Shown: positions 1 through 64,000 of the stretch, piece after piece
Layout: each line of letters begins with the position of its first letter
How positions within the stretch are numbered: position 1 is the first letter of the stretch
Sequence record: ON529858.1
Length of the DNA: 64,000 nucleotides
Direction: 5' to 3' (one strand)
Made by a program: the position numbers and the translations under genes
Notes under the pieces: model-generated
What the model was told of the DNA's origin: nothing
The model's database searches: none
What the model saw: the letters and a program-made list of their open reading frames with translations, nothing else

Positions 1-39
1 CCCCGTCCGTCCAACCGAACCGAGAGTGGTGATCCCAAC

Positions 40-1878
40 ATGGTCGCAATCTTTGCCGACTCCAACCGCGCGCGTATGCGCTACATCAAGGAATCCGACG
101 TCGCCTGGGGTGTGACCCCCGCGTCGGGCCGTGCGCGCGAACTGCGCTTCACGTCGTCCTCCATCAACGCCCAGAAGAACACCACGGTTTCCGAGGAAAT
201 CCGTGCTGACCGCATGGTGTCGGAAAACGTCGAAGTCGGCGCGAACACGACCGGCGAAGTCGGCATCGAGTTCTCGGCCGGCTCGCACGACGACTTCATG
301 GAGTCGTTCATGTTCGGCGCCTGGACCCGTCCGATGACCTTCGACTCGATCGAAGGCCCGTCGCTCGAATGGGGCGCCGCCGACACCCTCTACGTCAAGG
401 GCAAGGACGTCACCGACCTGTTCGACGCCGGCAAGCGCATCCGCACCCACGGGTTCGGCCTGCCCGCCAACAACGACTATTTCGAGATCGACACGATCAC
501 CTTCAACGCCGGCTCGAACCGGACCGAGATCGTGGTCACCGTCGCCTCGGCTGAACTGGAACGCGGTTCGTCCTACACCGCCCTGTTCGACGCCAACGAC
601 GTCATCGTCCTGAAGAACGAAGACATCCGCGCGGGCACCGCCGGCGCCTCGACGTTCGACTCGAACGGCACGGACGCCTTCGCCGCCGCCATCGCCGCCG
701 GCCAACTGGTCGCCGGTCAAAAGGTCTGGGTCGAAGGCCTGGGCTACGGCGTCGGCACCGTCACGATCACCACCGCTCCGCCCGTCGCCGGCGCTCGCGT
801 CACCGTCTTCGACGGCGTCAAGACCGTGATCTTCCAGTGGGGCGGTTCCGCTCCGCAGAACGTCACGATCGTGCCGATCGGCGCGAACCTGACGGCCTCG
901 GCCGCCAACCTCGCCGCCGCGATCAACACCAAGCGCGTGCGTGGTCTGCTCAACGTCTCGGCCACGTCCGCCGTCGGCGCCGTGACCCTGAAGAACCTGA
1001 ACCGCATCGGCGGCTCGATCGCCGAAACCGTCGCCGACGCCAACGTCGCCGTCGTGACCTTCGCTGATGGCGACGCCACCCTGGGCGGCGTCTACACCAT
1101 CGAGTCCGCGACCGACGACGTCCTCACGGTCTCGCCGGCTCCGGCCACCAACGCCAACGCCGGCACGCTCGGCGTGACCATCAAGGGCTCCATGCTTCGG
1201 AACCCCGGCAACCCGGACGACATCGTCCCGCAGTCGTTCACGATCGAAACGGCTCAGGAAGACGTCGACCAGTTCTTCATCGCCGATGGTCTGCGCGTGG
1301 GCTCCTTCGCCTTCAACGTCGCCGCCAACTCGATCCTGACCGGCTCGTATTCGTTCCAGGGCCGGGCCACCACCCGCCAGGGTTCGACCAAGCTGGGTGA
1401 CGATCTCGCCTACACGACCCTGCCGACGACCGCCACGCCTGTCGCCAACGCGACCGTGAACGTCGGTCAGATCGTCATGAACGGCGAAGAACTGTCGACC
1501 GCCCTCCAGTCGATCACGCTGAACGGCAACAACAACCTGCGCGACCAGAACGCGGTTGGCTACAAGTTCCCCGCCGGCATCGGCGCGGGCCGCATGGAGA
1601 TCACCGGTTCGCTGGTGGCCTACTTCGCCAACGGCGACCTGTGGGACAAGTTCATCGAGCACCAGACGGTGTCGGTGGCCTTCCGCCTCCAGGACGTCAA
1701 GGGTCACCGCTACGAGTTCACGATCCCGGCCGCCAACTTCGGCACCGACACCGTGAACCCCGCCGGCGGCAACCAGGACATCATGGAGAACCTGGAGTTC
1801 ATGGCGAAGCGTGACCCGGTCACGGAATGCCAAATCCAGATCGACCGCTTCTCCTGCGTTCTGCCGACCACCGCCTAA
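40..1878 (+). CDS. Major tail tube protein with internal beta-rich (Ig-like) insertion
   Basis: 612-aa ORF with phage codon bias; N- and C-terminal parts resemble tail tube proteins (ELRFTSSSI...EEIRADRM; GRMEITGSLVAYF); lies directly upstream of the chaperone and tape measure genes. Confidence 0.8.
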   Translation: MVAIFADSNRARMRYIKESDVAWGVTPASGRARELRFTSSSINAQKNTTVSEEIRADRMVSENVEVGANTTGEVGIEFSAGSHDDFMESFMFGAWTRPMTFDSIEGPSLEWGAADTLYVKGKDVTDLFDAGKRIRTHGFGLPANNDYFEIDTITFNAGSNRTEIVVTVASAELERGSSYTALFDANDVIVLKNEDIRAGTAGASTFDSNGTDAFAAAIAAGQLVAGQKVWVEGLGYGVGTVTITTAPPVAGARVTVFDGVKTVIFQWGGSAPQNVTIVPIGANLTASAANLAAAINTKRVRGLLNVSATSAVGAVTLKNLNRIGGSIAETVADANVAVVTFADGDATLGGVYTIESATDDVLTVSPAPATNANAGTLGVTIKGSMLRNPGNPDDIVPQSFTIETAQEDVDQFFIADGLRVGSFAFNVAANSILTGSYSFQGRATTRQGSTKLGDDLAYTTLPTTATPVANATVNVGQIVMNGEELSTALQSITLNGNNNLRDQNAVGYKFPAGIGAGRMEITGSLVAYFANGDLWDKFIEHQTVSVAFRLQDVKGHRYEFTIPAANFGTDTVNPAGGNQDIMENLEFMAKRDPVTECQIQIDRFSCVLPTTA

Positions 1879-2079
1879 GCCTTCCCCGCCTGGGGGCGCG
1901 CCCCCAGGCACCTCTCCCGCTCCGGCGGGGGAGCCCCATTCGCCCGGCGGTCCCCTCCGCCCGGCGCATAAGACCACCCCGACTGCTTTGGGTTTTCCCA
2001 GAGTCTCACCGGTGAGCAGGACGCGCGAGGAGTCGGGGCCTCGCGCGTCCACCCACCCAAACCCCGAAAGAAAATCATC

Positions 2080-2496
2080 ATGAGCACCGACGCTCTCGAC
2101 CTGTTTGAACTGTTCTCCGCCGACAAGGAATCCGAAGAGGAAGGCCGCTGGGTCGACCTCAACGACGTCACCGGCTTCAAGATTCGTGCTTTCGGCGCCA
2201 AGCAGGTCATCGACCTGCGCGAGAAGCTGATGCGCCCCTACGCCAACCTCCAGCGCGCGAACCTGCCGATCCCGGCGGACAAGAACGAAGAGGTCGGTCT
2301 GCGGGTCATCGCCGGCGCCGTCCTGGCCGACTGGAAGGGTGTGAAGATCGACGGTGAACTCGTCGAATACACCCCCGAGAACGCCTACAAGCTGCTGAAG
2401 AGCCTGAACCGTCTGGCGAACTTCATCATCTCGGCGTCCATGGACAGCCAGAACTTCCGGGACGACCTGCGCACGGATGGCGCGGGAAACTCCTAA
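2080..2496 (+). CDS. Tail assembly chaperone (lambda gpG analogue)
   Basis: 138-aa ORF between tail tube and tape measure; ends at a GGGAAAC slippery heptamer. Confidence 0.75.
   Translation: MSTDALDLFELFSADKESEEEGRWVDLNDVTGFKIRAFGAKQVIDLREKLMRPYANLQRANLPIPADKNEEVGLRVIAGAVLADWKGVKIDGELVEYTPENAYKLLKSLNRLANFIISASMDSQNFRDDLRTDGAGNS
2484..2490 (+). other. Programmed -1 ribosomal frameshift site (G GGA AAC)
   Basis: X_XXY_YYZ heptamer in the 0 frame two codons before TAA; the -1 frame is open from 2490 into the 2538..2933 ORF. Confidence 0.72.
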
Positions 2497-2933
2497 AGGC
2501 TCTGGAACACACCCTCGCTAACTCCGGCGGCTCCAAGGTGGAGCAGGACCGGAGGGCTTGGTTGGAAAGCGTAAAGGCGGCCCAGGCCGGAGGTGATACC
2601 TCCGACCTGGACGCCGAACTCGACGAGGAACCGGACGACCCGGAGCCGGCCGGTAACCAGCCCTTCCCAGACTTGATGTGGGCCTGGGACGGCTTTTGGC
2701 GCCTCTCGAACAAGCGACCCCAGGGCTTCAACGGCCCTCTGCGCATCCCCCTTACCGAGATCGAGTCCTTCGCGCGTCTGAAGGGCTGGGATCACGAGAA
2801 GCGCAACGATTTTCTCTTCTACGTCGACAAGCTGGACGAGGCCTACATGGTCCACGTCGCAGCCGAGATCAAGAAGCAGGAAGACGCCACCAAGATCAAC
2901 GCCGGACAGCCGCCCCCGAAGGGACGGCGGTAG
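2490..2933 (+). CDS. Frameshift extension of the tail assembly chaperone (gpGT analogue)
   Basis: Open -1 frame LLKALEHTLANSGGSKVEQDRR... containing WDGFWRLSNKR...RIPLTEIESFARL, typical of gpT-like segments. Confidence 0.7.
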   Translation, partial: LLKALEHTLANSGGSKVEQDRRAWLESVKAAQAGGDTSDLDAELDEEPDDPEPAGNQPFPDLMWAWDGFWRLSNKRPQGFNGPLRIPLTEIESFARLKGWDHEKRNDFLFYVDKLDEAYMVHVAAEIKKQEDATKINAGQPPPKGRR

Positions 2934-2939
2934 GGGACC

Positions 2940-5900
2940 ATGACCGAACAAACCAGCTTCAAGATCGACTCCAAGGGGGCTCAGCGCGACCTAGACGCGC
3001 TGGCCTCCGCACTCGATCGCGCCGCCGGCGCCGCTGGTCGGATGGACCGGGACTTCGCCAAGGCGGCGCAGTCGGCCGACAAGAACCTCAAGACCGCGTC
3101 GCGCGCGATGGAGCGCTACGCCCAGATCGCGACCCTGCTGTCGCGCATCAAGTTCGCCGGCGACGGCGCAGGCCAGATCGCCAAGTTCGGTCAGGCCCTG
3201 GACTCGCTTGGCAAGGCTCGCTCGATCAAGCCTGAAACCATCAAGGGCTTCGTCAACCTCATCGACGTCGCCGCCCGCGCTCAGCGCATCGCCTTCAATC
3301 CCGCTTTCGGCAACTCGATCCGCGACATCGCCTCGGCGATGGACTCGCTCGGCCGCGCGCGCCCGCTGCGCGACGGGACCCTGAAGTCGTTCGTCCAACT
3401 CATCGACGTCACGTCCCGCGCCCAGCGCGTGCGGATCGACCCTGGCTTCGCCGCCGGGATGAAGAACATCGCCGGCGCCATGGACTTTGTCGGCCGCGCC
3501 CGCGCCATCCGCCCGCAGACCCTGAAGTCCTTCGTCGACTTCATCGAGATCGCGGCCCGCTCCCAGCGCCTGAAGTTCGACCCGTCCACGGCCCAGAGCC
3601 TGCGGGCGTTCGGCGCTGCCATCTCGCAACTGAAGCCGCCGGGCAAGGCCGCCATCGAACGTCTGGACAAGATGTTCGTCGTGCTGGCGAACGCCAAGAA
3701 GATTCCGAACGCCGCCGCGATCGCGCGTGACCTGGACATGGTCGCCGCCGCCGCCGGCCGCGCCTCCAACGCCCTCGGCGCCCTGCCCGCTCGTATGCGC
3801 AGCGCTGGCGGCGGTGGCGGCGGACGTGCGTTCCAAGAGACGGCCGCAGGCGCGAACGCCGCGACCAAGGGCTTCTCCAACTACGCCTCCGGCGCCGAGA
3901 AGGCCGGCAAGGGGACCTACACCCTGGGCGAGCGCCTGCGCGGTCTGAACCACCGGTTCTCGATCGCCTATCAGGCCGGCACCCTGTTCACCTCCATGTT
4001 CGCCTCCTTCACGCTGGGCGGGTTCATCAAGGGCATCTTCGATGCCTCGATCAACCTCGCGAAGCTGGAGAAGTCCATGACCTTCGCGACGCGCTCGACG
4101 GAGGCCGGTCACCAAGCGACCATGCGCTTCATCGGCGCCGCCCAGGAAATGGGTCTCAGCCTGAACTCGGTCTCCGAGTCGTTCGGCCGCTTCTCGATCT
4201 CGTCGGGCGCCGCCGGCATGTCGCAGGCTGAGTCGTCGGAAGTCTTCATGTCCGTCGCCCGCTCGCTGCAAGTCGTCGGCGCGTCCGCCCAGCAGACCGA
4301 ATACGCGATGTATGGTCTGACGCAGATGATTCAGAAGGGCAAGGTTTCGTCCGAAGAGTTCAACCGTCAGATCGGTGAACAAATCCCCGGTAACGCCACG
4401 GCCGGCGCCATGGCGATGTCCAAGATTCTCGGCCGCAAGGTCGAACTCGCCGAGTTCTTCGACATGATGCGCAAGGGGCAAATCATGTCGAAGGAGTTCT
4501 CGATCGAGTGGGCGCGCGCCCTGAACTCGATGTTCGCTCCCATGCAGGGGATGCTCCAGAACCGTCCTGACCTCGCCGTCAACCGCCTGAAGAACGCCTT
4601 CACGATCTTCCAGCAGGAGATCGGCAAGAACCGCTTCATGACCGAGATCGGCGTCCAACTGAACCGCCTCGCGGGTCTGTTCGGCAAGGTCGAGAACGGC
4701 GTCTTCAAGCTGCATGACCCGGTCCGGGAACTTGCCAAGCAACTCGGCCACAACCTCGCCAACGGCGTGCGTGTGATCGGTGACGCCCTGGTCTGGGCGT
4801 TCGAGAACATGGACAAGCTGATCCTGGCCGGCAAGGGCATGGCTGCTCTCCTGGTCGGCTCGACCTTCTTCTCCTGGGGCAAGAGCGCGATCGAGGCCGC
4901 CGGCAAGATCATGCTGATGGTCGGCGCCATGCGCGCCGCCAAGGTTGAAGCCGCCGCGACCGCCACGGCGAAGACGGTCCAGGCCGCCGCCACCACGCCC
5001 GGCATCGTCGGCGCGGGTGCGTCGACGGCTGACATCATCGCCCAACGCAACATGCGCGGCATCGCGCCCACGGCGGTCGGCGGCTCTGTGACCACCGCTC
5101 AGAAGTTCGCCTCGAACAACGAATACGGCGTCAACACCTTCGCTCGCCCGACCGGTCCCGACGGCAAGCCCGCCCAAGGCATGGGCGCACGTCAGTTCGG
5201 CCGCCGCGCCCTGTCGCCCGCGCTCGCCAATGCCGGCGCGGCTTCCGCTGCTGCCTCGGGCGCAGGCCAGATCGCATCCGCCGGCACCGCCGCTGCGGGC
5301 GCGGCTCCCAAGGTGAACATGCTGAGCGGCGCCATCCGTGGCCTGGGTCTGGCGTTCGGCGCCTTCTCGCTCCTGGCGATCGCCGCCGTCGCAACCCTGG
5401 CCGTCTTCTCGGACAAGCAGGTCGAAGTCGCCGGCAAGTCCGTCAAGGGCGGAGACATTATGATGGGCTCGCTCGACGTCGTCGGGAAGTCCTTCAAGGA
5501 TTGGGCCAAGACCACCGGCGACAGCATCACCGGCGTGTCGGGTTCGTTCGACTGGCTGGACAAGAACGCCGGCGAACTGATGGTCGGCCTGATGGCGGCT
5601 GTCATCACGATCGGCAAGACCTTCCTGACCGTCTTCACCTCGATCGGCAAGATCATCGGCACCGTCGTCGCCAACATGATCATCCCGGCGATGATGGGTA
5701 TCTCCAAGCTGGCGAAGGGCGACATCATCGGCGCCGCCGAGACCTTCCTGAAGGAATCCTTCACCGGCAACGCCAGCCGCATGATGGAAACCGCCCGCGA
5801 GATCGGTGGAGACTTCGTCGCCGCCGCCGACTACGAAGGCACCGCCACCTCGATTCGCACTGCCGCGATCGGGCGCGCCACCGACCGCAACGCCGCGAAC

Positions 5901-8900
5901 AACGCCAACGACCTCGACCAGCAACGTCAGACCGACGCAGCCCTGCGTCAGCAGGACATCGACGCCGCCAACATGCAGCGCGAAGCCGCCGCGCGTCAGA
6001 TCGACGCCGCGCGCCGGATGCAGGAAGCCATGTCGCCGCCGTCGTGGCAAGCCCTGCGCACGCGCATCGTGGCCCTGGCTACGGGCGAATACGCCGCCTC
6101 GAATCCTGTCCGTGCTCCCGGCTCGGCCGCCACCGCGACCGTTTCGCCCACGGGCGCCACCGCCGGCAACACCCCTGCGGGTGCGACGGCTGCGCGCCCC
6201 ACCGGCGGCAACTCCGTCGAGATGGCGCGCAGCACGATCGCTCGGTTTGAAGGCTTCAGAAACACCGCCTATTGGGACGTCAACGCCCTGCGCGCAGGCT
6301 ATGGCTCGGACACCACCACCGACGCCGCGACCGGCCGCGTCTCGCGCATCACCCGTGGCTCCAACGTCAGCCGCGCCGACGCCGACGCCGACCTGAGCCG
6401 CCGCATCACCACCGAGTTCATGCCCGTCGCTCAGCGCGCGGTCGGAGCCGCCTGGGCGAACCTGGACGCGGCGACGCAAGCCGCCCTGACCTCGGTCACC
6501 TACAACTACGGCAACCTGCCCGGTCGCGTCGCCCGCGTCGTGCGCGCCGGCGGAACCACGGCTGAGATCGCCGATGCGGTCCAGGGCCTGGGCTCGGACA
6601 ACAACGGCGTCAACCGTCGCCGTCGTGCGGCGGAAGCCGGCATGATCCGCTCGGGCACCGGCATCGCAGCCGGCGGCGGGTCGGGAAACCCCGGCTCTGA
6701 CGACGACGTCCAGAAGCAATACGAGCAGGCCATGAACGACTACAAGTCGTTGCAGTCCTTCTCGGCCCAGAGCGGTCCCATGGGTGCTGCTCTGGCCTCC
6801 ATTGCGTCCAAGCTGGAGCCCCTGCGCGACATCATCGAACGCGACGAATCCCGTGTCGCCGGCGGCGCTCAGTCCCTCTTCACGCCTGAAATGGTGGCGC
6901 AGATGGACAGCGCCATGGCTGGCCTCATCAAGGAACTCGCCGACGCCGTCAACCCGTTCGCGGCCCTGGTTCGTAAGATGAACCAGTCCAACGATGTGAC
7001 GGCCATGACGCTTGCCGGCGGAAACGAGTCGAGCGTCGCTTGGCGTCAAGCCCTGAACGACCTGAAGGACCAAGGTTACGACCTGGAAGCCATGGAGGAC
7101 CCCACGGTCCTGCAATCGGCTCTGAACGATCTGCTCGGTGAAGAGCACTCCCTGCGGGTTCAAAATCTGGCCGACGCTCAGGTCGAGTTCGAACTGGCGC
7201 GCCTGCGCGGCAAGAACCTGCAAGCCGAAGTCGACCTGCTGCAAACGCGCAACGCCCTGACCGTCCAGAACATCGTCGACACGGGCTCGCGTCGCGAAGG
7301 CATCTTCGCGAACCTCGTGAACGCTTCGTCCGACGTCGGCTCCTATGAAGACAAGCTGATGGGTCTGACGGCTCAGCAGCGCGCCTCCATGGGCGCCAAC
7401 GCCGCCCTGCAAGACAGCGCCGCCGCGACCGCCGCTGCGCGCGACATCCGCGTGCAACTGTCGGAAATGCTCTCCAACGAGCACCTGACTCAGGCCCAGC
7501 GCAGCTTCCGCGAAACCTACAAGCAGGCCCTGGAGCAACTGACCGGACTGTCCGGCCGGACCCTGGGTCAACTGACCTCGCAAGCGACCGATTCGCAACG
7601 CGCCCTGGCTGACCAATACGCGAAGACCATCGAGCGCCTTGAAAACCCGCCGGGCTTCCAGGCCTGGGTCGACGGCCTGGAGCCGTTCGCCCGTCGCATG
7701 GAGAAGATCAAGACCGACTTCATGGACAACCTGTCCGACGGCATCACCGACTCGCTCATGGGTGAAGAAGTCGACTGGAAGGGTATGCTGAAGAGCATGA
7801 CCCGCGACTACCTGAAGGCTCAGGTCGATGAGCAACTGAAGGGCATCATGGGCTGGTTCGGCATCGGCAAGGGCGCTGAAGAAGCCGCAACGCCGGAGGC
7901 TCAAGCCCTGGTCGACGCCGGGACCAACCTGTCGCAAGTTGCAACGGCTCAAATCACGCCGGCTGCAACTGAACTGTCCACGGCCGGCACGGGCCTGCAA
8001 ACCGCCGCGACGGCGCTGAACGGCGCCGCCCAGGCGATCTCGGTTGCTGCGTCTTCGCAGGGCTCGATCGCGAATACCGCCATCTCCGCCATCTCGTCGG
8101 CGGCGACCGGCTCCATGGACACGCCTCTGGACCTGAACTCGCTGATGGACGGCACGCCTGAGAGCGCGGCTCGCCAGAACGCCATCACCAAGTCGCTGAA
8201 CTCGTCGTCGGCCGGCGTCACGCCGGCCAATGACAACATCCTGAGCGACATGCTCCAAGACATCGGAACGACGTCGTCGAAGAACCCGATGACGGAAGAC
8301 CAGATCACCCGGACCCTGCTGGCGTTCCAGAATGCGCCCTCCACTGAGCAGTTCGACTTCGGCGCGATGCTGTCGAAGATCATGGGCGGCACCGTTTCGG
8401 CTGAGGACAATAACGCCCTGCTGGCCGGCGACGTTAGTTCGCTCGCGGGCACGATCCTCAACCCCGGCGGTGGCGGCGGCCCGCTGCAAGCCCTCATGGG
8501 AATGTTCGGCATGGGCGGCGGCGGCGGCGGCCCGATGCAAGCCCTGATGGGAATGTTCGGCATGGGCGGCGGCGGCGGCGGCGGCGGCCCGATGCAAGCC
8601 ATCATGGGAATGTTCGGCGGCGGCGGCGGCGGTGCAGGCGGCCCCGGCCAAATGCTGTCGTCGCTGTTCGGCGGCGGCTCGGCGGGCAAGGGCGGCGGCC
8701 CGATGCAGATGCTGATGACGCTGGCGTCGCCTATTCTCGGCCAGTTCCTGAACAAGAAGAAGGAGCCCAAGACCGTCCGCGAACTGAATGTCGGCGGTCT
8801 GCTCAACCCCATGGGCGGCGTGACCACCGAGTTCACCGAGGTCGCAGCCCACGCCAACCCGATCGCTCAGATCGCCAACATGGCGCTCAGCGCCTTCACG

Positions 8901-9344
8901 GGCGGCTTCGGCAAGGGCGGCGGCATGTCGTTCGGCAAGACCATGGGGAACATGGGTTCGTCGATGTCGGGCAACTTCGGCAAGATCGGCAAGCTGTTCG
9001 GCGGCTTCCAGGAAGGCGGCATCGCGGGTTCGCCCGTCACCTTCCACTCGGCGGCGAACGTCGACTGGTCCACCGCGCCCCACTACGCAGAGGGCACGGC
9101 GAACACGTCGGGCGGAATGCCGGCGATCCTGCACCCCGAGGAAGCGGTGATCCCGCTGTCGCGCGGTCGCAAGATCGGCGTCGAAATGAAGGGCGGCTCG
9201 ACGGGCGGCATGACGAACGTGAACTCGAACATCACGATCGTCGCCCAGGACCCGAACGCCTTCCGTGCGTCGAAGGCCTCGATCGCTCGCAACCAAGCCC
9301 GCACGCTGAAGCGCGCGGCGGTCCGGAACCTCAACCCGCTCTAG
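2940..9344 (+). CDS. Tape measure protein with embedded lysozyme-like domain
   Basis: 2134-aa Ala/Gly-rich ORF; tape-measure motif GLTQMIQKGKVSSEEFNRQIGEQIPG; lysozyme-like segment IARFEGFRNTAYWD...AALTSVTYNYG; C-terminal PAILHPEEAVIPL. Confidence 0.9.
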   Translation: MTEQTSFKIDSKGAQRDLDALASALDRAAGAAGRMDRDFAKAAQSADKNLKTASRAMERYAQIATLLSRIKFAGDGAGQIAKFGQALDSLGKARSIKPETIKGFVNLIDVAARAQRIAFNPAFGNSIRDIASAMDSLGRARPLRDGTLKSFVQLIDVTSRAQRVRIDPGFAAGMKNIAGAMDFVGRARAIRPQTLKSFVDFIEIAARSQRLKFDPSTAQSLRAFGAAISQLKPPGKAAIERLDKMFVVLANAKKIPNAAAIARDLDMVAAAAGRASNALGALPARMRSAGGGGGGRAFQETAAGANAATKGFSNYASGAEKAGKGTYTLGERLRGLNHRFSIAYQAGTLFTSMFASFTLGGFIKGIFDASINLAKLEKSMTFATRSTEAGHQATMRFIGAAQEMGLSLNSVSESFGRFSISSGAAGMSQAESSEVFMSVARSLQVVGASAQQTEYAMYGLTQMIQKGKVSSEEFNRQIGEQIPGNATAGAMAMSKILGRKVELAEFFDMMRKGQIMSKEFSIEWARALNSMFAPMQGMLQNRPDLAVNRLKNAFTIFQQEIGKNRFMTEIGVQLNRLAGLFGKVENGVFKLHDPVRELAKQLGHNLANGVRVIGDALVWAFENMDKLILAGKGMAALLVGSTFFSWGKSAIEAAGKIMLMVGAMRAAKVEAAATATAKTVQAAATTPGIVGAGASTADIIAQRNMRGIAPTAVGGSVTTAQKFASNNEYGVNTFARPTGPDGKPAQGMGARQFGRRALSPALANAGAASAAASGAGQIASAGTAAAGAAPKVNMLSGAIRGLGLAFGAFSLLAIAAVATLAVFSDKQVEVAGKSVKGGDIMMGSLDVVGKSFKDWAKTTGDSITGVSGSFDWLDKNAGELMVGLMAAVITIGKTFLTVFTSIGKIIGTVVANMIIPAMMGISKLAKGDIIGAAETFLKESFTGNASRMMETAREIGGDFVAAADYEGTATSIRTAAIGRATDRNAANNANDLDQQRQTDAALRQQDIDAANMQREAAARQIDAARRMQEAMSPPSWQALRTRIVALATGEYAASNPVRAPGSAATATVSPTGATAGNTPAGATAARPTGGNSVEMARSTIARFEGFRNTAYWDVNALRAGYGSDTTTDAATGRVSRITRGSNVSRADADADLSRRITTEFMPVAQRAVGAAWANLDAATQAALTSVTYNYGNLPGRVARVVRAGGTTAEIADAVQGLGSDNNGVNRRRRAAEAGMIRSGTGIAAGGGSGNPGSDDDVQKQYEQAMNDYKSLQSFSAQSGPMGAALASIASKLEPLRDIIERDESRVAGGAQSLFTPEMVAQMDSAMAGLIKELADAVNPFAALVRKMNQSNDVTAMTLAGGNESSVAWRQALNDLKDQGYDLEAMEDPTVLQSALNDLLGEEHSLRVQNLADAQVEFELARLRGKNLQAEVDLLQTRNALTVQNIVDTGSRREGIFANLVNASSDVGSYEDKLMGLTAQQRASMGANAALQDSAAATAAARDIRVQLSEMLSNEHLTQAQRSFRETYKQALEQLTGLSGRTLGQLTSQATDSQRALADQYAKTIERLENPPGFQAWVDGLEPFARRMEKIKTDFMDNLSDGITDSLMGEEVDWKGMLKSMTRDYLKAQVDEQLKGIMGWFGIGKGAEEAATPEAQALVDAGTNLSQVATAQITPAATELSTAGTGLQTAATALNGAAQAISVAASSQGSIANTAISAISSAATGSMDTPLDLNSLMDGTPESAARQNAITKSLNSSSAGVTPANDNILSDMLQDIGTTSSKNPMTEDQITRTLLAFQNAPSTEQFDFGAMLSKIMGGTVSAEDNNALLAGDVSSLAGTILNPGGGGGPLQALMGMFGMGGGGGGPMQALMGMFGMGGGGGGGGPMQAIMGMFGGGGGGAGGPGQMLSSLFGGGSAGKGGGPMQMLMTLASPILGQFLNKKKEPKTVRELNVGGLLNPMGGVTTEFTEVAAHANPIAQIANMALSAFTGGFGKGGGMSFGKTMGNMGSSMSGNFGKIGKLFGGFQEGGIAGSPVTFHSAANVDWSTAPHYAEGTANTSGGMPAILHPEEAVIPLSRGRKIGVEMKGGSTGGMTNVNSNITIVAQDPNAFRASKASIARNQARTLKRAAVRNLNPL
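8466..8720 (+). repeat. Gly/Met-rich tandem peptide repeats (GGGGP-M/L-QA-L/I-MGMFG) in the tape measure
   Basis: Three near-identical DNA units plus two degenerate ones. Confidence 0.9.
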
Positions 9345-9787
9345 TAGCCGGGCGAGCCTGGGCCGTCGTCGCGGGCGAGCAGGATGTAGTTGCTGCGATC
9401 GCAGCCGGCGGCGCGCCAGTCCCTGATCTCCTGGGGCTGGGTGCTTCTGATCTGGGGTTCGATCAACAGGTCAGGCGCCGAGCGCATGATGAAGGACACC
9501 CACGGTCCGTTGTTGTATTTCACCGTGCCGCAGTAGGTCGTGCCGGCGCCGGGGCGAGTGAACAGGGCGACGTCGCGCACCTCGGTCGCGGCGCCCGTCA
9601 CATGGCTCAGGTCGCGTTCCATGTTGTCCAACAGGACATCGGCGCGCTGATCCCGGATTTCGCCAGACGAGTAGCCCAGCGGCCCACCCAGGTAGGTCTC
9701 CCTCGCCTGGGAGTTGGCGGCGTCGGCGCAGGCGGTCACGGCGATCGCGAGGCTGGCGACTGCGAGAAGTCTCGTGGTGCGGTTCAT
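9341..9787 (-). CDS. Lipoprotein encoded antisense within the tail operon
   Basis: Signal peptide and lipobox MNRTTRLLAVASLAIAVTA-C; RBS GAAGGAG; stop codon overlaps the tape measure stop. Confidence 0.72.
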   Translation of the reverse strand: MNRTTRLLAVASLAIAVTACADAANSQARETYLGGPLGYSSGEIRDQRADVLLDNMERDLSHVTGAATEVRDVALFTRPGAGTTYCGTVKYNNGPWVSFIMRSAPDLLIEPQIRSTQPQEIRDWRAAGCDRSNYILLARDDGPGSPGY

Positions 9788-9826
9788 GGGGGCTCCTTCC
9801 GTTAAGGGGTTGTCAATACTCTCACG

Positions 9827-9855
9827 CCAATACGATCCCTTTTTCTCCCTGTCAA
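9827..9855 (-). promoter_or_regulatory. Putative sigma70 promoter of the lipoprotein gene
   Basis: TTGACA-N17-TATTGG on the minus strand. Confidence 0.5.
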
Positions 9856-9861
9856 CTCTTT

Positions 9862-9887
9862 TGACGTTGAACGTCGTCGATCTTGAC
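9862..9887 (+). promoter_or_regulatory. Phage operator/promoter motif copy
   Basis: TGACG-TTGAA-CGTCG-TCGATC-TTGAC upstream of the DUF2460 gene. Confidence 0.7.
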
Positions 9888-9935
9888 GTTAACCACGATC
9901 TCTGTCATCCAAGGACCTCCCCAGCCGGACCCCTA

Positions 9936-12668
9936 ATGAGCGACTTCCACGAAATCCTGTTCCCGCCGACGATCTCCTATGGGTCGTCGGGCGGACCCCG
10001 GTTCAAGACCACGCTGTTCACCACGGACGCGGGCTATGAGCAGCGCAATATCGACTGGACGGAAGTCAGGCACGAATACGACGTGGCCCACGCCATGCGC
10101 GAGTTCGACGGCACGCTGAACGTCGCCGGCATCCACCAGCTTCACGCCTTCTTCATGGCGCGCGCCGGCCGGTCGCACGGCTTCCGCTTCAAGGACTGGA
10201 ACGACCACCGCGTCGACGACGGGCAGGTTCTGGGCTCCGGCGATGGCGGCACGACCTCCTTCCAGATCATCAAGACCTACTACGAGAAGCAGAACGAAAA
10301 CCAGTGGGAGTCGATCTTCGACCGCCGCATCACGAAGGTCGATTGGGACTCCGTGATCACCGTCCGCCTGGACGATGAGATCATCAATCCGATGTATTGG
10401 ACCCTCGACTACAACACCGGCATCCTGACCTTCCTCACGGCCCCGCCGGTCGGCGCTTCCGTCACCATCGACGGCGTCCTGTTCCACGTCCCGGTCCGTT
10501 TCGACACCGACTATTGCGACGTCACGGTCGAGTTCTGGAACGGCGGCTCCTGGCCGTCGATCCCGCTGATTGAACTGCGCCAGCCCAACGACGCCTACAA
10601 GATCAAGAGCCTGACGCTCAACGACACGATCCATGAGGTCCTGTTCCCCGTCGGTGTCTCCTGGGGCGCCTCGGGCGGACCGAAGTTCAAGACCGCGATC
10701 TATACGATCGACTCGGGCTACGAGGCCAACGTCCGCGACTGGACCCGCACGCGGGCGGAATACGAGTGCTCGCACGAGGTCAAGCACCCCGAGCAGATGA
10801 AGACCCTGACCGAGTTCTTCATGAACCGGCGCGGGATGGCCTACGGCTTCCGCTACAAGGACTGGTCCGACTACCGGCTCAAGCAGGAGAAGATCGAAGG
10901 CAAGGGCAACCACGCCCAGAAGATTTTCCAGATCACGAAGACCTACCGCAGCCACCGCGAAGGCGCGGAGCCGACGACCTACGTCCGCCGCATCACGAAG
11001 CTGGCCTGGAACACCATCGCCGGCGTCACCGTCGGCGGCGTCGTCGCCCGCCAGTCCAATGAAGGCGATTGGGGCGACATCACGGACTTCACCAAGCCCT
11101 GGTATCACGTCGACGTCGACAAGGGGAAGATCGAGTTCTACGAGGCCCCGGCCGGCCGCCGCTACGAAGGCGTGACCGACCGCACGCCGCTGACGCTGAT
11201 CACCACCGGCGGACTGTTCACGAACTCGGTTGCGACCAACATTGGCGGCCGGTATGTCTACGCCGATCCCGACGCCGGCTACATCTACATGCTGGGCGGC
11301 GGCGGCGGGCAGAACGGCATTCGGCGCGTCCGGATGTCTGACGGCGTCGAGGACTTCCAGGTGCGGTCCGAGACGATCGGCTTCCCCCTGACCAACGTCT
11401 CCTATGACGACCGCAAGATCAGTTCGTTCGTGGCGGCCGGCAACGGCTTCATCTACGTCATGGTCGGCGGCTTCAACACCCAGGTCCTCTATAAGATCGA
11501 CCTGAGCGACTTCAGCATCGCCGCGTCGCGCGGGACGGCCGCCGGCGGCCTCCCGTCCGGATCGCAGACTTCCGCCGCCCTCGCACCCGGCGCCGTCTCC
11601 AAGGACGGCACGCGGGTCATCCACCTGGGACAACTCGGCGGCGAAGACGCCGTCAACGTCTTCACCACCGAAGACCTGACCCCGGTGCGGACCTGCGACG
11701 TGGGCGGCTTCATCCCGATCGCGAACAACCCCCTGCGCGCCGCCTGCCCGCTCTACGAGGTCAACTTCGGCATCCTCCTGTCCTGGGACGTCAACTCCGA
11801 CAAGGGCGCCCTGGTCGAGCTGTGGGACGACGCCGGGCACAAGCTGCTTCAGTTCGAAGGCGTGGGCGACTGGATCGCTCGCGACGACGGGGCCACGCCC
11901 ACCGACGCCGGCGTCCTGGTCGGCTGGCACGACGCCGACGGCGTCTACATCTCCAAGTATTCCGAGGCCGAGCAGAAGGAAGTCTGGCGCGCCACTGTGC
12001 CCGTCCAGGGCGCGGTGTCCCCGCAGTCGCGCGTCGCCGGGCACATGGCCTATGCGGCGGATGACGTGATCATCCACATCGACACCACCACCGGCGAGGT
12101 GATCACCCGCGCCAGCGAGGTCGACAACTTCTCGTCGGCGCAGTTCTACGACCGCATCACCGACCGCATCTACGGCGTGCCCCAGATCAACGAGGTCGAC
12201 GGCTATCTGGACACCAGCGTCGAGGGGCTTCAGGTCCTGGATGCGGCTGAAATCGTCATCGGCACGGCCGAGTTCCACGTTCCGGTCCGCTTCGACAGCG
12301 ACCAACTGGACGTGACCCAGGACCACTTCAACGTCTCGTCGTGGCCGTCCATCAGCCTCGTCGAAATCCGCGATTGGGTCGAACTCGGGATCAGCGAGCC
12401 GCCGGCGCCGCGCGGCGTCAAGAGCCCCCACACCATCACGCCGGGCAAGCGCTGGCAGACCGTGCTCGCGAGCGGCGGCGTCGGCGCAGTCGCCTATTAT
12501 CCGACGGCCTACGCGGCGTGCCGCCGCCAGTGGGAAGAGTTCGCCAACACCGAGCGCACCGAGTTCATCGGCGCCACCGTGCTCGATAGCGGCAACGCCG
12601 TGTGCATGTGGTCCTACATCCCGGCCGATCCGCTGCCGGCCATCGTTTCTCTAGTTGACGACGTCTGA
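9936..12668 (+). CDS. DUF2460-family tail-tip protein, two DUF2460 units, the second split by a beta-propeller-like insert
   Basis: FHEILFPPTISYGSSGGPRFKT and IHEVLFPVGVSWGASGGPKFKT; two VPVRFD motifs; ATG at 9936 downstream of the promoter motif. Confidence 0.85.
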   Translation: MSDFHEILFPPTISYGSSGGPRFKTTLFTTDAGYEQRNIDWTEVRHEYDVAHAMREFDGTLNVAGIHQLHAFFMARAGRSHGFRFKDWNDHRVDDGQVLGSGDGGTTSFQIIKTYYEKQNENQWESIFDRRITKVDWDSVITVRLDDEIINPMYWTLDYNTGILTFLTAPPVGASVTIDGVLFHVPVRFDTDYCDVTVEFWNGGSWPSIPLIELRQPNDAYKIKSLTLNDTIHEVLFPVGVSWGASGGPKFKTAIYTIDSGYEANVRDWTRTRAEYECSHEVKHPEQMKTLTEFFMNRRGMAYGFRYKDWSDYRLKQEKIEGKGNHAQKIFQITKTYRSHREGAEPTTYVRRITKLAWNTIAGVTVGGVVARQSNEGDWGDITDFTKPWYHVDVDKGKIEFYEAPAGRRYEGVTDRTPLTLITTGGLFTNSVATNIGGRYVYADPDAGYIYMLGGGGGQNGIRRVRMSDGVEDFQVRSETIGFPLTNVSYDDRKISSFVAAGNGFIYVMVGGFNTQVLYKIDLSDFSIAASRGTAAGGLPSGSQTSAALAPGAVSKDGTRVIHLGQLGGEDAVNVFTTEDLTPVRTCDVGGFIPIANNPLRAACPLYEVNFGILLSWDVNSDKGALVELWDDAGHKLLQFEGVGDWIARDDGATPTDAGVLVGWHDADGVYISKYSEAEQKEVWRATVPVQGAVSPQSRVAGHMAYAADDVIIHIDTTTGEVITRASEVDNFSSAQFYDRITDRIYGVPQINEVDGYLDTSVEGLQVLDAAEIVIGTAEFHVPVRFDSDQLDVTQDHFNVSSWPSISLVEIRDWVELGISEPPAPRGVKSPHTITPGKRWQTVLASGGVGAVAYYPTAYAACRRQWEEFANTERTEFIGATVLDSGNAVCMWSYIPADPLPAIVSLVDDV

Positions 12669-14293
12669 TGAAGAATCTTTCCAAGCAAATGCTCGGCCGT
12701 CTGCGGCGTGGGGTCACCACGCTCTGCACCTGCATGACCATCCGCCGTCGCGACGGCAAGGTGCTGACCTTCACCGACCACGACCAGCCTGTCGATGTGG
12801 CCGGAACCCTCTTCCTGCCCTACCACTCCTTCTCGCGGACCTCGGTGTCCTCGACGCTGGAACTGGACGTCGACGGCCTGGAACTGATCGGCATCCTGAA
12901 CTCGACCGCCGTCTCGCGCGAGGACATCGCGGCCGGCGACTTCGACGGCGCCGACGTCGAGGTCTTCGTCGTGGACTACGAGATGCCGGAGATCGGCAAG
13001 GTCATCCTGCGCATTGGCACGATCGGCGAGATCGTGGCGAACGAAGACGGCACGTTCGAAGCGGAAGTGCGCGGCCTGAGCCAAGTCTACACCTTCCGGA
13101 TCGGCGAAAGCTACACGCCCGAATGCCGCGCCAACCTGGGCGATCGCCGCTGCAAGGTTCCGATCGAGCCCCCGCGCTGGCGCCCCGGCACGGCCTATCG
13201 CCGTGGCGACGCCGTCAAGGGCATCGTCAACCCGGCCTCCAACTACGAGAACCTGGGCTTCACCAACGGTTCGTTCGAGGACAGCGACGTCAACGAGCCC
13301 CTGCGCTCGATCCCTGGCTGGAAGACCTACGGCTCGGTCAACGGCCGCTGGGAGCCGCGCACCACGCTCGACGATCTGAACGGCGCGATCTCGGGCTCCT
13401 ACTTCATCGCCCACCGCAACCCGAGCGGCGACAGCGCCGACCTGGGCCTCACCCAGACCCTCTACTTCCAGGGGCAGGGCGTGGACCAGACCGCCATCGA
13501 CACCGGCCTGTCGCGCCTCACCTCTTCCGTCTGGATGGGCTGCACCAACCGCGACGCCAAGGGTCGGTTCCGTGTATCCGCAATCATCAACGGCGTCGCT
13601 GACGCGGTGATCTACGATTCTGGGGTCAAGGTAGGCCCGGTGGATCAGTGGTTCGTGGAGAACGGCTGCAAGGACGTCATCATCCCCATGGGGACGATCG
13701 GCCTGAAGTTCGACATCTACGCCACCAAGAAGGCCAACGACGAGACCGGCATGTGCTTCGACTTCGTCCAGGCCGCCGTCAACTACCCCAACGGCAACTA
13801 CGGCGGCAACGACCAGTTCGGCGACGTCGTCTTCCGGGCTCAGTCGAGCGGCACGACCGGAGCGACCGAACCGGACTTCTCCAACCTGATCGGCTCCGAG
13901 GTCAACGACAACGGCATCGTCTGGGCCGCGCAACAGGCCTGGACCCGCACGGCGACCGTCGAGGCTCCGGCTGTCGACAACCGCTCCTTCCTGGCCGAAG
14001 GCATCACCCAGCCTCCCGGCTACTATGATGGCGGGCTGCTGACCTGGGAGACCGGCTCCAACGCCGGTCATAGCCAGGAGGTCAAGTCCTGGAAGGGCGG
14101 AAGCGTCGTCTTCTTCCAGCGCCCCTATCACGCGATGCGTAGCGGCGATCGCTACACCATCCGCCCCGGTTGCGACAAGCGCCGGACCACCTGCGTCGAG
14201 AAGTTCTCGAACATCCTGAACTTCCGGGGCGAGCCCGACGTGCCCGGCCAGGACGAATACTACAAGACCCCCAACGCGACGGCGGAAGCATGA
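12668..14293 (+). CDS. DUF2163/BR0599-family tail hub protein with inserted beta-sandwich domain
   Basis: TTLCTCMTIRRRDGKVLTFTDHD, CRANLGDRRC, PGCDK...C..KFSNILNFRGEPDVPG. Confidence 0.85.
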   Translation: MKNLSKQMLGRLRRGVTTLCTCMTIRRRDGKVLTFTDHDQPVDVAGTLFLPYHSFSRTSVSSTLELDVDGLELIGILNSTAVSREDIAAGDFDGADVEVFVVDYEMPEIGKVILRIGTIGEIVANEDGTFEAEVRGLSQVYTFRIGESYTPECRANLGDRRCKVPIEPPRWRPGTAYRRGDAVKGIVNPASNYENLGFTNGSFEDSDVNEPLRSIPGWKTYGSVNGRWEPRTTLDDLNGAISGSYFIAHRNPSGDSADLGLTQTLYFQGQGVDQTAIDTGLSRLTSSVWMGCTNRDAKGRFRVSAIINGVADAVIYDSGVKVGPVDQWFVENGCKDVIIPMGTIGLKFDIYATKKANDETGMCFDFVQAAVNYPNGNYGGNDQFGDVVFRAQSSGTTGATEPDFSNLIGSEVNDNGIVWAAQQAWTRTATVEAPAVDNRSFLAEGITQPPGYYDGGLLTWETGSNAGHSQEVKSWKGGSVVFFQRPYHAMRSGDRYTIRPGCDKRRTTCVEKFSNILNFRGEPDVPGQDEYYKTPNATAEA

Positions 14294-14706
14294 CCCGAGA
14301 CGAGATCGTAAACGAAGCCCGGTCCTACCTCGGCAAGCCGTGGCGCCATCGCGGCCGGCTGCGGTCCGGGCTGGATTGCGCGGGGCTGCTGGTGCTCGTG
14401 TCCAACACGGTCGGCCACGAGGTCGAAGACGTCGAGGCCTATTCGCGCCTGCCCGACAAGGAGCGTTTCGTCGATCACCTGAAGGCGCAGTTCCAGCCGG
14501 CCTCGCTGCCGCTGAAGCCGGGCATGATCGTGGTCCTGCGCGACGGCATCCTGCCCTGCCACACGGGCATCCTGGGGTGGAAGCACGACCGCCTCACCCT
14601 CATCCACGCTTCGGCGACTAAGCGCATGGTCGTGGAGGAAGTCTGGGAACAGTTCTGGACCTCCAAGTTCCGTTGCGCGCTCGATTTTCCTGGTGTTGAA
14701 GACTAA
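14290..14706 (+). CDS. NlpC/P60-family tail peptidase
   Basis: IVNEARSYLGKPWRHRGR...GLDCAGL with downstream His residues; ATGA overlap with the upstream gene. Confidence 0.85.
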   Translation: MTRDEIVNEARSYLGKPWRHRGRLRSGLDCAGLLVLVSNTVGHEVEDVEAYSRLPDKERFVDHLKAQFQPASLPLKPGMIVVLRDGILPCHTGILGWKHDRLTLIHASATKRMVVEEVWEQFWTSKFRCALDFPGVED

Positions 14707-17700
14707 TGGCTGATCCTTTTTCCTTCGCAATCGCGACCGTCGCCCAGATCGGGATCGGCTACCTCTTCCCGTCTGAAGGCCCTCGCCTGAAGGACCTGAA
14801 GGTGTCGGCGTCGACCTATGGCGCCGCGATCCCCGAGGTCTTCGGGACCTGCCGCGTGGGCGCGAACATGATCTGGTCCGCGCCGATCGAAGAGCGCAAG
14901 CGCAAGCGGTCCGGCAAGGGCGGCGGCGCCTACAACGAATACACCTACTACTGCTCCTTCGCCATGGCGCTCTGCAAGGGTCCCGTCTCGATGGTCCGTC
15001 GCCTGTGGGCGGACGGCAAGCTGATCTATGACGCGACCGGCGCGTCGGAGGGCTTGCAGTCGGGCAAGATTCGCCTGCGTATCTACAACGGCACCGAAGA
15101 CCAGATGCCCGACGCGCTGATCGAGCGCCTGAGCGCCGGCGGCAAGCAGAACCAACTCATCCCGGCCCCGCCCGGCGACCAGATCACCCTCTACAAGAAC
15201 GGCAACTACGGCTCCAAGGCGCTGACCTACAGCACGTCGATCGCCGACATGAACAAGACCGGCCAGGGCCTGAACGACGGCGCCTCGTCGATCAAGACGG
15301 TCGGCCCGTGGGAGGTGTTCGAACACGCGGACTTCAAGGGCGCGTCGACGGTCATCAACGGCGACGTGCCGGACCTGGGCGCGATCGGCTTCAACGACAA
15401 GATTTCCTCCTTCCGTCCGGCCAACGACTACGCCGCCAGCGGCAACGTCCCCGCCTATCGCGACCTCTGCTATGTCGTGTTCGAGGACATGCCGCTGGCG
15501 GACTTCGGCGGCCGTCTACCGCAGATCGCCGCAGAGGTCTTCGCTGACGCCACCGGCGGCGGCACGCAAGGCGTTCCCACGACGATCGAAGTGGCCTCCA
15601 AGGACGAAGCGCACCCGCTCGACGGTTATCAGTCGGACTTCCTGGCTGACAACGACCGGGGCTACATCTACGTCCGCTCCACGAGCCCGGACGGCCTGCG
15701 CCGCATTCGAATGTCGGACGGCACCGAGGACCGGCAGGTGCTGGCCTCGCAGATGGGCTTCAGCCTGGACCCGACCAACGTCTACGACAGGGCGACGGTG
15801 GGTCCGCTCCTGTGCGTCACGCAGGACGGCTCCATCCTGGCCTTCAAGGGCGGCTCGAACAACTACAACGCCGTCGTCAAGATCGACCCGATCTCGCTCC
15901 AGGTCGTCGGTCAATACTCCCGCAACCACCCCTTCAGCGGCGGTCCTGCGCTGAACGGCCGCTACAGCGCCGCGTCCGGACCCTACGTCGCCTTCTACGG
16001 ACGGGTCGGCTACGGCCCTGGTCAGGTCCACATCCTGGATGAGAACCTGGGCCTTCAAGGTCCGCCCTTCACGGCGGACCTCGGCTCGCCCGCCGGCATC
16101 GTGGGTCGCAACGACGGCACGCCCGTCTTCTACGCCTTCGACAACGCCGAAGCCACCTCGACCACGGGCGCGACCGGCCTGCGGATCGTGAGGCTGGACC
16201 CGACCAAGAGCGAGTTGAGCGAACTCGTCTCCTTCACGCCCGATGACTTCGGCATCCCCACCCCGACGATGATGTGCCAGAGCGCGCACTACGATCCGTC
16301 GGATGGCGGTGTGCTGCTGCACCTGCGGGCAGGCTCCGGCTTTGGCGCGTCGTATCTGGCGAAGTTCTCCTTCGACACGATGAGCCTGACCTGGACCGGG
16401 GCTTACCCGGTCTCGCTCAACACCCGCTTCGTCTCGCCGCGCATTCTCAGTGGTGAGTTCGCCTGGGTCAACGACGACACCCTCTACGCCATCTCGACGA
16501 TCTCGGGCGCCTTCATCGACCGCGACGCCGACCTCTATGTCGACCCCGAGGACGACGCGAACGACCCGGCCTTCGACGACGGCGCGGCGGGCGTGCCGAT
16601 CGACGGCATCAATGGCGTCGCCGTCTCCTACGAGTCCTACGACAGCCTGCGCAACTCCGTGATCTGCTTTGGATCGGGAACGCCGGCGATCATCCGCACA
16701 GGCGCCGCCGCTACGCCGGGCACGACGCTCGGCTGGGTGGTCGAACAGATGCTGCGCAAGGGCGGCCTGACGAACAAGAACTTCGACCTCACCGCCCTCT
16801 ACACGATCCCGATCCGGGGTTACGGCTGGGCGTCAGGCACCGACATCAAGTCGATCCTGGACGAACTGTCTCGGGTCTTCCTGTTCGACCTGTTCGAGTC
16901 GAACGGCAAGCTGAAGGCCCGACTGCGCGGCGACGAGACGGTCACCGTCTTCTCGCAGGACATCACCGAGATCAGCCAGGACCTGCTTGGGTCGACCAGC
17001 GCGGAGACGATGGACTTCTGGAAGGAGACCCGCATGTCGGAGCAGGACCTGCCCGAGCGCGTGTCGATGACCTACATGAACGTCGACGACGACTTCGAAG
17101 TGTCGACGGCTCAGTCCCAGCGCATCTCCGAGCCCATCCCGACGATGTTCTCGCGACAGCAGGTCTCGATGCAGATCAACCTCGTGCTCACGCCCACCGA
17201 GGCGAAGAACATGGTCAATCGGATGCTCTACTCGCAGTGGAGCGAACGGACCAAGCACGAGACCCGTCTGCCCTGGGCCTATCTGAACCTGGACCCGGCT
17301 GATCTGATCAAGGTCAAGCTGAACGACGGCCGGGCCTATGTCGAGCGTATCCACCAAACGGAGTTCGGCGCCAACTTCTCGATCGAGGCCGAGACCTATG
17401 GACAGGACTCGGGCTCCTACGAGAGCGAGGCTGTCGGCGAAGGCGGTGGCTCCGGCCGGGTCGACGTCATCTACCTGACCAAGCCCGCCCAGGCCTTCGT
17501 CCTCAACACGCCTCTGCTGCGCGACCAGGACGACTCGGGCGGCGGCTTCTCGCGCTACTACACCGCCGTCGGCACGGCCGCGCCGGGCGTCTTCCAGGGC
17601 GCCGGCGTGTTCCGCTCGATCACCGGGCAGGACTACGACGAACTCTACGCCGAGACCACCGAAGTCGAATGGGGCGTTCTGGCCGGTGCGCTGCCGCCGG

Positions 17701-18482
17701 CGCCGCATGGGGCCTTCGCGCTCGATTGGGAGTCGACGGTCAAGCTGTTCCCTGGTTCCGGGGGCTTCGAACTGGAGTCCATCACCGACGACGAACTCTG
17801 GGCCGGCGGCAACCTCTGCGTCATCGGCGACGAGGTCATCCAGTTCCGCGACGCTCAGCAGGAGGAAGACGGCTCCTGGACCCTGCGCACCCTGGCGCGC
17901 GCCCGGCGTGGGACGGAATACGCTCACGACAAGCACAAGAACGGCGAGCGCTTCATCTTCCTGTCCTCGGAGACTGTCGAGAGCCAGGGCGATCTCGTCG
18001 ACTCGCGTGGTCAGGATCGCTACTTCAAGGCGGTCGGCACGGGCCGGACGGTCAGCGACGCCCAGGCGCTCAAGATCAACTACGAGCCCCGCGACCTGAT
18101 GCCCTACGCCATCACGGACCTGCGCCGCACGATCGACACGGTCACGCCGGCGATCACCTTCACCTGGGCGCGCCGCACGCGCCTGGGCGGGAACCTGCTC
18201 GACGAGACGGGCGACGTGCCGCTCAACGAAGCGTTCGAGCGCTACGAGGTCTACGTCCTCAACGAGCCCTTCAGCGGCGACGCCTCTCGCGGCCGAGCCC
18301 CCGACAGCTACAAGCGGATGACCGTCGTCGAGGGTCCGACCTGGACCTACAGCGCAGCAGATATGACGACGGACAACGTCGCCATTCTTGACACTCTGCA
18401 CGTTGTGGTCTATCAAATCAGTGCAGCCGTCGGGCGTGGATTCCCGACCGCACGCACGATCGAGCCCTGGCGCGAGTGGTGA
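14706..18482 (+). CDS. Central tail / host-specificity protein (GTA-type) with beta-gamma-crystallin and propeller-like inserts
   Basis: STYGAAIPEVFGTCRVGANMIW, VPAYRDLCYVVFEDMPLADFGGRLPQI, LARARRGTE motifs. Confidence 0.85.
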   Translation: MADPFSFAIATVAQIGIGYLFPSEGPRLKDLKVSASTYGAAIPEVFGTCRVGANMIWSAPIEERKRKRSGKGGGAYNEYTYYCSFAMALCKGPVSMVRRLWADGKLIYDATGASEGLQSGKIRLRIYNGTEDQMPDALIERLSAGGKQNQLIPAPPGDQITLYKNGNYGSKALTYSTSIADMNKTGQGLNDGASSIKTVGPWEVFEHADFKGASTVINGDVPDLGAIGFNDKISSFRPANDYAASGNVPAYRDLCYVVFEDMPLADFGGRLPQIAAEVFADATGGGTQGVPTTIEVASKDEAHPLDGYQSDFLADNDRGYIYVRSTSPDGLRRIRMSDGTEDRQVLASQMGFSLDPTNVYDRATVGPLLCVTQDGSILAFKGGSNNYNAVVKIDPISLQVVGQYSRNHPFSGGPALNGRYSAASGPYVAFYGRVGYGPGQVHILDENLGLQGPPFTADLGSPAGIVGRNDGTPVFYAFDNAEATSTTGATGLRIVRLDPTKSELSELVSFTPDDFGIPTPTMMCQSAHYDPSDGGVLLHLRAGSGFGASYLAKFSFDTMSLTWTGAYPVSLNTRFVSPRILSGEFAWVNDDTLYAISTISGAFIDRDADLYVDPEDDANDPAFDDGAAGVPIDGINGVAVSYESYDSLRNSVICFGSGTPAIIRTGAAATPGTTLGWVVEQMLRKGGLTNKNFDLTALYTIPIRGYGWASGTDIKSILDELSRVFLFDLFESNGKLKARLRGDETVTVFSQDITEISQDLLGSTSAETMDFWKETRMSEQDLPERVSMTYMNVDDDFEVSTAQSQRISEPIPTMFSRQQVSMQINLVLTPTEAKNMVNRMLYSQWSERTKHETRLPWAYLNLDPADLIKVKLNDGRAYVERIHQTEFGANFSIEAETYGQDSGSYESEAVGEGGGSGRVDVIYLTKPAQAFVLNTPLLRDQDDSGGGFSRYYTAVGTAAPGVFQGAGVFRSITGQDYDELYAETTEVEWGVLAGALPPAPHGAFALDWESTVKLFPGSGGFELESITDDELWAGGNLCVIGDEVIQFRDAQQEEDGSWTLRTLARARRGTEYAHDKHKNGERFIFLSSETVESQGDLVDSRGQDRYFKAVGTGRTVSDAQALKINYEPRDLMPYAITDLRRTIDTVTPAITFTWARRTRLGGNLLDETGDVPLNEAFERYEVYVLNEPFSGDASRGRAPDSYKRMTVVEGPTWTYSAADMTTDNVAILDTLHVVVYQISAAVGRGFPTARTIEPWREW

Positions 18483-18561
18483 TCCACCCACACCGCGCCT
18501 GACGCCTCCTGCCCTTCCTCCAGCCTTCCACAAGCGTGTGCTGCCACGCGAAAGAGACTCC

Positions 18562-20844
18562 ATGGCCGATACCCCCATCCTCAAGCTGCCGCAAGTCGCT
18601 CCTGGTCAGAACCAGAAGGAGTTGACGATCAACACCGCTCTGGCGATCCTGGAAGCGGCGATGAACGACAGCCTTGTCCACACGGGCAAGACGGCGAACT
18701 TCACGTTGAATGAGGATCAGTGGACCCGCTACTTCCTGCACCGGGTCTCGGGCAACACCACCGCCATCACCATGACCGTCCCGGCGCGGGAGCGCCTGTT
18801 CGTCGTTTCCAACGAAGGCACGGCGGCTCTGACGATCACGCCGGCCGGCGGCAGTGCCGGCAACTCGGCGGAAGTCCCGTTCGGCAAGATCGTCCTGTTG
18901 GTCAACGACGGCGTCAACATCTACGCCATTTCGTCCGGAGTCGGCCGCCTCCAGGACCTGTCCGACGTGGATGGCACGGGCGCCGTGGATGGGATGATCC
19001 TGTCCTATGAGTCGACGGGAGAGAAGTGGGTTCCGGTCACCGTCGCCAACCTCTTCAACCTCGCCTTCACCGGCCTGAGCGACACCCCGAACAACTACAC
19101 TGGTGCGGCCAAGAAGTTCGTGCGCGTCAACGCCGCCGCGAACGCCCTGGAGTTTTTCGTCCCCTCGCTGACCTCCCTGTCCGACGTCAATGAGACCCTG
19201 GCGCCCGATGACGGCGAGGTCCTGACCTTCCTGGACGGGAAGTGGATTTCGGCTCCCGTCGGCGCCGCCACCATCAAGTTCACCGATCTCAATGATGCGC
19301 CCGACAGCTTCACCGGGCAGGGTGGCAAGGCCGTCGTCGTCAAGGAAAGCGAAGACGGAGTCGAGTTCGTCGAGGTCGGCGGCAAGATCACCGTCCAGAA
19401 CGAAGGCACCGAGATCGCCGCAGAGGCTGCGGTCGTCGACTTCGTCGGGACCGGCGTCAACGCGACCTTCGCCGGCGGCAAGGTCACCGTCACCGTCAAT
19501 CCGACAGCGCTGACCGCCGCCCCTGATGTGCCCGACGCCCTCACCGGGCAGGCGGGCAAGGCCCTCATCGTCAAGGATACTGAGGACGGGTTCGAGTTCG
19601 GCGACACCGCCGGCACCTTCCTGGCGCTGACCGACACCCCCGCCGCCTATACGGGTCAAGCCGGCAAGGCCGCCGTGGTCAACGACGCCGAAACCGGCCT
19701 GGAGTTCGGCGACATCGCCGGCGTCATCGCGGTTCAGGAAGAAGACGCCCTGGTCCAGGCCGCCGTCACCACCCTCAACTTCGAAGGCGACGGCGTCTCC
19801 GTGTCCGATGACGGCGCCGGCAAGGTGACCATCACGGTCGGCCCCGGCGGCGCCGGCGTCGGCCCCTTCGGCGAGCACGCCTACTGGCGCGTCTTCTGCA
19901 CCTCCAGCCACGGCAACAACTGGTTCTCGACGAAGGAACTGGACTTCTATTCCGAACCCGGCGGCGCGGTCCTCAACACGGGAGGCACCCCGGTCGAAGG
20001 CGGGCACTACAGCGCTCAGGTCGCCGCCAATGCGTTCGACAACGACACGGCGACCGAATGGACCGCCCCGACCAACGGGACGAACACGGGAACGGCATGG
20101 ATCGGCTATCACTTCGCCGCCCCCGTCTCCGTCGTCGAGGTCAAGCTGCAAGCCTCCAACTCGCCGACGACTGAGTCCTTCAAGACGGGCTCGGTGCAGT
20201 ATTCCGACAACGGCGTCGACTGGACCGAGGCCTGGGATGTCGCGGATCAACCGAACTGGACGACCAATGAAATCCGGACGTTCAACTACCTGAGCGCGCC
20301 GACCGGCTTCGTCTCCCTGGGCGACACGCCGACCTCCTACCTCGGCCAAGCCGACAAGAAGGTTCGCGTCAAGACCGCTGAGTCCGGCCTGGAGTTCGTC
20401 GCCGACACCTTCCTGTCGCAGATCGACACGCCTTCGACCTACTCGGGCCAGGGCGGCAAGACCGTGCGCGTAAACAGCGCGGCGAGCGGCCTGGAGTTCG
20501 TTCTGGACACCCAGGCGGCAAACGTCGTTTCGTCCAAGACGGCGGCCTACACGCCGGTGCTGGCCGACGCCCAAGAGCGGACCGGGGTGATCCCGGTCAA
20601 CGTCGCCTCCACGGTCGATGTGACGATCCCGACCAACACGGCGGTCCCCTATCCGGTCGGCACTCAGATTTCGATCCTGCAAATCGGCGCCGCCAAGGTC
20701 GGCATCGTCGGCGCCGCCGGCGTCACGGTCAACAAGCCCGCCGCCTTCAACGCCAAGACCCGTGAACAGAACTCCCTCGTGATGGCGCTGAAGATCGCGA
20801 CCGACACCTGGGTTCTGCTGGGCGATATGGAAGTCGCACCCTAA
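18562..20844 (+). CDS. Tail fibre protein (DUF2793-like N-terminus, ~30-aa fibre repeats, discoidin/F5-8-like domain)
   Basis: MADTPILKLPQVAPGQNQKELTINTALAILE; six L.DTP..Y.GQ.GK.V.V...E.GLEF repeats; AANAFDNDTATEW...WIGYHFAAPVSVVEVKL. Confidence 0.8.
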   Translation: MADTPILKLPQVAPGQNQKELTINTALAILEAAMNDSLVHTGKTANFTLNEDQWTRYFLHRVSGNTTAITMTVPARERLFVVSNEGTAALTITPAGGSAGNSAEVPFGKIVLLVNDGVNIYAISSGVGRLQDLSDVDGTGAVDGMILSYESTGEKWVPVTVANLFNLAFTGLSDTPNNYTGAAKKFVRVNAAANALEFFVPSLTSLSDVNETLAPDDGEVLTFLDGKWISAPVGAATIKFTDLNDAPDSFTGQGGKAVVVKESEDGVEFVEVGGKITVQNEGTEIAAEAAVVDFVGTGVNATFAGGKVTVTVNPTALTAAPDVPDALTGQAGKALIVKDTEDGFEFGDTAGTFLALTDTPAAYTGQAGKAAVVNDAETGLEFGDIAGVIAVQEEDALVQAAVTTLNFEGDGVSVSDDGAGKVTITVGPGGAGVGPFGEHAYWRVFCTSSHGNNWFSTKELDFYSEPGGAVLNTGGTPVEGGHYSAQVAANAFDNDTATEWTAPTNGTNTGTAWIGYHFAAPVSVVEVKLQASNSPTTESFKTGSVQYSDNGVDWTEAWDVADQPNWTTNEIRTFNYLSAPTGFVSLGDTPTSYLGQADKKVRVKTAESGLEFVADTFLSQIDTPSTYSGQGGKTVRVNSAASGLEFVLDTQAANVVSSKTAAYTPVLADAQERTGVIPVNVASTVDVTIPTNTAVPYPVGTQISILQIGAAKVGIVGAAGVTVNKPAAFNAKTREQNSLVMALKIATDTWVLLGDMEVAP

Positions 20845-23486
20845 TGCTGCTGCTCGGAGCCACGGCCGCGTCCGGCCGACGTGTTACCTCGACCGGTCCT
20901 GGCGGCGGCGGCGGCGGGTCTGCGCTTCCCGTCCCGATGTTCGCGACGGGGCCTAAGCAGAACCCCGACGCCACCCTGAACGCGGCGAGCGCGACCCGCT
21001 ACTTCAGCCCCAACGGCTCCTTCACCGGCTACGCCAGCGGCGCGACGCAATGGAAGACCGCCGAAGGGACGTGGCGCCCGCGCATCCACGCGGCCGGCAT
21101 CCTGTCGAACTTCAGCCTCTACATCGGCACCAACGCGCGCACGACCCCGACGGTCTACACGCTCATGGTCAACGGCGTCGCCACCTCCGTCACCGCCACC
21201 GTCGCCGGCGGCGTGACCGGCTATGTCGACTTCACGGGCACCGCCGCCGTCGCCCAGGGCGACCTCATCTCCATGCGGGTCGTGACCGGCACGGGCACGC
21301 AGAACATCGTCCTGAGCGCGCTCATGGGCGTCTTCACCGCGACCGGGGCCGATACGGTCAACCACCTGTTCTGCGCGGGCGACTACCACTACTCCCAGCC
21401 GACCGAAACCGGCCAAGCCGTTTCCTCGGTCCACGGCTCCAACGACTCCAACACGTTCGGCACGGGCTGGTCCTTCGTCTCCGGGGGCGCATCGTCCGTC
21501 CAAAAGGGCGCCAACGTGATCGGGACGGCCGGCGTCATCAGCCGCTTGCAGGTCGACATCCCGGTCAACACCAGCACCTCGACCTATCGGATCGAGATGT
21601 ATAAGAACGGCTTGGCGACGGGCCTGTTCGTTCAGGTCGCTCCCGGCGCGACGGGCGTGTTCACTGACGACACCCACACCGTCACGGTCGCAGCGGGCGA
21701 CAACATCGAATACCGCCGCAATGCCCTGGCGAGCGGGACCGGCACGATCCAGATTGGCAATATGTGCTGCGGTCTGGTGACCACCGGCGGCTTCGACATC
21801 ATGTCGGCGCGCGGCACGGGTTCGACGCTCCAGGGCTATGCCGGCGTCAACAACTACCTCGGTCTCTCCCGGTTCGCCCCGGTCAACAACGACCCCGAGT
21901 TGATCGGATCGCGCCGGCACCGGATGCCGAAGCGCGCCAAGGCGACGAAGTTCATCGTCGACGCCAACTCCCAGAGCGCGACGGTGGCTTGGCCTGTGAC
22001 GCTGATCCAGAACGGCGTCGACACCGAACTGAGCGTGTCCGTCCCGCAGCCTGACAACCGCTATGAACTGAGCGACACCGGCGCGGTCCAGGTCGCGGCC
22101 AACGATCGCTTGAACGTGAAGTTCAACACCAGCGGCTTTTCGTCGACCCCCCACGCCTTCACGATCTCTTTCGTCGATCCGGGCATCGAGCAGTTGAAGA
22201 CCCCGATGTGGTCGACGACCCCCAATGCGTCGGTCAGCAGCGTCACCTTCCAGGCCGTCGCGCCCGGCTCGCGCTACTTCCGGCTGGGCGGCGCCCTGGC
22301 GCCCTACGCCGACTTCGCGTCGGTCCCCTACACCTCCGAGGGCGACTGGCGCTCGGCCGCCGGCGCGGCGGGCTCGATCTCGGGCCTGGGCGTGTTCGTC
22401 AGCCAGAACAACCGCACCGAAGCCTCCACCTTGACCCTGATGGTCAACGGCGTGGCCTCGACGACCCAGACGATCAGCATTCCCGCCAACGGCACGGGCT
22501 GGTTCTCGGTCGCCGTCGACACGGCGCAGGCGGTCGCCAAGGACGATCTGCTGTCCGTCCGCCTGTCCTACGCGACCGGAGACTTCGGCACGATCGGCAT
22601 CAACGCCCTGGAGGCCGCCTTCCTGGCGACCGACGGCACGGTGGCGCATCACTACCTCCACGGCGACTACAACTCCGGCTCTGCCGCCCGCATTGCAGTG
22701 GCGTCGTCACAGGCGGGCGCCCCTGTCTCGGGCTCGGTGGCGGGCAACAGCTTCTCGGCGGGCTGGGGCTCGGTCGTCACCCCGTCTGCGGCCTCCTTCT
22801 TCGCCTCGCAGTTCTACACGCCGGGTGAAATCGGAGCCCTGCGGGCGCACGTCTTCTCCAATACGGCGACGCAACGGACGCTCCTGACGCTCTACAAGAA
22901 TGGCGCCGCCACGGGGTTGAAGGTCGAAGTCCCCGCCGGCGCCACCGGCTTCTTCACCGACAGCATCAACCAGATCACGATCGCCACCGGCGACAAGTTG
23001 GAATGGCGCGTGCAGTTCCCGGACTTCGTCTCGGGCGACACGGGCGGCATCCAGTTCGGCAACATCCAGACCGTCGTCAAGACGGCGGTGGCCGCCTACG
23101 ACATCGTGGCGGGCCGGTTCGGCGAGCAGTTGGGTTCGGACACCGTCGACAAGTGGCACGGCCCATCGCGGATGCACCAGCGTGACGCCGACAACGTCTA
23201 TATGACCAACCTGCGGATGCCGGCGGCGGGCAAGGTCAAGCGGCTCTTCGGGTCCGCGAACAACTACTCGGCCGGCACCGCCCCCTGGAACACCACCCTG
23301 GTCAAGAACGGAACCGACACGGCGCTCAGCATGATCCGGCCGGCGACGGGCGACATTGCCTTCATGCTGGCGGACTCCGTCGAGGTCGCATTCGCCAAGA
23401 GCGATCGCTTCAACGTCCGCTACCGCACCAACGCCCCGGTCCAGGAACTGATGTCGTGGGGCATGACGATCGGGTCGGCCGAATAG
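20844..23486 (+). CDS. Second tail fibre / receptor-binding protein with a large internal duplication
   Basis: 880-aa beta-rich ORF; RYF...TLMVNGVA...LY/MYKNG.ATGL..VP.GATG.FTD occurs twice. Confidence 0.65.
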   Translation: MLLLGATAASGRRVTSTGPGGGGGGSALPVPMFATGPKQNPDATLNAASATRYFSPNGSFTGYASGATQWKTAEGTWRPRIHAAGILSNFSLYIGTNARTTPTVYTLMVNGVATSVTATVAGGVTGYVDFTGTAAVAQGDLISMRVVTGTGTQNIVLSALMGVFTATGADTVNHLFCAGDYHYSQPTETGQAVSSVHGSNDSNTFGTGWSFVSGGASSVQKGANVIGTAGVISRLQVDIPVNTSTSTYRIEMYKNGLATGLFVQVAPGATGVFTDDTHTVTVAAGDNIEYRRNALASGTGTIQIGNMCCGLVTTGGFDIMSARGTGSTLQGYAGVNNYLGLSRFAPVNNDPELIGSRRHRMPKRAKATKFIVDANSQSATVAWPVTLIQNGVDTELSVSVPQPDNRYELSDTGAVQVAANDRLNVKFNTSGFSSTPHAFTISFVDPGIEQLKTPMWSTTPNASVSSVTFQAVAPGSRYFRLGGALAPYADFASVPYTSEGDWRSAAGAAGSISGLGVFVSQNNRTEASTLTLMVNGVASTTQTISIPANGTGWFSVAVDTAQAVAKDDLLSVRLSYATGDFGTIGINALEAAFLATDGTVAHHYLHGDYNSGSAARIAVASSQAGAPVSGSVAGNSFSAGWGSVVTPSAASFFASQFYTPGEIGALRAHVFSNTATQRTLLTLYKNGAATGLKVEVPAGATGFFTDSINQITIATGDKLEWRVQFPDFVSGDTGGIQFGNIQTVVKTAVAAYDIVAGRFGEQLGSDTVDKWHGPSRMHQRDADNVYMTNLRMPAAGKVKRLFGSANNYSAGTAPWNTTLVKNGTDTALSMIRPATGDIAFMLADSVEVAFAKSDRFNVRYRTNAPVQELMSWGMTIGSAE

Positions 23487-23501
23487 GTCGTGAATCTTGA
23501 C
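23486..23501 (+). promoter_or_regulatory. Phage promoter motif copy upstream of the lysis cassette
   Basis: GGTCG-TGAATC-TTGAC. Confidence 0.7.
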
Positions 23502-23556
23502 GTTAACCCCGATTCGTGCCATGGTTCCGGGCTTTTCGAAAAGAGTCAATCCCCTC

Positions 23557-24198
23557 ATGCAAGTTTCCGCCAACGGCCTCAAGCTGATCCAGGCCTGGGA
23601 AGGCATCGAAGATGGCAACCCCGCCACCGTCGATCTCGAACCCTACATCTGCCCGGCCAAGGTCTACACCGTGGGCTGGGGTCACGTCCTGACGACGCCG
23701 GCCGGCGCCCAGATCGACGTTGACGTCTTCAAGCCGACCCGCGCGCGCCAACTGGCGGCGGAAGCGATGATCCGCACCTTCGGCAAGCCGGCGATCACCA
23801 TGGCCGAGGCCGAAGCGCTTCTGCGCCGCGACGTCGCCAAGTTCGAGCGCTACGTCGAGACCGCGATCGGCGCGAACAACGCCACGCCGGCGCAGTTCGA
23901 CGCCATGGTCTCCTTCACCTTCAACTGCGGACCGGCGAACTTCAACGCTTCGTCCATCAAGCGCCTGCACCTCCAGGGCAAGCGCACCGTCGGCGACGTC
24001 TCGCTGTCGACGATGTGCCGCGAGTCCAAGGCCAAGGCCGCGACCAACACCATCCCCCGCGCCTTCTGCGCGTGGTCGAACGCGAACAAGAAGTGGATGC
24101 TGGGCCTGTTCCGGCGCCGCGTCTCCGAACTGCTGATCTACGGCGGCCATGACGCCGCCACGGCGCTGCGCACGGCCCAGAACTTCAAGGGCTGCTAA
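23557..24198 (+). CDS. Endolysin, GH24 phage lysozyme
   Basis: NGLKLIQAWEG...PYICPAKVYTVGWGH...AQFDAMVSFTFNCG...GLFRRRVSE. Confidence 0.9.
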   Translation: MQVSANGLKLIQAWEGIEDGNPATVDLEPYICPAKVYTVGWGHVLTTPAGAQIDVDVFKPTRARQLAAEAMIRTFGKPAITMAEAEALLRRDVAKFERYVETAIGANNATPAQFDAMVSFTFNCGPANFNASSIKRLHLQGKRTVGDVSLSTMCRESKAKAATNTIPRAFCAWSNANKKWMLGLFRRRVSELLIYGGHDAATALRTAQNFKGC

Positions 24199-24202
24199 GC
24201 CC

Positions 24203-24709
24203 ATGGGGACCAGCTTCAAGCAGGGCATGTCGAAGATCGGGAAGTGGATCGCACGCACGGTCGACACCCTCTGCGACCGCCCGGATCACCTTCAACGTCT
24301 GTCGATCATCGGTTCGGGGATTTCGATCTTCCCGATGATCGCGTCGATGGTCGCCCTGCTGGTCTTCTTTGGCCTGCGGACCGACGTGCTCGCCGAGATG
24401 GTCGTGCCGATCCTGGGCTACGTCACCTATGGGATGCTGATGCTGTTCGCCCTGGCGCAGATCGCGCTCCTGGGGATCATCCGGGGCTTCCGGGTCAACG
24501 GCCCTGGCGGCTTCGGGGTCGAGATCGAGACCACGTCCGGTGATGACGACGACGCGCCAACGACCACGACGAAGGTCACCGTGCCGGTCGCCATTCCTGA
24601 GCCTATCCCTGCCCCCGTCACCCCGCGCGGCCGGCGTGAGGCGGAGGCGGCTGAAGACGCCACCTTCGATCGCACCGCCGAAGACCGCCTGCCGGAGATC
24701 AAGCCGTGA
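24203..24709 (+). CDS. Putative holin
   Basis: Two hydrophobic helices and a charged C-tail; lies between endolysin and spanins. Confidence 0.55.
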   Translation: MGTSFKQGMSKIGKWIARTVDTLCDRPDHLQRLSIIGSGISIFPMIASMVALLVFFGLRTDVLAEMVVPILGYVTYGMLMLFALAQIALLGIIRGFRVNGPGGFGVEIETTSGDDDDAPTTTTKVTVPVAIPEPIPAPVTPRGRREAEAAEDATFDRTAEDRLPEIKP

Positions 24710-25182
24710 TGCACCTGCTCTTCACCCTACTCTTCAACCCGGCGTCGCTGATCGTCTACGCCCTGGTGGCGGCGGCGTTCGTCGCCGTCTGGTTCATCCT
24801 GGGTCCGGTCCGGTTCTGGCTCATCGCCAAGAACTGGAAGACCTGGGCGCTGATCCTGGGCGCCTGCGCGATCGTCTCCTACTCGAACATGGCCGCCCGC
24901 GTCGACAAGGCCGAGGACAAGGTCGAGCAGGTCGAGATCATCGACGAGGCCAAGGACGACAACGCCGTCATCACCGCAAACCGCAACACCCAGCGCCAGA
25001 CCCGAAACACTGAGCGCGCCCGACAGCAAGAGGCCATCACCAATGCCGCACCCGGACAAGAACTCGACGACCTACTCGATGAGATCGCTCGCCAAGAAGG
25101 CCGCACCGCTCCTGGCGGCGGGAAGCCTGCTCCTGAGCCTGAGCGCGTGCGCGACGGCCCCGACGGGGTGGTTCTCCCCTGA
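24706..25182 (+). CDS. Putative inner-membrane spanin (Rz-like)
   Basis: N-terminal transmembrane segments followed by a coiled-coil-like region. Confidence 0.65.
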   Translation: MMHLLFTLLFNPASLIVYALVAAAFVAVWFILGPVRFWLIAKNWKTWALILGACAIVSYSNMAARVDKAEDKVEQVEIIDEAKDDNAVITANRNTQRQTRNTERARQQEAITNAAPGQELDDLLDEIARQEGRTAPGGGKPAPEPERVRDGPDGVVLP

Positions 25183-25447
25183 CGATCTCTATCCTGACGC
25201 GATCACCTCGTGCCAGGACCTGCCGACTGTCCCTGAGCGCCCCGCGCCCGGCGTCGCCCGCCCGCCCGAGGTCCAGGCCAACTACGTCGCCGATCTGCAC
25301 GGCACGGCCGTCGACTGCAAGGACACCGTGGGCGCCACGGCTGACCGCAAGCAGGCCTACGCCCGCCGCTACGAGCAGCACAACTACAACCTCGCTCAGC
25401 GCTGGTGGCGCCGGGCGACGGGTTCCGCAACCACCAACCAGGAGTAG
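25079..25447 (+). CDS. Putative outer-membrane lipoprotein spanin (Rz1-like)
   Basis: Lipobox LLLSLSA-C and Pro-rich body; overlaps the 3' end of the i-spanin in another frame. Confidence 0.7.
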   Translation: MRSLAKKAAPLLAAGSLLLSLSACATAPTGWFSPDDLYPDAITSCQDLPTVPERPAPGVARPPEVQANYVADLHGTAVDCKDTVGATADRKQAYARRYEQHNYNLAQRWWRRATGSATTNQE

Positions 25448-25451
25448 GCCC

Positions 25452-25643
25452 ATGGCCGGCGACAACGACATCATCACCCGCGAGGGCTGGGGCGGCAACG
25501 GCATCGGCGACGGTGGCGGCGGCTGCATCTCCCCGACCACCGGCGGCATCGGCGACGGCGGCACTACCTGCATCGGCGACGGCGGCACTACCTGCATCGG
25601 CGACGGTGGCACGGGCTGCGTGTCGCCGATCAAGGACGACTGA
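25452..25643 (+). CDS. 63-aa Gly/Cys/Asp repeat peptide
   Basis: RBS GGAG before ATG; phage codon bias; IGDGGxxC octapeptide repeats. Confidence 0.65.
   Translation: MAGDNDIITREGWGGNGIGDGGGGCISPTTGGIGDGGTTCIGDGGTTCIGDGGTGCVSPIKDD
25546..25617 (+). repeat. 24-bp tandem repeat x3 (GCATCGGCGACGGCGGCACTACCT)
   Basis: Two exact copies and one variant, plus a related copy at 25501. Confidence 0.9.
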
Positions 25644-25674
25644 CCTTTCCCACCTGCTTTTCCCTGAGCGCGCT

Positions 25675-25926
25675 ATGACCGACACCACGAAGCCGCGCGA
25701 TCCCCGCAGAGCCGAGACCCTAGACGAAGCGGCCCGCAACGCCGACGGCTCCTACAACGGGGCCGCGATGCTGTCGTGGCTCAGCGAATGCCTCCAGCCT
25801 GGGAACGGGTTGACCGAGACGGAGATCAGAGAGATTTTCGACGAGGTCCAGACCGGACAGGAACTGCTCACGCAGCAGTTCTACGTCAACCCCGTGCCGA
25901 TGAGCCGACGCAACACCGGCGGATAA
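25675..25926 (+). CDS. Hypothetical protein
   Basis: 83-aa ORF with phage-like codon usage. Confidence 0.5.
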   Translation: MTDTTKPRDPRRAETLDEAARNADGSYNGAAMLSWLSECLQPGNGLTETEIREIFDEVQTGQELLTQQFYVNPVPMSRRNTGG

Positions 25927-25930
25927 TCAG

Positions 25931-25956
25931 CGACGCATAGCGTCGTCGATCTTGAC
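25931..25956 (+). promoter_or_regulatory. Phage operator/promoter motif copy
   Basis: CGACG-CATAG-CGTCG-TCGATC-TTGAC. Confidence 0.75.
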
Positions 25957-25984
25957 AGCGAGCCCTTTTTAGTGTAGGCCTCAT

Positions 25985-26375
25985 CCTCTTGCTGGGGACC
26001 AACCTCTCCAGACACCGACAGGATGGCTCGTGCTCGTGCTTCGCAGGCGGGTTGCGACCAAAGCGGTAACCGGCAATCTGAAGCCGGCCACACGCGGGAC
26101 CCCGACTGGAACGTCGGGCAACCACATTTGAACAGGTCACTACGCCCCCAAGGGGCCTGTGTCTGCGGCGCTCCTGGAGTAGGCTCGGGGCTGTCCGCTA
26201 GAGGGAACTGAACGCTTGAGCGGCGCCGGCCGCGATAGTCCCTCGCCGCCCCAGACGTGGGGTTCACGCGCGATGCGGGATAAGGCACGGAAACTGCCAA
26301 AGTGTGAAGCGTGCCATCGTTGAGGGTTTCCCCCATACGATGAGGCCCGCCCGGTTCGCCGGGCGGGCCTTCTTT
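25985..26375 (+). ncRNA. Candidate ~390-nt structured RNA
   Basis: Bounded by the promoter motif and a + strand intrinsic terminator; no codon-biased ORF; several hairpins. Confidence 0.4.
26343..26375 (+). terminator. Intrinsic terminator
   Basis: AGGCCCGCCCGG-TTCG-CCGGGCGGGCCT followed by TCTTT. Confidence 0.8.
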
Positions 26376-26402
26376 CGTTCTGACAGCCGCGTTTCGTGAC
26401 TC

Positions 26403-27230
26403 TCAGCAGATGCCTATCTTGCCGATCACCGCGCCGAGGATGTTGATCTCGCCGGGCTCGACCTCGACAAAGGACCTGTCGGCCGAGTAGACCTTGTAGG
26501 GTCCGCCGCGCGCCGGACGGGAGACGTTCGCCGCCATCAACTGATCATTCCAGCCGAAGACGAACTCGGCCGCGCCGCGCCCAGGCTCTTCCTCGCGCCT
26601 GATGACCGCCATGTCGCCGGGCTTCAGGGTGGGAGAGAAGTCGTCGACCTGGGCCAGGACGATCTCGTGCGGCGCCGCGTCGAAACGCTCCTTCAGGAAG
26701 GCCGGATCGAACGACCACAGGCTCTTGCGATCGAAGTGGTCGAGGTTCGGCGTGCGCTTGGCGGCGTCGTCGGCGTCGACCGGCTCGAACGTGTCGACCT
26801 TGGGGTTGTAGGTGACCTGCTCGATCGGGTGCGGCTCGCCCTCGCCGGCGGCGATGTAACCGACGGTGGACTTGAGGGTTTTGGCGATCTGTGCGATGAC
26901 TGGAATGGTCGGTTTGACCTGATCAATCTCATACATGTTGTAAGCTGGCCGCGACAGACGAGTGGTCTGACCCTCGCGCTTGCCGCTCTTGTGCTCAAGC
27001 GTCACCGTCTTGGCGACGTCGTCGCTCTTGAGGCCCAGGGCCAGTCGAAGGGCGGTGATGCGCTGTCCGACGGTCTGCGGGTTCTCCAGAGCGGAGCCCT
27101 TGACGATCATGGACCCGACGCGGTGTGGCGTCTTCGTGGGCGGCGACATTGGCGGCTCCGACTTCCGGGAGCGGGTCGGCGCCTTGGCGCGGGCTCGCTT
27201 GGTGTTCGTTTCTTCAGCAGCTTGCATCAT
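26403..27230 (-). CDS. XRE-family HTH regulator with a degenerate S24/CI-like C-terminal domain
   Basis: VGQRITALRLALGL...YNMYEIDQVKPTIPVIAQIAKTL; C-terminal VDDFSPTLKPGDMAVI...ILGAVIG. Confidence 0.75.
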   Translation of the reverse strand: MMQAAEETNTKRARAKAPTRSRKSEPPMSPPTKTPHRVGSMIVKGSALENPQTVGQRITALRLALGLKSDDVAKTVTLEHKSGKREGQTTRLSRPAYNMYEIDQVKPTIPVIAQIAKTLKSTVGYIAAGEGEPHPIEQVTYNPKVDTFEPVDADDAAKRTPNLDHFDRKSLWSFDPAFLKERFDAAPHEIVLAQVDDFSPTLKPGDMAVIRREEEPGRGAAEFVFGWNDQLMAANVSRPARGGPYKVYSADRSFVEVEPGEINILGAVIGKIGIC

Positions 27231-27436
27231 GTCTATATACCCCTTTGCTCAGGCCGCCCACAACGTCAAGAAAACTACGCTCTCGACTGCCGGTTCCGAT
27301 CCTGTGTCAATAAAACTGTCAGAGCGGTATGTAGCCGATCCTTGGCAACACATCAAGGCCAAGGGCAAGAAAAAGTGCAGACCGACGTGAAAAAGGCGTT
27401 GACACGATGCCAACGCCTTGATTTCAAACGAAAAGA

Positions 27437-27457
27437 AAATCCACAGTCTGTGGATAA
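27437..27457. promoter_or_regulatory. Inverted pair of DnaA-box-like sites
   Basis: AAATCCACA (2 mismatches) and perfect TGTGGATAA in an AT-richer intergenic region. Confidence 0.5.
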
Positions 27458-27517
27458 CCGGCATACCGACGGTGCGTGTAACGGCGTTCTAACCCGTATG
27501 GGGGAGGTTCGGAGCGC

Positions 27518-28156
27518 CTACGATCCTGTCGAGCCGAACCCGCCCTGACCACGCTCGGTCGTGTCAAGCGCCGCGACCTCATCGGGTTCAGCGATGACGC
27601 ACTGCTCGAAAATGATCTGAGCGACGCGGTCGCCGGGCTGGATGACGAAGACCTCGTCGCGGGTGCCCGACACCAGGACGACCCTGATCTCGCCGGTGTA
27701 GTCGGCGTCGACCACACCGCCGATGACGTCCAGGCCCTGCTTGGCGGCGAGCCCGGACCGGCCGGCGATGCGCCCGTAGCAGCCCTCGGGCGGCGTCATG
27801 GCGATCCCGGTGGGGATGATGTGGCGCGAGCCGGAGTAGAACTCCAGCGGCGTGTCGCCGTCATAGTGCAGGTCCAGGCCGGCGGAGTTCGGCGAGCCCC
27901 GCGTCGGGATGGTCGCGGACGGCCGCACCTTCATGACCGAGAACTTGACCTTGCGCTCGTGTGGAATCATGGCGTCAATGGCCTCCCAGGTGAAGACGGC
28001 GACACTGCCGTCGATCTGGGCTACACCGACGCGGTCCTCGGCGCCATACAGAACCTCGACCGTGCCGTAGCCGGCCTCCCTCATCCGCTTGGCGAGACGG
28101 TGGGCGCGCTCCTGGTGGTCGATCCGCTTGAACGTGACGTAGCTGTTGGTCGCCAT
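27518..28156 (-). CDS. dut: Trimeric dUTPase with ~65-aa N-terminal extension
   Basis: SAGLDL, GRIAGRSGLA, GVVDADYTGEI, GDRVAQII, RGQGGFGSTG. Confidence 0.92.
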   Translation of the reverse strand: MATNSYVTFKRIDHQERAHRLAKRMREAGYGTVEVLYGAEDRVGVAQIDGSVAVFTWEAIDAMIPHERKVKFSVMKVRPSATIPTRGSPNSAGLDLHYDGDTPLEFYSGSRHIIPTGIAMTPPEGCYGRIAGRSGLAAKQGLDVIGGVVDADYTGEIRVVLVSGTRDEVFVIQPGDRVAQIIFEQCVIAEPDEVAALDTTERGQGGFGSTGS

Positions 28157-29460
28157 CAGGCGGCTCCGTTGACTTCTTGGGTGAAGGCGTCGGCGCCGCC
28201 AACGAACCGGATCACATCTCCGGACACGCTGTCGATCTCGAACACCATGGGAAACGTCTTCCAGCCGTCGTAGGCCTTCTTGATCTCTTCCCGCTTCAGG
28301 CGGTCGTCGATCTGGATGACCTCGTGCCGCAGGCCCTTGTCCGAGGCGAGCGCCTTGGCGCGAACGCAGTGCGGGCAGTCCGGCATCGTCAGGATGCGGT
28401 AGGTCGTCGCCACGCTCTTCTCGGTCGTGGTCCGCGTCAGCTTCTCGATCAGCAGGGCCTTGGAGCGATCGTGGTCCATGAAGGCGAAGGCCTTGTCCCA
28501 GCCCTTGACGCCGCCCTTGCCGTATTCGGTCGAGCGGCCTTCGAAGAAGTTGGTGTGCGTCGGCGCGTTCATGATCCAGTCGAGCCAGGGGAAGGGGTTT
28601 TCCTTCTGGCCGTAGTTCGGCTTCAGGCCGAGTTGGATCAGGCGGCGGTCGGCGATGTAGCGAATGTATTCCTTGGCTTGACCGATGGTGACGCCCATCA
28701 TGGTCTTCTCGCCCGACGCATCCACCTCGGCGAAGGTGTAGGCTTGGTCGATGAAGGCGTCTTCCAGCGTGACCATGTCGCGGCAGGCTTGGTAGATGCG
28801 CTTCTTGGTCTCGTCGTTCCAGGTGCGCGGGTGCTCCTTGACCACCGCGTGCATCAGCTTGATCATCGACGCGACGTGGTGCGACTCGTCGCGGATCGAC
28901 CACTCGACGATCGTGGTCATGCCCTTCATCAGGCCCTGGCGCTGGAAGTTCATCAGCAGCGCGAAGCTGGAGAACAACTGCATCCCTTCGCCGAAGGCCG
29001 AGAAGACGGCGATGTCGACGACCAGATCGGCGATCGACTTGCCGGTCTCGCGCTCCGCCATATACTCGTGCTTCTCGCGCATCGCTTCATAGGCCTGGAA
29101 GGCCTGATATTCGCTTTCCGGGATGCCGAGCGTGTCGATCAGGGTGGAGTAGGCGTGGATGTGGTTCGCCTCGGCCGTGGCGAAGGACGACAGCATCATG
29201 CGCAGTTCGGGGTGCTTGAACCGGGGCAGATACTTCTCGATGTATGCCGCCGCCACATCAACGTCAGCTTGTGTGAAGAACCTGAACAACTGAGTCAAGA
29301 ACTCGCGCTGAGCGACCGTCAGCTTCGTGTTCCAGTCCAGCAGGTCGTCAGCCATCGGGCTCTCGTGCGGGAGCCAGTGCATCGCCTGCATGACCTCGTA
29401 GGCCTCGAACGCCCACGGGTAGGAGAAGGGCTTGTAGAAGTCGCGGGATTCGAGAATCAT
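28156..29460 (-). CDS. nrdB: Class Ia ribonucleotide reductase beta subunit with C-terminal glutaredoxin fusion
   Basis: FFTQAD, EANHIHAY, EGMQLFSSF, RDESHH di-metal and Tyr motifs; C-terminal CPHC...TFPMVF glutaredoxin. Confidence 0.93.
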   Translation of the reverse strand: MILESRDFYKPFSYPWAFEAYEVMQAMHWLPHESPMADDLLDWNTKLTVAQREFLTQLFRFFTQADVDVAAAYIEKYLPRFKHPELRMMLSSFATAEANHIHAYSTLIDTLGIPESEYQAFQAYEAMREKHEYMAERETGKSIADLVVDIAVFSAFGEGMQLFSSFALLMNFQRQGLMKGMTTIVEWSIRDESHHVASMIKLMHAVVKEHPRTWNDETKKRIYQACRDMVTLEDAFIDQAYTFAEVDASGEKTMMGVTIGQAKEYIRYIADRRLIQLGLKPNYGQKENPFPWLDWIMNAPTHTNFFEGRSTEYGKGGVKGWDKAFAFMDHDRSKALLIEKLTRTTTEKSVATTYRILTMPDCPHCVRAKALASDKGLRHEVIQIDDRLKREEIKKAYDGWKTFPMVFEIDSVSGDVIRFVGGADAFTQEVNGAA

Positions 29461-29711
29461 GGTGTCGTTGTTGCCTTGGCGAGACCTGCACGCCGGCGCC
29501 GGCGGAGGTTATGGATGTGGAAGCCGCCGATGATGAATCCCTGAGCCAGGAGGAACCAGGAGTGGGTCATCAGCGCGAAGATGGTCCAGGGGATGATCGA
29601 ACCGAGGTTCAGCCAGAGCCCTAGACGTTGCTGCTCGCCGTCGCGGCCCAGGAGCCATAGTGACGTGATCACCATGACCGACCCGACCGCTTCGGCGATG
29701 TGGACAAGCAT
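29457..29711 (-). CDS. Small membrane protein between nrdA and nrdB
   Basis: 84 aa, three hydrophobic segments, overlaps both neighbours. Confidence 0.55.
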   Translation of the reverse strand: MLVHIAEAVGSVMVITSLWLLGRDGEQQRLGLWLNLGSIIPWTIFALMTHSWFLLAQGFIIGGFHIHNLRRRRRAGLAKATTTP

Positions 29712-32527
29712 CAGCCTTCGCAGTCGATGCAGGTGGCGTCGGCCATGGGGCTGAGAGCCAGTTGACGGGCTTCGTCCGAAGCCTGATCCGAGGCCTGGGA
29801 GGCGTCGGAGACGATCGTCTTGCGAGCGATCTTGGTGTTGGTGTTCTCGGCGCGCTTGGGCGTCGTCGAGCGCAGGTAGTAGAGGCTCTTCAGGCCGAGT
29901 TCCCAGGCCATCCAGTGGATTTCGGACAGGTAGGCGGCTTCGACCGAACCGTCGCCCGGCAGGAAGATGTTGATCGACTGCGCCTGACAGATTTCGGGAC
30001 CCCGGTCGGCCGCCAGGATGATGATCGCGCGCTGGTCCAGTTCCATCGCGGTCTTGAAGACCTTCTCGACGTGCGCCCAGACCACCGGATCGACGGTGAC
30101 GCCGATCTGCTCGAACGGGGAGGGGACGTCGTCGCCGTCTTCGTCGACGGTCGGCGTGTTCAGGCCGGCGACCGAGCCGTCGTTGCCGACGATCAGCTTC
30201 CAGACTTCCTCGGTGTCGATGCCGAGTTGAGCCAGCTTGGCCTTCAGGTAGATGTTGCGGACCGGGAAGGAGCCCGACAGCGTCTTGTGCAGGTAGGCGT
30301 TGGCGCGGTGAGGCTCGACGGACGGCGAGGTGCCGCCGCAGAGGATCGACGACGAGGCGTTCGGCGCGATCGCCAGCTTGTGGGCGAAGCGCTCGCCCGT
30401 GCCTTCCATGTCCGGGGCTTCACCACGCTCGGCGCCCAGCTTCAGCGAGGCGGCGTCGGCGTGCTGACGCAGGTGACGGAAGATCGCCTTGTTGACGACG
30501 CGGGCGTGCTCGCTCTCGAACGGGATGTCGTGCTTCTGGAGGTAGGCTTGGAAGCCCAGCAGGCCCAGGCCGATCGAGCGCTCGCGCATCGCCGAATAGA
30601 TGGCGTCCTTCATCTGCTCGGGCGCCGTGTCGATGAACACCTGGAGGGCGTTGTCGAGCATCCGCATCAGGTCTTCGATGAAGCGGGGGTCGTCCTTCCA
30701 CTCGTCGAACTTCTCGCCATTGGTGGACGACAGGCAGCAGACGGCGGTGCGCTTGTTGCCGAGATGATCCCGGCCGGTCGGCAGGGTGATCTCGGTGCAG
30801 TTGCCGGTCAGGTAGCCGTTGAAGACGATGCGGTTGCGGCCTTGCTCGGTTCCGCAGTAGGTGGCGGTCTTCCAGGGCAGGGGATGCAGGTCGGCGACCA
30901 CCGGCGACTTGAAGGGACGCTCGGCGCCGGGCGTGCGGACCTGGGTCAGGACGCAGCCAGCTTCGATCAGGGTGTTGACGTCCCAGGCGGGCAGGGCGAA
31001 GCCGTTCAGGGTGTCGGTCAGGCGGATGCGCGGCGTGAGGCCCACTTCCAGCGCCAGACGACGCATCTCGCGGATCAGGTCGCGATTGGTCGAGCCCAGG
31101 CTGAGCCACTTCACGCCGTCGATGTCGATCCAGTCGGCGCCGGCGTCCAGCGCGCCCGCCAGCCACATGCGGCGCGTGGCGTAGCTGAACTCGAACGGGA
31201 CATGGCCGGAGGCGATCGTCGTGGGCTCGTAGCGCACGGTCGTCAGGGCGTCGTCAGCCTCGGCGTCGACCGAGTGCGTGAACAGGCGCTTGAACAGGGC
31301 CTCGGGCGAGCCTTCGGCGATCGTGACCGCCAGACGGTTGCGGTCCTCGAACCCGGCCAGGGTGGCGTAGCCGGCGGTGTAGGCCTGCTCATCCGTGGGC
31401 TGGGCGTAGCCTTCGACCGACAGGGGCAGGTTGGGCGCCTCCAGTTCCAGGCCGATCGGCAGGGCGCCGGCGCGGTGCTCGACGCCGTCCTTGTCGTAGA
31501 ACTTGTGCTCGGGGGTGCAGTCCAGGAAGTCGCCGTCCTCGAACCAGACGCGGACCAGATCGGCGCTGTCGGCCGTCTTGACGATCTCGACGGGGCTCCA
31601 GTCCTGACCATTCCACAGGTCATGCGTCGAGCCGGCCAGGGCGCCGATCGGCATGTGACCGTTGCGGGTCAGGACTTCGGTGTCGCCGGTGACGCAGAGG
31701 TTGGACTGCTTGACCTTCAGGCCGAGACGCTTCTGGGCCTCGGGCAGCGCAGCGTTCGAATGATCGACGAAGTGCATATAGGGCTCGCCCGTCTGCATCC
31801 GGGTTTCGAGCATCAGGCGCCACAGGTCGCGGGCGCGCACGGTCTTGATGACCTCGCGGGTCTTGGGCGAGCGCAGGTGGAACGGGCTGTCCGAGCGCAC
31901 GGCGCGCATGAACTCGTCGGTGATGTTGACCGCGTTGTGCAGGTTCTCGATCTTGCGGTTCCGATCGCCGCCGGTCGACTTGCGGGCGACGATGAACTCT
32001 TCGATCTCGGGGTGGTCGATGTCGAGGTAGTTCGCCATGGAGCCACGGCGCGTGCCGCCCTGGGAGACGGCGAGGATCAGGCGGTCGTCGACGGCCTGGA
32101 AGGGCATCACGCCGGTGGACGACGAACCCTTGGAGGTCTTCTCGCCGGCCGAGCGCAGTTCGCCCCAATAGGAGCCGATGCCGCCGCCCATGGAGGACAG
32201 CCAGATCACTTCGTCGTAGTGGGCCGAGATCGACTCGCGGCTGTCCTCGACGGCCGTCAGGAAGCAGGAGATGGGAAGGCCGCGCCCGGTCCCGCCGTTG
32301 GACAGCAGGGGCGTGGCGAACATGAACCAGCCCTTGGAGACATAGTCATACAGACGCTGGGCGTGCGCTTCGTCGTCCGCGAAGGCGGCCGATGCACGAG
32401 CGAAGGCTTCCTGGGGCGACTTTTCGTCGCCGACAAGGTAGCGTTCCTTCAGGGTCTGGAGAGTGAAATCACTCAGAGCGTCGTCGCGCGAGAGGTCGAT
32501 GGTGATGGCGCGAGGGCTCACAGGCAT
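29711..32527 (-). CDS. nrdA: Class Ia ribonucleotide reductase alpha subunit, intein-containing, no ATP cone
   Basis: FATPLLSNGGT, PISCF, GGTRRG, QSNL/CTEI, APNASSS, LKSLYYLR, C-terminal CIDC. Confidence 0.95.
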   Translation of the reverse strand: MPVSPRAITIDLSRDDALSDFTLQTLKERYLVGDEKSPQEAFARASAAFADDEAHAQRLYDYVSKGWFMFATPLLSNGGTGRGLPISCFLTAVEDSRESISAHYDEVIWLSSMGGGIGSYWGELRSAGEKTSKGSSSTGVMPFQAVDDRLILAVSQGGTRRGSMANYLDIDHPEIEEFIVARKSTGGDRNRKIENLHNAVNITDEFMRAVRSDSPFHLRSPKTREVIKTVRARDLWRLMLETRMQTGEPYMHFVDHSNAALPEAQKRLGLKVKQSNLCVTGDTEVLTRNGHMPIGALAGSTHDLWNGQDWSPVEIVKTADSADLVRVWFEDGDFLDCTPEHKFYDKDGVEHRAGALPIGLELEAPNLPLSVEGYAQPTDEQAYTAGYATLAGFEDRNRLAVTIAEGSPEALFKRLFTHSVDAEADDALTTVRYEPTTIASGHVPFEFSYATRRMWLAGALDAGADWIDIDGVKWLSLGSTNRDLIREMRRLALEVGLTPRIRLTDTLNGFALPAWDVNTLIEAGCVLTQVRTPGAERPFKSPVVADLHPLPWKTATYCGTEQGRNRIVFNGYLTGNCTEITLPTGRDHLGNKRTAVCCLSSTNGEKFDEWKDDPRFIEDLMRMLDNALQVFIDTAPEQMKDAIYSAMRERSIGLGLLGFQAYLQKHDIPFESEHARVVNKAIFRHLRQHADAASLKLGAERGEAPDMEGTGERFAHKLAIAPNASSSILCGGTSPSVEPHRANAYLHKTLSGSFPVRNIYLKAKLAQLGIDTEEVWKLIVGNDGSVAGLNTPTVDEDGDDVPSPFEQIGVTVDPVVWAHVEKVFKTAMELDQRAIIILAADRGPEICQAQSINIFLPGDGSVEAAYLSEIHWMAWELGLKSLYYLRSTTPKRAENTNTKIARKTIVSDASQASDQASDEARQLALSPMADATCIDCEG
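30800..31696 (-). mobile_element. Intein (299 aa) inserted immediately before the thiyl-radical Cys of NrdA
   Basis: Begins CVTGDTEVLT and ends FNGYLTGN followed by C; removal restores QSNL-CTEI; LAGLIDADG-like remnant WLAGALDAG. Confidence 0.92.
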
Positions 32528-32616
32528 GTCAGGGATGTCCGAAGAAAAAGCCCTGAATAATCAGGGCTCTAGGGGAGGGTCAAAGGACGGTAACCATACC
32601 TAAGACGCGGCGGAAA

Positions 32617-32642
32617 GTCAAGATTCACGACGTCCAACGTCG
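32617..32642 (-). promoter_or_regulatory. Phage operator/promoter motif copy driving nrdA
   Basis: Minus strand CGACG-TTGGA-CGTCG-TGAATC-TTGACT-N17-TATGGT. Confidence 0.75.
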
Positions 32643-32667
32643 TGAGATATTGTTCTTGACGAGGGTC

Positions 32668-32916
32668 TTAGCGACCCTCGTCTGCGAACTTCATCCCGGC
32701 CGCAGCGAGGATGTCTTTGGTGTTGCAGGGCTTTCCGTCGAGACGGAAGCCTAGCTTAGTTTCGACGACCCGACCTTCCAGGGCGAGCAGGGCTCGCTCC
32801 AGAACGGTCAGGCCGTCACCCAGCGGGGCGATGATGGCGCCAGTCTCTCGGGGGAGCCGCTGCGCAAGGTTGGGGTTCTTCGGCGCCTTTGCCGGCTTCT
32901 GCTTAGGTGCGGACAA
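32668..32916 (-). CDS. Hypothetical protein
   Basis: 82-aa ORF overlapping the upstream gene. Confidence 0.55.
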   Translation of the reverse strand: MSAPKQKPAKAPKNPNLAQRLPRETGAIIAPLGDGLTVLERALLALEGRVVETKLGFRLDGKPCNTKDILAAAGMKFADEGR

Positions 32917-33253
32917 GGCCGGCGACCCCCGTGACGGCCTGGAACTTGGCGAGGGCTTCGTCGACAGCCTCGCCTTCGGCCAGGGCGGTGCTCAGATCGG
33001 AGATGGCCGCGTTGACCTTGTCGAGTTCTTCCTTGAAGAAGTCCGGCATCTCGCGCAGGATGTTGACCAGGGCCAGGATCACGACGTCGGTGACCGGCAG
33101 GCGCATTCCGCCGTCGCCCGAAGACGAGAAGGAGGCCAGGGACAGGCCGATGGTGAAGCCGCCGGCGTTGCCTTCTTGCTCGGTGAGCGAGAGGATCGAG
33201 TTGGCGAGCGCCGGGGTGTCGGCGACGATGGTGGGCTCAGACGGGTTGGACAT
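32903..33253 (-). CDS. Hypothetical protein
   Basis: 116-aa ORF with phage codon bias. Confidence 0.6.
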   Translation of the reverse strand: MSNPSEPTIVADTPALANSILSLTEQEGNAGGFTIGLSLASFSSSGDGGMRLPVTDVVILALVNILREMPDFFKEELDKVNAAISDLSTALAEGEAVDEALAKFQAVTGVAGLVRT

Positions 33254-33587
33254 TTTGCTCTTCTTGCAGCAGGAGGGTGATGCGGTTGTGGGCGTCGACC
33301 TCGGAGATCGGACCTTCGGCGAGCATCGCCTGGACCGTGTCGTTGAGGGTGCCCTGTTGGTCGAGAACCAGGATGGCGAGCCCGACCAGCAGCGCCATGG
33401 AGGCGTGCTTCTTGATGTCGGGCGGCCCCTGGAGGGAGACGATCATGTCGCAGTCGCCGCGATCGCCGCCGTCGGTCGGGTCGCCGGGAAAGCAAGCCAA
33501 CTGGAAGTCTGGGGCGTCGATGTCCGGCACGCCCTGGGGCGGGGTCTCGATGATCTTTTGGGGGTGGTCGTCGTGTTGGAGGGACAT
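33237..33587 (-). CDS. Hypothetical protein (start uncertain)
   Basis: Codon-biased 3' part of the 33237..34055 track ORF. Confidence 0.55.
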   Translation of the reverse strand: MSLQHDDHPQKIIETPPQGVPDIDAPDFQLACFPGDPTDGGDRGDCDMIVSLQGPPDIKKHASMALLVGLAILVLDQQGTLNDTVQAMLAEGPISEVDAHNRITLLLQEEQNVQPV

Positions 33588-33667
33588 CGGAACTCTGTCA
33601 CTAGGGGTGTCGGCTACGTCGCCGCTGTTGACGTTCGTGACAGGATTCACGACGTTCGTCAACATGG

Positions 33668-34603
33668 TTAATCGGCGGAAATGCGCTCGTGGGGGATGAA
33701 CTTGCGGAACTGCTCGAACCCGACCAGATTGCCGCAATAGGGCGAGCCGGCGTAGACCTGGGGCCGGCCCTGATGCTCGAACGGCGAGGCGTGGATCGGC
33801 TTGGAGCCCAGCTTCAGGAAGGTGCCGATGTCCTTCTCGATCGTCGCCTTCTTGCCGTCGAAGTTGTTGTAGGACGTCCGGGCGCAGCGGGCGGCCGAGC
33901 GCACCAGCAGCAGGCGGGTGACGGCGTCCAGGAACTGAAGGTTCTCGAACGCGAAGCCCGTCGCCGCCATCACCGCCCGGTTCTCTTCCGGCTGCTCGCG
34001 CACGAAGCGCGCGCTCTCGACGCGGTCTTCGTCCTTGATGAAGGGCAGATGCCATTCGCCGTAGGGCAGATGCTGGGGCACGGCGCCGGAGAGTTGAGCC
34101 CGGATCGCCTGGGCCTGCCAGATGATCTCATCCTGGGCGTCGTCATGGTCCCGCAGGCCCATGTAGTTCGTCCAGTCGGTGGAGGTGACGACCACGGTGA
34201 TGTAGCCGAACCACTCCAGCATCCGGTTCGTCCACTGCTTGTGAATGTTCAGGCCGTTCTTGTCCGCCAGGGTCCGGGCGGTCCGCTGGCAGTAGTCGGC
34301 GGCGTCGAGCCATAGCTTGGCGGCGATCTGCTGCTCTTCGGGCGTCAGGTATTCGCCCGGCTGCATCCCGGCCTTGTTCTTGCGGAAGGTGGGCGTGTAG
34401 GGGTCGTCCGCCAGGAGCGTGACCGACGGCATGGCGCGGCTCGACGACCCGTTGCGCGAGAAGACGCGGTGGGTCATGAAGTCGGCATGGACCATGCGTG
34501 GGTAGCGCGCCTTGACGGTGTCGATACGGGCGCCGGCCGACGTGATGGACGACGCGATCGACTCGGCCGTAACGGCGATGTGGCTGGGGGTGAAGTGAGG
34601 CAC
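33668..34603 (-). CDS. thyX: Flavin-dependent thymidylate synthase
   Basis: FMTHRVFSRNGSSSRAMP ThyX-type signature, HKQWTNRMLE, LRDHDDAQDEI, HASPFEHQ. Confidence 0.85.
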   Translation of the reverse strand: MPHFTPSHIAVTAESIASSITSAGARIDTVKARYPRMVHADFMTHRVFSRNGSSSRAMPSVTLLADDPYTPTFRKNKAGMQPGEYLTPEEQQIAAKLWLDAADYCQRTARTLADKNGLNIHKQWTNRMLEWFGYITVVVTSTDWTNYMGLRDHDDAQDEIIWQAQAIRAQLSGAVPQHLPYGEWHLPFIKDEDRVESARFVREQPEENRAVMAATGFAFENLQFLDAVTRLLLVRSAARCARTSYNNFDGKKATIEKDIGTFLKLGSKPIHASPFEHQGRPQVYAGSPYCGNLVGFEQFRKFIPHERISAD

Positions 34604-34604
34604 G

Positions 34605-35195
34605 TCAGTGGGCTCCCGTGATCTCGCGCACGATGGCGTGCAGGGCGGGGATCGTGCCGCCGTTGATGATGGTATGGTCCGGCTCGATCTTGTCGATCTC
34701 GGTTTCGCTGGCGTGCTGGGACGCGACGTCGTGCAGATCGACGTGCGGGTTCACGATCTTGATGATGGTGACCTCCGCCTCGGCGAAGAGTTCGCCCTGG
34801 GCCGGCGGCTCCGCCATCTCGCGCAGGGCGTCGGCTTCGTTGGGGAAGCGCAGGTCCGAGCACACGATGTGGCTGTATTCCTGGGCCTCGCGTTCGAAGC
34901 ACTTGACCCAGGTCTCATCGAGCGGCTTGCCGTCGTTGAACTTGGTCTTGCGGAACATATCGGTGCCGACGATCTGCATCAGTTCGCGCGGGCTCTTGAA
35001 CGGCCAGCGGTTCAGCACCTGCTCCTTCAGCACCGGGTCCAGCATCTCGTGCATCGAGACGCCGTAGACGATCTCGACGACCTGACGGACGGGGTCGCCG
35101 AAGGCGATGTTGCGATAGCCCAGCGCCTCTAGGGCGTCGGAGGCCGTGGACTTGCCGTGTCCGCGCTTGCCAGTGATGGCGACGATCTTCTTCAT
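34605..35195 (-). CDS. Deoxynucleoside monophosphate kinase
   Basis: AITGKRGHGKST, FGDPVR, PRELMQIVGTD, SDLRFPNEA, HASE. Confidence 0.88.
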   Translation of the reverse strand: MKKIVAITGKRGHGKSTASDALEALGYRNIAFGDPVRQVVEIVYGVSMHEMLDPVLKEQVLNRWPFKSPRELMQIVGTDMFRKTKFNDGKPLDETWVKCFEREAQEYSHIVCSDLRFPNEADALREMAEPPAQGELFAEAEVTIIKIVNPHVDLHDVASQHASETEIDKIEPDHTIINGGTIPALHAIVREITGAH

Positions 35196-35204
35196 CTCGG
35201 GCTC

Positions 35205-36536
35205 CTAGATCAGGACGGTGAGGGTCTTGGCGGCACGGGTGACGCCGGTGTAGAGGTGGTTGTCGGCGTCCTGTCGGAAGACGCTGGACTCGTCGATCAG
35301 CACGACGTCATCCCACTGCGACCCCTGGCTCTTGTGGACTGTGATGGCGTAGGCCCAATCAATCTCGATCGAGTTCTTGCGCGCGCGCCACGCCGTCGCC
35401 TGGGGCGCCGTGAAGCCCTTCGGCCCGTGGAAGTGCTCTTCGAACAGGCCCTGGAACACGCGCTTGTCGCGATACTCGATGCCGCCGTCGTCCTCGAACG
35501 ACAGTTGCAGCGTCGAGTCGCCGTCCACGAGGTCGGCGTTGGACGTCGCGATGCACTCGGTCCCGTTCACGAGATCGGGGTTGTCGCGGTTGTTCTTGCA
35601 GACGATCAGCTTCTCGCCGACCTGGGGTCCGATCTTCTGACCCGCGCGATCGACGATGCCGAACTCTTCGCGCAGCTTCTGATTGACCGACCACCGGGTC
35701 TTGTTGCGGCCGACCAGGAACTGCGGCGCGTCCTCGCGGTCGAAGACGTCCTCGTAGTCCTTGCGGCGCTGGACCTTGACGCCGTTGCCGTAGTCGGCGA
35801 TCGGCAGGTCCTTGCCCTGACGCGCCAGCGTCGAGAGGTGGATGATCGGGTTGTCGGCCGCCTGACGGTGGATTTCCGACAGGAAGAAGTCGGGGTCGCC
35901 GGCGAGCAGGCCGGGCTCATCCTCGACCGGCTTCAACTGACCGGGATCGCCCATGGCGAAGATCGGCACGCCGAAGTCTTCCAGATCGGTCCGCATCCGC
36001 ATACCGACCATGGAGGCTTCGTCGACCACGATCAGGTTCGCCAGCTTGATCGAAGAGTCGGGGTTGAGTTGGAAGTTGACCTTGTCCTCGCGGTAGGCCT
36101 GATTCAGTTCGTGCTTCAGGCGCAGGACCAGCTTGTGCAGCTTCATGACCATGCTGTCGGTCAGCGGGTCGCCGCCCTCGGACCGGCAGATCATCGTCGC
36201 CTCGGCCAGGGCCTCTTCGTTGTTGAACAGGTCGTCCTCAAGCGTCGCGATCGGCGCCGGCTTGGCGCGGTAGATCGCGCTATGGATCGTTCCCGCCATG
36301 GGGTTCGGGTAGCCCTGGTCCTTCAGCTTCTGGCGCATGACCTTGGCCGCCTTGCCCGTGGGCGCGACGAAGGCAATGGTCTCGGGTTGCCAGCCGAGCG
36401 AGTCGAGGATCGAGGGCAGGATGGTGGACTTGCCGGAGCCGGCGAACCCGGTCAGGGTCGTCAACGGCTGGCCGTCCTTGATGCACCGGATGATCTGGGT
36501 CCGGGCCTTCTCTTGTTGCGCGCTGAGCGTAGTCAT
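35205..36536 (-). CDS. RecD/Dda-like SF1B helicase
   Basis: TGFAGSGKST, APTGKAA, TIHSAIY, VVDEASMV, GDPGQL, YAITVHKSQGSQW. Confidence 0.9.
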   Translation of the reverse strand: MTTLSAQQEKARTQIIRCIKDGQPLTTLTGFAGSGKSTILPSILDSLGWQPETIAFVAPTGKAAKVMRQKLKDQGYPNPMAGTIHSAIYRAKPAPIATLEDDLFNNEEALAEATMICRSEGGDPLTDSMVMKLHKLVLRLKHELNQAYREDKVNFQLNPDSSIKLANLIVVDEASMVGMRMRTDLEDFGVPIFAMGDPGQLKPVEDEPGLLAGDPDFFLSEIHRQAADNPIIHLSTLARQGKDLPIADYGNGVKVQRRKDYEDVFDREDAPQFLVGRNKTRWSVNQKLREEFGIVDRAGQKIGPQVGEKLIVCKNNRDNPDLVNGTECIATSNADLVDGDSTLQLSFEDDGGIEYRDKRVFQGLFEEHFHGPKGFTAPQATAWRARKNSIEIDWAYAITVHKSQGSQWDDVVLIDESSVFRQDADNHLYTGVTRAAKTLTVLI

Positions 36537-36613
36537 GCGGGTGCCTGGACGGGGGTGAAGAAGGTCCCGCCCGCCGTGCGGACACGGCGGGCGGGCTCAG
36601 GCGTCAACGGTGC

Positions 36614-37774
36614 TTAGAAGCGACCGCGTCCGCGCGCCGGGGCAGCATCGCCGCCCGCGTCGTCGTCACGGCTCGAACGACGGGCCGGGCGTTCGTCTTC
36701 CGACGGCGCCGGACGGTCATCACGATCGTCACGCTCCGCCCGGCGAGCCGGGCGTTCTTCTTCATCACGCGAGGACCGGCTGTCGCGGTCATCGCGGTCG
36801 TCACGCGCCGGGCGACGGTCGTCATCCCGGTCGTCGCGAGCCGGACGACGGTCGTCATCGCGGTCATCGCGGGCCGGACGACGGTCGTCATCGCGGCTGG
36901 AGCGGTCGTCGCGGTCGTCGCGAGCCGGACGACGGTCGTCATCGCGGTCATCACGAGCAGCCGGGCGGCGCTCTTCACGGTCGTCACGCGCGGGGCGGCG
37001 ATCGTCTTCGCGGTCGTCACGGGCCGCCGGGCGGCGGTCGTCACGGTCATCGCGGGCGGCCGGACGACGGTCGTCATCGCGGCTGCGGTCCTCCAGAGCG
37101 GGAGCGCTCCGGCGGTCGTCATCGTAGGCTTCCTTGGAGTCGCCGACCAGAGCGGCCAGCTTTTCCTCGGATTCCCAGCGCACGATCTTGAACTCGGGCG
37201 CATACTTGGTGACCTTGCGGCCACCCTCGGTCTTGCCTTCGAACTCGCGCGCGGTCAGGCGCACGACCGGGACCTTGCCGGGGTTGGAGCGGAAGCCGTT
37301 GCCGAAGTCCTTCAGCAGGGCGGCGAGCGCCCGGCGCTTGGAGACGTTGTTGGCCTGGAAGACCATCTCGACGTGCGGCTCTTCCATCAGACGGAAGTCG
37401 ATCGTGTATTGCTCGACCGGGCCGTCCTCCTTGCCGTAGGGACCCTTATCGGGCAGGGCGCTCTTGGACGGCTGCGGGCCATCCTCCAGCTTCACCATCT
37501 CTTCGTGAACGACCTCGGAGTTCACCCAGATCACCCAGCCGCGCGCATAGGAGCGCGGGTTCATGGCGAACTCGGTGCCCGACCGGGCGTCGGTGTCCAG
37601 CGGATTGTCTTCGGCGCCGTAGGAGGCGGAGCCGTCGTTGCCGTCGAACTTCATGAAGGCCTTGCCGTCACCACCGCCCTTGAGGCCGGCAGCTTCCGAC
37701 GCCAGGGCGGCGAAGTAGTCATCGTTGGTGGACAGGTAGTTCCCGCCCGTGGTAGCCAGTTCGCGATTGCTCAT
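36614..37774 (-). CDS. Putative ssDNA-binding/annealing protein with a long Arg/Asp repeat tail
   Basis: Folded-looking N-terminal ~220 aa in the replication cluster, then ~150 aa of RDD/RRPA repeats ending RGRGRF; function inferred from position only. Confidence 0.55.
   Translation of the reverse strand: MSNRELATTGGNYLSTNDDYFAALASEAAGLKGGGDGKAFMKFDGNDGSASYGAEDNPLDTDARSGTEFAMNPRSYARGWVIWVNSEVVHEEMVKLEDGPQPSKSALPDKGPYGKEDGPVEQYTIDFRLMEEPHVEMVFQANNVSKRRALAALLKDFGNGFRSNPGKVPVVRLTAREFEGKTEGGRKVTKYAPEFKIVRWESEEKLAALVGDSKEAYDDDRRSAPALEDRSRDDDRRPAARDDRDDRRPAARDDREDDRRPARDDREERRPAARDDRDDDRRPARDDRDDRSSRDDDRRPARDDRDDDRRPARDDRDDDRRPARDDRDDRDSRSSRDEEERPARRAERDDRDDRPAPSEDERPARRSSRDDDAGGDAAPARGRGRF
36680..37110 (-). 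repeat. Imperfect tandem repeats encoding (RDDRDDDRRPA)n
   Basis: Visible in both DNA and translation. Confidence 0.9.
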
Positions 37775-37928
37775 CTGATCTAGGTCTTTTCTGTTTCTAG
37801 GACTGTTGGGTAGGCACGTCTTGCTTTCTCCCGGCGTCCTCGCGAGACGCCGGGAACCTAGCTAGGCTTCGTTCTGGTCTAAGCTGCTGCTGTCACTGTC
37901 ACTGTCTGACGGCTCCAGTCTGGTCGGC

Positions 37929-39044
37929 TCAGTCCGCGTCCGCTTTGGCTGGTCCTCTCTCCGAGATCGCCAGCCGGTCGTGGCCTTCGCCATCCTTCAT
38001 GAAGTCGTCCACTGGAATGCCGGCCTCGCGCATCGCCGGAACATCCAGCGTTTTGCGACCCTTGATCCAGGAGATGGAGGCCTTGATCATTCCGTCCGAA
38101 GACTTCGCGCTCTTGACCCCCGTGTCGCGGAACCACTGCTTCAGCTTCTCAGCCGTCGCTTTCTTTTCCGCTTCGGCCGCCTTCGCAGCAGACGCAGCGA
38201 CCCGCTCCGCCACCACGAGACGTTCGAACTCTGCCAGAAGGGGCGACGGCGTCGTCTTGGAGTTCGCCTCGCCCTTGGTGGGCGTCGCCTTCTGGTTTGT
38301 CTTGGCGCACACCACCTTGAAGGGGCAGTAGGTGCAGGTGCCGTCGATCTTCCCCTCGGCCATGATCGTAGCCGGGTCCTTGATCTCGAACACCGCTTCC
38401 GCGCGTTGTTGAGCGACGACGAACTCATCGTGGTTGTAGGGAACCACGAAGACTTCGATGTCGTCGAAGAAGGAACAGTCGATGTAGATGATGACCGCGT
38501 AGTTCGGCTTCCACGAGGTTTGCTTCCTCATGAGGCCCATCTGCACGATCGTCTGGCCCCTATGCACGCTCTTCTCTTCCTTGAGATTCACGCGAGGGTC
38601 GATCGACTTGATTTCGAACGCGAAGCACGCGCTCGGGTGATCCGGGTCGCCCTTGGTGCCGAGCGACGGGATGCCGTATTCCATCAGTGCGTCGTCGTCG
38701 GCGTAGATGACCAGACCATCGGGCGTCGCCGACAGGCGGCCGTCGATGAGGGTCTTCTGGTTGTCACCGCCCCAGATGAGCATCGCGTCCTTGGTCGTGT
38801 GCTCCAGGAACCACTTCGTCGCGGGCTCGACGAAGTGCTGCTCGATCAGGTCCCCGCGTTGCAAGGCGCCCCAGGACTGCTCATAGTCCGGGTCCTTCTC
38901 GGCGCCGTTCTTCTCGAACCACGCCTTGCGCAGACAGCCGAAGGCCGACGACGCACCGAGGCTCTGGGAGCGATCGTGCGCCCAAACCTTCTGATGGTTC
39001 GCGACGTATTCGTCGAAGCCGCGACGGAAGTTGATGGAGGCCAT
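37929..39044 (-). CDS. Cas4-like PD-(D/E)XK exonuclease
   Basis: CLRKAWF, TPDG, FEIKS, Q..VQMG, CTYCPFKVVC (four-Cys Fe-S staple). Confidence 0.82.
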   Translation of the reverse strand: MASINFRRGFDEYVANHQKVWAHDRSQSLGASSAFGCLRKAWFEKNGAEKDPDYEQSWGALQRGDLIEQHFVEPATKWFLEHTTKDAMLIWGGDNQKTLIDGRLSATPDGLVIYADDDALMEYGIPSLGTKGDPDHPSACFAFEIKSIDPRVNLKEEKSVHRGQTIVQMGLMRKQTSWKPNYAVIIYIDCSFFDDIEVFVVPYNHDEFVVAQQRAEAVFEIKDPATIMAEGKIDGTCTYCPFKVVCAKTNQKATPTKGEANSKTTPSPLLAEFERLVVAERVAASAAKAAEAEKKATAEKLKQWFRDTGVKSAKSSDGMIKASISWIKGRKTLDVPAMREAGIPVDDFMKDGEGHDRLAISERGPAKADAD

Positions 39045-39078
39045 TCAGGCGAACTCGGGGGCGGGGGTGGTCGGAGGG

Positions 39079-39231
39079 TTAGGCGGCGGCAGGGTTGTCG
39101 TCATCGCCGCCGGGCGGACCGGCGAGGAAGAGGATCACAAGCAGGAAGATGATGATCTCCCAGAAGACCCAGATGGCGGTCTTGATCTCAGCGGCGTGCC
39201 ACTGGCCCCAGAAGTCGATCTGCTCCCACAT
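39079..39231 (-). CDS. 50-aa single-pass membrane protein (not in ORF track)
   Basis: MWEQIDFWGQWHAAEIKTAIWVFWEIIIFLLVILFLAGPPGGDDDNPAAA*; start overlaps the upstream stop. Confidence 0.55.
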   Translation of the reverse strand: MWEQIDFWGQWHAAEIKTAIWVFWEIIIFLLVILFLAGPPGGDDDNPAAA

Positions 39232-39827
39232 CAGGCGGCGTGGGGGCGGCGGCCGGCGACGATGTCCTGGAGGGCATAGAAGCAGCGGCGGGTGGCGAGG
39301 ACATCGGAGATGGCGGTGTGAGCGCCGTCGAACTCTTCTCCGGTGAGATGCTGGTGCAGGGTCATCAGCTTGACCTTGCCTTGCGGGCGGCGCATCAGCG
39401 CGGCGCCGTTCGGCATGGTGTCGAAGATCGACTTGCCCTCGAACGGATCGAGGGTCGGCCGGCCCAGGACACGGCGCACGTTGGCGCGGACCATGTCGTT
39501 GTCGAAGCCCTTGATGTTGTGGCCGACGATCATGTCGGCGACCGCGACCATGTCGAGGAAGGCTTCAAGGGCGATCACCTCGGTCATGCCGACGCGGTCG
39601 GAGTGGGCCTTGGTGATGCCGTGGAACTTGGCGGCGCCGTCCCAGCCGTCGAGCACGACCTGGGGCAGGTCCGGGTGACGGATGATGACGTCGAGACGCA
39701 TGATCTCTTTGCCATCGGCGTCGTCGAGGACGGCGCCAAGCTGGACGATCCGGGCCTGATCTTCGTGATCAAGCGGCAGCTTCTTGTTCAGGAAGCCGGT
39801 CGTCTCGGTGTCGTAGGTGAGGATCAT
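39231..39827 (-). CDS. DEDDh 3'-5' exonuclease (DnaQ-like)
   Basis: YDTETTG, VGHNIKGFD, AHTAISDV. Confidence 0.88.
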   Translation of the reverse strand: MILTYDTETTGFLNKKLPLDHEDQARIVQLGAVLDDADGKEIMRLDVIIRHPDLPQVVLDGWDGAAKFHGITKAHSDRVGMTEVIALEAFLDMVAVADMIVGHNIKGFDNDMVRANVRRVLGRPTLDPFEGKSIFDTMPNGAALMRRPQGKVKLMTLHQHLTGEEFDGAHTAISDVLATRRCFYALQDIVAGRRPHAA

Positions 39828-39876
39828 CGGGGGCTTTCGGTCGGGGCTGATCTTGGTAACCAATCCCGTTAACTAT

Positions 39877-39902
39877 GTCAAGATTGGCGACGTAGAATGT
39901 CG
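39877..39902 (-). promoter_or_regulatory. Phage operator/promoter motif copy
   Basis: Minus strand CGACA-TTCTA-CGTCG-CCAATC-TTGACA-N17-TACCAA. Confidence 0.72.
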
Positions 39903-39910
39903 CGAAAAAC

Positions 39911-40192
39911 TTACGCCTCGGCGCAGATTTGCGAGATGCGCTGGCGGGAGACGCCATAGTCGGCGGCGATGTCGACCTGGGCGTCGCCGGCGATGAAGAA
40001 GCGCTGGCGAATGGTCTCCTTGGTCGCCTTCTTCCACGCCTTGCGAGCGACGGCGGCCTGGGGGTAGTGCAGGCGGATCATCTGGCGGAAGCCGCTCTCG
40101 GAGAGGTTGGCGACCTTGGCGCAGGCGGCGGCGTCGGTGCCGGTGGCGAAGAGTTCGGCCGCCTGATCGCGGATGGACGGGATGTCGGTCAT
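39911..40192 (-). CDS. Small HTH DNA-binding protein
   Basis: QVDIAADYGVSRQRISQI HTH and a second HTH-like N-terminal segment. Confidence 0.65.
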   Translation of the reverse strand: MTDIPSIRDQAAELFATGTDAAACAKVANLSESGFRQMIRLHYPQAAVARKAWKKATKETIRQRFFIAGDAQVDIAADYGVSRQRISQICAEA

Positions 40193-40234
40193 AGGAAGTC
40201 CTTCGCGGCACGACGGCCGCGTCACAGGGGTGGA

Positions 40235-42487
40235 TTAGTGGGTGTCGGACCAGCGCTGGCCGAACTTGACGGTCACATCGACGGGCAGGCGGAAGTCGAA
40301 GCGCTCGCCAGCGAGGCGGGCGGCCTCTTCCATGTTCTTCGAACAGATCATCCGGACGCGCGGGTCGTCGCGGACGGCGACCTGCATTTCGTCGTGGACC
40401 CACGCCAGGACCGCGAAGTCGCCGTCCCAGCCGCTCTTCAGGCCGTCTTCTTCGCAGAGTTGTTCGAACAGGACGCACCACGCCTTGGCGATCGTCGCGC
40501 CGGCGCCTTGCAGCAGCGTGTTCAGCGCCGAGTGCTTGGCCCGGACGTAGAGTTCGCGACCGTCGAGACCCAGGACGTAGCCGTGCTTCGCCATACGCTG
40601 CACGGCCTTGATGACCTGTTGCAGCGCGGGAATGCGCGTCATGATCCGGCGGCGCATTTCGGCGCCGAGAGCCTTGGCCTTCTGCGGGTAGAGCGAGACC
40701 GACGGATCGACGGTGCAGCCCAGCTTGTAGTCCTGGGCGCCGTAGATCATGGCGTAGATGAAGGTCTTGGCGAGGTCCCGGCTTTCCAGTTCCATCGCCT
40801 GCTGGTGGACGGCGTGGATGTCGCCGTTCAGCACGATCTCCCCGTAGGCGCCGCCGTCGAACTCCGCCATGAAGTGCGCCAGACAGCGCAGTTCGATACC
40901 GGCTTGGTCGGCGCCCATGAGCACCCAGCCCTCCGGCACATAGAACAGGTTCCGGCAGTCCCAGCCGTGGTCGCCCTCGCGGCCCTTCATCAGGACCTTC
41001 TTGGTCTTGACCTTGCCTTCGTCGTCCAGGATGAACTCGCCGGTCTCGGGGTCGCGGACCGGCTTGCCGAAGATTTGCTCGCCGTTCGGGCCAAGCAGCG
41101 GCGTGCCGTCCTCGTTGAACTGAGCCGGGCTCTTGAAGACGACGCGCGGGACCTGGGCGATGTTCGGGTTGGAGTGCGAGGCGCGGTTCGTGACCGTGCC
41201 GCCGACGACGATCCGGCCGTGAATCTTGCCGTCGCCGTTCCACTCTTCGCACTTGACCAGCCAGCCGTTCTTGCCGTCGACAAGCTGGCCGAGACGCTTC
41301 TTGAAGTAGAAGATTTCGGCGAGGTCTTCGCAGATCGGGATGACCAGACGGTTCGAGCCTTCCTCGCGCACCTGGGCGAGGTCGCGCAGGACCTCATCGT
41401 TCACCGACGGCGATCCGGCCTCGGTGAACTCCTGGGGCTCCCAGCCGTAGACCTTCTTCAGACGGTCGATGATCTGGGGGCGGGAGTTCGGGTTGAACTC
41501 GATCTTCTTGATGGCCGTGTAGGCGCAGCCGGCGGTGCGGTCGCCCCCGGAGACCTTGTTGTCCTTGTAGCGGATGTTCTTGGGCGGGACGGTGACCTCG
41601 CCCCAGAACTCGCGGCTCCCGTTCTCGCCGAACTCGGCACGCGGCCGGAAGCCCGGCTGGTCCTTCTCTTCCTTGCCGGTCTCGGGGTTCGTGTAGGTGG
41701 TCGAGTCGTTGACCTTCTTCCACTTCATGGGGACCCACCACGAGCCGAAGTGCTCGATGGCGGCCTCGGACAGCGCGTCCAGCGACGTCCGCAGGCTGGT
41801 CTCCAGGACGCGCGCCTGATCGCGGTCGAACGGGAAACCGTTGACCTGCACGCGCTCCATCATGTCGTGAACAAGGTGCTCCAGCTTGGTCGCGGTCTCG
41901 GACCACGGCTTCTGCTCGATCTTCGTCCAAAGCGCCTCGGTGACGGTGACGTCATTCTCGGCGTAGTCGTCCATCTCCTGATTCCACGTCGCCCAGACGT
42001 AGGTCATGATCTCTTCTTTGTCGGTCAGCCCGCGCGACTTGGCTTCCTCGATCTTGACGTCTGAATAGTCGCCCTTGGGGAAGCCGAGACGTTCGCCCCA
42101 GGCGCCGAGTTCGTGGGAGCCGATGTAGCCGCCGTAAAGCTGGCCGCGCTTCCACATCTTGAAGTCATTTTCCTTGATGTCTGCGAACAGCATCCGGGCC
42201 ATGACCATCGTGTCGCGCACGACGCCGCGCGGGTCGAAGTAGGACCCGTAGACCTTCCAGAGCGCCGGCATGTCGAAGCCGACGATGTTGTGGCCGACGA
42301 TCAGTTCGGCCTCGTTGAGCATGTCGATGCCGTCACGGATCGTGTCTTCACGATCGTTGCGACGGAAGCGCCAGACCTGACGGGTGTCGATGTCCTTGAT
42401 GACGATGATGTGGACGCGGGTCAGCTTGAGCAGCAGACCGTTCGTTTCGATGTCCCAAAGGAGGCGCCGGCCGCGAGGAATGATCAT
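40235..42487 (-). CDS. polA: Family A DNA polymerase, T7-type (3'-5' exo, thioredoxin-binding loop, Tyr at the 762-equivalent position)
   Basis: WDIETNG, GHNIVGFD, GADQAGIELR, AKTFIYAMIYGA, LNTLLQGAGA, WVHDE. Confidence 0.93.
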   Translation of the reverse strand: MIIPRGRRLLWDIETNGLLLKLTRVHIIVIKDIDTRQVWRFRRNDREDTIRDGIDMLNEAELIVGHNIVGFDMPALWKVYGSYFDPRGVVRDTMVMARMLFADIKENDFKMWKRGQLYGGYIGSHELGAWGERLGFPKGDYSDVKIEEAKSRGLTDKEEIMTYVWATWNQEMDDYAENDVTVTEALWTKIEQKPWSETATKLEHLVHDMMERVQVNGFPFDRDQARVLETSLRTSLDALSEAAIEHFGSWWVPMKWKKVNDSTTYTNPETGKEEKDQPGFRPRAEFGENGSREFWGEVTVPPKNIRYKDNKVSGGDRTAGCAYTAIKKIEFNPNSRPQIIDRLKKVYGWEPQEFTEAGSPSVNDEVLRDLAQVREEGSNRLVIPICEDLAEIFYFKKRLGQLVDGKNGWLVKCEEWNGDGKIHGRIVVGGTVTNRASHSNPNIAQVPRVVFKSPAQFNEDGTPLLGPNGEQIFGKPVRDPETGEFILDDEGKVKTKKVLMKGREGDHGWDCRNLFYVPEGWVLMGADQAGIELRCLAHFMAEFDGGAYGEIVLNGDIHAVHQQAMELESRDLAKTFIYAMIYGAQDYKLGCTVDPSVSLYPQKAKALGAEMRRRIMTRIPALQQVIKAVQRMAKHGYVLGLDGRELYVRAKHSALNTLLQGAGATIAKAWCVLFEQLCEEDGLKSGWDGDFAVLAWVHDEMQVAVRDDPRVRMICSKNMEEAARLAGERFDFRLPVDVTVKFGQRWSDTH

Positions 42488-43479
42488 GCCAGGGCCTCCT
42501 TGATGCGGGCGCCGATCCACGCCACCATCGGCACGGCCAGGGAGTTGCCGATCGCGTCATAGCGCTGCGTCGCCGACGCGCCGGGGATCAGGGTGTGGTT
42601 GTCGGGCATCCCCTGGAGGCGTTCGCACTCCAGCGGGCTCAGCTTGCGCAGGTCGCCCTCGGGGGTCAGGACCAGTCCGATCGAGCCGCCGCCGCCGGCG
42701 GTGCGCAGGCAGTTGGCGATGTCGTTGCCGACCTCGATCTGCTGGCCGCTGAAGTCGTTGATCGTGCGGCCTCGGATCGCTACACGAAGGGCGAGAGCGC
42801 CTTCTTCATCCGCGCCGATAGCGTTCGCCCGGCGCTGAGCGCGTTGCTCAAGAGAGTCGCCTTCCGCGTGTCCTTCATGAAGGATGTCGCGGGGATCGAC
42901 GCCCGAGGTTCGAGGACATGCGACAAGGACGACTCGCTTGCGAGATTGGGGGACACCGAAGTGTTGCGCGTCCAGGAGGCGCCAAGCGATGGTCCGTCGG
43001 GGGCCAGACACATAACCTGCGTCCGTCCACCCAGACCTTGGCGGCTCAAGAGGTCCGAACTCTCCGCAGAGCGCTCCCAGGAGATACCCGAAGGCGTTGT
43101 GATCATCGGTCAGTAGTCCTTCGACGTTCTCGTAGCAGAAGACCTTCGGGTCGATCTCGTCGACCAGACGGAGGCCGCCCAGGGTGAGGGCGCCGTTGGC
43201 GCCCATGATGGAGGCTTGCTTGCCCGCGACGGAGAAGTCCTGGCACGGGAAGGAGGCCCAGAAGACGTCGACCTTGTCGGCCCAGACCGTCCCGTCGATG
43301 CGGGTCAGGTCGCCGAGGTTCGGGACGTCAGGCCAGTGATGCTTGAGCACCGCGTTCGGGAAGGCCTCGATCTCGCTGTAGAAGATGGGTTCGAAGCCTT
43401 GGGGCTCCCAGGCGAGGGAGACCGCTTCGACGCCCGAGCAGACAGTGGCGAAGCGGATGGGGGCGGTGATGTCGGGCAT
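42484..43479 (-). CDS. C5-cytosine DNA methyltransferase
   Basis: VCSGVEA, FPCQDFS, YENVEG, AQHFGVPQSRKRV, ECERLQG, GNS. Confidence 0.9.
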   Translation of the reverse strand: MPDITAPIRFATVCSGVEAVSLAWEPQGFEPIFYSEIEAFPNAVLKHHWPDVPNLGDLTRIDGTVWADKVDVFWASFPCQDFSVAGKQASIMGANGALTLGGLRLVDEIDPKVFCYENVEGLLTDDHNAFGYLLGALCGEFGPLEPPRSGWTDAGYVSGPRRTIAWRLLDAQHFGVPQSRKRVVLVACPRTSGVDPRDILHEGHAEGDSLEQRAQRRANAIGADEEGALALRVAIRGRTINDFSGQQIEVGNDIANCLRTAGGGGSIGLVLTPEGDLRKLSPLECERLQGMPDNHTLIPGASATQRYDAIGNSLAVPMVAWIGARIKEALA

Positions 43480-43485
43480 GAATCT

Positions 43486-43514
43486 TGGTTAACCTACGTC
43501 GTGAATCCTGTCAA
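43486..43514 (-). promoter_or_regulatory. sigma70-type promoter with a motif half-site in the spacer; predicts a leaderless mRNA
   Basis: TTGACA-N17-TAACCA with ATG 7 nt downstream. Confidence 0.6.
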
Positions 43515-43535
43515 GAAATGTCGTCAGAGACGACG

Positions 43536-44282
43536 TCAGGGACGTTGCAGGTTCTTGCGTTCAGCCGCCGTCAGGACACGCGGGCAGGGCAGATCGCCCT
43601 TCCAGACCTTGTCGGCCAGACGCACGAGTTCCTTCGCCAGGAGGCGCTTGCCCTCGGGTCCGACCCAGGCGTTCAGTTCGGACGGCCAGCGGGCGGGGCG
43701 GCCGAAGAAGTGGATCGCCTGCGGGTTGGTCCACAGGTCGGTCGCGAACTCGGCGGCGTATTGTTGGTTGATCGCATAGGCGTGGTCGCCAAGCTGGCCG
43801 GCGCCTTCATGATCGTGGTAGCCCAGGCCGATCCTGATCTTGTTGATGCCGCTGTCGTAGGCGAGCCAGAACAGTCGGCCGTCGCCCAGGGACGCGATCT
43901 TGATGTCCCAATCCATCGGGTGGCCCCAGGCTTCGAAGTGCATGGCGCGCAGGGCTTCAGCGACCTTCTGGGCGATCTGGGGGCTCTGCTCGATCACGGC
44001 GCCCAAGACCTTTTCCTGGGCCGCGAAGGTCAGCGTCTCGCAATCCAGGAAGAGGGCTGCGAGGCGTCCGGTCTTGACGGCGAAGCCCGACATCTCGATC
44101 CCGTCCGCCATCTCGTCGCAGACCAGTTGATGGACCTTGGCGCCGTCGACGTGGGTCAACTGGAGGCCATTGGCGCTCTCGTGGCCGACCCCGATCTGGA
44201 TGTAGTTCGCGGCGTCCGGGTGCATCAGGTAGATGAAGGCGCCGGACGGTTGGGACTGGATGGGGATGCGCTTGTAGAGCAT
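43536..44282 (-). CDS. Hypothetical protein
   Basis: 248-aa ORF with phage codon bias. Confidence 0.65.
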   Translation of the reverse strand: MLYKRIPIQSQPSGAFIYLMHPDAANYIQIGVGHESANGLQLTHVDGAKVHQLVCDEMADGIEMSGFAVKTGRLAALFLDCETLTFAAQEKVLGAVIEQSPQIAQKVAEALRAMHFEAWGHPMDWDIKIASLGDGRLFWLAYDSGINKIRIGLGYHDHEGAGQLGDHAYAINQQYAAEFATDLWTNPQAIHFFGRPARWPSELNAWVGPEGKRLLAKELVRLADKVWKGDLPCPRVLTAAERKNLQRP

Positions 44283-44338
44283 GGGTCTCTTCGGACGGGG
44301 GTGACGGGCCGCACCCGGTGATGCGGCCCGGAAGGCGC

Positions 44339-44662
44339 TTAGGCTTGAGCGGCGGAACGGGCCTGCTCGGCGAGCGCGGCGGCGGCTTCGTCGCCCTTGA
44401 CGCTCAGGATCGTCACGCCCAGGCCGCGCAGGGCGTCGGCGCGACGTGCGGCAGCACGGAGCGTGGCGCGGATGGTTTCGAGTTCGGTGGCGGCGGCCGT
44501 GCCGATCTCACCACGCACGGCGGTGTGCTTCTTGTCGGCGGCCTGGACGCTGATCTCGTGGTCGGCGTCGGCCGCCGTCTTCAGGGCGATCAGCTTCTCG
44601 GCGGTGGTGCGCGGCTGGAACTTGTTGGCGAGCCGGGCGGCGACGGTGCGGGGCGTGAACAT
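44339..44662 (-). CDS. Hypothetical Ala-rich helical protein
   Basis: MFTPRTVAARLANKF...; RBS GGA upstream. Confidence 0.6.
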   Translation of the reverse strand: MFTPRTVAARLANKFQPRTTAEKLIALKTAADADHEISVQAADKKHTAVRGEIGTAAATELETIRATLRAAARRADALRGLGVTILSVKGDEAAAALAEQARSAAQA

Positions 44663-44697
44663 CGGGGGTTTCCTTGTTGATGTCGGGTGGGAGAGGC

Positions 44698-46386
44698 TTA
44701 GGCGGGGAAGCGCTGGTCGAGACGCCAGCGCCCGTTGCTGATGGTGATCAGCACACGTTGGCCGTTGGGGTATTGGCCGACGTGGGTGTGGGACCAGGAG
44801 GACGGCCCCGAGTTGTATCCGAGGTCCATCAGCGACGTGGTCCCGGAGGCGTAGACGCCGTCCTGGATCGCGCAGGAGTGGACGTGACCCATGGTGACCT
44901 TGGGTCCGATCTTGGTCATGCCGACCACCGAGCCGCGCGCGCCGTTGGGGCCACGGTGACCGTGGTTGGCGTGCTCGACGTTGCCGATGACCAGCGACTC
45001 GTCTTCCTGGAGGAAGCGGACGCCTTCGCACTTCCAGTCGGGGAACTGCTCGGTCAGCGCCCACTCGAACACCGAGAAGTCCTCGCCGCGACGGATGGCG
45101 CGGTAGATGCGCTTCTGGGCCGCCAGGAAGAACTCGGCGTTGACCGGGTCCTCACGGTAGTCGGAGGTCTTCAGCCACTTCAGCAGGGCTTGGTCGTGGT
45201 TCGACTCGACCACCACGACGTTCATGTGCGGGCGCCGGCGGGCGACCTGCGTCAGGAACATCGCCACTTCCTTCAGTTCGTTGAAGACGCTCTCCACGCC
45301 GTTGACGTGGTGGCGGAAGCGGGTGTGCGGGTCCTTGATCTCGTGGTGGTTCCGAGCCCGGAAGTCCGAGACGTCGTGGATGAACAGGTTCTCCGGCGCC
45401 AGGGCCTCGACGATCGAGGTGGTCAGCGCGTGCTCCCACTTCCGCTCGCCGTTCTTGCTCTTGTCCTTGGTCGGCGAGATGCCGAAGGTCATCGCGCAAA
45501 TCTCCGGGTCGACCTGGGCGACGTGGACATCGCCCGGCGTCAGGGCCGTCAGGGCGTGGCCGCGCGTGACCTTGCCGTCCTTGACGTAGGCGTCCAGGTC
45601 GTAGAAGGAGCCGTCGTCGTCATCGCCCAGCAGGTGCCGGGTGAAGAAGGTCCCATCCTCGTCGACCTCGACCAGGACGGCGCCGTAGACGTGGTGGAAC
45701 GCGGCCTTGATGCCGGCCTTCTTGGGGACGTAGTTCGGCTTGGTGACGCAGCCGGTGGTCATGATCTGCTTGGCCGGCGTGTGCTTCATCGTCGGCACGC
45801 TGACCAGTTGGACCTTGGCGTGCGGGAAGACGCCCCAGCGCTGGCGGGTGTAGGTGTGGAAGCCCGACAGCGGGTTCTCGGCCGTCGGCAAGGTGTTCAT
45901 CTCGCCGCAGAAGTCGAGCCTGTCCGCGATCCGGATGCGCTCGTTGGTCAGGTAGGGCACGATGCGGTCGTCGTAGATGATCTTCGACGACGTCTTGGAG
46001 TGCTCTTCGAACAGGCGCTTGGAGTAGGTGAACCCGGCGATCATGATCTCGCACGGGCAGTCCTCGGCCAGATAGTCCCGGTAGGCCTCCAGGTTGGCGA
46101 GGAAGGTATCGTGTATGCGGGACCCGTCCTGGGCCGACGAGAGGATGAAACGGCGCCGGCCCTCACCCTCGACCATCACCTCGCGCGCCTGCGGTGCAGG
46201 GCGATGGGTGAAGGGGTCCTTGCGCATGGCGTAGAGACGGTTCTGAAGCGTCGTGCGCTTCACGCCGTGCTTGCGGCTGAAGGCCCGCTGGCCCCCGGCG
46301 CGCTTGACAAGCCGCAGCAGTTCCTCGGGCTCGACCGCATAGAGGTCGAACGGCTCGGGCGCCGGCTTGGCGGTGGTGTCGGTCAT
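44698..46386 (-). CDS. N-terminal HTH plus calcineurin-like metallophosphoesterase
   Basis: FSRKHGVKRTTLQNRL; PGDVH, HDVSD, ESNHD, HGH, GHVHS. Confidence 0.75.
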   Translation of the reverse strand: MTDTTAKPAPEPFDLYAVEPEELLRLVKRAGGQRAFSRKHGVKRTTLQNRLYAMRKDPFTHRPAPQAREVMVEGEGRRRFILSSAQDGSRIHDTFLANLEAYRDYLAEDCPCEIMIAGFTYSKRLFEEHSKTSSKIIYDDRIVPYLTNERIRIADRLDFCGEMNTLPTAENPLSGFHTYTRQRWGVFPHAKVQLVSVPTMKHTPAKQIMTTGCVTKPNYVPKKAGIKAAFHHVYGAVLVEVDEDGTFFTRHLLGDDDDGSFYDLDAYVKDGKVTRGHALTALTPGDVHVAQVDPEICAMTFGISPTKDKSKNGERKWEHALTTSIVEALAPENLFIHDVSDFRARNHHEIKDPHTRFRHHVNGVESVFNELKEVAMFLTQVARRRPHMNVVVVESNHDQALLKWLKTSDYREDPVNAEFFLAAQKRIYRAIRRGEDFSVFEWALTEQFPDWKCEGVRFLQEDESLVIGNVEHANHGHRGPNGARGSVVGMTKIGPKVTMGHVHSCAIQDGVYASGTTSLMDLGYNSGPSSWSHTHVGQYPNGQRVLITISNGRWRLDQRFPA

Positions 46387-46424
46387 GGGTTAGTCCGGGG
46401 CAGTTGACGGGACGCTGACGGGGA

Positions 46425-47174
46425 TCAGCGGGCGTAGCGAAGTTCGGGCGCGATGACGGAGATGCCGGTAGCCGGATCGACCTTGGCCCAATCCCAGACG
46501 AACCAAGCGTAGGGGAACCGGGGCGAGCCGCTGCTGTCGGCGATCCAGCGCGGGCGATGCCGCAGCGTGATCTTCATGGCGAAGGCCGGGTGGTCGAAGA
46601 GGTCGGACCGGCTCTTGGCGCAGTCCCATTCGTGGCGGCAGAGCACGGCCACGAGACCGGCCTGGGGCTGCATCAGGTGCAGCGCGTGCCGGGTGATCGC
46701 CTCGGCGTCCTTGCCGTAGGGCGGGTTGGTGATGATCGCCGACGGCAGTTCGCCGTTGTTGCCGGGGCGGAGCGCGGCGAACTCGCTCAGGGTGATGGGA
46801 AATGCGCCGGCGGTCTCGACGTCGACGTTGTCGACGGCCCACTGGAGAAAGGCTTCGTCGCAGGCGGCGGTGTCGTCGTCGCGATAGATGCGCAGGAAGT
46901 CGATCAGCTTGTCCGAAACGAACCCATTCTGGGAGACGATGTCCGACGTGTAGACATCGCGCACCAACTCGCGCAGGGGCTCCGACACCGCACCGTCGCC
47001 GACGCAGGGCTCCCAGGCGATGTAGCCGGCGAGGTCGTCGCCGATGATCTGGAACAGACCGTCCAGCGCCGGGCGCGGGGTGGCGTAGAAGTCGTTGGCG
47101 ATGCGCTCGTAACCGGAGGTGCCGAGAGCGGACGGGTCCTTGCGGGGCGCGTCGGAGAGGGGTGCGGGGTTCAT
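46425..47174 (-). CDS. Amino (N6-adenine/N4-cytosine) DNA methyltransferase
   Basis: DFYATP, WEPCVGDG, IITNPPY. Confidence 0.82.
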   Translation of the reverse strand: MNPAPLSDAPRKDPSALGTSGYERIANDFYATPRPALDGLFQIIGDDLAGYIAWEPCVGDGAVSEPLRELVRDVYTSDIVSQNGFVSDKLIDFLRIYRDDDTAACDEAFLQWAVDNVDVETAGAFPITLSEFAALRPGNNGELPSAIITNPPYGKDAEAITRHALHLMQPQAGLVAVLCRHEWDCAKSRSDLFDHPAFAMKITLRHRPRWIADSSGSPRFPYAWFVWDWAKVDPATGISVIAPELRYAR

Positions 47175-47206
47175 GGTTAACGTCTGTCTCACACTCGGAG
47201 AAGGAC

Positions 47207-47222
47207 GTCAAGATTCACGACG
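47207..47222 (-). promoter_or_regulatory. Phage promoter motif copy
   Basis: Minus strand CGTCG-TGAATC-TTGAC. Confidence 0.72.
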
Positions 47223-47243
47223 TTCGAGGTCAAGAATCCTGCA

Positions 47244-47272
47244 TTGACGGCGTGAAACGCCCGATCTATAAG
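47244..47272 (+). promoter_or_regulatory. sigma70 promoter of the + strand RNA
   Basis: TTGACG-N17-TATAAG. Confidence 0.75.
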
Positions 47273-47277
47273 GGTGG

Positions 47278-47755
47278 CTCGAACCAGGGCGGTCCTGCTT
47301 CGCCATCCCCCAGCAGCGCAGCGCCGGGGTGGATCATCCGCCCTGGGGGAGACTGCCGACGGCGTCTAGCAGGACGTTGGGAGCGACAACAGGCTACGTC
47401 CGGAACCCCGCTGCGCCGTTGGGGGTGACCTTCCAAGCCGAAGTAGGAGTGGAGCAAAGCCTGGACCGGCCCTCCACGGTCGTCGCACGGGGCGGGGCCT
47501 ACAGACCGTGATGAGGCGAACGCCGGCCGAGACTAGGCAACCAGGGCGTGACAGCAGGCAGAGACCGCGCTATCCTTCATCGTTCGCAGAACGCTAGGCG
47601 TAGACACCGGACGGTGTCGGTAGCAGATCGGTGGTGGAGACGTCCGCTCCCACCGGCAACCCATCCCGAGGGTGGCAACGAGACGGATGACGCGGCGCCG
47701 GCCGAGAGAAGACGATGGCGATGAGAGCCCTGCTGGCGCGCCGGCAGGGCTTTTT
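47278..47755 (+). ncRNA. Candidate ~480-nt pseudoknotted structured RNA
   Basis: Promoter-to-terminator unit with no codon-biased ORF; several perfect interleaved helices. Confidence 0.7.
47726..47755 (+). terminator. Intrinsic terminator
   Basis: AGCCCTGCTGG-CGCG-CCGGCAGGGCT then TTTT. Confidence 0.8.
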
Positions 47756-47760
47756 CATGG

Positions 47761-47798
47761 AAAAGGCCATTTTCACCGCACAGTGAAAATGGCCTTTT
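47761..47798. terminator. Perfect 16-bp inverted repeat between convergent RNA units
   Basis: AAAAGGCCATTTTCAC-CGCACA-GTGAAAATGGCCTTTT. Confidence 0.7.
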
Positions 47799-47807
47799 GA
47801 GTGAAAC

Positions 47808-47894
47808 TGGAGGAATGTGGCGGAATCGAACCGCCGGGTCTCTCGACCATCACAGATTTGCAGTCTGTGGCCTTACCACTCGGTCCAACATCCC
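47808..47894 (-). tRNA. tRNA with GCA (Cys) anticodon and long variable arm
   Basis: GGGAUGU/ACAUUCC acceptor, ACAGA-CUGCAAA-UCUGU, GGCGG-UUCGAUU-CCGCC, U73, encoded CCA. Confidence 0.88.
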
Positions 47895-47897
47895 GAC

Positions 47898-47931
47898 CAA
47901 AAAGCCCGCTCGGCCGAAGCTGAGCGGGCTG
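47898..47931 (-). terminator. Intrinsic terminator closing the large minus-strand RNA
   Basis: AGCCCGCTCAG-CTTCGG-CCGAGCGGGCT-TTTT. Confidence 0.75.
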
Positions 47932-48096
47932 TTCCGGTAACCAGGGGAGTGCCGTAGCTGTCCCAAGGTGCTGAGCGACTTGTGCGAGGGCGATCCGCCA
48001 ACCTCACCAGACCCCGGCGCCGGGTTCTGGACCTCACGTCGGCCACCTCGAACTCCGAAGAGGGGGAAGCCGATGAGGGCATGTGGGTCCCAGGGT

Positions 48097-48165
48097 CCTC
48101 TCCCGCGCTATCAACCCGGTCGGTTCCCTGGTCAGGCCCTCTCCCGCGCTATGAACCCGGTCGGT
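48097..48165 (-). repeat. Two 28-nt direct repeats (1 mismatch) 13 nt apart inside the large RNA
   Basis: ACCGACCGGGTT(C/G)ATAGCGCGGGAGAGG at 48138-48165 and 48097-48124. Confidence 0.9.
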
Positions 48166-49025
48166 GCCTTCATAAATAGGAAACGCCGCCGAACCCGAGG
48201 GCGCGGCGGCGTGTCTTTCGATGCCCTGAGACGAAGCGGGCTATCCAGAGAGGCTTCCGGGATTATCGTTTCCCCAGGTCGTCCAGAAGGCTTTCACCTC
48301 CCTACCCCTCGAATGACGCTTTGTTTAACCGGGTGTCCCCGGAGGAAGTTGCTGCGCTCCCTGTCGTATTGGACCACTCACCTGCGTCCCCTTCCGAATA
48401 CAGCCGCTAAGCCGCACAAGGAAGTCTGTTCAAGCGGACCGTGCGCCTTGCAGGGCTAACACGGCGACCTTACGTCCGAAGACCAAGGCCAGGAGTCATC
48501 TGTCGTCCAACACCGGCAAGACTTTTGCTTCTTGACAAAAATGCCTGTTTGACACGGGCTACCTACCCGTCGAGGTTTATTCCAAGGACACGCTTACCTG
48601 GAGGTCCATCGGCTTTTGACCGACAAAATGCTCCGCGCCCCAATGTGAACCGAACAGCCCACGGTCTACAGGACGCCGCCGAGTTTGACCCCGACTTAAC
48701 CCTGGAGACTGGACGCCGCACTTAACCCATGTCGTGGGTCTCGCACTAAACGCCCTACGCCTTGGACCTCGATGGTTCTCTCGGAGGATTCCGGCAGCGG
48801 GAGCATCCCTGCTCTCACCTGAACCCATGGTGTTGCCATGAGCCTTGACCGGCCGAGGTAGCCCCTATCCCCCATACGCCTCCATCTCTGGAGCCATCTG
48901 AGGGACACCCTGGTAGGGTGGGTCCCGACGCTTGCTTCGAATGACCGACTTGCGCCGGCGCCGGACTGGAAAGTTCCGACTTCACCACCGGTTGCCCGGC
49001 GGCCTCGCTCCGAAGCGATGAGTGA

Positions 49026-49054
49026 GGTTTAGCGACGTCATTCGTCGCGGTCAA
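49026..49054 (-). promoter_or_regulatory. sigma70 promoter of the large RNA with the operator palindrome in its spacer
   Basis: TTGACC-N17-TAAACC; CGACG-N5-CGTCG at 49033-49047. Confidence 0.7.
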
Positions 49055-49084
49055 CAACATTTTTCGAGGGACCCGCCGCGAAGC

Positions 49085-49093
49085 TGTGGATAA
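49085..49093. promoter_or_regulatory. Perfect DnaA box between divergent RNA promoters
   Basis: TGTGGATAA. Confidence 0.5.
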
Positions 49094-49122
49094 CTTTTCT
49101 TGCTGCCTGGGTGTCAGGATTC

Positions 49123-49151
49123 TTGACACAGGGTGTCAACGAGCATATAGG
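49123..49151 (+). promoter_or_regulatory. sigma70 promoter of the tmRNA-tRNA operon
   Basis: TTGACA-N17-TATAGG. Confidence 0.8.
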
Positions 49152-49156
49152 GGAGA

Positions 49157-49570
49157 GATCGAGCAGATGCCTTCGGGCTGAAAACTGTGACATGAAAGAC
49201 GGGCCGGACTCGGGTGCGATTCCCGACGGCTCCACCAAAAGCGCCCATCCGGCATGTCAGACCTTCGGGTCGGTGTCAGGGGATGAGGCTAGTCCCCGGC
49301 GAAGAGGTGTCGTAGAACGCGCCCTCTACCGAAAGCCAGGGTGGACGCTTTTGTTGGGGCCGACCAGATTCGACGGGCGTTGGTAGTGAAGTGGGTTCGA
49401 TGGGTGGCTCCCCCAGCCAAGCACTGACAAATGTCGCTGCAAATGACAACGCTCCGTTCGCGGTGCGTGAAGCCATCGCCGCCTAATAAGCGGTAGAGGG
49501 GTGTCCGGAGGGGCGCCTGTCACAAAAAGCCACTCGCCTCCGGGCCGGTGGTTCCCTCCACCACCAGTTT
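49157..49570 (+). ncRNA. ssrA: Circularly permuted two-piece tmRNA (3' boundary approximate)
   Basis: Acceptor piece ending CUCGGG-UGCGAUU-CCCGA-CGGCUCC-A-CCA (49237) precedes the coding piece starting GGGGCCG (49356); G3-U70 pair; tag ORF ANDNAPFAVREAIAA* at 49439-49486; inter-piece pairing UGUGACA/UGUCACA. Confidence 0.93.
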
Positions 49571-49663
49571 CCAAAGGTGGGCTGCAACCTCCTACGTCGT
49601 GCTTCTCGGAGGCGACGGGTGGACCGCACCAAGCGCGGTCCTGACAAAGCGCAGCACATTTAT

Positions 49664-49742
49664 CGCGGGATAGAGGAGTCCGGTTGTCCTCGTCTGCCTC
49701 ATAAGCAGAAGATCGGGGGTTCAAATCCCCCTCCCGCATCCA
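49664..49742 (+). tRNA. tRNA-CAU, initiator-like (C1:A72, A11-U24) but lacking the three G-C anticodon-stem pairs
   Basis: CGCGGGA/UCCCGCA, UCUGC-CUCAUAA-GCAGA, GGGGG-UUCAAAU-CCCCC, U73-CCA. Confidence 0.92.
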
Positions 49743-49876
49743 TTCTCCTGACCCTCTCATCCGGTGCAACTCCGGGCGGGCGCAACCCGTGGGGGTATGG
49801 AGTGAAGCCCAGGAGCCGGAGCGATCCGTCCGCTGGGCTGGGCCGGTCCTGCGGGGCCGGCCCCGACTTTCTTAGG

Positions 49877-49961
49877 CGTGCGATGGCCGAGTGGTCTATG
49901 GCGGCGGGCTCATAACTCGCTGGAGCAATCCGCGTTGGTTCGAATCCAACTCGCACGTCCA
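49877..49961 (+). tRNA. tRNA-CAU with class II long variable arm
   Basis: CGUGCGA/UCGCACG, GCGGG-CUCAUAA-CUCGC, V-arm UGGAGCAAUCCGC, GUUGG-UUCGAAU-CCAAC, U73-CCA. Confidence 0.9.
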
Positions 49962-49970
49962 AGCCTTCCG

Positions 49971-50003
49971 AACCCCCGGCGCCGCATAGGCTCCGGGGGT
50001 TTT
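49971..50003 (+). terminator. Intrinsic terminator of the tmRNA-tRNA operon
   Basis: AACCCCCGG...CCGGGGGTTTT. Confidence 0.75.
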
Positions 50004-50008
50004 GCGTA

Positions 50009-50374
50009 TCAGGCTCGGCGGTCCGCCTGGGCGAGCCGGGCTTCAGCGCGCTCGTGCGAGCGTTGCTCGGCGGCGTAGCGGCTCATGTCCTTCAGGTGGG
50101 CGATCGCCACGGAGTCGGGCGCGCCGACGGCCCGGAACGGGACCTTGGGCGCCATCTCGACATAGCGATGCAGGAGAGGTTGGAAGGGGACCTTGTGCTC
50201 GATCGCGACGCGGGCCAGGGCGGCGGCGACGATGGCGACGATGATGGTCTCAGGCGTCCGGGTCGGTTCTATGTTCCACAGACCAGGAACCGACTGTCCT
50301 GGGTGCTGCGTCTGTCTCGATACGTCGTCTGCGGCGTAGCGGAACAGGTTCTCATAGGCAGTGCCCTGTAGCAT
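50009..50374 (-). CDS. Hypothetical protein
   Basis: ~121-aa ORF with GGA RBS. Confidence 0.55.
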   Translation of the reverse strand: MLQGTAYENLFRYAADDVSRQTQHPGQSVPGLWNIEPTRTPETIIVAIVAAALARVAIEHKVPFQPLLHRYVEMAPKVPFRAVGAPDSVAIAHLKDMSRYAAEQRSHERAEARLAQADRRA

Positions 50375-50436
50375 CAGCGGTCCTTGTCGTGTGTGGGTTG
50401 ACAAGGGGTAGCACTGTTTATGCTACGCTTCTAGCC

Positions 50437-50835
50437 CTAAAGTCGACCCGAGTTGTATTCGGCCCAGCGATCCGACCAGTATTCCTCGTAGTCCTCGGCG
50501 CAGTCCGTGCAGAGCCAGACCTTGTTCGGGTCGGGCTCGCCGCTCTTGGGGTCCCAGACGTAGCAGGTCATCGACCCAGGCTGATGCACGCCGTAGAAGG
50601 AGCCGCAGTTCTCGCAGCCGCCGAGCGCGGCGCCCTGCTCGGCGAAGTGACCGTTGATGGCCCAGCGCAGGCGGTTGAAGTTACCCCAGATCAGGTGCTT
50701 GAAGGCGTTCCGCAGGAACCACGTCCTGGTGCCGTATCGCACGGTCCAGCGCATCGGCTCCCAGGTGAAGACCTTGACCTTCTCGATCGTGACCGGGCCG
50801 ATCACGACCTTCTCAGGTGTCCATGATAGCGTCAA
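50437..50835 (-). CDS. Hypothetical Cys-rich (possible Zn-binding) protein; start uncertain
   Basis: CENC...C...CTDC pattern; Trp-rich. Confidence 0.55.
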   Translation of the reverse strand: MTLSWTPEKVVIGPVTIEKVKVFTWEPMRWTVRYGTRTWFLRNAFKHLIWGNFNRLRWAINGHFAEQGAALGGCENCGSFYGVHQPGSMTCYVWDPKSGEPDPNKVWLCTDCAEDYEEYWSDRWAEYNSGRL

Positions 50836-52711
50836 TGTTGTCCGCCTTTTCTTTCGAGGCTTGAGCGATCCGGGCGTCGAGCGACCCGTCCGCCATGAGG
50901 AAGAAGACCATGATCTTGAAGGCCGTCTGGCCGATTCTGCACGCCCGGTCCTCACATTGTTCCATGAGGGTCGGAGTCCAGTCTGCTTCCAGGAAGCACA
51001 CGTCAGACGCGCGTGTCAGCGTAAATCCAACCCCGGCGGCTTGCAGGTTGCCGATGAAGACGCGGCAGGATTCGTCCTCCTGGAAGCGGTCGACCTCGGG
51101 CTGACGCTTCTTCAAGGGCGTGCCACCGTAGACCACCGCCGGATTGTATTCGGCCAGGGCCTCCTTGACGGCGAGCACGACGTCGGAGTGGTAGGCGAAG
51201 ATCAGCAGCTTTTCGCCGCCCTCCAGGAAGTTCTTCAGCCAGGGGATGGCGGCCGACAGCTTGGCGAGGCCCAGGTCGCGGCGGACCTGGGCGATCTCTT
51301 CGAACATGACCTGGACCATGGGCTCGGACAGGCCGAGCACGGCGGCGGCGTAGGGCAGGTTGATGGCGCGGCTATTCGGCCGATCGGGGTCCCCGTCTTG
51401 ACCGACGGCGCGGTCGAAGCCCATCTTGAAGGCGTTGTCCATCGCCGACAGTCCCATGCGGATGTCGCGCTCTTCGGGCGTCTCATCCGCCGGCGCCAGG
51501 ACCGTCGACTCATAGAGCCGCATGGCCTGGGCGATCTCATCCTCGCGGGCGACGAGTTCCCTGATCTCGGGGCTGTCCAGGAGCACGACCTGACGGAACT
51601 TGTCGGGCAGTTCGGGCAGCACCTCCTTCTTCTGGCGCCGCACCATGAACATCTCGCGCAGCCGGGCGCCCAACTCTTCACGGTTCGACGACCCGGTGAA
51701 GTCGTAGGAGCCGCGCGGGCCGCGCATGGGGTCGAACCAGCCGTTGCAGTAGCGGTAGCCGAACTCCAGATAGTCGGAGCCCAGGCCGTCGGGATCGAAG
51801 GCCTTGACCATCGGCCACAGTTCGATCGGCCGGTTCATCATCGGGGTCCCCGACAGGAACAGCCGGCGCTTGGCGTCGATGGCGTTGAACCACTTCACAC
51901 CCTTCTTCTTGCGGGCCTTGCGTCGCGCGCCGGCGTCGCACTGAGCATCGCCCAGGACGAACAGGGTCCGGCCGCTGTCGGGCGTCTTCAGGACGTGGCA
52001 TTCGTCGCAGATCAGAATATCCCAGACGCGGTCCGCGATCGGGGTGCTGAAGCGCTCCAGGATGTCGTAGTTGATGATCACGACTTCGGTGTCAGGCCAC
52101 CACGTCTTATGCACCTCGGTCCGGAACTTGGGCTTGCCCTTGTTCTTGCCGGACTTGATCAGGCCGTCGGGAATCTTCTCGCGGTGCTGGGTCTCGGCGA
52201 TGCCGACCGACAGGCCCTTGGCGTCCCACTTCTCCCACTCGCGCTTCCAGTTGACCTTCAGCGAGGCCGGCACGACGACCAGGATTTGGCGGGCGCGGCG
52301 CAGGGCGTTCGCCACGCCGATCGCCTGGATTGTCTTACCCAACCCTGGCGGGTCTCCGAAGAGGGTGTCCTTGCGTCCAGGTTGTGTCGCGTAGTCGATC
52401 CCCGCCTTCTGGAACGGCTTGTAGTCGATCCCCATGTCGAGCAGCGCCTGGGGGATCGGCGGGTTGTAGGTGGTCGAGGCCTTGTAGGAGAGGTCGCGGC
52501 TGATCTCGGCGTTGCGCAGCCGATCCTCGATCTGCTGGATCGCGCGCTCGCTCCAGGTCGCGCCCTTGACGGCCTGCGCATCCTTCTGGCGCTGGGTGAT
52601 CCAGGCCTTGCGCCGGCTGCTGTAGGTGAAGCCGGCGCCCTTGAAGAGGTCGCGGTCCTCCCACGCACCGATGCCGTAGAAGAAGCCGTCGCTATAGTCG
52701 ATATGCGCCAA
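50813..52711 (-). CDS. SNF2/HARP-like SF2 helicase
   Basis: GDPPGLGKTIQ, DECH, SGTP, AAGVGFTLT, QCEDRACRIGQ. Confidence 0.92.
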   Translation of the reverse strand: MAHIDYSDGFFYGIGAWEDRDLFKGAGFTYSSRRKAWITQRQKDAQAVKGATWSERAIQQIEDRLRNAEISRDLSYKASTTYNPPIPQALLDMGIDYKPFQKAGIDYATQPGRKDTLFGDPPGLGKTIQAIGVANALRRARQILVVVPASLKVNWKREWEKWDAKGLSVGIAETQHREKIPDGLIKSGKNKGKPKFRTEVHKTWWPDTEVVIINYDILERFSTPIADRVWDILICDECHVLKTPDSGRTLFVLGDAQCDAGARRKARKKKGVKWFNAIDAKRRLFLSGTPMMNRPIELWPMVKAFDPDGLGSDYLEFGYRYCNGWFDPMRGPRGSYDFTGSSNREELGARLREMFMVRRQKKEVLPELPDKFRQVVLLDSPEIRELVAREDEIAQAMRLYESTVLAPADETPEERDIRMGLSAMDNAFKMGFDRAVGQDGDPDRPNSRAINLPYAAAVLGLSEPMVQVMFEEIAQVRRDLGLAKLSAAIPWLKNFLEGGEKLLIFAYHSDVVLAVKEALAEYNPAVVYGGTPLKKRQPEVDRFQEDESCRVFIGNLQAAGVGFTLTRASDVCFLEADWTPTLMEQCEDRACRIGQTAFKIMVFFLMADGSLDARIAQASKEKADNIDAIMDT

Positions 52712-52769
52712 GCGCTCAGTCCAGACGGCCGTTAACCATCCGGACTATGTCGCCTATCGCGACGTCTCT

Positions 52770-52785
52770 GTCAAGATTCGCGACG
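52770..52785 (-). promoter_or_regulatory. Phage promoter motif copy upstream of the helicase
   Basis: Minus strand CGTCG-CGAATC-TTGAC. Confidence 0.7.
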
Positions 52786-52992
52786 TTCCAGGATCACGCC
52801 GCCGGGCACGAACCGGATGCCCTCATGCGTCAGCGCCACCAGGATCGACGCCATCACGGCGCGGATCGGCTCACGGGCGCCGCGTTCGAAGTCGGCCAGG
52901 GTCGACAGACCGACGTTGGCGGCCTGCGCGAGGTCCGCCTGGGTCCAGTCCAGCAGCGCGCGCGCCGCCTTGATCTGGAGGCGGCCCGTCAC
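52771..52992 (-). CDS. Small XRE-family HTH protein
   Basis: QIKAARALLDWTQADLAQAANVGLSTLADFERG; GTGA overlap with the thioredoxin stop. Confidence 0.82.
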   Translation of the reverse strand: MTGRLQIKAARALLDWTQADLAQAANVGLSTLADFERGAREPIRAVMASILVALTHEGIRFVPGGVILERRES

Positions 52993-53324
52993 AGGCGAGC
53001 GGGGAACTTGGCTTCGCGGAGCCATTCGTCGAGGATTTCGCGCGTGGGCGCCCCGACCTTCGACGCGACCATCTGGCCGTTCCGGTAGAAGACGCAGGTC
53101 GGCAGACCCTTCACGCCCTGTTCCTCGGGCACGACCGGGCTGGCCTCGACGTCGATCTTGGCGACCTTGACGCGCCCGCGCAGATCGTAGGCGAGGTCTT
53201 CCAGGATCGGCAGCGCCATGCGCGCCGGGCCGCTCCAGTCCGCCATGAAGAAGGCGATCGTCGGCACGTCCGACTTCAGGACCTGCTTGTCGAAGCTGTC
53301 GTCGTTGACAATGATCGCGCGCAT
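52989..53324 (-). CDS. Thioredoxin-fold protein lacking both active-site cysteines (WSGPA)
   Basis: NDDSFDKQVLKSDVP...FMADWSGPARM...VKVAKIDV...GVKGLPT...SKVGA aligns by eye with TrxA. Confidence 0.88.
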   Translation of the reverse strand: MRAIIVNDDSFDKQVLKSDVPTIAFFMADWSGPARMALPILEDLAYDLRGRVKVAKIDVEASPVVPEEQGVKGLPTCVFYRNGQMVASKVGAPTREILDEWLREAKFPARL

Positions 53325-53752
53325 CAGTCGCCCCTTCTCAGTCCAAAATACGCCCACCAGTTCCGCTTGCGCTGGGCGGGCACAAACGAGGTCATCTGCG
53401 GTCCATTGGTGACCGGGTCAAGACCTTCCTTCTCCCAATGCGCCTTGTAGCGCTCGACCTGGGGCAGGGGATCGAAGGGCACGCCCCGGATCGCGGCGAA
53501 GACGCCGGCGGTCAGGATGCCCGAGATGTCGTCGGCATGGCCCAGGCCGAACCGCTCGCGGAAGTGCTTGACGATGGGCGAGTTGTCGTCCCACAGGCTC
53601 AGGTCGTTGCGGATCGACGTGCCGTAGCCGTGATGGACCGAGACGTGCGTGGTGATCTCGCGCTGCTTGATCATCATGCGCGAGGTCTCGGGCATCTCGA
53701 CCACCAGCATGTCGATGGCGTCTTCCATCGTCGTCGGAATCTTGGTGGTCAA
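53324..53752 (-). CDS. Hypothetical protein (resembles DUF6794)
   Basis: HHGYGTSIRNDLSLW...GHADDISGIL; recalled similarity, not searched. Confidence 0.55.
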   Translation of the reverse strand: MTTKIPTTMEDAIDMLVVEMPETSRMMIKQREITTHVSVHHGYGTSIRNDLSLWDDNSPIVKHFRERFGLGHADDISGILTAGVFAAIRGVPFDPLPQVERYKAHWEKEGLDPVTNGPQMTSFVPAQRKRNWWAYFGLRRGD

Positions 53753-54057
53753 GGCAGCGGTCCCTTGTGCTGGAAGTCCCAGGCGTCCATCTCATCGAGC
53801 AGCGCCAGCATGTGGGCGCGGTGGTTCGTCATCGCCGCCTTCAGCATCCGGTCGGCCCGGTCGCTGATCCCCCAGGTCCCAGGGTGCGCGTTCTGCGCCA
53901 GCCGCAGAGACTCGGCGGCATACTCGGCGTCGCCGGGGTCCAGCTTGCGGGCACGGGCCTCGCGCACCAGTTCGGAGAAGCCGATGCGGGCGTTCTCGAT
54001 CCGGCGGCGGAGCGCGCCGTCGCCGGGCGCCTTCAGGGTGTAGCGGACAAGGTTCAC
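53749..54057 (-). CDS. Hypothetical protein
   Basis: 102-aa coupled ORF. Confidence 0.6.
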   Translation of the reverse strand: MNLVRYTLKAPGDGALRRRIENARIGFSELVREARARKLDPGDAEYAAESLRLAQNAHPGTWGISDRADRMLKAAMTNHRAHMLALLDEMDAWDFQHKGPLP

Positions 54058-54551
54058 GCGGCCTCCTTGAACTTCGACGCCCGCAGCAGGCCCTCGGCCG
54101 TGATGCGGTAGCCCTGGGAGACGTGGTTCTCCGGAGCATAGTTCTGACGGTTGCCGTCGAGGAAGCCATGGACCTCGACGACCTGTTTGCGTTCCGCCAG
54201 ATAGTGCATCGGCGAGCCCCAGAACTTGCCCTCCACCTGGAAGAACTTCGCGGGCTCCGCCGCCATCTCCAGCAGCAGGGCCTTGCGCGGCGCCTCTTCG
54301 CAGTTGCGGCAGATGATCTCGGAGCCTTCCAGCTTCTCCGCCTCCGCCAGGGCGGCGGCGCGGGCGGAGCGGTGAACTTCCAGCACCGTCTTGACCGAGC
54401 CGTCCTCATTCTTGTTGAACGGGTTCTCGGTCTGCTCGACCGTCGCCTTGCGCTTGAAGGTCTTCTTGCAGCCGATGCAGGTGCAGGTATAGGGCGCGGT
54501 CTCCCGGCAGACCCGGAAGGTGTGGCGCGTGACGCGGCTGTAGCCTCTCAT
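54054..54551 (-). CDS. Hypothetical Zn-finger-like protein
   Basis: CTCIGC and CRNC motifs. Confidence 0.6.
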   Translation of the reverse strand: MRGYSRVTRHTFRVCRETAPYTCTCIGCKKTFKRKATVEQTENPFNKNEDGSVKTVLEVHRSARAAALAEAEKLEGSEIICRNCEEAPRKALLLEMAAEPAKFFQVEGKFWGSPMHYLAERKQVVEVHGFLDGNRQNYAPENHVSQGYRITAEGLLRASKFKEAA

Positions 54552-54614
54552 TCAGGACGCTCCCGCACGCTCGAACGCGCGCTTGTAGTGGTCGTCCTGC
54601 TTCTGGTCGGCCAT
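54552..54614 (-). CDS. Putative 20-aa micro-ORF (MADQKQDDHYKRAFERAGAS)
   Basis: Exactly fills the gap between two genes; TGATG overlap upstream, stop abuts the next ATG. Confidence 0.45.
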   Translation of the reverse strand: MADQKQDDHYKRAFERAGAS

Positions 54615-55063
54615 CAGATGTGCTCCTTCGCCATCTCGAACGCGCCCTTGACGTCGCCCTTGTCGAAGAGACGGCCGACCCGGATCAGGGCCGTCAGCTT
54701 GTCTTCGATATAGGTCATGGTCGTCGGCGCCCGCTTCGGCAGTTCCGAGATGCCCGTGCCGATCCCGTCGGTCGGCCAGATCAGGATGCCGCCGGCCTTG
54801 ACGTGCTCGAACGCCTTCTTGAAGTCCTGGTCGATGATCGCCTTCTGGGCGACGATGCCCTCGGGGCTCTCGTCGAAGTAGTCGATCTCGTCGTGCTCGG
54901 GCGAGCGCTTGGTGGCGATGCCGAGCGCGTTGGGCTCATTGCGCATCTCGGCCGCCTGCCCGCCCATGCCCCGGCGCATGATGTTGTCGCCGAAGATGTA
55001 GACCACGCCCCGGTTGCGGATCAGGTCTTCACGCTTGATGAACTTCTGGAAGAGAACCGGCAT
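54614..55063 (-). CDS. Conserved-looking phage protein (FGDN...GMGGQA motif, possibly macro-like)
   Basis: VYIFGDNIMRRGMGGQAAEMRNEPNALGIATK; fold assignment is inference. Confidence 0.6.
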   Translation of the reverse strand: MPVLFQKFIKREDLIRNRGVVYIFGDNIMRRGMGGQAAEMRNEPNALGIATKRSPEHDEIDYFDESPEGIVAQKAIIDQDFKKAFEHVKAGGILIWPTDGIGTGISELPKRAPTTMTYIEDKLTALIRVGRLFDKGDVKGAFEMAKEHI

Positions 55064-56559
55064 CAGTCGTTTTCCTCGGCGAAGCGCTTGCTGTAGCCGG
55101 TGGTGAAGCCCTGCTTGTAGAAGCTGTCGAACTCCGACGGGCAATCGCCCCATTCGTCGCCCTCGGACGGGTCGCAGTCGAACACGGTATCGCCGGCGGC
55201 GTAGGCGTAGCCGTCAGCCTCGCCGACGGTCCGGGCGCTCTCGGCGTCCCAGGCGCGGTCGGCCTCTTCCTCCGGCGCGGGGGCGTCATCCTCGTCGGCC
55301 TCGACCTCGGTGGCGTCCCAGCCCTCCTTGTAGGCGGCGACGAAGGCCACGACGTAGGCGTTGACGTCTTCGGCGGCGTCCAGGCCCTCATATTGCACGA
55401 GGTCGTAGGAGGGGTCGAAATCGTAGTCGAGGCGCTTGTCGTTGGCGCCCGCCTCCAGGCCGTCGGTGCGGCCCTTCTCGGTCCAGTCGATCGGCGCGAC
55501 GACGACCTCGCCGAAGCGAACGCGCATCGTGTCGGGGGCCAGCTTGTTCATTTCCTCGACATAGACCTGGGCCGAGTCGAGGTCGAAGCAGGCGTGACCG
55601 TAGACGGTCTGCCAGACGTTGTTGAGGAAGGCTTCGATGATGAAGGTGTTGGCCTCCAGGCTGTCGTCTGCGACATGCGCCTTGAACGGCTCCGCCTTGG
55701 GCTCGGGGGCGAACAGGCCCTTGAAGTAGCTGTCGGCCTCGCTCTCGGGGATGACGTTCATGACGTGCATCTTGGAGGTCCGCAGCTTGGCCTCGTGGTC
55801 GTAGGGGAAGGCCGTCAGTTCGGCGGGGTCGATCTTGACGTGGACGATCGTGCCGCGACCGTTGTGGAAGGTGCGCAGGTAGTCGAAGCCACAGGCGTGC
55901 AGGCCGACCGAGCAGGCCGATTGGCGCGACGGATCACACAGGTCGCGGGGCATCGAGACCCAGCCGCCGATCGGGTGCGGAATGCGGCCGGTGACTTCGA
56001 TCGTGAAGCCGTCCACCACATCCACGGCGCCCTCGCGCAGGGCCTCGGGGATGGCGTCGAGCGTCGGGTAGAAGACGGTGCAGGGCTCGCGGCCGGACGT
56101 GAAGGACCGGAAGTCCTCGTCGACCCGCTTGTAGAGGTGCAGCCAGCCCTCGTCGTCGATCGTGATGTTGTTCTTGCCGACGAAGTTGTAGAGGTCGTTG
56201 ACCAGTTCCTGGTTCGGGTTCAGGGCCACGCGCTCGATGAAGGCGACATAGCGCGCCATGTCGTGACCTTCCCTCCACAGGCGGATGAAGATCGGCGCCG
56301 AGATGTAGTTGATCACCTCGCCGTCGAGCCTGATCTGGTCCTTGTCGTCGAGCACGACGCGGCCGAAGGTCTGCTGCGCCATCCAGGCCGTGATGTCGGC
56401 GATCTTCCTGATCTCGTCGATGTCCTGGGGCTTGCGCTTGACGGCCTGGACCAGACGCTTGCCCGTCTCGGTGTTCACGTCGAAGGCGCGGTAGCGGCCG
56501 TCGAGCGTGATGGAGATGCGGTTGCCGCTGATCATGGCGGAGACGGAGGACTTGGTCAT
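55063..56559 (-). CDS. rIIB: rIIB-like protein
   Basis: LYNFV...ITIDDEGWLHLYKRV; MPR...D....CSVGLH; VKIDP; downstream of rIIA. Confidence 0.82.
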   Translation of the reverse strand: MTKSSVSAMISGNRISITLDGRYRAFDVNTETGKRLVQAVKRKPQDIDEIRKIADITAWMAQQTFGRVVLDDKDQIRLDGEVINYISAPIFIRLWREGHDMARYVAFIERVALNPNQELVNDLYNFVGKNNITIDDEGWLHLYKRVDEDFRSFTSGREPCTVFYPTLDAIPEALREGAVDVVDGFTIEVTGRIPHPIGGWVSMPRDLCDPSRQSACSVGLHACGFDYLRTFHNGRGTIVHVKIDPAELTAFPYDHEAKLRTSKMHVMNVIPESEADSYFKGLFAPEPKAEPFKAHVADDSLEANTFIIEAFLNNVWQTVYGHACFDLDSAQVYVEEMNKLAPDTMRVRFGEVVVAPIDWTEKGRTDGLEAGANDKRLDYDFDPSYDLVQYEGLDAAEDVNAYVVAFVAAYKEGWDATEVEADEDDAPAPEEEADRAWDAESARTVGEADGYAYAAGDTVFDCDPSEGDEWGDCPSEFDSFYKQGFTTGYSKRFAEEND

Positions 56560-56570
56560 GTGGGCTGGAC

Positions 56571-58685
56571 CTATTTGAACTTCATGGTGATGGGGACCAT
56601 CTTGGCGACAGTCATGAGGCATTCGACGGAGGCGATCAGGGCGTCCGTGTTGTCGATGTATTCGAGCCCGTTGATGAACCGGGTCAAGGGGTGCTGGTAG
56701 GCGTTCTTGATGGTGTCGTGGGCCTTGTCCCAGGCCTTGAAACGCTCGGTCTTCGGCGGCAGCTTGACGTAGTGCTCGTTGAGCGGCGTGTCGAGCAGGT
56801 CCATGACCTTCTTCTCGGGTTCCGAGAAGGTGCTGAAGCCCCCGGCGTGCATCGGGCGCAGCGCCTTCGCCATGGCGCCGACGGGCGACTTGGTCCTCTC
56901 CAGCTTGTCGTAGAGTTCGGGCGCCTTGGCTTGCAGCTTGGCGGTCATCGGCCCCAGCCCGCTCGACGTCGCCATGTTGCCCTTGAAGTGCTGGAGATCG
57001 GCCCAGGTCAGGCCCATCTCCCGCGCATGGGCGTCGATCGCCTCGCGCAGGTGCAGCACGCCGGCCTGGGTCACGATCGGCACGGCCGTGGGCGACGACA
57101 GGTAGAGCCGGGTGATGCCGAACCGCTTGGCGAAGGCGAAGACGTCGGACGGCCGCTTGCGGTAGTGATCGCTCTCGATCCAGGCGGCGTCGGCGAGATC
57201 GCCCGAGACCTGGGTCACCGGCGACTGGTCACCGGCCTTCAGGGCGAGCCCCAGGCCCCGGATCGGCGGCAGGCTGTCCTCGGAGAGCACCGGCTGGAGG
57301 CGCTTGGGCGCCGCGTCGCGCAGGTCGTCATAGCTGATCTTGACCCGCTTCACGTCGGTGAAGACGGCGCTCCAGACATCGTCGGAGAAGCCCTCGCCGA
57401 ACATGAAGAAGGCGTTGTTGCGGCCCTTCTTCTCCAGGAAGGCGCGGGTCAGGCGCGAGACGCGGCGCAGTTCGCTCTTGGAGAACTCGTTGAGCGAGAC
57501 CTTGTCGCGCGTGGCGTCCAGCAGGCCCTCGTAGTCCTCGATCCAGTAGACCTCGGTGACCGGCTTCCAGGTCTTGGCGTCGATCGTCGAGGCCTGCTTG
57601 AAGACCCAGCGGCTGCGGCTGGTCTCGAACGCGGCGTGGAACTGCTGCGCGTTGGACTTCAGGCGGATGTGCGTGCTGTTCAGGCCGGTGAAGGGGTGGA
57701 TGACCTCGCCCGTCATCCAGTTCGGCTTGATCTTCTCGTAGGTGGTGAAGAACTCGACCAGGGACTCGATGTCCTTGACCTGATCCCAGACCTGCGTCTT
57801 GACCTCTTCTTTCAAGGCGTTGATGCGGCCGTTCAGGTAGTCGACCACCTGCGGCGTATATTGGATCGACTCTCGCGAACCGATGACAGCGATCTGGCCG
57901 ATCTCAGCTTCGATCAGCCACTTCCGATCTCCGCTGTCGGACGGGACGTTGACCGGGTGCTTGATGGGGTAGATGACCGAACCCTGACGGACGCTCCACT
58001 GCTGCGGCAGCGAACTCTTGGTGTAGGCGGCCCAGCCCTCACCTTCGAACGCGATCTCGCCGCGCGAGTTCGTCAGGGGGATGTTGCTTTCGAACGTGGG
58101 GGTGACGTGCGCCAAAGAGGCGTTGTGGATGGCGGTGGCGAAGGCGGCGAAGTCCTTCTGCTCGACGGCGACCGTGACCCGCACGCCGCGCGGTTCGTCG
58201 TTGGGCTCCGTCCCCATCAGGACGACACGGGGCCGGCCCGAGGCCGTGATGCCGCAGCCATAGTGCCGCACGGTCTCGCCGTCATAGCAGGAGAGGGAGA
58301 ACTGATCGGAGTAGGCCAGCGGGGTCGCCTTGCCGAGCCCGAAGGCGCCGGTCAGGTCGTTGGTCTCATCCTTGTCGCTCTCGAACAAGGTGCGATAGAG
58401 CGTCATCACCTTGTGGTGATCCATGCCCGTGCCGTAGTCACGGACGAAGAACTCCGGCCTGATCTCGGTCGGCGCGTGAACAAAGAAGGGCTGGGTGTTG
58501 CCGGCGACGATGTGGCTGTCGGAGGCGTTCGACGAGATTTCGCGCACCGGCGCGCCGACCTTGTCGGAATACATGCCGTCGATCAGCATCCGGAACGCCT
58601 TGCCGGATGGATTGATGATGAAGTCCGCCTCTTCCAGAGCGTCGCCGATGGTCTCAAAGTGGATTTTCTCGGGGGCGAGTTTCAT
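56571..58685 (-). CDS. rIIA: rIIA-like protein with N-terminal GHKL ATPase
   Basis: YSDKVGAPVREISSNASDSH, VRDYGTG, TGAFGLG, GVRVTV. Confidence 0.88.
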   Translation of the reverse strand: MKLAPEKIHFETIGDALEEADFIINPSGKAFRMLIDGMYSDKVGAPVREISSNASDSHIVAGNTQPFFVHAPTEIRPEFFVRDYGTGMDHHKVMTLYRTLFESDKDETNDLTGAFGLGKATPLAYSDQFSLSCYDGETVRHYGCGITASGRPRVVLMGTEPNDEPRGVRVTVAVEQKDFAAFATAIHNASLAHVTPTFESNIPLTNSRGEIAFEGEGWAAYTKSSLPQQWSVRQGSVIYPIKHPVNVPSDSGDRKWLIEAEIGQIAVIGSRESIQYTPQVVDYLNGRINALKEEVKTQVWDQVKDIESLVEFFTTYEKIKPNWMTGEVIHPFTGLNSTHIRLKSNAQQFHAAFETSRSRWVFKQASTIDAKTWKPVTEVYWIEDYEGLLDATRDKVSLNEFSKSELRRVSRLTRAFLEKKGRNNAFFMFGEGFSDDVWSAVFTDVKRVKISYDDLRDAAPKRLQPVLSEDSLPPIRGLGLALKAGDQSPVTQVSGDLADAAWIESDHYRKRPSDVFAFAKRFGITRLYLSSPTAVPIVTQAGVLHLREAIDAHAREMGLTWADLQHFKGNMATSSGLGPMTAKLQAKAPELYDKLERTKSPVGAMAKALRPMHAGGFSTFSEPEKKVMDLLDTPLNEHYVKLPPKTERFKAWDKAHDTIKNAYQHPLTRFINGLEYIDNTDALIASVECLMTVAKMVPITMKFK

Positions 58686-58772
58686 CGGGGCTCCATCGTT
58701 TCGAACGTCGTTGGAAACAGCATCTAGCCGTCCTGACACCCGCCGTCAACACACAACGTCCAGTATCCACAA

Positions 58773-58788
58773 CGTCGTGAATCTTGAC
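58773..58788 (+). promoter_or_regulatory. Phage promoter motif copy at the strand switch
   Basis: CGTCG-TGAATC-TTGAC, immediately preceded by GTATCCACA (DnaA box with 1 mismatch). Confidence 0.72.
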
Positions 58789-58818
58789 GTTCAGGGCTGT
58801 TCATGCCATGTGTCGAGG

Positions 58819-59061
58819 ATGCGCAACGTCACCGAGGACTGTCCCCCGCCGAAGTTTGGCAAGGCCGATCTTTCGATGATGCCTGAGCGCGGCGTCGAGG
58901 GCTGCATCTGCCGCGAGCCCGGCGCCGACAAGCGGCGCGATTTCATCCTCCTGGCCGACCGGCGGGGGGAGATTGTTTGGTATGCGAGGAATACATGCCT
59001 GATCCACGGCCTAACGGCGACCGACCTGCCGGACAACAGCGGGGAGCCCTCCACGACCTGA
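58819..59061 (+). CDS. Hypothetical protein
   Basis: 80-aa ORF directly after the promoter. Confidence 0.5.
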   Translation: MRNVTEDCPPPKFGKADLSMMPERGVEGCICREPGADKRRDFILLADRRGEIVWYARNTCLIHGLTATDLPDNSGEPSTT

Positions 59062-59063
59062 TC

Positions 59064-59414
59064 GTGCGGGCGACGGCGCTGGACCCCCGCTACGAGCAGG
59101 AGGTCTCCAACGCCACCAAGGTTACCTACATCTGCGGCTGCATCGGCTATCCTGAGCCGGCCTTCGACCTGGAGACGCCCTTCCCGGTCGACGACTGGCT
59201 GATGAGCGAGGACAAGGGCCTCCTGTGCGCCGGCCTGTATCTGAACGACATGCGCGAGCAGTTCTACGCCCTGACGCTGAAGCGTGAGCCCGAGCGCCGC
59301 GTCGAACTGTTCGGCAAGCAGGGCGAGGCCGAGTTCTGGCGCCAGTCCTTCCACGTCCGGCTGACCCGGCGCGAGCGCGGCGTGGTGATTCCTGACTCGC
59401 GGGTCCTCCACTAG
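59064..59414 (+). CDS. Hypothetical protein (start uncertain)
   Basis: Codon-biased part of track ORF 58977..59414. Confidence 0.55.
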   Translation: MRATALDPRYEQEVSNATKVTYICGCIGYPEPAFDLETPFPVDDWLMSEDKGLLCAGLYLNDMREQFYALTLKREPERRVELFGKQGEAEFWRQSFHVRLTRRERGVVIPDSRVLH

Positions 59415-59795
59415 GTGAGCGACCGCATCCCTCTCTATGACGGCGCCCTGAAGGGCAATCGGGTCTCGTCGGTGGTCAAGGCCGGGCTGACGTTCGACTT
59501 CATCAAGCCGGGCTTCGACGCCCAGGGCCGCCGCCGCACGACCTGGACCCAGGTGGTCCACGCCGGCGTCCCCATCTATGAGGTGCGCGTCAACACCGCC
59601 CTCGACAACGTCCTGGACCGGTTCGACGCCGAGTGGGACAAGGTCATGGGCGACGACCGCGCCTTCATCGACAAGGCCCTGGCCTCGGTCAAGCGCGAGC
59701 GGCTGTCGAAGTTCATGGATGGCAAGAGCGGCGTCGAGCCGGCGCCCTCCCTGAGAGACGGCAAGGTCGCCTCTCCAAAAAAGATGCCCGCTTAG
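59415..59795 (+). CDS. Hypothetical protein
   Basis: 126-aa ORF abutting the upstream stop. Confidence 0.6.
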   Translation: MSDRIPLYDGALKGNRVSSVVKAGLTFDFIKPGFDAQGRRRTTWTQVVHAGVPIYEVRVNTALDNVLDRFDAEWDKVMGDDRAFIDKALASVKRERLSKFMDGKSGVEPAPSLRDGKVASPKKMPA

Positions 59796-59863
59796 ACGCT
59801 AAGTGTTGACAAGCATCCTATCGTGACATAATCAGGCTCCGACGACATCGAAAGGAGCCCGAT

Positions 59864-60514
59864 ATGCCGACCAACAGCAAGGCCGTGAAGGGGAAGCGCA
59901 CGCTTCTGATCACCAAGGCCAAGACCGTGAGCGCCGAGGACTTCGAAATGGTCCTGGCCGCCGCCAAGCGTGGTCCGCACGGGCTGCGCGACGAGGTCAT
60001 GCTGCTGCTCAGCTTCTATGCTGGGCTGCGTCCCCAGGAGATCGCCGGTCTGAAATGGAAGCGCAACGTCCTCGACGCGCGCGGCCGTCTGACCGATCAC
60101 GTTTTCGTGGACCGTGGCATCGCCAAGCGCACCGTCGAGCGGACGATCGAGATGCACCCGCGTCTGAAGGATGCCCTGTCGCGCCTGCGTGCTCAGCGTC
60201 CCAAGGACAAGTTCATCGTCTACCCGCTGGCCGCCCGCCGCGCCGACATCCCCGGCGTCGACCCCGAACAGGTCGCGCCGAACACGCTGGTGCAATACTT
60301 CGGGCGGCTGTATGATCTGCACGGTCTGGACGGCTGCACCAGCTACTCCGGCCGGCGATCGTTCATCACGCACCTGAGCCGGACCTGCAACCTCGCCGGC
60401 GCCTCGATCTATGACGTGGCGCGGGTGGCTGGTCACAAGTCGATCCAGACCACGCAAGGGTATCTGGAAGAGCAGCCTGACAAGGCCGCCCTGGTTGGGA
60501 TGATGTTCGCATGA
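59864..60514 (+). CDS. Tyrosine recombinase, catalytic domain only
   Basis: GLRPQEI, TSYSGRRSF, AGHKSIQTTQGY; own TTGACA promoter at 59806. Confidence 0.88.
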   Translation: MPTNSKAVKGKRTLLITKAKTVSAEDFEMVLAAAKRGPHGLRDEVMLLLSFYAGLRPQEIAGLKWKRNVLDARGRLTDHVFVDRGIAKRTVERTIEMHPRLKDALSRLRAQRPKDKFIVYPLAARRADIPGVDPEQVAPNTLVQYFGRLYDLHGLDGCTSYSGRRSFITHLSRTCNLAGASIYDVARVAGHKSIQTTQGYLEEQPDKAALVGMMFA

Positions 60515-60924
60515 CCGACGACAACGTGACCTTCATCACGAACTCGGCCGCCGTCGATCTGGAGGGCGCCGCTGAAGTTCTGGCCGGGACCCTTCGCAAG
60601 CGCAAGTTCAAGCTGGCGAAGGGGACCTGCCGGTGGTGCAAGGAGCCCAAGACCTCGCGGCGTGAGAACGCCAACTTCTGCTCGGACAAGTGCCGGACGG
60701 CGGCCCACAACCACTCCAAGAAGCAGGGCTACTCGGTCATCGCGATCGCGAAGCGCTGGAGACGCTACCGCCGGCCGGGGGACTTCGCTCTGTTCTCCAA
60801 GATGCTCGGCGAACTGATCCAGGAAGACAAGAACCTCGGGATCGACCACTACCCCGATCCACCGACCTCCGCCTACACGAAGGTCATCTGCAACAACGCG
60901 ACCGGCCGCAAGCGCGCGGCGTAA
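60511..60924 (+). CDS. Zn-finger (CxxC...FCSxxC) protein coupled to the recombinase
   Basis: CRWC...FCSDKC; ATGA overlap. Confidence 0.7.
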   Translation: MTDDNVTFITNSAAVDLEGAAEVLAGTLRKRKFKLAKGTCRWCKEPKTSRRENANFCSDKCRTAAHNHSKKQGYSVIAIAKRWRRYRRPGDFALFSKMLGELIQEDKNLGIDHYPDPPTSAYTKVICNNATGRKRAA

Positions 60925-60937
60925 CGAAGGAGATTTC

Positions 60938-61225
60938 ATGACGAATCAAGCCAAGACCACCGACGATCGCGGCACGCTGATTGTTGACCAGACCCGCGAC
61001 GGTCACCGCCTGCAAGTCTTCCAGACCCAGAACGACCAAGACGCCAGCATCACCGCCTGCGTCGGCTACTTCGACGGCCAGCGCTCGGTCACGGGCACGC
61101 GCCCCGACATCGTCGCGAACGCCCTGGTCAAGAAGCACCTGACGGCCATCCCGCCCAAGGATCGCGGCGTGGTGATCGACTTCGCCACCGCTCGTGCCCT
61201 GCGCAAGGGCGGCTATATGAACTAG
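60938..61225 (+). CDS. Hypothetical protein
   Basis: 95 aa, RBS AAGGAG. Confidence 0.65.
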   Translation: MTNQAKTTDDRGTLIVDQTRDGHRLQVFQTQNDQDASITACVGYFDGQRSVTGTRPDIVANALVKKHLTAIPPKDRGVVIDFATARALRKGGYMN

Positions 61226-61236
61226 GGGAGAATCGG

Positions 61237-61262
61237 CGACGTCCTACGTCGCCGATCTTGAC
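61237..61262 (+). promoter_or_regulatory. Phage operator/promoter motif copy upstream of the primase
   Basis: CGACG-TCCTA-CGTCG-CCGATC-TTGACA-N17-GATTGT. Confidence 0.75.
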
Positions 61263-61324
61263 AAAGGGGTGGGCTTGGGGGATTGTTCCCGTCGCCCAGA
61301 CCACCCCCGCCCCCACAAGGCTTC

Positions 61325-64000
61325 ATGTCCCAAAAGTTCGATCTCTTGGCCGCGCTGTTCGCGGCACACTCCGGTGATGTCCATTTCGAGACCGCCGATG
61401 GCAAGTCCCGCGTCACCCGCGATCGGGACTTTATCGAACTGGACGCCACCCACGTCAGCCCGCAACTCCCCGACCGGGACGTCGTGTTCGTCTTCGGCGT
61501 CGCCGAGGACGTGGCCGAAGACGACTATCTTTCCTTCCGCCTGAAGCCGACCACCGTCCTCTACAAGGACGGGATCATGCTGTCGGCCTGGGCCTTCGAA
61601 CAGCCCGTGTCCGAGGTCGCCGTCGCTGGGCTGGCGGGCAGTCTCGGGATGCAGTCGCTGGATGAGCCCATGCCGCTCCCGAGCGCCGCCGGCTGGCAAC
61701 TGGTCCACTTCGACGATCAGACCTTCTACACCCTGCCTGAGATGATCCGTGTATATGGAGAAGCGCAGGCCGTCGCTGGGCGCGAAGAGAGCCCGCCGTG
61801 GGACGAAGACGTCCCGGCCGCGCCCGAGCCCTCGCTGGACACCTATGGCGACGCCAAGGTCATCACGCCCTTCTTCGAGTCGAACCCCGTGCTGGCGCAG
61901 GAGATGGTCATCTCCCTGGGCGCCAACAAGGAGTCGCAGAAGTGGAAGCCCGCGACCCTGCCGATCGGCGCCTTCATGGCGAAGCTGGCGCGGCACGAGG
62001 TCGGCAACAAGGACGGCGCCTCCTACGTCCTGGGCGACATGGTCCCCGGCCGCCGGCTGAAGACGGCCGTCAAGGCGCTCTACGCCGTCGGGCTCGACGT
62101 CGACGTCGGCACGTCCACCGCCCAGATCGACGCCGCCCTGAAGAAGCTGGGCTGCATGGCGATCCGCTATTCGACCCACTCCCACCTCAAGTCGACCACC
62201 GAGTTCAAGCGCGACCGCCTGACGAAGTGGGCCGAGAAGGAAGCCAACGGCGACGACTTCGAACAGGAAGAGGTGCTGCACCGGTTCCTGCTGGAGGCCG
62301 AGAAGTGGGACCCCGAGATCGTCGCCTCCGCCACCTACAAGGGCGATGAGCACCAAGACCGGGGCATCATGGCGATCGTCGAGCACCGGGCCATGCCGAA
62401 GCACCGGATCGTGCTTCCGTTCGCCAAGCCGTTCGTCATCTCCGAGCAGACCGGCACGCAGGCCGAAGCGATGAAGAAGTGGGGCAAGGTCCCCACCGCG
62501 CTCGCGCTCGACCTGGGCGTGCCGCTCGACGAGTCCTGCCTGGACCCCTCGCGCCTGTTCTACTTCCCCCGTCACGCCAAGGGCAGGCCCTTCGACGCCT
62601 CCATCTTCGGCGGCCCTCTGTTCGACTGGACCTCGCTGGTTCTGGAGGACCCGTTCGAGGCCGAGATCGCCAAGCTGACCAAGGGCACGTCGAAGTCGCA
62701 GACCAACGAAGGTCGCGACCTGGGCCGCTGGTCGATGAAGCGCGCCCACGGCTTCCAGATCGTCCAGGCGCTGGAAGACAACTGCCCCGACAAGATGCGC
62801 AATCAGACCGGCTCCGGCTGGGAGATCGAATGCCCCTTCGACGAAGAGCACTCGAACCCCGGCGACCCGGACGACCGCGCCTGCATGGCGGTCAACGCCG
62901 GCGACGGCCCGTCGGACTGGTTCTCGGTCCGATGCCTGCACGAGACCTGCAAGTCGAAGACCAATCTCGACATGGTCGGCAAGATGGTCGCGGACGGCTG
63001 GTTCGCCCGCGAGGTTCTGGACGACGAGACCTACAACGCCGTCCTCGACAGCGACAACGCCCCGAACCCCGAGATCACCAAGAAGATCGAGGACCAGGAC
63101 AACGCCCGCGAGGCCTATGAGCAGGCGATCGAAGACCTGCCGCCGCGCGCCACCCAGAAGCAGATCGACGAGGTCCTGCGGGTCATCGCCGACGCCAGCC
63201 TGGGCGCCGTCGCCGAAGACTACGCCATGGGCCTGCTGAAGACCAAGCTGAAGTCGACCCTGGTCACCATCAAGAAGGCCATGAAGGCGGTCAAGATGGA
63301 GATCGCCCGCGAGCAGAACGAAGGCGGAGCCATCAAGGACCCGCACGGCCGGGCTGTCTTCTCCTACCAGGGCGAATACAACTTCGACGAAGCCTCGGAC
63401 ATCTGCAACCGCGCGCTGCTGGCCGCCAACCGGATCGAGGAAGAGCCGCTGTTCTCCTGCGCCGGCGACAAGCCCGTGCGCCTGACGCGCGACAAGTCCG
63501 GCCGGATCACCTTCGCCGAGATGTCGACCTCTCGCGCCATGTGGTCGGAACTGAACAACCGCGTCACCTTCATGCGTCGCGGCGACCAAGGCGACGGCGC
63601 CCGTGGCAAGGTCCCCGAGGAAGTGGCGAACCACGTCTATGAGCAGGCCTATCAGACCCTGCCGGTGACGCCCGAGATCATCTACACGCCGCTCTACACC
63701 TCGGAAGGCAAGCTGCTGCGCAAGCCCGGCTACTACCCGGACACGGAGATGCTGGTCGCCGACATCGGCTTCGACGTGCCGAAGGTCTACGCCGATCCGA
63801 CGTGGGAAGAGGTCGAGAAGGCCGTCGCGCTGCTGCGTGACGAAGTCCTGGGCGACTTCCCCTTCCTGGACTACGACCTGAAGGGCGTCGAGCGCCGCGA
63901 GCCGTCGCTGGCGAACGCCATGGCGATGCTGATCACCCCGTTCATGCGCCGCATGATCGACTCCTGCACGCCCGTCTTCTTCATCTCCAAGCCCGCCCCC
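61325..64000 (+). CDS. Primase (AEP/prim-pol type) with Zn finger, probably primase-helicase; truncated by the window end
   Basis: Open frame to 64000 (not in track); GLDVD, YSTHSH, KHRIVLP, DPSRLFYFP, CPFDEEH...CLHETC. Confidence 0.78.
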   Translation, partial: MSQKFDLLAALFAAHSGDVHFETADGKSRVTRDRDFIELDATHVSPQLPDRDVVFVFGVAEDVAEDDYLSFRLKPTTVLYKDGIMLSAWAFEQPVSEVAVAGLAGSLGMQSLDEPMPLPSAAGWQLVHFDDQTFYTLPEMIRVYGEAQAVAGREESPPWDEDVPAAPEPSLDTYGDAKVITPFFESNPVLAQEMVISLGANKESQKWKPATLPIGAFMAKLARHEVGNKDGASYVLGDMVPGRRLKTAVKALYAVGLDVDVGTSTAQIDAALKKLGCMAIRYSTHSHLKSTTEFKRDRLTKWAEKEANGDDFEQEEVLHRFLLEAEKWDPEIVASATYKGDEHQDRGIMAIVEHRAMPKHRIVLPFAKPFVISEQTGTQAEAMKKWGKVPTALALDLGVPLDESCLDPSRLFYFPRHAKGRPFDASIFGGPLFDWTSLVLEDPFEAEIAKLTKGTSKSQTNEGRDLGRWSMKRAHGFQIVQALEDNCPDKMRNQTGSGWEIECPFDEEHSNPGDPDDRACMAVNAGDGPSDWFSVRCLHETCKSKTNLDMVGKMVADGWFAREVLDDETYNAVLDSDNAPNPEITKKIEDQDNAREAYEQAIEDLPPRATQKQIDEVLRVIADASLGAVAEDYAMGLLKTKLKSTLVTIKKAMKAVKMEIAREQNEGGAIKDPHGRAVFSYQGEYNFDEASDICNRALLAANRIEEEPLFSCAGDKPVRLTRDKSGRITFAEMSTSRAMWSELNNRVTFMRRGDQGDGARGKVPEEVANHVYEQAYQTLPVTPEIIYTPLYTSEGKLLRKPGYYPDTEMLVADIGFDVPKVYADPTWEEVEKAVALLRDEVLGDFPFLDYDLKGVERREPSLANAMAMLITPFMRRMIDSCTPVFFISKPAP

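Follow-up and report, generated by a model that had tools for sequence, protein, structure and literature searches.

A promoter family at operon starts of phiCbK-like phages

Judged by its sequence features, the motif CGTCG-N6-TTGAC found in the final 64 kb of the phiCbK-like giant siphovirus vB_BgoS-Bajun, a Brevundimonas phage, is a real phage promoter family common to the phiCbK-like phages (Dolichocephalovirinae). These promoters, here called class M, head operons for DNA replication, nucleotide metabolism, tail, lysis, head and terminase functions. The first-pass annotation of the 64-kb stretch (in the following the window) had described a window-wide regulon; one promoter family at operon starts is indeed present, but its extent is genome-wide and subfamily-wide. 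No published description was found when the literature was searched for the motif string or for promoters of phiCbK.

In the window, CGTCG-N6-TTGAC occurs 14 times, compared to 0.40 ± 0.60 matches in shuffled controls. Four of these matches (3252, 17313, 31915, and 62891) are intragenic, lack the ATC in front of TTGAC and look like chance occurrences. All nine previously reported copies are present at their positions, with the correction that the one at 23485-23501 reads GGTCG-TGAATC-TTGAC instead of CGTCG, and a tenth site of the same type, absent from the earlier list, is located at 18376-18392. When a scoring matrix was built from 14 Bajun sites that all lie outside the window, ten window sites reached scores of at least 22, namely all nine reported ones and 18376, whereas simulated sequences gave about one match at a score of at least 12. 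Seven of the ten lie wholly in annotated intergenic DNA, which makes up 8.2% of the window, the site at 61246 is overlapped solely by a spurious antisense ORF, and the remaining two fall into the final 100 nt of an upstream co-directional gene. The next gene has the same direction as the site in all ten cases.

Class-M promoters of the window

The first promoter (9861..9912, + strand, score 29.2) precedes the tail gene cluster starting at 9936 and has its phiCbK counterpart at 65669, upstream of gp096. It consists of the distal arm TTGACG (4/6 complementary), the element ACGTCGTCGATC at 9871-9882 and TTGAC at 9883-9887, without a GANTC. GANTC is likewise missing from the second promoter (18366..18417, +, score 22.7), which is located within the 3′ end of the tail gene 14706-18482 and drives 18562-20844; here, a perfect CGACG-N5-CGTCG palindrome (18367-18381) is followed by TTGAC at 18388-18392, and the phiCbK counterpart at 71806 lies upstream of gp100. 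The lysis cassette is headed by 23475..23526 (+, score 26.4), with the element AGGTCGTGAATC (GGTCG) and TTGAC at 23497-23501. Its phiCbK counterpart at 78366 lies upstream of the endolysin gp104. The Bajun endolysin most likely starts at 23557 rather than at the annotated 23521. The promoter 25930..25981 (+, score 25.9), in which a perfect palindrome (25931-25945) precedes TTGAC (25952-25956), has no counterpart in phiCbK and drives an unannotated unit of ~0.4 kb that extends up to a terminator at 26342-26371.

On the minus strand, the ribonucleotide reductase operon is preceded by 32592..32643 (score 31.8), which combines a 6/6 dyad (ACGACG-N5-CGTCGT) with GAATC and TTGAC at 32621-32617. The promoter of the exonuclease operon (39852..39903, -, score 29.1; gene 39231-39827) contains a 5/6 dyad and TTGAC at 39881-39877, and it has CCAATC in front of TTGAC and therefore no GANTC; its phiCbK counterpart is found at 94017 (-), upstream of gp121. 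GAATC is present in the promoter of the DNA methylase gene 46425-47174 (47182..47233, -, score 31.8; TTGAC at 47211-47207), whose counterpart at 101269 (-) precedes gp127. This promoter carries a GTTAACCAT box at about +1, and its transcript is for that reason probably leaderless. GAATC is also found in 52745..52796 (-, score 30.4; TTGAC at 52774-52770), which overlaps the small XRE gene 52771-52992 at the gene's 3′ end and serves the helicase gene 50813-52711; its phiCbK counterpart at 107245 (-) lies upstream of gp131.

The plus-strand promoter 58762..58813 (score 31.8; GAATC, TTGAC at 58784-58788) is divergent from a rIIA-like gene and drives 58819-59061 and onward, with a counterpart at 113273, upstream of gp139/140. 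Finally, 61236..61287 (+, score 27.8) has a 6/6 dyad at 61237-61251 and TTGAC at 61258-61262 without a GANTC. Its target is a gp146 homologue on the plus strand that starts near 61325 and runs beyond the window end, and the corresponding phiCbK promoter at 115692 is located upstream of gp146.

Anatomy and conservation

Class-M sites are, by their sequence, sigma-70/sigma-73-type promoters, with a consensus -35 TTGAC, a 17-bp spacer and a -10 in which only G-14 and A-11 are kept. With GCtANAWC, 16-18 bp past the -35 hexamer, taken as the -10 reference for sigma-70 and Caulobacter sigma-73, G-14 was found in 19 of 23 Bajun and 13 of 17 phiCbK sites, and A-11 in 20 and 13 of them, respectively. 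T-12 is not conserved, so that the -10 has to be considered weak. The distance from TTGAC to the start codon is 35-94 nt, which is compatible with transcription starts 6-8 nt past the -10. Within the 23 Bajun and 17 phiCbK sites TTGAC is invariant by construction, followed by A or G, but it is also invariant in an alignment of the ribonucleotide reductase promoter from five lineages, in which the upstream 11-mer is lineage-specific. In Bajun, this 11-bp element (A-CGTCG-YGA-ATC) is situated at -47 to -36, and its invariant portion comprises the proximal arm plus ATC (GTCG-YGA-ATC).

For nine of the ten window sites, phiCbK has a promoter at the corresponding position, with the element in the form TGTCGTGAATC; the version of CcrColossus is GCCAGGAATC. 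phiCbK DNA matches ~40% of a 20-kb test stretch (25000-45000 of the window) at ~77% identity. In phiCbK, simple GC repeats aside, no 12-mer recurs more often than CGTGAATCTTGA, and the exact 15-mer is multi-copy solely in phiCbK-like genomes within IMG/VR. A 14-base pattern gave mostly single chance matches across the same database. A search for related loci with the tail-tube protein found nothing. Both the Bajun and the phiCbK genome are partitioned between class M and a second class, class E (GTGTTGACA-N17-CTAnA), which serves the small-gene early arms and is represented in the window only by 59803..59840 (+), upstream of 59864-60514.

A host regulon is not indicated: the AYGTCGTGAATCTTGAC 17-mer, searched in one genome per bacterial species, gave 99 scattered matches, which is close to a rough chance expectation, and the 80 of them listed include no named Caulobacter or Brevundimonas. 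One multi-copy occurrence, in an Opitutaceae MAG, proved unrelated, with the 17-mer repeated several times within a longer repeat beside an IS200-type transposase. This shows that the string can arise in other contexts, and it speaks for the notion that the phage copies have no role in transcription and stem from a dispersed repeat or from chance. To this notion we assign a practically negligible probability, as conservation in the phages covers 17-27 bp only with unrelated flanks, the orientation always fits the downstream gene, the copies occupy orthologous positions in diverged phages, and a -10 signal is found at the right distance.

Dyad symmetry and the element in other positions

The GTCG of the element forms the promoter-proximal arm of a dyad, CGAC-N7-GTCG, whose arm centres are separated by 11 bp, a geometry that would suit a helix-turn-helix dimer of the Cro/CI type. 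Exact CGACG-N5-CGTCG palindromes occur five times in the window (1.09 ± 1.07 expected), and the excess is weak when one mismatch is allowed (28 vs 17.4). A palindrome at fixed distance from TTGAC, as proposed earlier, is borne out by the promoter-anchored comparison of the Bajun sites: in 12 of 23 the arms are at least 5/6 complementary, at a spacer of 5 only, and mean complementarity is 3.7/6 at this spacer versus 0.8-2.4 at the other spacers tried. Arms of the full 10 bp occur at two promoters, that of the tail tube in Bajun and that of the portal in phiCbK. Overall, about half of the Bajun sites, but only 3 of 17 phiCbK sites, have the distal arm, and in Bajun a good distal arm is not associated with the presence of GANTC (7/6 vs 6/5 sites). 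The dyad is centred at about -49, which is not a classic activator position. The 5 bp between proximal arm and TTGAC are occupied by GAATC or an equivalent, and the strong conservation of GAATC is not accounted for by a symmetric dimer.

The element is also found between -35 and -10. In the promoter of the GOLLD-like large RNA (49026..49054, -; TTGACC 49054-49049, 17-bp spacer, TAAACC 49031-49026) the palindrome CGACG-N5-CGTCG at 49033-49047 fills the spacer, a geometry suited to repression, as the first-pass annotation had noticed. The half-site it had placed in the spacer of the C5-cytosine methylase promoter (43486..43514, -; TTGACA 43514-43509, 17-bp spacer, TAACCA 43491-43486) is present as well, in the form of an inverted 10-mer GTCGTGAATC at 43498-43507 on the plus strand. 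The methylase arrangement is repeated in phiCbK at 98011, and the GOLLD-RNA counterpart of this phage has CGACG-N5-TGTCG in the spacer of TTGAC-N17-CTAGAA; the spacer arm thus follows the lineage, with CGTCG in Bajun and TGTCG in phiCbK. Since both spacer arrangements are conserved in phiCbK, the suggestion that one dimeric factor might activate some promoters and repress others appears to be a reasonable reading.

Two further variants were observed. TTGAC-N4-GTCGTGAATC is located downstream of thyX (33634..33662, -; 10-mer 33653-33644), with the same arrangement in phiCbK at 87913 (-); its -10 is poor and its promoter status accordingly uncertain. The promoter of the permuted tmRNA is a degenerate class-M variant (49113..49151, +) composed of GTCAGGATTC (49113-49122), TTGAC (49123-49127) and TATAGG (49146-49151).

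Alternatively, the upstream 11-mer might be a core-promoter extension, UP-like or an extended -35, that is read by the alpha C-terminal domain or sigma region 4 of the host RNA polymerase and makes the promoter strong and factor-independent. In line with this, the element abuts the -35 without any spacing variation, GAATC-TTGAC is the portion best conserved across lineages, and phiCbK replication genes behind class-M promoters are already on at 15 min (PMC10688885). Nevertheless, we regard this explanation as rather unlikely: the element is GC-rich (ACGTCGYG) except for AAT and lacks the A/T-richness of UP elements at -40 to -60, its upstream half differs between phiCbK (TGTCGTG) and Colossus (GCCAGG) despite their common host, and it also occurs inverted, in spacers and as a fixed-spacing dyad. 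Moreover, across bacterial genomes the 17-mer is no commoner than expected by chance, and none of the 80 matches listed out of 99 comes from a named Caulobacter or Brevundimonas.

Candidate regulators and mode of action

In the reading that we favour with moderate confidence, class M comprises phage-specific sigma-70/sigma-73-type promoters whose upstream dyad would be bound by a phage-encoded dimeric protein, acting as activator or, from within spacers, as repressor. This DNA-binding protein would sit on the dyad in such a way that its proximal subunit keeps a constant register to RNA polymerase, and it would help the host holoenzyme to start at promoters with a poor -10. Where the element lies between -35 and -10, as at the GOLLD RNA and the C5 methylase, its binding would silence the promoter.

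The putative regulator is probably encoded by the phage. The best candidate for reading the element is the CI/LexA-fold protein encoded at 26403..27149 (-), a 248-aa member of the phiCbK gp109 family that combines a Cro/CI-type HTH with a C-terminal domain resembling LexA/S24. Its HTH is of the Cro/P22-c2 type, its structure model (pLDDT 88) matches the folds of 186 CI, LexA and lambda CI, and it is found only in Caulobacter and Brevundimonas phage records (38 records). No class-M element was seen upstream of this gene in five phages, which argues against its autoregulation through such an element. This protein had been among the regulators named previously; another of them, the 93-aa sigma-region-4-like protein at 39911-40192 (weak Pfam match), has no counterpart in the other phage records and, being unique to Bajun, is excluded as reader of an element that phiCbK also carries. 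The subfamily-conserved gp148- and gp149-like HTH proteins, which are located behind a class-E promoter, are equally possible as alternative candidates. The gene annotated as 'motA' (genome 1299-1940) gave a weak winged-helix match only and no similarity to MotA.

Other conceivable readers are TgrL, an early XRE factor of the phage (phiCbK gp216 family), and the related host proteins RtrA, RtrB, CdxA and CdxB. TgrL shows high early expression and, together with its host paralogues, occupies many sites (PMC10688885), and a homologous XRE gene exists in Bajun (genome 38255-38653). However, the ChIP-seq matrix published for TgrL (S2 Table) has the core C-A-A-C-C with a G trailing it and, judged by eye, resembles neither GTCGTGAATC nor CGAC-N7-GTCG, and TgrL is mainly a repressor, which makes this assignment very improbable.

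According to RNA-seq of phiCbK (PMC10688885), the replication genes belong to the early phase and the structural genes to the middle and late phases. As both groups are headed by class-M promoters, the element by itself does not determine when a gene is expressed, and the promoters may work without an activator. A more far-reaching version of the dimer reading would see a CI/LexA-fold protein, kept throughout a subfamily of apparently virulent giant phages, as their master switch, in which a single operator type activates ~20 replication, virion and lysis promoters and represses the GOLLD RNA and the C5 methylase, with GANTC methylation and CtrA boxes adding host cell-cycle information; we consider this full version unlikely.

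Relation to known phage promoter systems

The proposed arrangement resembles lambdoid PRM/OR2 (lambda CI, 434, P22 c2), where a dimeric protein with a Cro/CI-type HTH binds a 14-17-bp dyad by the -35, activates by touching RNA polymerase and also represses promoters whose core it overlaps. The candidate at 26403-27149 is modeled with the same two-domain fold, and the arm spacing would fit. In contrast to the class II position of PRM (~-42), the Bajun dyad is centred at ~-49, a non-symmetric conserved GAATC separates operator and -35, and the distal arm is often missing. Furthermore, class M comprises ~20 promoters per genome in a phage not known to be temperate.

Similarities also exist to the middle and late classes of Mu (Mor/C), P2 (Ogr), phi29 (p4) and T4 (MotA), in which a phage-specific sequence upstream of or replacing the -35 marks a set of operons distinct from early promoters that resemble strong host promoters. 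The activator sites of these systems are centred differently from class M (Mor -43.5, Ogr -55, p4 ~-82). Mu and T4 middle promoters have no consensus -35, and the MotA box, centred at -30, replaces it, whereas class M retains a consensus -35; unlike these classes, class M also includes early-expressed replication genes.

phiCbK is a classic Caulobacter phage, and we know of no study that has mapped its transcription programme at promoter level. The present analysis yields a testable map with two promoter classes and one 11-27-bp element at every replication, virion, lysis and packaging operon subfamily-wide, together with a short list of candidate regulators and several gene-call corrections. 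Such a map would permit an operon-by-operon reading of existing phiCbK RNA-seq, and Caulobacter genetics could gain a set of well-defined phage promoters from it. As a kind of control, an operator beside the -35 would be conventional, though useful.

GANTC, GcrA and CtrA

GANTC was correctly counted before as lying directly against the -35 in five of the nine reported copies, and from this an input by methylation or GcrA had been suggested. In such an epigenetic switch, GANTC at -40 to -36 would be the substrate of CcrM or a phage methylase, and a host or phage GcrA would recognize the site, coupling the promoters to the methylation or replication state. In favour of this idea, nearly all listed phiCbK class-M sites contain GAATC (one has GATTC), GANTC is depleted 3.6-fold in window positions 32001-64000 (53 vs 192 ± 13) yet kept at promoters, and Bajun and phiCbK-type phages encode a GcrA homologue. 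The Caulobacter promoters controlled by GcrA and CcrM are similar in their use of sigma-73 and a fixed-position GANTC, but their sites are found at ~-20 or at +2 to +30 in the context YGAKTCK (PMC4647560), to which the TGAATCT or CGAATCT seen here is a poor fit. GANTC is also absent from five of the ten window sites and 10 of 23 Bajun sites, and conservation runs 6-7 bp past it. The GcrA homologue, moreover, is found in 25 of ~49 subfamily records and does not follow the element: CcrColossus has none (Gill et al., PMC3556154) and retains GGAATC-TTGAC. Site geometry and homologue distribution thus do not fit phage GcrA as reader, the suggested input is poorly supported, and we hold the epigenetic switch to be quite improbable.

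A host cell-cycle regulator has been described to act on promoters of phiCbK-like phages in the case of CtrA (Mascolo et al., 2022, PMC9437464). That work concerns TTAA-N7-TTAA clusters in the terminal-repeat region, unlike the boxes within class-M promoters, and the passages searched contain no mention of a TTGAC-linked element. CtrA regulation would call for TTAA-N7-TTAA or a TTAACCAT box within the promoter. TTAACC(AT) boxes are found within many class-M promoters: of the 23 Bajun and 17 phiCbK sites, 10 and 8, respectively, have TTAACC/GGTTAA between -35 and +40, compared with none of 41 class-E promoters and a genome rate of 0.013-0.019 per 75 bp. The occurrence of this CtrA-type box in ~45% of class-M and no class-E promoters suggests that class M may receive a second input from the host cell cycle.

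Identification of a phage promoter family

The window contains 14 copies of CGTCG-N6-TTGAC, compared with 0.40 expected. Ten sites have the longer form A-CGTCG-YSR-ATC-TTGAC in common, and the remaining four of the 14 matches are intragenic and contain no ATC. Nine of these ten sites had been reported by the first-pass annotation and were borne out, except that the CGTCG given for 23485 actually reads GGTCG; the site at 18376 was added as the tenth. Scored with a weight matrix that was trained solely on 14 Bajun sites beyond the window, the ten sites reached 22-32 bits, the background being about one match of at least 12 bits in simulated sequences. Seven of the ten lie entirely within annotated intergenic DNA, which makes up 8.2% of the window, an eighth is overlapped by an open reading frame judged to be spurious (61244-63634, minus strand), and two are located in the final 100 nt of a co-directional upstream gene. 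All ten are oriented toward the next gene. The initial observation was both confirmed and extended.

The sites, referred to as class M, were aligned on TTGAC and conserved downstream positions were sought. In Bajun, a G is found at -14 in 19 and an A at -11 in 20 of 23 sites; in phiCbK, G-14 and A-11 are each present in 13 of 17 sites and T-7 in 10 of 17. Judged by sequence, class-M sites are predicted promoters in which a spacer of 17 bp leads to a -10 box of the Caulobacter sigma-73 type (GCtANAWC). This -10 box is weak since the usual T-12 is missing. After correction of two gene starts, start codons are located 35-94 nt from TTGAC.

Distribution of class M across the genome and the subfamily

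The window matches positions 143262-207261 of Brevundimonas phage vB_BgoS-Bajun (ON529858.1, 207 kb) without a difference. Bajun belongs to the Dolichocephalovirinae and is a giant siphovirus of the phiCbK-like type. Its complete genome was compared with that of phiCbK; the comparison also took in a 31-kb stretch of Lacusarx and 40 kb each from CcrColossus, Gurke, and Kabachok. The class-M family extends genome-wide and subfamily-wide. Nearly all of the 23 Bajun sites are found between 78 kb and the record end, in the terminase, head, tRNA, tail, lysis, and replication regions. The phiCbK form, a-TGTCGTGAATC-TTGAC, occurs at places orthologous to those of Bajun, namely upstream of portal gp042, gp067, gp070, gp079, gp084, gp087, tail tube gp092, gp096, gp100, endolysin gp104, ribonucleotide reductase (RNR) gp112, gp121, gp127, helicase gp131, gp139, gp146, and gp312. 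For nine of the ten sites in the window, phiCbK has a positional counterpart, despite the limited alignability of both genomes (about 40% of one 20-kb window test stretch, at approximately 77% identity). Simple GC repeats aside, CGTGAATCTTGA is the top repeated 12-mer of phiCbK, and among IMG/VR genomes only phiCbK-like ones, e.g., CcrBL10, Rogue, and Karma, carry more than one copy of the exact 15-mer. Lineage variants are tGCCAGGAATC-TTGAC in CcrColossus, TGCCGGGAATG-TTGAC in Kabachok, and TGTTGTAATTC-TTGAC in Gurke. When the RNR promoters of five lineages are aligned, TTGAC and the TA of the -10 box are invariant and the upstream 11-mer varies by lineage. The element was not found in the Lacusarx stretch, which covers head and tail genes.

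A second promoter class, class E, has the form ttcttGGCGcgAGA-GTGTTGACA-N17-CTAnA, followed by the conserved leader ACGACAACG-aGGAG, and is present in about 20 copies each in Bajun and phiCbK. Since class E is nearly confined to the early small-gene arms (Bajun genome 1-59 kb, phiCbK 113-196 kb; the sole copy in the window is at 59803-59840), the two classes partition the genome. In a phiCbK time course, replication genes were expressed early and structural and lysis genes at middle to late times (PMC10688885). As both groups are headed by class-M promoters, class M alone does not set a single temporal class.

About 45% of class-M promoters contain the CtrA-type half-site TTAACC/GGTTAA between -35 and +40 (10 of 23 in Bajun, 8 of 17 in phiCbK), compared with none of the 41 that belong to class E. 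Against a genome rate of 0.013-0.019 per 75 bp, the half-site is approximately 25-35 times more frequent in class M. Examples of TTAACC(AT) boxes are found at 9888-9896, 23502-23508, 47181-47173 (minus strand), and 52731-52739. This distribution suggests that CtrA-type boxes may act as a second input to class M.

Palindromic arms and occurrence of the element within other promoters

Five exact copies of CGACG-N5-CGTCG are present, compared with 1.09 expected. In 12 of 23 Bajun sites, the arms at -57 to -52 and -46 to -41 are complementary at no fewer than five of six positions, and this complementarity is confined to a spacer of 5 (mean 3.7 of 6, versus 0.8-2.4 at twelve other spacings). The same level is reached by 3 of 17 phiCbK sites. 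Full 10-mer arms, GATTCACGAC-N7-GTCGTGAATC, occur at two promoters, that of the phiCbK portal gene and that of the Bajun tail-tube gene, which lies immediately to the left of the window. The dyad is centered at about -49, and its CGAC-N7-GTCG core places 11 bp between the arm centers, which is the usual geometry of Cro/CI-type dimers, as in the 434 and lambda operators.

The palindrome that had been noticed between the -35 and -10 boxes of a large-RNA promoter belongs to a GOLLD-like RNA. This promoter (49054-49026, minus strand) reads TTGACC-N17-TAAACC, with the palindrome at 49033-49047 filling the spacer, and the arrangement is kept in phiCbK, where the TTGAC-N17-CTAGAA spacer contains CGACG-N5-TGTCG, i.e., the lineage-matched arm. 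The Bajun RNA itself (48223-48641, minus strand), located between tRNA-Cys and a permuted tmRNA, matches the full model length with 104 bits (E = 6e-28), below the Rfam gathering score of 150; its phiCbK counterpart (phiCbK 102288-102774, minus strand), which includes the annotated tRNA-Gly, exceeds that score with 165 bits. GOLLD RNA is unannotated in both records. The reported element in the cytosine methylase promoter likewise held up, the inverted 10-mer being located in the spacer of the C5-methylase promoter in both Bajun and phiCbK. In addition, TTGAC-N4-GTCGTGAATC with a poor -10 box lies 3′ of thyX in both phages, and the tmRNA promoter is a degenerate version of class M. The proposal that one dimeric factor activates some promoters and represses others is a plausible hypothesis in view of these elements conserved within promoter spacers.

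Candidate factors reading the element

It is unlikely that the element is read by the host polymerase alone, since it is GC-rich, takes different forms in phiCbK and Colossus, two phages of the same host, and its 17-mer occurs at chance level in bacterial genomes (one genome per species). At least six copies of the same 17-mer were found within a longer repeat, GGGGTCATGTCGTGAATCTTGACA, in contigs of one unrelated Verrucomicrobia MAG (Opitutaceae; L251, L260, L301, and L313), where it adjoins an IS200/Y1 transposase gene; these probably represent an unrelated dispersed repeat. Beside the endolysin gene, CcrColossus encodes gp133 (26049-26903 of the stretch, minus strand), annotated as "RNA polymerase alpha subunit C-terminal domain protein," which could bear on the use of upstream promoter elements in that lineage.

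The suggested input of GANTC methylation and GcrA found little support, as 10 of 23 Bajun sites contain no GANTC and neither its position nor the distribution of phage GcrA fits. Where present in class M, GANTC is located at -40 to -36, whereas GcrA-type sites have a YGAKTCK context and are found around -20 or between +2 and +30 (PMC4647560). Phage GcrA homologs occur in 25 of about 49 subfamily records, and none was reported for Colossus by Gill et al. (PMC3556154). Nevertheless, a methylation layer is possible in the Caulobacter phages, because GANTC, the CcrM target, is depleted 3.6-fold in window 32001-64000 (53 versus 192 ± 13 expected from shuffles), yet is found at nearly all phiCbK class-M sites. 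Several of the GANTC sites left in this half fall within promoter elements.

Based on sequence and structural modeling, the best candidate for the factor is a putative CI/LexA-fold two-domain repressor-like protein of the phiCbK gp109 family (26403-27149, minus strand). It is present in 38 records, among phage records exclusively those of Caulobacter and Brevundimonas phages. Its profile matches 434 Cro and P22 c2, its model (pLDDT 88) matches 186 CI, LexA, and the lambda CI C-terminal domain, and the modeled N-terminal domain aligns with P22 c2 at a TM score of 0.91. Of a possible S24 catalytic pair, the Ser does not fall in a conserved column, and phiCbK, which carries this protein, has not been reported to be temperate. 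The putative recognition helix reads LSRPAYNMYE in Bajun, LARTAYIMYE in phiCbK, and LSRSAYCMYE in Colossus and Kabachok; as this variation follows phylogeny too, its parallel to the motif variants is not independent evidence. Upstream of the gene, a hairpin contains a perfect DnaA-box-like TTATCCACA (27439-27455); elsewhere, ATCCACA (58762-58771) directly abuts the class-M element at 58772.

The winged-helix gp148-like and the HTH gp149-like proteins, both located behind a class-E promoter, remain alternatives to the CI-like protein since they occur in 49 and 38 phage records, respectively, all but two being named as Caulobacter or Brevundimonas phages. TgrL was rejected, as its matrix (CAACC...G) does not fit, and so was a sigma-4-like protein at 39911, which was found in Bajun alone. 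No account of the class-M element was found in the searchable literature; its control is apparently undescribed, of a familiar phage promoter-control type.

Corrected gene calls and neighboring features

BAJUN_03320 (61244-63634, minus strand) is antisense to a homolog of phiCbK gp146 (1218 aa) and looks like a spurious ORF. The alignment of this homolog with gp146 (59.6% identity over 1233 aa) stays in one unbroken plus-strand frame that starts at 61325, crosses the record origin, and reaches about genome position 900; the gene is therefore split by the record start, its C-terminal part being called BAJUN_00010 (genome 1-903 region). The plus-strand gene at 23497-24198, annotated as "baseplate central spike complex protein," shares 63% identity with phiCbK endolysin gp104, and this "baseplate spike" gene at 23521 is, by sequence, assigned as an endolysin. 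Its start is probably the Met at 23557, which is favored over 23521 because the gp104 alignment begins there and 23521 would fall in the promoter -10 region.

The class-M promoter at 25940 reads into an unannotated region of about 0.4 kb (25987-26371, plus strand), in which no convincing ORF was found and which may encode a small RNA or small protein. This unit ends in a strong hairpin terminator (26342-26371) common to the converging CI-like gene. In the 5′ leader of the RNR operon (32528-32590, minus strand), a hairpin precedes a run of T residues (GGCCCTGA-ttat-TCAGGGC-TTTTT). This structure, which resembles a leader terminator or attenuator, and a GTCAAGGAATC block upstream of it are both kept in all five phages compared here (Bajun, phiCbK, Colossus, Gurke, and Kabachok). 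The "histidine kinase" gene (56571-58685, minus strand) occupies the genomic position of the phiCbK rIIA-like gene, and the "hypothetical" 562-aa protein (44698-46386, minus strand) belongs to the T5 A1-like/DNA-transfer protein family (PHROG 1745, E = 3e-185).

Follow-up and report, generated by a model that had tools for sequence, protein, structure and literature searches.

A conserved RNA locus in the phage genome

The genome of the Brevundimonas phage vB_BgoS-Bajun contains a 2.8-kb island without a protein gene, at positions 47240-50003 of the 64,000-nucleotide window analyzed (record ON529858.1; all positions below are those of the window), which raises the question of what this locus encodes and what its RNAs do for the phage. 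The segment corresponds to ON529858.1 190461-193311 with 100% identity. The GenBank coding sequences flanking it are BAJUN_03100 (ending at 47174) and BAJUN_03150 (starting at 50009) with none between, and the only entries inside are a tRNA-Cys, a tmRNA and two tRNA-Met genes. The G+C content of the island is 0.59-0.62, compared with 0.64-0.69 on the upstream side and 0.62-0.67 on the downstream side. The six longest island ORFs (88-163 aa) gave no Pfam or PHROG match, and no island ORF was kept in the relatives compared; at 60-66% GC, long ORFs can be expected to arise spuriously. The original prediction of an RNA-only gene cluster was thus borne out, as no annotated or supported protein gene was found and the tmRNA and tRNAs were confirmed. 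Its claim that the members concern translation holds for four of the six island genes, the tmRNA and three tRNAs.

Synteny in related phages had been proposed as a check, and the comparison showed that position and gene order are kept across the subfamily. The island sits between DNA methylase and helicase genes, and synteny was found in phiCbK, Colossus, CcrPW, Rogue, BL10, a metagenomic contig, Gurke, Marchewka and Kabachok. The cargo differs from phage to phage: some relatives carry GOLLD RNA, others Ro60 with YrlA-like RNAs, and still others small ORFs. These results show that the island is a conserved stable-RNA locus of phiCbK-like phages (Dolichocephalovirinae), with a fixed position subfamily-wide.

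Unit B encodes a GOLLD RNA

One of the two large RNAs predicted for the island ("large RNA 2") matched the GOLLD family (Rfam RF02032; Weinberg et al. 2009). The match to the 3' domain lies at 48641..48223 on the minus strand and covers positions 1-416 of the 416-position model with 104 bits (E 1.4e-27). This is below the RF02032 gathering score of 150 bits, which is a curation threshold and not a biological feature, and the copy was missed in a default Rfam scan. The phiCbK orthologue at the same position scored 165.3 bits, above the gathering score. From its promoter (49054-49026) to its terminator (48212-48170, a hairpin at 48212..48183 followed by a U-rich tail), the Bajun RNA would be about 845 nt long, with predicted ends at 49020-48175 on the minus strand. 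The promoter and the 5' end align with phiCbK, and the remainder of the variable 5' domain (about 49020..48642, minus strand) aligns with it only loosely. The Bajun GOLLD is already listed in a published alignment of the family (ON529858.1:c191902-191484; Kretsch et al. 2025, Supplementary File S3, PMC12286853).

In common with other members of the family, the Bajun RNA is encoded by a phage and combines a full-length 3'-domain match with about 400 nt of variable 5' domain. It has tRNA genes as neighbors, being flanked by tRNA-Cys and the tmRNA-tRNA unit; GOLLD RNAs usually occur near phage tRNA islands (PMC12286853). It differs from the consensus, whose linker is A/U-rich, in being G+C-rich (0.57), and from the phiCbK copy, which carries a tRNA-Gly-like insert, in having no tRNA embedded in the linker. 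The GOLLD RNA env-38 forms a homo-14-mer RNA cage as resolved by cryo-EM, the sole GOLLD for which a cage is known, and it has been suggested that such cages enclose tRNAs or ribosomes (PMC12286853). Since the family includes a 14-mer cage, the suggestion that the large RNAs act as scaffolds is not far off for GOLLD. At the island site, GOLLD was found only in Bajun and the phiCbK group; it is missing there in Rogue/BL10 and Colossus/CcrPW, which otherwise retain the island.

Between the GOLLD terminator and tRNA-Cys, alignment with phiCbK, Rogue and BL10 revealed a leader (47896-48170, minus strand) that holds the conserved block GGGACAGCUACGGCACUCCCCUGG and ends, directly 5' of tRNA-Cys, in a covarying CUUCGG hairpin with a U run (47935..47896). 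A repeat search found two 34-nt direct repeats in it (48094-48168), and its fold z-score was only -0.97.

The tmRNA and three unusual tRNAs

Both ARAGORN and Rfam identified a permuted two-piece tmRNA at 49145-49577 on the plus strand, with 87.9 bits against tmRNA_permuted (RF04321, gathering score 47) and 57.4 bits against alpha_tmRNA (RF01849, gathering score 50). The acceptor piece precedes the coding piece, the tRNA-like domain carries G3:U70 (GGGGCCG pairing with CGGCUCC-ACCA in the model alignment), and the tag VAANDNAPFAVREAIAA ends in AA followed by stop codons. In piece order, G3:U70 and the AA-stop tag end, it resembles the alphaproteobacterial two-piece tmRNAs, whereas it differs from them in being phage-encoded, in its tag (V)AANDNAPFAVREAIAA (frame 49433-49489, plus strand, by ARAGORN), and in being apparently co-transcribed with two tRNA(CAU) genes.

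The three island tRNAs, called by the same two programs, scored 56.4, 54.3 and 42.1 bits in Rfam against a gathering score of 29, and all carry U73 and an encoded CCA. Together with the tmRNA, they lie apart from the main tRNA array. The tRNA-Cys(GCA) (47808-47894, minus strand) has a class-II shape, with a 16-nt variable arm folded as GGUC-GAGA-GACC, and G3:U70 in Bajun; the long arm and U73 are kept in 10 of the 10 relatives compared, and the acceptor stems covary. The second tRNA(CAU) (49877-49961, plus strand), putatively Met, Ile2 or other, is also class-II-shaped, and its 15-nt variable arm with a stem-loop is kept in all relatives. A canonical class-I assignment was rejected for both, as the 4-5 nt variable loop is absent. 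The altered tRNA bodies and universal U73 that had been predicted for Bajun are therefore real, and are unusual throughout the subfamily.

The first tRNA(CAU) (49664-49742, plus strand) has a C1xA72 mismatch, A11:U24 and an enlarged D loop. It lacks a Watson-Crick 1:72 pair in Bajun, as does bacterial initiator tRNA; five relatives have C1xU72, and Colossus, CcrPW and L016 have U1-A72. Three consecutive G:C pairs were not found in its anticodon stem, which is UCUGC/GCAGA in Bajun and has two G:C pairs beside the loop in the relatives, so we call it initiator-like and not a proven initiator.

Irregular long-arm tRNAs have been described as allo-tRNAs and selC* tRNA-Cys with 8/4 or 9/3 acceptor/T-stem architectures; the GCA anticodon and U73 are the main CysRS identity elements, and it has been suggested that SerRS can charge tRNAs that combine a long arm with G73 or U73 (Mukai et al. 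2017, PMC5389517). The phage tRNAs share with them the combination of a long variable arm and U73, and of a GCA anticodon and U73. Both class-II-shaped phage tRNAs differ in having a 7-bp acceptor and a 5-bp T stem (7/5).

Predicted promoters and terminators

Three promoter-terminator units had been predicted, and they can be read as putative promoters and hairpin/U-run terminators. Unit A is preceded by TTGACG-17 nt-TATAAG (47244-47272, plus strand), and the alignment with Colossus and phiCbK shows promoters of this type at the corresponding position. The GOLLD promoter is TTGACC-17-TAAACC (49026-49054, minus strand; -10 region GCTAAACC), and is kept in phiCbK as TTGACG...GCTAGAAC. The tmRNA-tRNA-tRNA unit has TTGACA-17-TATAGG (49123-49151, plus strand), in a region that aligns with the 5' flank of the alpha_tmRNA model. 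A generic consensus scanner, whose counts were not above chance, called none of these three, because their -10 hexamers have no T at position 6; the promoters therefore rest on reading of the sequence and on the conservation of the GOLLD promoter in phiCbK. Its sole call in the island was a promoter-like site, GTGACA-17-TATCCT (47548-47576, plus strand), inside unit A. The three predicted sigma-70-type promoters are consensus-like, and the island would thus be transcribed by host RNA polymerase.

The predicted terminators, besides that of GOLLD, are a hairpin with a U run in unit A (47726-47755, hairpin 47726-47751, plus strand), a bidirectional hairpin at the boundary of unit A and tRNA-Cys (47761-47799, AAAAGGCCATTTTCAC...GTGAAAATGGCCTTTT), and the intrinsic terminator of the tmRNA-tRNA unit (49972-50003, plus strand, ACCCCCGG...CCGGGGGTTTT). 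A G+C-rich hairpin with a weak U tail was also computed between the two tRNA(CAU) genes (49840-49863, plus strand).

A three-hairpin motif is the conserved part of unit A

Unit A is a putative non-coding transcription unit of about 477 nt (47280-47756, plus strand), with a fold z-score of -2.47, no Rfam match at E<=10 and no supported ORF. The only part of it conserved in relatives is a three-hairpin motif of about 95 nt, with one complete copy at 47475-47572 (plus strand; nhmmer E 8e-14). Its predicted hairpins are P0 at 47475-47510, P1 with 47520-47524 pairing with 47545-47549, and P2, which has an AGAG loop and is preceded by UGAC, at 47553-47571. The core UGAsGCGAAC is invariant in all relatives, and 35 nucleotides of the motif, including unpaired ones, are invariant. 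The covariation score was 0.229 compared with 0.088 in shuffles (0 of 500), the P0 helix length was 5.8 compared with 4.7±0.33 in shuffles, and each P2 pair showed 6-11 double changes. P1 has three compensated changes and is near-invariant, so it is weakly informative on structure. The helices keep G.U pairs on the transcribed (plus) strand, eight of them at pair 48-63. The Bajun copy alone folds no better than shuffled sequence (z +1.33), and the case for the proposed structure is comparative only.

The motif is confined to Dolichocephalovirinae, where 38 phage records have between 1 and about 7 copies apiece, always on the same strand as the tmRNA; one further metagenome contig carries it, and a search of 185,579 representative genomes of bacteria and archaea yielded no true copy. 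It is absent from Rfam families and from the literature searched. A Y RNA or YrlA identity was rejected for the motif, which has no tRNA-like T/D arms; the Bajun island gave no YrlA (RF02553) match at E<=10, and Ro60 is absent from Bajun. Weak YrlA-like matches were found only in the jumbo relatives, upstream of their own Ro60 gene.

The neighbors of the motif vary. In Colossus, CcrPW and L016 a copy sits immediately 5' of tRNA-Cys, and in L016 one also sits 5' of the second tRNA(CAU); phiCbK and BL10 have a copy directly 3' of the first tRNA(CAU), and in CcrPW and L016 the motif is found upstream of ORFs. In Brevundimonas jumbo relatives, the motif array directly adjoins a TROVE/vWA (Ro60) gene and YrlA-like RNAs, and in CcrPW an extra gene lies between two copies. 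The main tRNA arrays of these phages are without the motif. Immediately after it, 9 of 27 copies have TTGACn-16/18-nAnAnn, and about four further copies have an overlapping GTGACrr-N14-GCTAnnnC. The Bajun site called by the scanner overlaps P2 in this manner, and the same arrangement (GTGACrr-N14-GCTAynnC) follows copies in L016 and Marchewka. At the end of unit A, a weak nhmmer match (47687-47716) marks a degenerate terminal copy (47683-47755, plus strand) with the intrinsic terminator in the P2 position, and the Marchewka array likewise ends in a terminator-fused copy (L139 4515-4590).

From these comparisons, we infer that the motif is probably a transcribed punctuation cassette between cargo genes. 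Unit A is read as one complete copy and one terminator-fused copy instead of one ornate large RNA, and may be two shorter RNAs, from 47280 to about 47575 and from about 47583 to 47756. The scaffold role suggested for the large RNAs may thus come close for GOLLD and is improbable for unit A ("large RNA 1"), which is not conserved as a whole. The 35 invariant nucleotides exceed what a terminator and a promoter need, which suggests a specific protein or RNA partner.

Similar cassettes are known from T4-like phages, in which PeSLs combine a terminator and a promoter (Arbiol et al. 2010, PMC2839356; Comeau et al. 2014, PMC4122927). As with PeSLs, short conserved stem-loop repeats with a promoter, here a predicted one, separate variable cargo in a plastic region, and indels are bounded by two copies, as in CcrPW. 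The phage motif differs in its greater length (about 95 nt), its extra invariant hairpin P1 and its conserved unpaired bases; its copies border both ORFs and RNA genes, and show no sequence similarity to PeSLs.

Proposed account and alternatives

A conserved stable-RNA island of three units, in which unit A consists of motif punctuation cassettes, is the best explanation of the locus as a whole, with a probability of about 0.7. Of this, the assignment of each RNA, the shared gene order and the motif covariation are demonstrated. The transcripts, their processing, the cage and the cassette function are what we infer, as follows. In unit A, the motif hairpins would form the 3' end of a short transcript, or abut a tRNA end as in relatives, and a promoter inside or just after the motif would restart transcription of the next cargo. 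As a PeSL-like cassette, the motif would also explain the cargo differences between relatives. Unit B (minus strand) would yield the GOLLD RNA, which by homology with the solved GOLLD structure would be expected to assemble into a 14-mer cage, followed by the conserved leader and tRNA-Cys. Unit C (plus strand) would give a precursor that is cut into the two-piece tmRNA, the initiator-like tRNA(CAU) and the class-II-shaped tRNA(CAU). The tmRNA and tRNAs may supply the infected cell with ribosome rescue, an initiator, Cys and AUG/AUA decoding capacity. Several observations count against this account. The Bajun GOLLD scores below its gathering score, the single Bajun motif copy folds no better than shuffled sequence, P1 varies too little to inform on structure, and the 35 invariant nucleotides point to a partner that the cassette model leaves unnamed. 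In addition, the -10-like elements that follow the motif differ from one another, four motif copies abut tRNAs so closely that a standard promoter would not fit, and the terminator-like hairpin directly upstream of tRNA-Cys complicates the predicted expression of this tRNA.

Another reading of the motif, possible though unlikely, is that it is the 3' scaffold of trans-acting small RNAs, in which a variable 5' region of 130-200 nt for targeting host or phage transcripts is followed by an invariant P1-P2 handle for a conserved protein such as an RNA chaperone or a nuclease. The architecture of a variable 5' part and an invariant 3' handle fits this, each module may own a promoter, invariance that extends to unpaired bases is typical of a binding platform, and Ro60-encoding phages carry more copies. 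However, no partner or target was identified, and no obvious guide part can be seen in the copies next to tRNAs or upstream of ORFs. The Ro60 genes come with YrlA-like RNAs of their own, and a Ro60 homologue is absent from phiCbK and Rogue as well as from Bajun.

The original prediction had gone further and proposed a coordinated anti-defence or translation-rewiring module, in which the tRNAs and tmRNA replace cleaved host molecules and the long RNAs serve as nuclease decoys or scaffolds. The subfamily-wide conservation of the odd tRNA bodies with the tmRNA apart from the main array, the proposed enclosure of tRNAs or ribosomes in GOLLD cages, and the RNA-surveillance cargo (Ro60, YrlA-like RNAs) of relatives at the same site all speak for such a module. 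We nevertheless regard it as improbable, since the island has no linked defence or counter-defence gene, relatives do not share unit A as a large RNA, and phages that retain other island parts have no GOLLD at the site.

Also quite improbable is a single functional system in which the class-II tRNA-Cys(GCA) and tRNA(CAU) are charged or handled unlike host tRNAs, for example by SerRS charging as in allo-tRNAs or by escape from host anticodon nucleases, and the motif is a new protein- or RNA-binding handle that marks transcripts for processing or for loading into or onto the GOLLD cage.

A role as a small self-cleaving ribozyme, or as some other processing signal by which adjacent tRNAs and modules are released from long precursors, is highly unlikely for the motif. 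Its position at tRNA 5' or 3' ends in several phages and its highly conserved core with flanking helices would suit this role. No Rfam ribozyme family matched at E<=10, however, and the motif could not be threaded on hammerhead or HDV-like topologies. The tRNA CCA end and P1 are six nucleotides apart in phiCbK, and a cut at the helix would therefore not leave a mature end; the motif-free main tRNA arrays also argue against such a role.

That the units are mis-annotated and hide short protein genes is hardly credible, even though several ORFs of 88-163 aa are present and hypothetical proteins are annotated on the strand opposite to unit A in phiCbK and Rogue, since the Bajun ORFs have no domain matches, the phiCbK ORF has no Bajun counterpart and matches only a PHROG family of unknown function and no Pfam family, and what is conserved is a structured motif whose G.U pairs lie on the plus strand.

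Significance of the locus

Phage tRNA islands with GOLLD, the annotated tmRNA and the Bajun GOLLD in a published alignment were already known. This analysis adds a fixed subfamily-wide locus with changing cargo, which is a natural comparative system for the role of GOLLD, as the genetically tractable host Caulobacter crescentus is infected by close relatives of which some have GOLLD and some do not. It also adds a candidate structured RNA motif with an unusually invariant core and covarying helices, and a class-II-shaped tRNA-Cys and tRNA(CAU) in every relative compared, whose aminoacylation identity is directly testable.

A conserved RNA-only island between methylase and helicase genes

Window positions 47200-50050 were 100% identical to 190461-193311 of ON529858.1, the genome of Brevundimonas phage vB_BgoS-Bajun (Bajun), a 207-kb phage of the Dolichocephalovirinae (phiCbK-like phages). 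In the GenBank annotation, the island (47240-50003) is flanked on both sides by closely packed minus-strand genes, no CDS lies between the DNA methylase gene BAJUN_03100 and BAJUN_03150, and the only features within the island are tRNA-Cys, tmRNA and two tRNA-Met genes. The original prediction of a stretch free of protein genes agreed with this annotation and with the longest island ORFs (88-163 aa), which had no Pfam or PHROG match; the GC content of the island was lower (0.59-0.62). The predicted tmRNA and three tRNAs were confirmed by both ARAGORN and Rfam with scores above curated thresholds. The predicted borders were exact, with 47240 located 4 nt upstream of TTGACG (47244-47249) and 50003 being the last U of a terminator. 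Comparison of synteny in related phages, which had been proposed as a check, showed that the position between the DNA methylase and the helicase was kept in every Dolichocephalovirinae genome examined; the cargo of the island differed between them. No tRNA or tmRNA was found beside the helicase in five more distant IMG/VR helicase relatives (25-46% identity).

Reading the sequence directly, we found three promoter-like sites, TTGACG-17-TATAAG (47244-47272, plus strand), TTGACC-17-TAAACC (49054-49026, minus strand) and TTGACA-17-TATAGG (49123-49151, plus strand), and terminators composed of a hairpin and a U run at 47726-47755, 47761-47799 (bidirectional), 48212-48170 (minus strand) and 49972-50003. 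A generic promoter scanner, whose own hit counts were at chance level, did not call the three promoter-like sites because their -10 hexamers lack T at the last position. The consensus of Caulobacter housekeeping promoters is TTGACGS-N10-14-GCTANAWC, which we take the three sites to match. Another promoter-like sequence, TTGACA...TATGCT (50397-50430, plus strand), is located between the minus-strand genes BAJUN_03150 and BAJUN_03160, and may drive an antisense or small RNA.

A structured motif is the conserved part of unit A

Unit A (47280-47756, plus strand), which had been predicted as a large RNA, had a fold z-score of -2.47 and no Rfam match at E<=10, so that ROOL, RNase P, 6S, group I/II introns and other known large RNAs were rejected. 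Alignments with six relatives showed that only ~60-95 nt of unit A, corresponding to a single motif, are conserved, which argues against a large RNA conserved from end to end. Literature searches on non-coding RNAs of phiCbK or Caulobacter phages revealed no mention of unit A. Apart from tRNAs, Gill et al. (2012) described no RNA elements in phiCbK-like phages.

The motif (Bajun copy 47475-47572, plus strand) consists of three hairpins, P0, P1 and P2. P0 is variable, and its 3' strand adjoins the bases UGAs. An invariant GCGAAC then precedes P1, an ACGCC...GGCGU stem closing a loop of variable length (11-21 nt, and 11-17 nt except in two copies) that often starts with GGCCGAGA. UGAC separates P1 from P2, which forms 6-7 bp and is capped by an AGA(G) loop. 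Using an alignment of 25 distinct copies with 500 shuffles as control, we found that 83.6% of the cells were paired compared to 74.1% in the shuffles, and that the covariation score was 0.229 compared to 0.088 (0/500 shuffles). Three P2 pairs showed 6-11 double changes each, one P2 position carried eight G.U pairs, and P1 contained three compensated changes. The P0 helix was 5.8 bp long compared to 4.7+-0.33 bp in shuffled upstream sequence. The isolated Bajun copy had no thermodynamic support (z +1.33).

A dimeric transcription-factor site was rejected as the identity of the motif: the half-sites of P1 are spaced by 11-21 nt, and this variable loop length, combined with G.U pairs confined to one strand, favours an RNA element over a DNA site for a dimeric protein. 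Hammerhead and HDV-like/theta ribozymes were rejected by hand threading, as the core lacks CUGANGA...GAAA and the helix order does not fit the HDV double pseudoknot; Rfam gave no ribozyme match.

Two annotated 'hypothetical proteins', phiCbK gp290 (sequence L002, 1806-2378, minus strand) and Rogue gp307 (sequence L005, 2223-2636, minus strand), run antisense across the motif RNA. They have no Pfam match and the ORF has no counterpart in Bajun; both are probably mis-annotations.

Distribution and arrangement of the motif

The motif was found in 38 phage records, all of them Caulobacter or Brevundimonas Dolichocephalovirinae, and was restricted to the island. It was also present in two IMG/JGI contigs (L016 and L063), one of them added by a metagenome scan. 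Among 185,579 representative genomes of bacteria and archaea, an exact-core scan revealed no true copies, since every one of its 39 matches was assigned to chance by nhmmer. One copy is present in Rogue, two in Gurke, three in Colossus, three in Kabachok (a count that leaves out the terminal region), four in CcrPW and seven in the metagenomic contig L016; phiCbK and BL10 each carry one plus another after tRNA-Met1, Marchewka three plus a terminal copy, and Bajun one plus a degenerate terminal copy. Every copy lies on the tmRNA strand, and within arrays the copies occur at intervals of 220-280 nt, separated by unconserved sequence free of ORFs.

The motif is located directly 5' of tRNA-Cys in Colossus, CcrPW and L016, 5' of the second tRNA(CAU) in L016, and upstream of apparent ORFs in CcrPW (gp415) and L016 (two ORFs), where small ORFs are among the island cargo; in phiCbK and BL10 it lies directly 3' of the first tRNA(CAU), with the tRNA replacing P0. 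A TTGACn-16/18-nAnAnn sequence follows 9 of 27 copies immediately, and GTGACrr-N14-GCTAnnnC overlaps P2 in other copies, including Bajun (47548-47576). The final copy is degenerate in Bajun and Marchewka, where a canonical terminator takes the place of P2.

The 197-aa ORF gp415 of CcrPW, which has no family match, is located between two motif copies (sequence L004, 2669-3600), while the same site in Colossus contains one copy directly before tRNA-Cys; gp415 looks like a cassette-type insertion. Following a motif copy in L016, the stretch 2870-2995 resembles a tRNA in its D arm, anticodon arm (ACG), T arm and terminal CCA, and has no matching 5' acceptor strand. ARAGORN made no call there, and the sequence may represent a broken or irregular tRNA.

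Proposed role of unit A and the motif

We conclude that unit A comprises one complete module of a repeated cassette and one partial module fused to a terminator, rather than a large ornate RNA. The mechanism we prefer is that the motif acts as transcribed punctuation: its hairpins would end or stabilise one transcript, or adjoin a tRNA end, and a promoter would restart the next transcript. The proposed role has an analogue in T4-like phages, in which PeSL terminator/promoter cassettes also shuffle cargo. The 35 invariant bases of the motif exceed the needs of such punctuation and would allow for a specific binding partner, as in the alternative of a small-RNA scaffold. A general tRNA-processing signal was rejected, as the motif is confined to the island and absent from the main tRNA arrays.

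In the Brevundimonas jumbo phages, a Ro60 gene (TROVE, E 2.6e-12, plus vWA) lies directly upstream of the motif array, at 2083-3468 in Marchewka (sequence L139), 2132-3502 in Gurke (sequence L138) and 2085-3470 in Kabachok (sequence L140). A Ro60-binding Y RNA was rejected as the identity of the motif, because Bajun, phiCbK and Rogue have no Ro60, the Ro60 gene of Colossus and CcrPW lies elsewhere in the genome, and the jumbo phages carry separate YrlA-like (Y RNA) matches upstream of Ro60; these matches are weak, and one overlaps an annotated 'tRNA-Ser'.

GOLLD RNA and tmRNA

The second predicted large RNA (48175-49020, minus strand) is a catalogued one. In a permissive Rfam scan, the whole GOLLD model (positions 1-416) matched 48641..48223 on the minus strand with 104 bits (E 1.4e-27), which a default scan missed because the gathering score is 150 bits. 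Of the two predicted large RNAs, one stood as GOLLD and the other was replaced by the repeated, undescribed structured motif. The Bajun GOLLD was already known, since ON529858.1:c191902-191484, which equals window 48641..48223 exactly, is contained in Supplementary File S3 of Kretsch et al. (Nature 2025, PMC12286853). According to the same study, the typical location of GOLLD genes is close to phage tRNA islands, and GOLLD env-38 assembles as a 14-mer cage of unknown function.

Measured from promoter to terminator, the Bajun GOLLD is ~845 nt long. The phiCbK GOLLD occupies the same position between tRNA-Cys and tmRNA (165 bits), and the alignment showed that the predicted promoter and transcript start are kept, while the 5' domain is only loosely conserved, in line with the family description (PMC12286853). 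An annotated phiCbK 'tRNA-Gly(UCC)' (L002, 3138-3211) sits within the GOLLD linker (GOLLD 2789-3275), in agreement with the published statement that GOLLD linkers sometimes contain tRNAs; unlike phiCbK, the Bajun linker has no tRNA insert. At the island site, GOLLD was present in Bajun and the phiCbK group and absent in Rogue, BL10, Colossus and CcrPW. The published alignment places the CcrBL9 GOLLD at another genome position (NC_048047.1, 83990-84405), so the Dolichocephalovirinae may have acquired or relocated GOLLD on more than one occasion.

The tmRNA (49145-49577, plus strand), found at the same place in all relatives examined, is of the standard alphaproteobacterial two-piece type with the acceptor piece first. 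Its tRNA-like domain contains G3:U70, and two stop codons come directly after its tag, (V)AANDNAPFAVREAIAA.

Class-II-shaped tRNAs and the tRNA-Cys leader

In all ten phages compared, tRNA-Cys(GCA) is 85-89 nt long, its variable arm forms a stem-loop, position 73 is U and the CCA is encoded; the acceptor stems covary. The minimum-free-energy structure is a cloverleaf with five arms. Bajun, phiCbK, Rogue and BL10 carry the gene in inverted orientation. The anticodon arm presumably resembles that of bacterial tRNA-Tyr, which we regard as a lead only. No Tyr tRNA was found in any phiCbK-like phage by Gill et al. (2012). The second tRNA(CAU) (49877-49961, plus strand) also has a class-II shape; of nine phages, seven have U73, and the two exceptions are L016 (A73) and Gurke (C73). 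With their ordinary 7/5 configuration, both class-II-shaped tRNAs fall outside the allo-tRNAs of Mukai et al. (PMC5389517), in which the configuration is 8/4 or 9/3. According to these authors, SerRS recognition is suggested by a long arm combined with G73 or U73, and GCA plus U73 makes up the identity set for CysRS. The first tRNA(CAU) (49664-49742, plus strand) is initiator-like: its T loop is of the initiator type, most phages have either C1xA72 or C1xU72, and A11:U24 is present in Bajun and the phiCbK/Rogue group. Its anticodon stem does not have the three G:C pairs of initiators, and it carries U or C at position 73. The Bajun tRNA-Cys (47808-47894, minus strand) contains a G3:U70 wobble pair that is absent in the nine relatives compared. 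G3:U70 is the main AlaRS identity element, and its occurrence here may be incidental.

A leader of 280 nt separates the GOLLD terminator from tRNA-Cys; its overall fold stability was ordinary (z -0.97). Immediately before the tRNA, a terminator-like CUUCGG hairpin with a U run (47896-47935, minus strand) ends 1-2 nt from the tRNA 5' end. This hairpin covaries and, together with the conserved block GGGACAGCUACGGCACUCCCCUGG (~47946-47969, minus strand), is common to Bajun, phiCbK, Rogue and BL10. The block, just upstream of the hairpin, includes GCUACGG, which in Rogue and Colossus forms the 5' acceptor strand of tRNA-Cys. Downstream of GOLLD, the leader contains two 34-nt direct repeats (48094-48127 and 48135-48168; 91% identical, 41 nt apart), which are absent in phiCbK, Rogue and BL10 and could represent either sites bound by a regulator or a duplication of recent origin.

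We found no evidence for the decoy or anti-defence role suggested in the original prediction. Its overall interpretation was supported in part: it held for a conserved RNA-only island largely related to translation and failed for unit A as a large RNA, of which the motif alone is conserved. These results indicate that the island of the Dolichocephalovirinae is conserved, RNA-only and largely translation-related, and that what is new in it is the motif together with the conserved class-II-shaped tRNA-Cys and tRNA(CAU), the remainder being already known.

Follow-up and report, generated by a model that had tools for sequence, protein, structure and literature searches.

Phage RNA islands, with their tRNAs, tmRNA, GOLLD RNAs, and Y RNAs, are increasingly regarded as hubs of uncharted biology. 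Phage tRNA clusters contain stable co-transcribed non-tRNA RNAs, such as the species 1 and 2 RNAs of phage T4, and the RNase III sites of phage T7 are intercistronic processing hairpins; spacers and RNAs of these kinds are released by host nucleases. HDV-like ribozymes adjoining phage tRNAs are also known. The put RNAs of phage HK022 are cis-acting antiterminators formed of two adjacent stem-loops (PMC9378689). A short sequence word, GNCGAAN0-1G, has been proposed for the binding of Rsr (PMC4201824).

Here we analyze an RNA locus of Brevundimonas phage vB_BgoS-Bajun (ON529858.1, 207 kb), a phiCbK-like member of the Dolichocephalovirinae. The window analyzed is a 64,000-nucleotide stretch of this record, and the positions given below are those of the window. 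An earlier note, prepared by reading the letters of the window, located a real, unannotated structured RNA locus at this site. The chief result of the analysis is a conserved two-hairpin element within it.

Position and transcription signals of the Bajun locus

Positions 47230-47760 of the window correspond to positions 190491-191021 of the record with 100% identity. The stretch 47278-47757 carries no annotation and is non-coding. It is flanked by the genes of a DNA methylase (46425-47192, minus strand) and of tRNA-Cys (47808-47894, minus strand). The surrounding approximately 3 kb are an RNA island, which includes, in addition to tRNA-Cys, a GOLLD-like RNA (48223-48641, minus strand), a permuted tmRNA (about 49119-49577), and two tRNA-Met genes. 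The GOLLD-like RNA scores 104 bits (E 7e-28), which is below the curated cut-off of 150. The order of DNA methylase, locus, and tRNA-Cys is the same in Shapirovirus, Poindextervirus, and Colossusvirus. In the large Brevundimonas phages the locus has been relocated, yet it is still positioned beside tRNA-Cys, tmRNA, and tRNA-Met.

All stop-free stretches of the Bajun locus are at most 85 codons long. The protein gp128 of phiCbK, whose open reading frame lies over the homologous region, bases 101240-101970 of JX100813, matches the window only in the 27 codons that overlie the two-hairpin element. The short stop-free stretches and the restriction of the gp128 match to the element eliminate a protein-coding reading. 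At 47278-47757, this phiCbK-like phage has an unannotated gene for a non-coding RNA. The locus adds to the known islands an RNA gene that is entered as a hypothetical protein in several GenBank records, such as that of phiCbK gp128.

A sigma-70-type promoter is located at 47244-47272 on the plus strand, with TTGACG at 47244-49, a spacer of 17 nt, and TATAAG at 47267-72. Transcription is predicted to start near 47279. The CATTGAC block of this promoter and its spacing are kept in phiCbK, Magneto, Rogue, and BL10. The promoter does not appear in the list of scanned promoter-like sites because the rule of the scan demands a T at position 6 of the hexamer. At the other end of the locus, an intrinsic terminator occupies 47727-47755 on the plus strand. 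It consists of a 10-bp G+C-rich hairpin (47727-47750) with a CGCG loop, followed by UUUUU; it was identified from the sequence and the minimum-free-energy fold and was not flagged by the simple scan. The gene of tRNA-Cys converges on this terminator. These features support the presence of a strand-specific structured RNA with its own promoter and terminator.

The locus is divided into two modules, both on the plus strand. Module A (47279-47509) is the structured 5′ domain, and its 3′ side contains a hairpin, P0 (47476-81/47504-09). It is followed by a complete copy of the two-hairpin element (47510-47575). Module B (47577-47686), the second structured domain, is homologous to the second module of phages Colossus and CcrPW, with which it shares the blocks CGUAGACACC, GGUGGUG, and CCACC. 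Its hairpins are GACACC/GGTGTC (47603-18) and CGGUGG...CCACCG. Module B is followed by a degenerate terminal copy of the element (47687-47726, AUGACGCGG), which has a P1 helix of CGCC (47696-99) and GGCG (47717-20) with a loop beginning with GGCCGAGA, and in which the place of the second hairpin, P2, is taken by the terminator.

A second promoter-like sequence (47548-47576, plus strand; GTGACA, 17 nt, TATCCT) overlaps the P2 hairpin of the complete element and is the sole promoter-like site listed by the scan. It may provide a separate start for module B. In Kikimora and Bambus, promoter-like TTGAC-N17-hexamers directly follow the element, whereas in the Colossus homologue the conserved sequence of module B falls within the would-be spacer, which opposes a general rule. 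Possible promoters right after several copies would allow the units to be separated without any processing, which weighs against the processing role considered below.

Long-range helices and modular arrays

The earlier note interpreted the locus as one ornate RNA of about 480 nt with multiple pseudoknots, closed by a helix between 47301-07 and 47714-20, and possibly a new ornate class or a ribozyme. Such a molecule might be a large ribozyme or might form assemblies like its GOLLD neighbor. The helices on which this reading was built, four long and three short, are all present and perfectly complementary. Helices 1 (47284-92/47338-46), 2 (47293-99/47368-74), and 3 (47316-23/47409-16) are within module A. 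The first two do cross the third, but the topology is more tangled than had been described, since all three cross each other, and three mutually crossing helices of 7-9 bp with zero-length linkers are sterically implausible. Stems of this size are common in the DNA of the locus, which has a G+C content of 66%. A perfect 9-bp stem is present in 47% of dinucleotide shuffles, and stems of 6-8 bp are in modest excess (a fraction of 0.006-0.034 of the shuffles has as many or more). They are no commoner than elsewhere in the genome, where about 16-17% of other 478-nt stretches have equally many 7- or 8-bp stems. The helices thus carry small statistical weight.

The plus strand of the whole region folds somewhat better than shuffled sequences, with a z-score of -2.27 compared to -0.74 for the minus strand. 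In nested folding, helix 3 with its CCCCC/GGGGG extension has a probability of about 1 and closes the thermodynamically dominant multibranch domain of three hairpins at 47307-47427. Helices 1 and 2 have a probability of 0, and forcing them costs 6-14 kcal/mol. The 5′ words of helices 1 and 2 are conserved, and the first approximately 20 nt of module A (GGGCGGUCCUGCU) recur in phiCbK, Rogue, and Colossus. In Colossus and CcrPW, these words even have complementary partners that cross in the order seen in Bajun, where UCCUGC/GCAGGA corresponds to their UCCACC/GGUGGA. However, the partners are nested in Rogue and BL10 and weak in phiCbK, so that the position and topology of the pairing vary by lineage. 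A duplex search for the partners across lineages gave inconsistent topologies, and the minimum-free-energy folds of homologous modules differ among lineages. The alignment of the 5′ domains of Bajun, phiCbK, and Magneto, in which covariation of the helices was sought, was out of register and uninformative.

The proposed closing helix competes with a local hairpin for bases 47717-20. This hairpin, P1 of the degenerate terminal element (47696-99/47717-20), is conserved at the homologous position in Kikimora, Bambus, and Domovoi. Of the short helices, ACGGTC/GACCGT is the hairpin P0 directly in front of the conserved element, and GACACC/GGTGTC is a hairpin of module B in Bajun but is not kept in the homologues from Colossus and CcrPW.

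The Bajun RNA has no close relative. The part that blastn recovers in other Dolichocephalovirinae, in 15 records, is limited to approximately 60 nt (47511-47577). The Bajun locus was compared with the syntenic regions of phiCbK, Magneto, Rogue, BL10, Colossus, CcrPW, Kikimora, Bambus, and Domovoi. In these phages the locus is an array with between one and four structured modules, which are shuffled, gained, and lost among lineages. In the arrays, every module ends in a copy of the element, which persists while the module content changes, and the last copy merges with the terminator. The terminator stands in place of P2 at the last array unit in Bajun (47687-47755), Kikimora, Bambus, and Domovoi; the last unit of Kikimora has the same arrangement with P1 altered to CGUC/GACG. 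In Kikimora, Bambus, and Domovoi, the terminal copies contain UGAnGCGn, CGCC...GGCG, and the GGCCGAGA loop, as does that of Bajun. Two metagenomic relatives have a short unrelated RNA at the corresponding site, and a search of metagenomes for closer relatives of Bajun by means of the neighboring methylase retrieved only distant phages with other small RNAs there.

The one to four modules in varied combinations, the short unrelated RNAs of the metagenomic relatives, and the clash of the closing helix speak against a single end-closed molecule, and the comparison shows a modular array instead. Despite the GOLLD-like RNA next door, we consider a single knotted RNA very unlikely. In place of one knotted molecule of 480 nt, the locus probably forms two small RNAs, each of them structured.

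The arrays of the large Brevundimonas phages could also be read as a source of Y-RNA-like partners of a Ro60 (TROVE) protein, with GCGAAC as the putative Ro60 site. Seven of these phages encode a Ro60 homologue with TROVE and vWA domains, and in the examined regions of Kikimora, Bambus, and Domovoi the array is directly downstream of Ro60. In Bajun, the sequence GGCGAACG at 47515-22 fits the GNCGAAN0-1G word, the first G of which is variable across copies of the element. However, tblastn with the Kikimora Ro60 as a query did not find a homologue in Bajun or in phiCbK-type phages, and in Colossus the array is 23 kb away from Ro60. A position within about 4 kb of Ro60 and on its strand, as expected of a YrlA RNA, is confined to the large Brevundimonas phages. 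Canonical YrlA-like arrays, with a T-arm followed by a D-arm, are present just upstream of Ro60 in Colossus, Kikimora, and Xanthomonas phage Olaya, and none of them contains the element. In a search for the tRNA-like domain of YrlA, in which an acceptor-like stem and a D-arm come after a T-arm (GGUUCGAAUCC type), T-loop hairpins were detected in the window only within annotated tRNAs, and the stretch 47278-47757 has no T-loop hairpin with a 5-bp stem and a UUCRAnY loop. A Ro60 or Y-RNA link is thus largely rejected as highly improbable, and for Bajun it is close to excluded.

Structure and distribution of the two-hairpin element

The consensus of the element is (U)GAnGCGA, followed by the P1 helix ACGCC/GGCGU with a variable loop, the trinucleotide GAC, and the P2 hairpin with a loop containing AGAG. 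The element is approximately 45-65 nt long, and its compact copies have about 45-55 nt. A search pattern with 21 fixed bases retrieved 45 stretches of viral contigs from IMG/VR, of which the majority have no relation to phiCbK-like phages. The covariance model R1, built from 24 copies, detects 74 copies at E<1e-3 among the sequences gathered for the analysis. All five base pairs of P2 are changed on both sides (97 cells), a level that none of 500 shuffles reached, and slid controls collapse. In contrast to P2, P1 is nearly invariant and 99.7% paired. Its rare variants ACGUC/GACGU and ACGAC/GUCGU are compensated, and in one Kikimora copy P1 is AAGCC/GGCUU. In a variant copy, AGGCC/GGCCU in Rogue is changed to GGACU/GGUCC in BL10, with a U.G pair included. 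The P1 loop has from 8 to 26 nt or more. The dinucleotide GA is present on both sides of P1, which would allow tandem sheared G.A pairs. Usually, 1-5 nt separate GCGA from the variable hairpin P0 in front of it, and the 12 nt after P2 are G-poor, with an A+U fraction of 0.47 compared to a background of 0.37.

The G.U pairs and the fixed orientation to flanking RNAs indicate that the element functions as RNA and not as a DNA site. The variation in the length of the P1 loop eliminates an operator or inverted-repeat DNA site. A sigma-70 promoter with GTGAC as the -35 hexamer is similarly rejected, since copies end 6-10 nt before mature tRNA 5′ ends, and it is further opposed by the covariation of P2 and the strand-specific G.U pairs.

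In the complete copy of Bajun (47510-47575, plus strand), GCGA is at 47516-19, P1 is formed by ACGCC (47520-24) and GGCGU (47545-49), GAC is at 47550-52, and P2 spans about 47554-47570. P2 is imperfect and has the loop CAGAGA. The R1 score of this copy is 40.9 bits (E about 1e-12). The score of chance matches that share the 21 fixed bases does not exceed 37 bits, and that of clear members is 46 bits or more. Because the Bajun score is between those of chance matches and clear members, membership also relies on homology to the copies in phiCbK, Colossus, and Kikimora. Judged by these sequence criteria, 47510-47575 is a member of the GCGA-P1-GAC-P2 class despite its imperfect P2. The degenerate terminal copy gives no R1 match at E≤1.

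A search of 47150-47850 against Rfam 15 returned nothing at the gathering score or at E≤10. As the earlier note had supposed, RNase P RNA and group I introns are not represented; the same applies to the models of group II introns, GOLLD, ROOL, OLE, raiA, HEARO, 6S, SRP, and tmRNA. The best weak match at the locus has 20.8 bits and covers the terminator part of ncS01, an unrelated sRNA. The element had no Rfam match when the related loci and compact copies were searched, permissive E-values included. Searches of the literature by sequence word and by topic found no description of the element, and no reports of transcripts or end mapping for these phages. The two-hairpin element appears to be an undescribed, widespread phage RNA motif.

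The conservation pattern could be that of a small self-cleaving ribozyme of a new type, which would cut at its edge and free flanking tRNAs, modules, and cistrons. The approximately 30 nearly invariant nucleotides are positioned in the junctions, the G.A-flanked helix, and the hairpin loop, and the stems around them covary or differ in length from copy to copy. The phage and mobile context, the occurrence of several copies per locus and beside tRNAs, and the lack of a consistent associated gene are also ribozyme-like. However, known ribozyme families, with hammerhead, twister, twister-sister, pistol, hatchet, and HDV-like ribozymes among them, gave no Rfam match at E≤10 for the Bajun copies or at E≤5 in seven loci with compact copies. 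A hammerhead-like reading fails because neither CUGA-N-GA nor GAAA is conserved and because a local hairpin makes up the third helix, and an HDV-like nested pseudoknot cannot be drawn on the element. Comparison by hand with hammerhead and HDV-like ribozymes, group II domain 5, the k-turn, and the sarcin-ricin motif found none that fits all conserved positions. The copies revealed neither a conserved dinucleotide at which cleavage might occur nor a conserved tertiary pairing, and the terminal copies are without GAC and the P2 loop. Given also the low base rate for new motifs, we regard a ribozyme as quite unlikely.

Copies of the element were found in phages of Caulobacter, Brevundimonas, Ralstonia, Pseudomonas, Rhizobium, and Rhodobacter, with approximately 30 nt kept across phages of alpha-, beta-, and gammaproteobacteria. 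Ralstonia phage GP4 has two tandem copies in the 10-kb region covered. The copy of Pseudomonas phage Itty13 is inside an untranslated gap of 880 nt, which also contains a tRNA-like structure. Rhizobium phage RHph_N2, a temperate phage of 44 kb, has one copy, in its early-left operon. The copy of Rhodobacter phage RcCWillis is antisense to the adjacent genes on both sides, which speaks against a function in punctuating transcripts. Real copies are also present in metagenome-assembled genomes of several proteobacterial groups, amid many chance matches. Among the matches listed from a pattern scan of the genome collection, about 11 of 100 stretches scored with the model are real, and chance matches in G+C-rich coding DNA predominate. 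A compact copy used as a blastn query had no match in E. coli genomes or PLSDB plasmids.

A same-strand tRNA is abutted by 10 of the 68 copies. Seven copies end about 6-10 nt before a tRNA 5′ end, and three start about 4 nt past the 3′ end of a tRNA-Met. The tRNAs that follow copies are tRNA-Cys in Colossus, CcrPW, and one viral contig, and tRNA-Met, tRNA-Asn, and tRNA-Ala elsewhere. Compact copies are positioned 7-42 nt after the upstream open reading frame and 22-34 nt before a ribosome-binding site and start codon. The genes after them are unrelated and include those for DNA polymerase, a replication initiator, RusA, and small unknown proteins; a scaffold-like gene also follows a compact copy, with its start further out. 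The element is not a general intercistronic signal, because a typical phage carries just one or two copies.

The put RNAs of HK022, pairs of stem-loops of about 70 nt, act through the zinc-binding domain of the polymerase beta′ subunit to suppress termination downstream of them. The element may be a processive antiterminator of this kind, in which the nascent two-hairpin RNA would bind the host RNA polymerase and make it resistant to pausing, intrinsic terminators, and Rho, so that long untranslated RNA islands and operons would be read through. The architecture is put-like: two adjacent stem-loops of about 45-70 nt, phage-specific, in one or two copies per ordinary genome, with no consistent downstream gene. 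The RHph_N2 copy in the early-left operon of a temperate phage is in agreement with antitermination, as are the copies of Colossus and CcrPW, which head untranslated stretches of tRNA and tmRNA. Conservation across the three proteobacterial classes would suit a universal partner, such as RNA polymerase. However, the terminator 150 nt downstream of the complete Bajun copy should be functional, because tRNA-Cys converges on it. Terminal copies sit directly on terminators, and several copies directly follow a tRNA instead of being close to a promoter. When R1 was run with filters off on bases 18000-40751 of HK022 (22.8 kb), the part expected to contain the put sites, the best match had 7.8 bits (E 0.23), which eliminates homology to put. 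We consider a put-like antiterminator unlikely. Also improbable, though somewhat less so, is the broader reading that the element is a new class of RNA, either a small self-cleaving ribozyme that punctuates RNA islands and operons or an RNA that rides on the host polymerase like put but with an unrelated fold; modules A and B would then be its cargo.

A possible processing signal and its relation to known systems

The explanation that we favor, with a probability of roughly 40%, is that the element may be a cis-acting RNA signal for punctuation, processing, and end protection, and that the Bajun locus may consist of two modules that are released separately. This reading fits best because of the position of the element at boundaries, its G-poor tail, its fusion with terminators, and its lack of gene specificity. 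The host RNA polymerase would start near 47279 and stop at the terminator 47727-47755, producing a transcript of approximately 475 nt. The precursor would contain modules A and B, each followed by a copy of the element, the first complete and the second degenerate and fused to the terminator. The element would fold during synthesis, and the near-invariant P1 with its flanking tandem G.A pairs would be specifically recognized. Recognition would mark the site of a cut in the precursor. Cutting, whether by a conserved host endonuclease or by self-cleavage of the RNA, would take place at the 5′ border of the element or downstream of P2, where the single-stranded tail is poor in G. With the new ends then shielded by the hairpins, the modules, adjacent tRNAs, or cistrons would be freed as separate stable RNAs. 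We infer cleavage, protection, and the roles of modules A and B from the arrangement of these parts.

The conservation of P1 and the junctions argues for specific recognition by a universal host factor or for intrinsic chemistry. Plain end protection should not require approximately 30 conserved nucleotides, which counts against a simple form of punctuation. The condition of the element in Bajun itself, where the complete copy has an imperfect P2 and the second copy is too degenerate for R1, is a further observation that does not favor punctuation.

The element is compact, strongly conserved, supported by covariation, present in phages of alpha-, beta-, and gammaproteobacteria, and absent from Rfam 15. 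The near-invariant helix and the boundary position point to a specific contact with a universal host machine or to catalysis. If either is true, the element would offer a new handle on how phages cut, stabilize, and extend untranslated transcripts. At about 50 nt, it is small enough for direct biochemistry.

The element and the put RNAs of HK022 have in common that they are phage-encoded, about 50-70 nt long, composed of two adjacent stem-loops, present in few copies per genome, and independent of a particular downstream gene. In contrast to put, with which it has no similarity in sequence or by covariance model, the element is often located at the 3′ ends of RNA units, on terminators, and against tRNAs, whereas put is located just after early promoters. 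Like small ribozymes such as hammerhead, twister, and HDV-like ribozymes, the element is compact and has conserved junction nucleotides between variable stems, and, like those found beside phage tRNAs, it is multi-copy, phage-borne, and tRNA-adjacent. It differs from small ribozymes in that it matches no Rfam ribozyme model and the core signatures of hammerhead and HDV do not fit it.

The Bajun locus shares its type of neighborhood with GOLLD and ROOL RNAs, and in Bajun and phiCbK a GOLLD RNA is approximately 500 nt away on the opposite strand. Unlike GOLLD and ROOL, the locus is without a model match, much smaller, modular, and variable among close lineages. It resembles YrlA Y RNAs in forming modular arrays in phage RNA islands, in its GCGAA-type word, and in its proximity to Ro60 in some Brevundimonas phages, whereas Bajun has neither a tRNA-like T/D domain nor Ro60. 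As in the T4 species 1 and 2 RNAs and the T7 RNase III sites, untranslated structured RNA is positioned among phage tRNAs or cistrons. To our knowledge, these T4 and T7 RNAs have no conserved sequence common to distant phages; in contrast, the two-hairpin element keeps approximately 30 nt over three proteobacterial classes.

Neighbourhood of the RNA locus

The tRNA-Cys gene converges on the Bajun RNA locus, and a perfect hairpin, AAAAGGCCAUUUUCAC...GUGAAAAUGGCCUUUU (window 47761-47800), which resembles a bidirectional terminator, separates its 3' end from the terminator of the locus. Beyond the tRNA, a conserved block around GCCGUAGCUGU separates tRNA-Cys from a GOLLD-like RNA in both Bajun (window 47935-47990) and phiCbK (region L002, 3380-3440). 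The block around GCCGUAGCUGU also occurs in Colossus, downstream of the Ro60 gene (L181, 4630-4660). The GOLLD-like RNA itself is on the minus strand and is unannotated in both the Bajun and phiCbK records. The Bajun copy (window 48223-48641) scores 104 bits (E 7e-28), which is under the Rfam cut-off of 150 bits for GOLLD, and is flanked by tRNA-Cys on one side and the tmRNA gene on the other. The phiCbK copy (L002, 3571-4057) scores 165 bits and encloses a tRNA.

Possible exchange of small RNA genes and doubtful annotations

In two metagenome contigs from distantly related phiCbK-like phages, Ga0181337_1002301 and Ga0181343_1013228, the site next to the DNA methylase gene is occupied by a different RNA of ~100 nt, with the conserved sequence GGAGUAGCCCnCGGGG...AUCCC. 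The site thus appears to be a hot spot at which small RNA genes are exchanged. In phiCbK, the gp128 open reading frame (L002, 2588-3160, minus strand) is annotated across the RNA array, and an equivalent "hypothetical protein" is annotated in Karma, Magneto, Swift, and the Ccr phages. These reading frames are probably not genes, because the Bajun counterpart does not extend beyond 27 codons over the two-hairpin RNA element. The covariance model of this element also has a weak match at window 1147-1193 (plus strand, 19 bits, E about 2e-4), inside a 612-aa open reading frame (40-1878). The match contains P1-like words, P2 is absent, and it is probably due to chance.

RNA-rich regions in other phages

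The element is also present in Pseudomonas phage Itty13 (L194, 4560-5840), within a gap of ~880 nt without credible genes. The gap contains the repeated words CUGCAUCGGA and CCCAUGCAG and a tRNA-like structure (~5074-5170) in which the region of the anticodon arm is greatly enlarged. It resembles a further phage RNA island that is still uncharted.

Arrays of YrlA-like RNAs are positioned directly upstream of the Ro60/TROVE gene in Colossus (L181, 1780-2960), Kikimora (L018, ~500-1030), and Xanthomonas phage Olaya (L180, 18880-19560). No Rfam family matches these three arrays at gathering score, and some portions carry a tRNA-Gln or tRNA-Ser annotation. The number of YrlA-like RNAs per array ranges from two to about six, and each RNA has a T-arm with an acceptor-like hairpin and then a D-arm after it.
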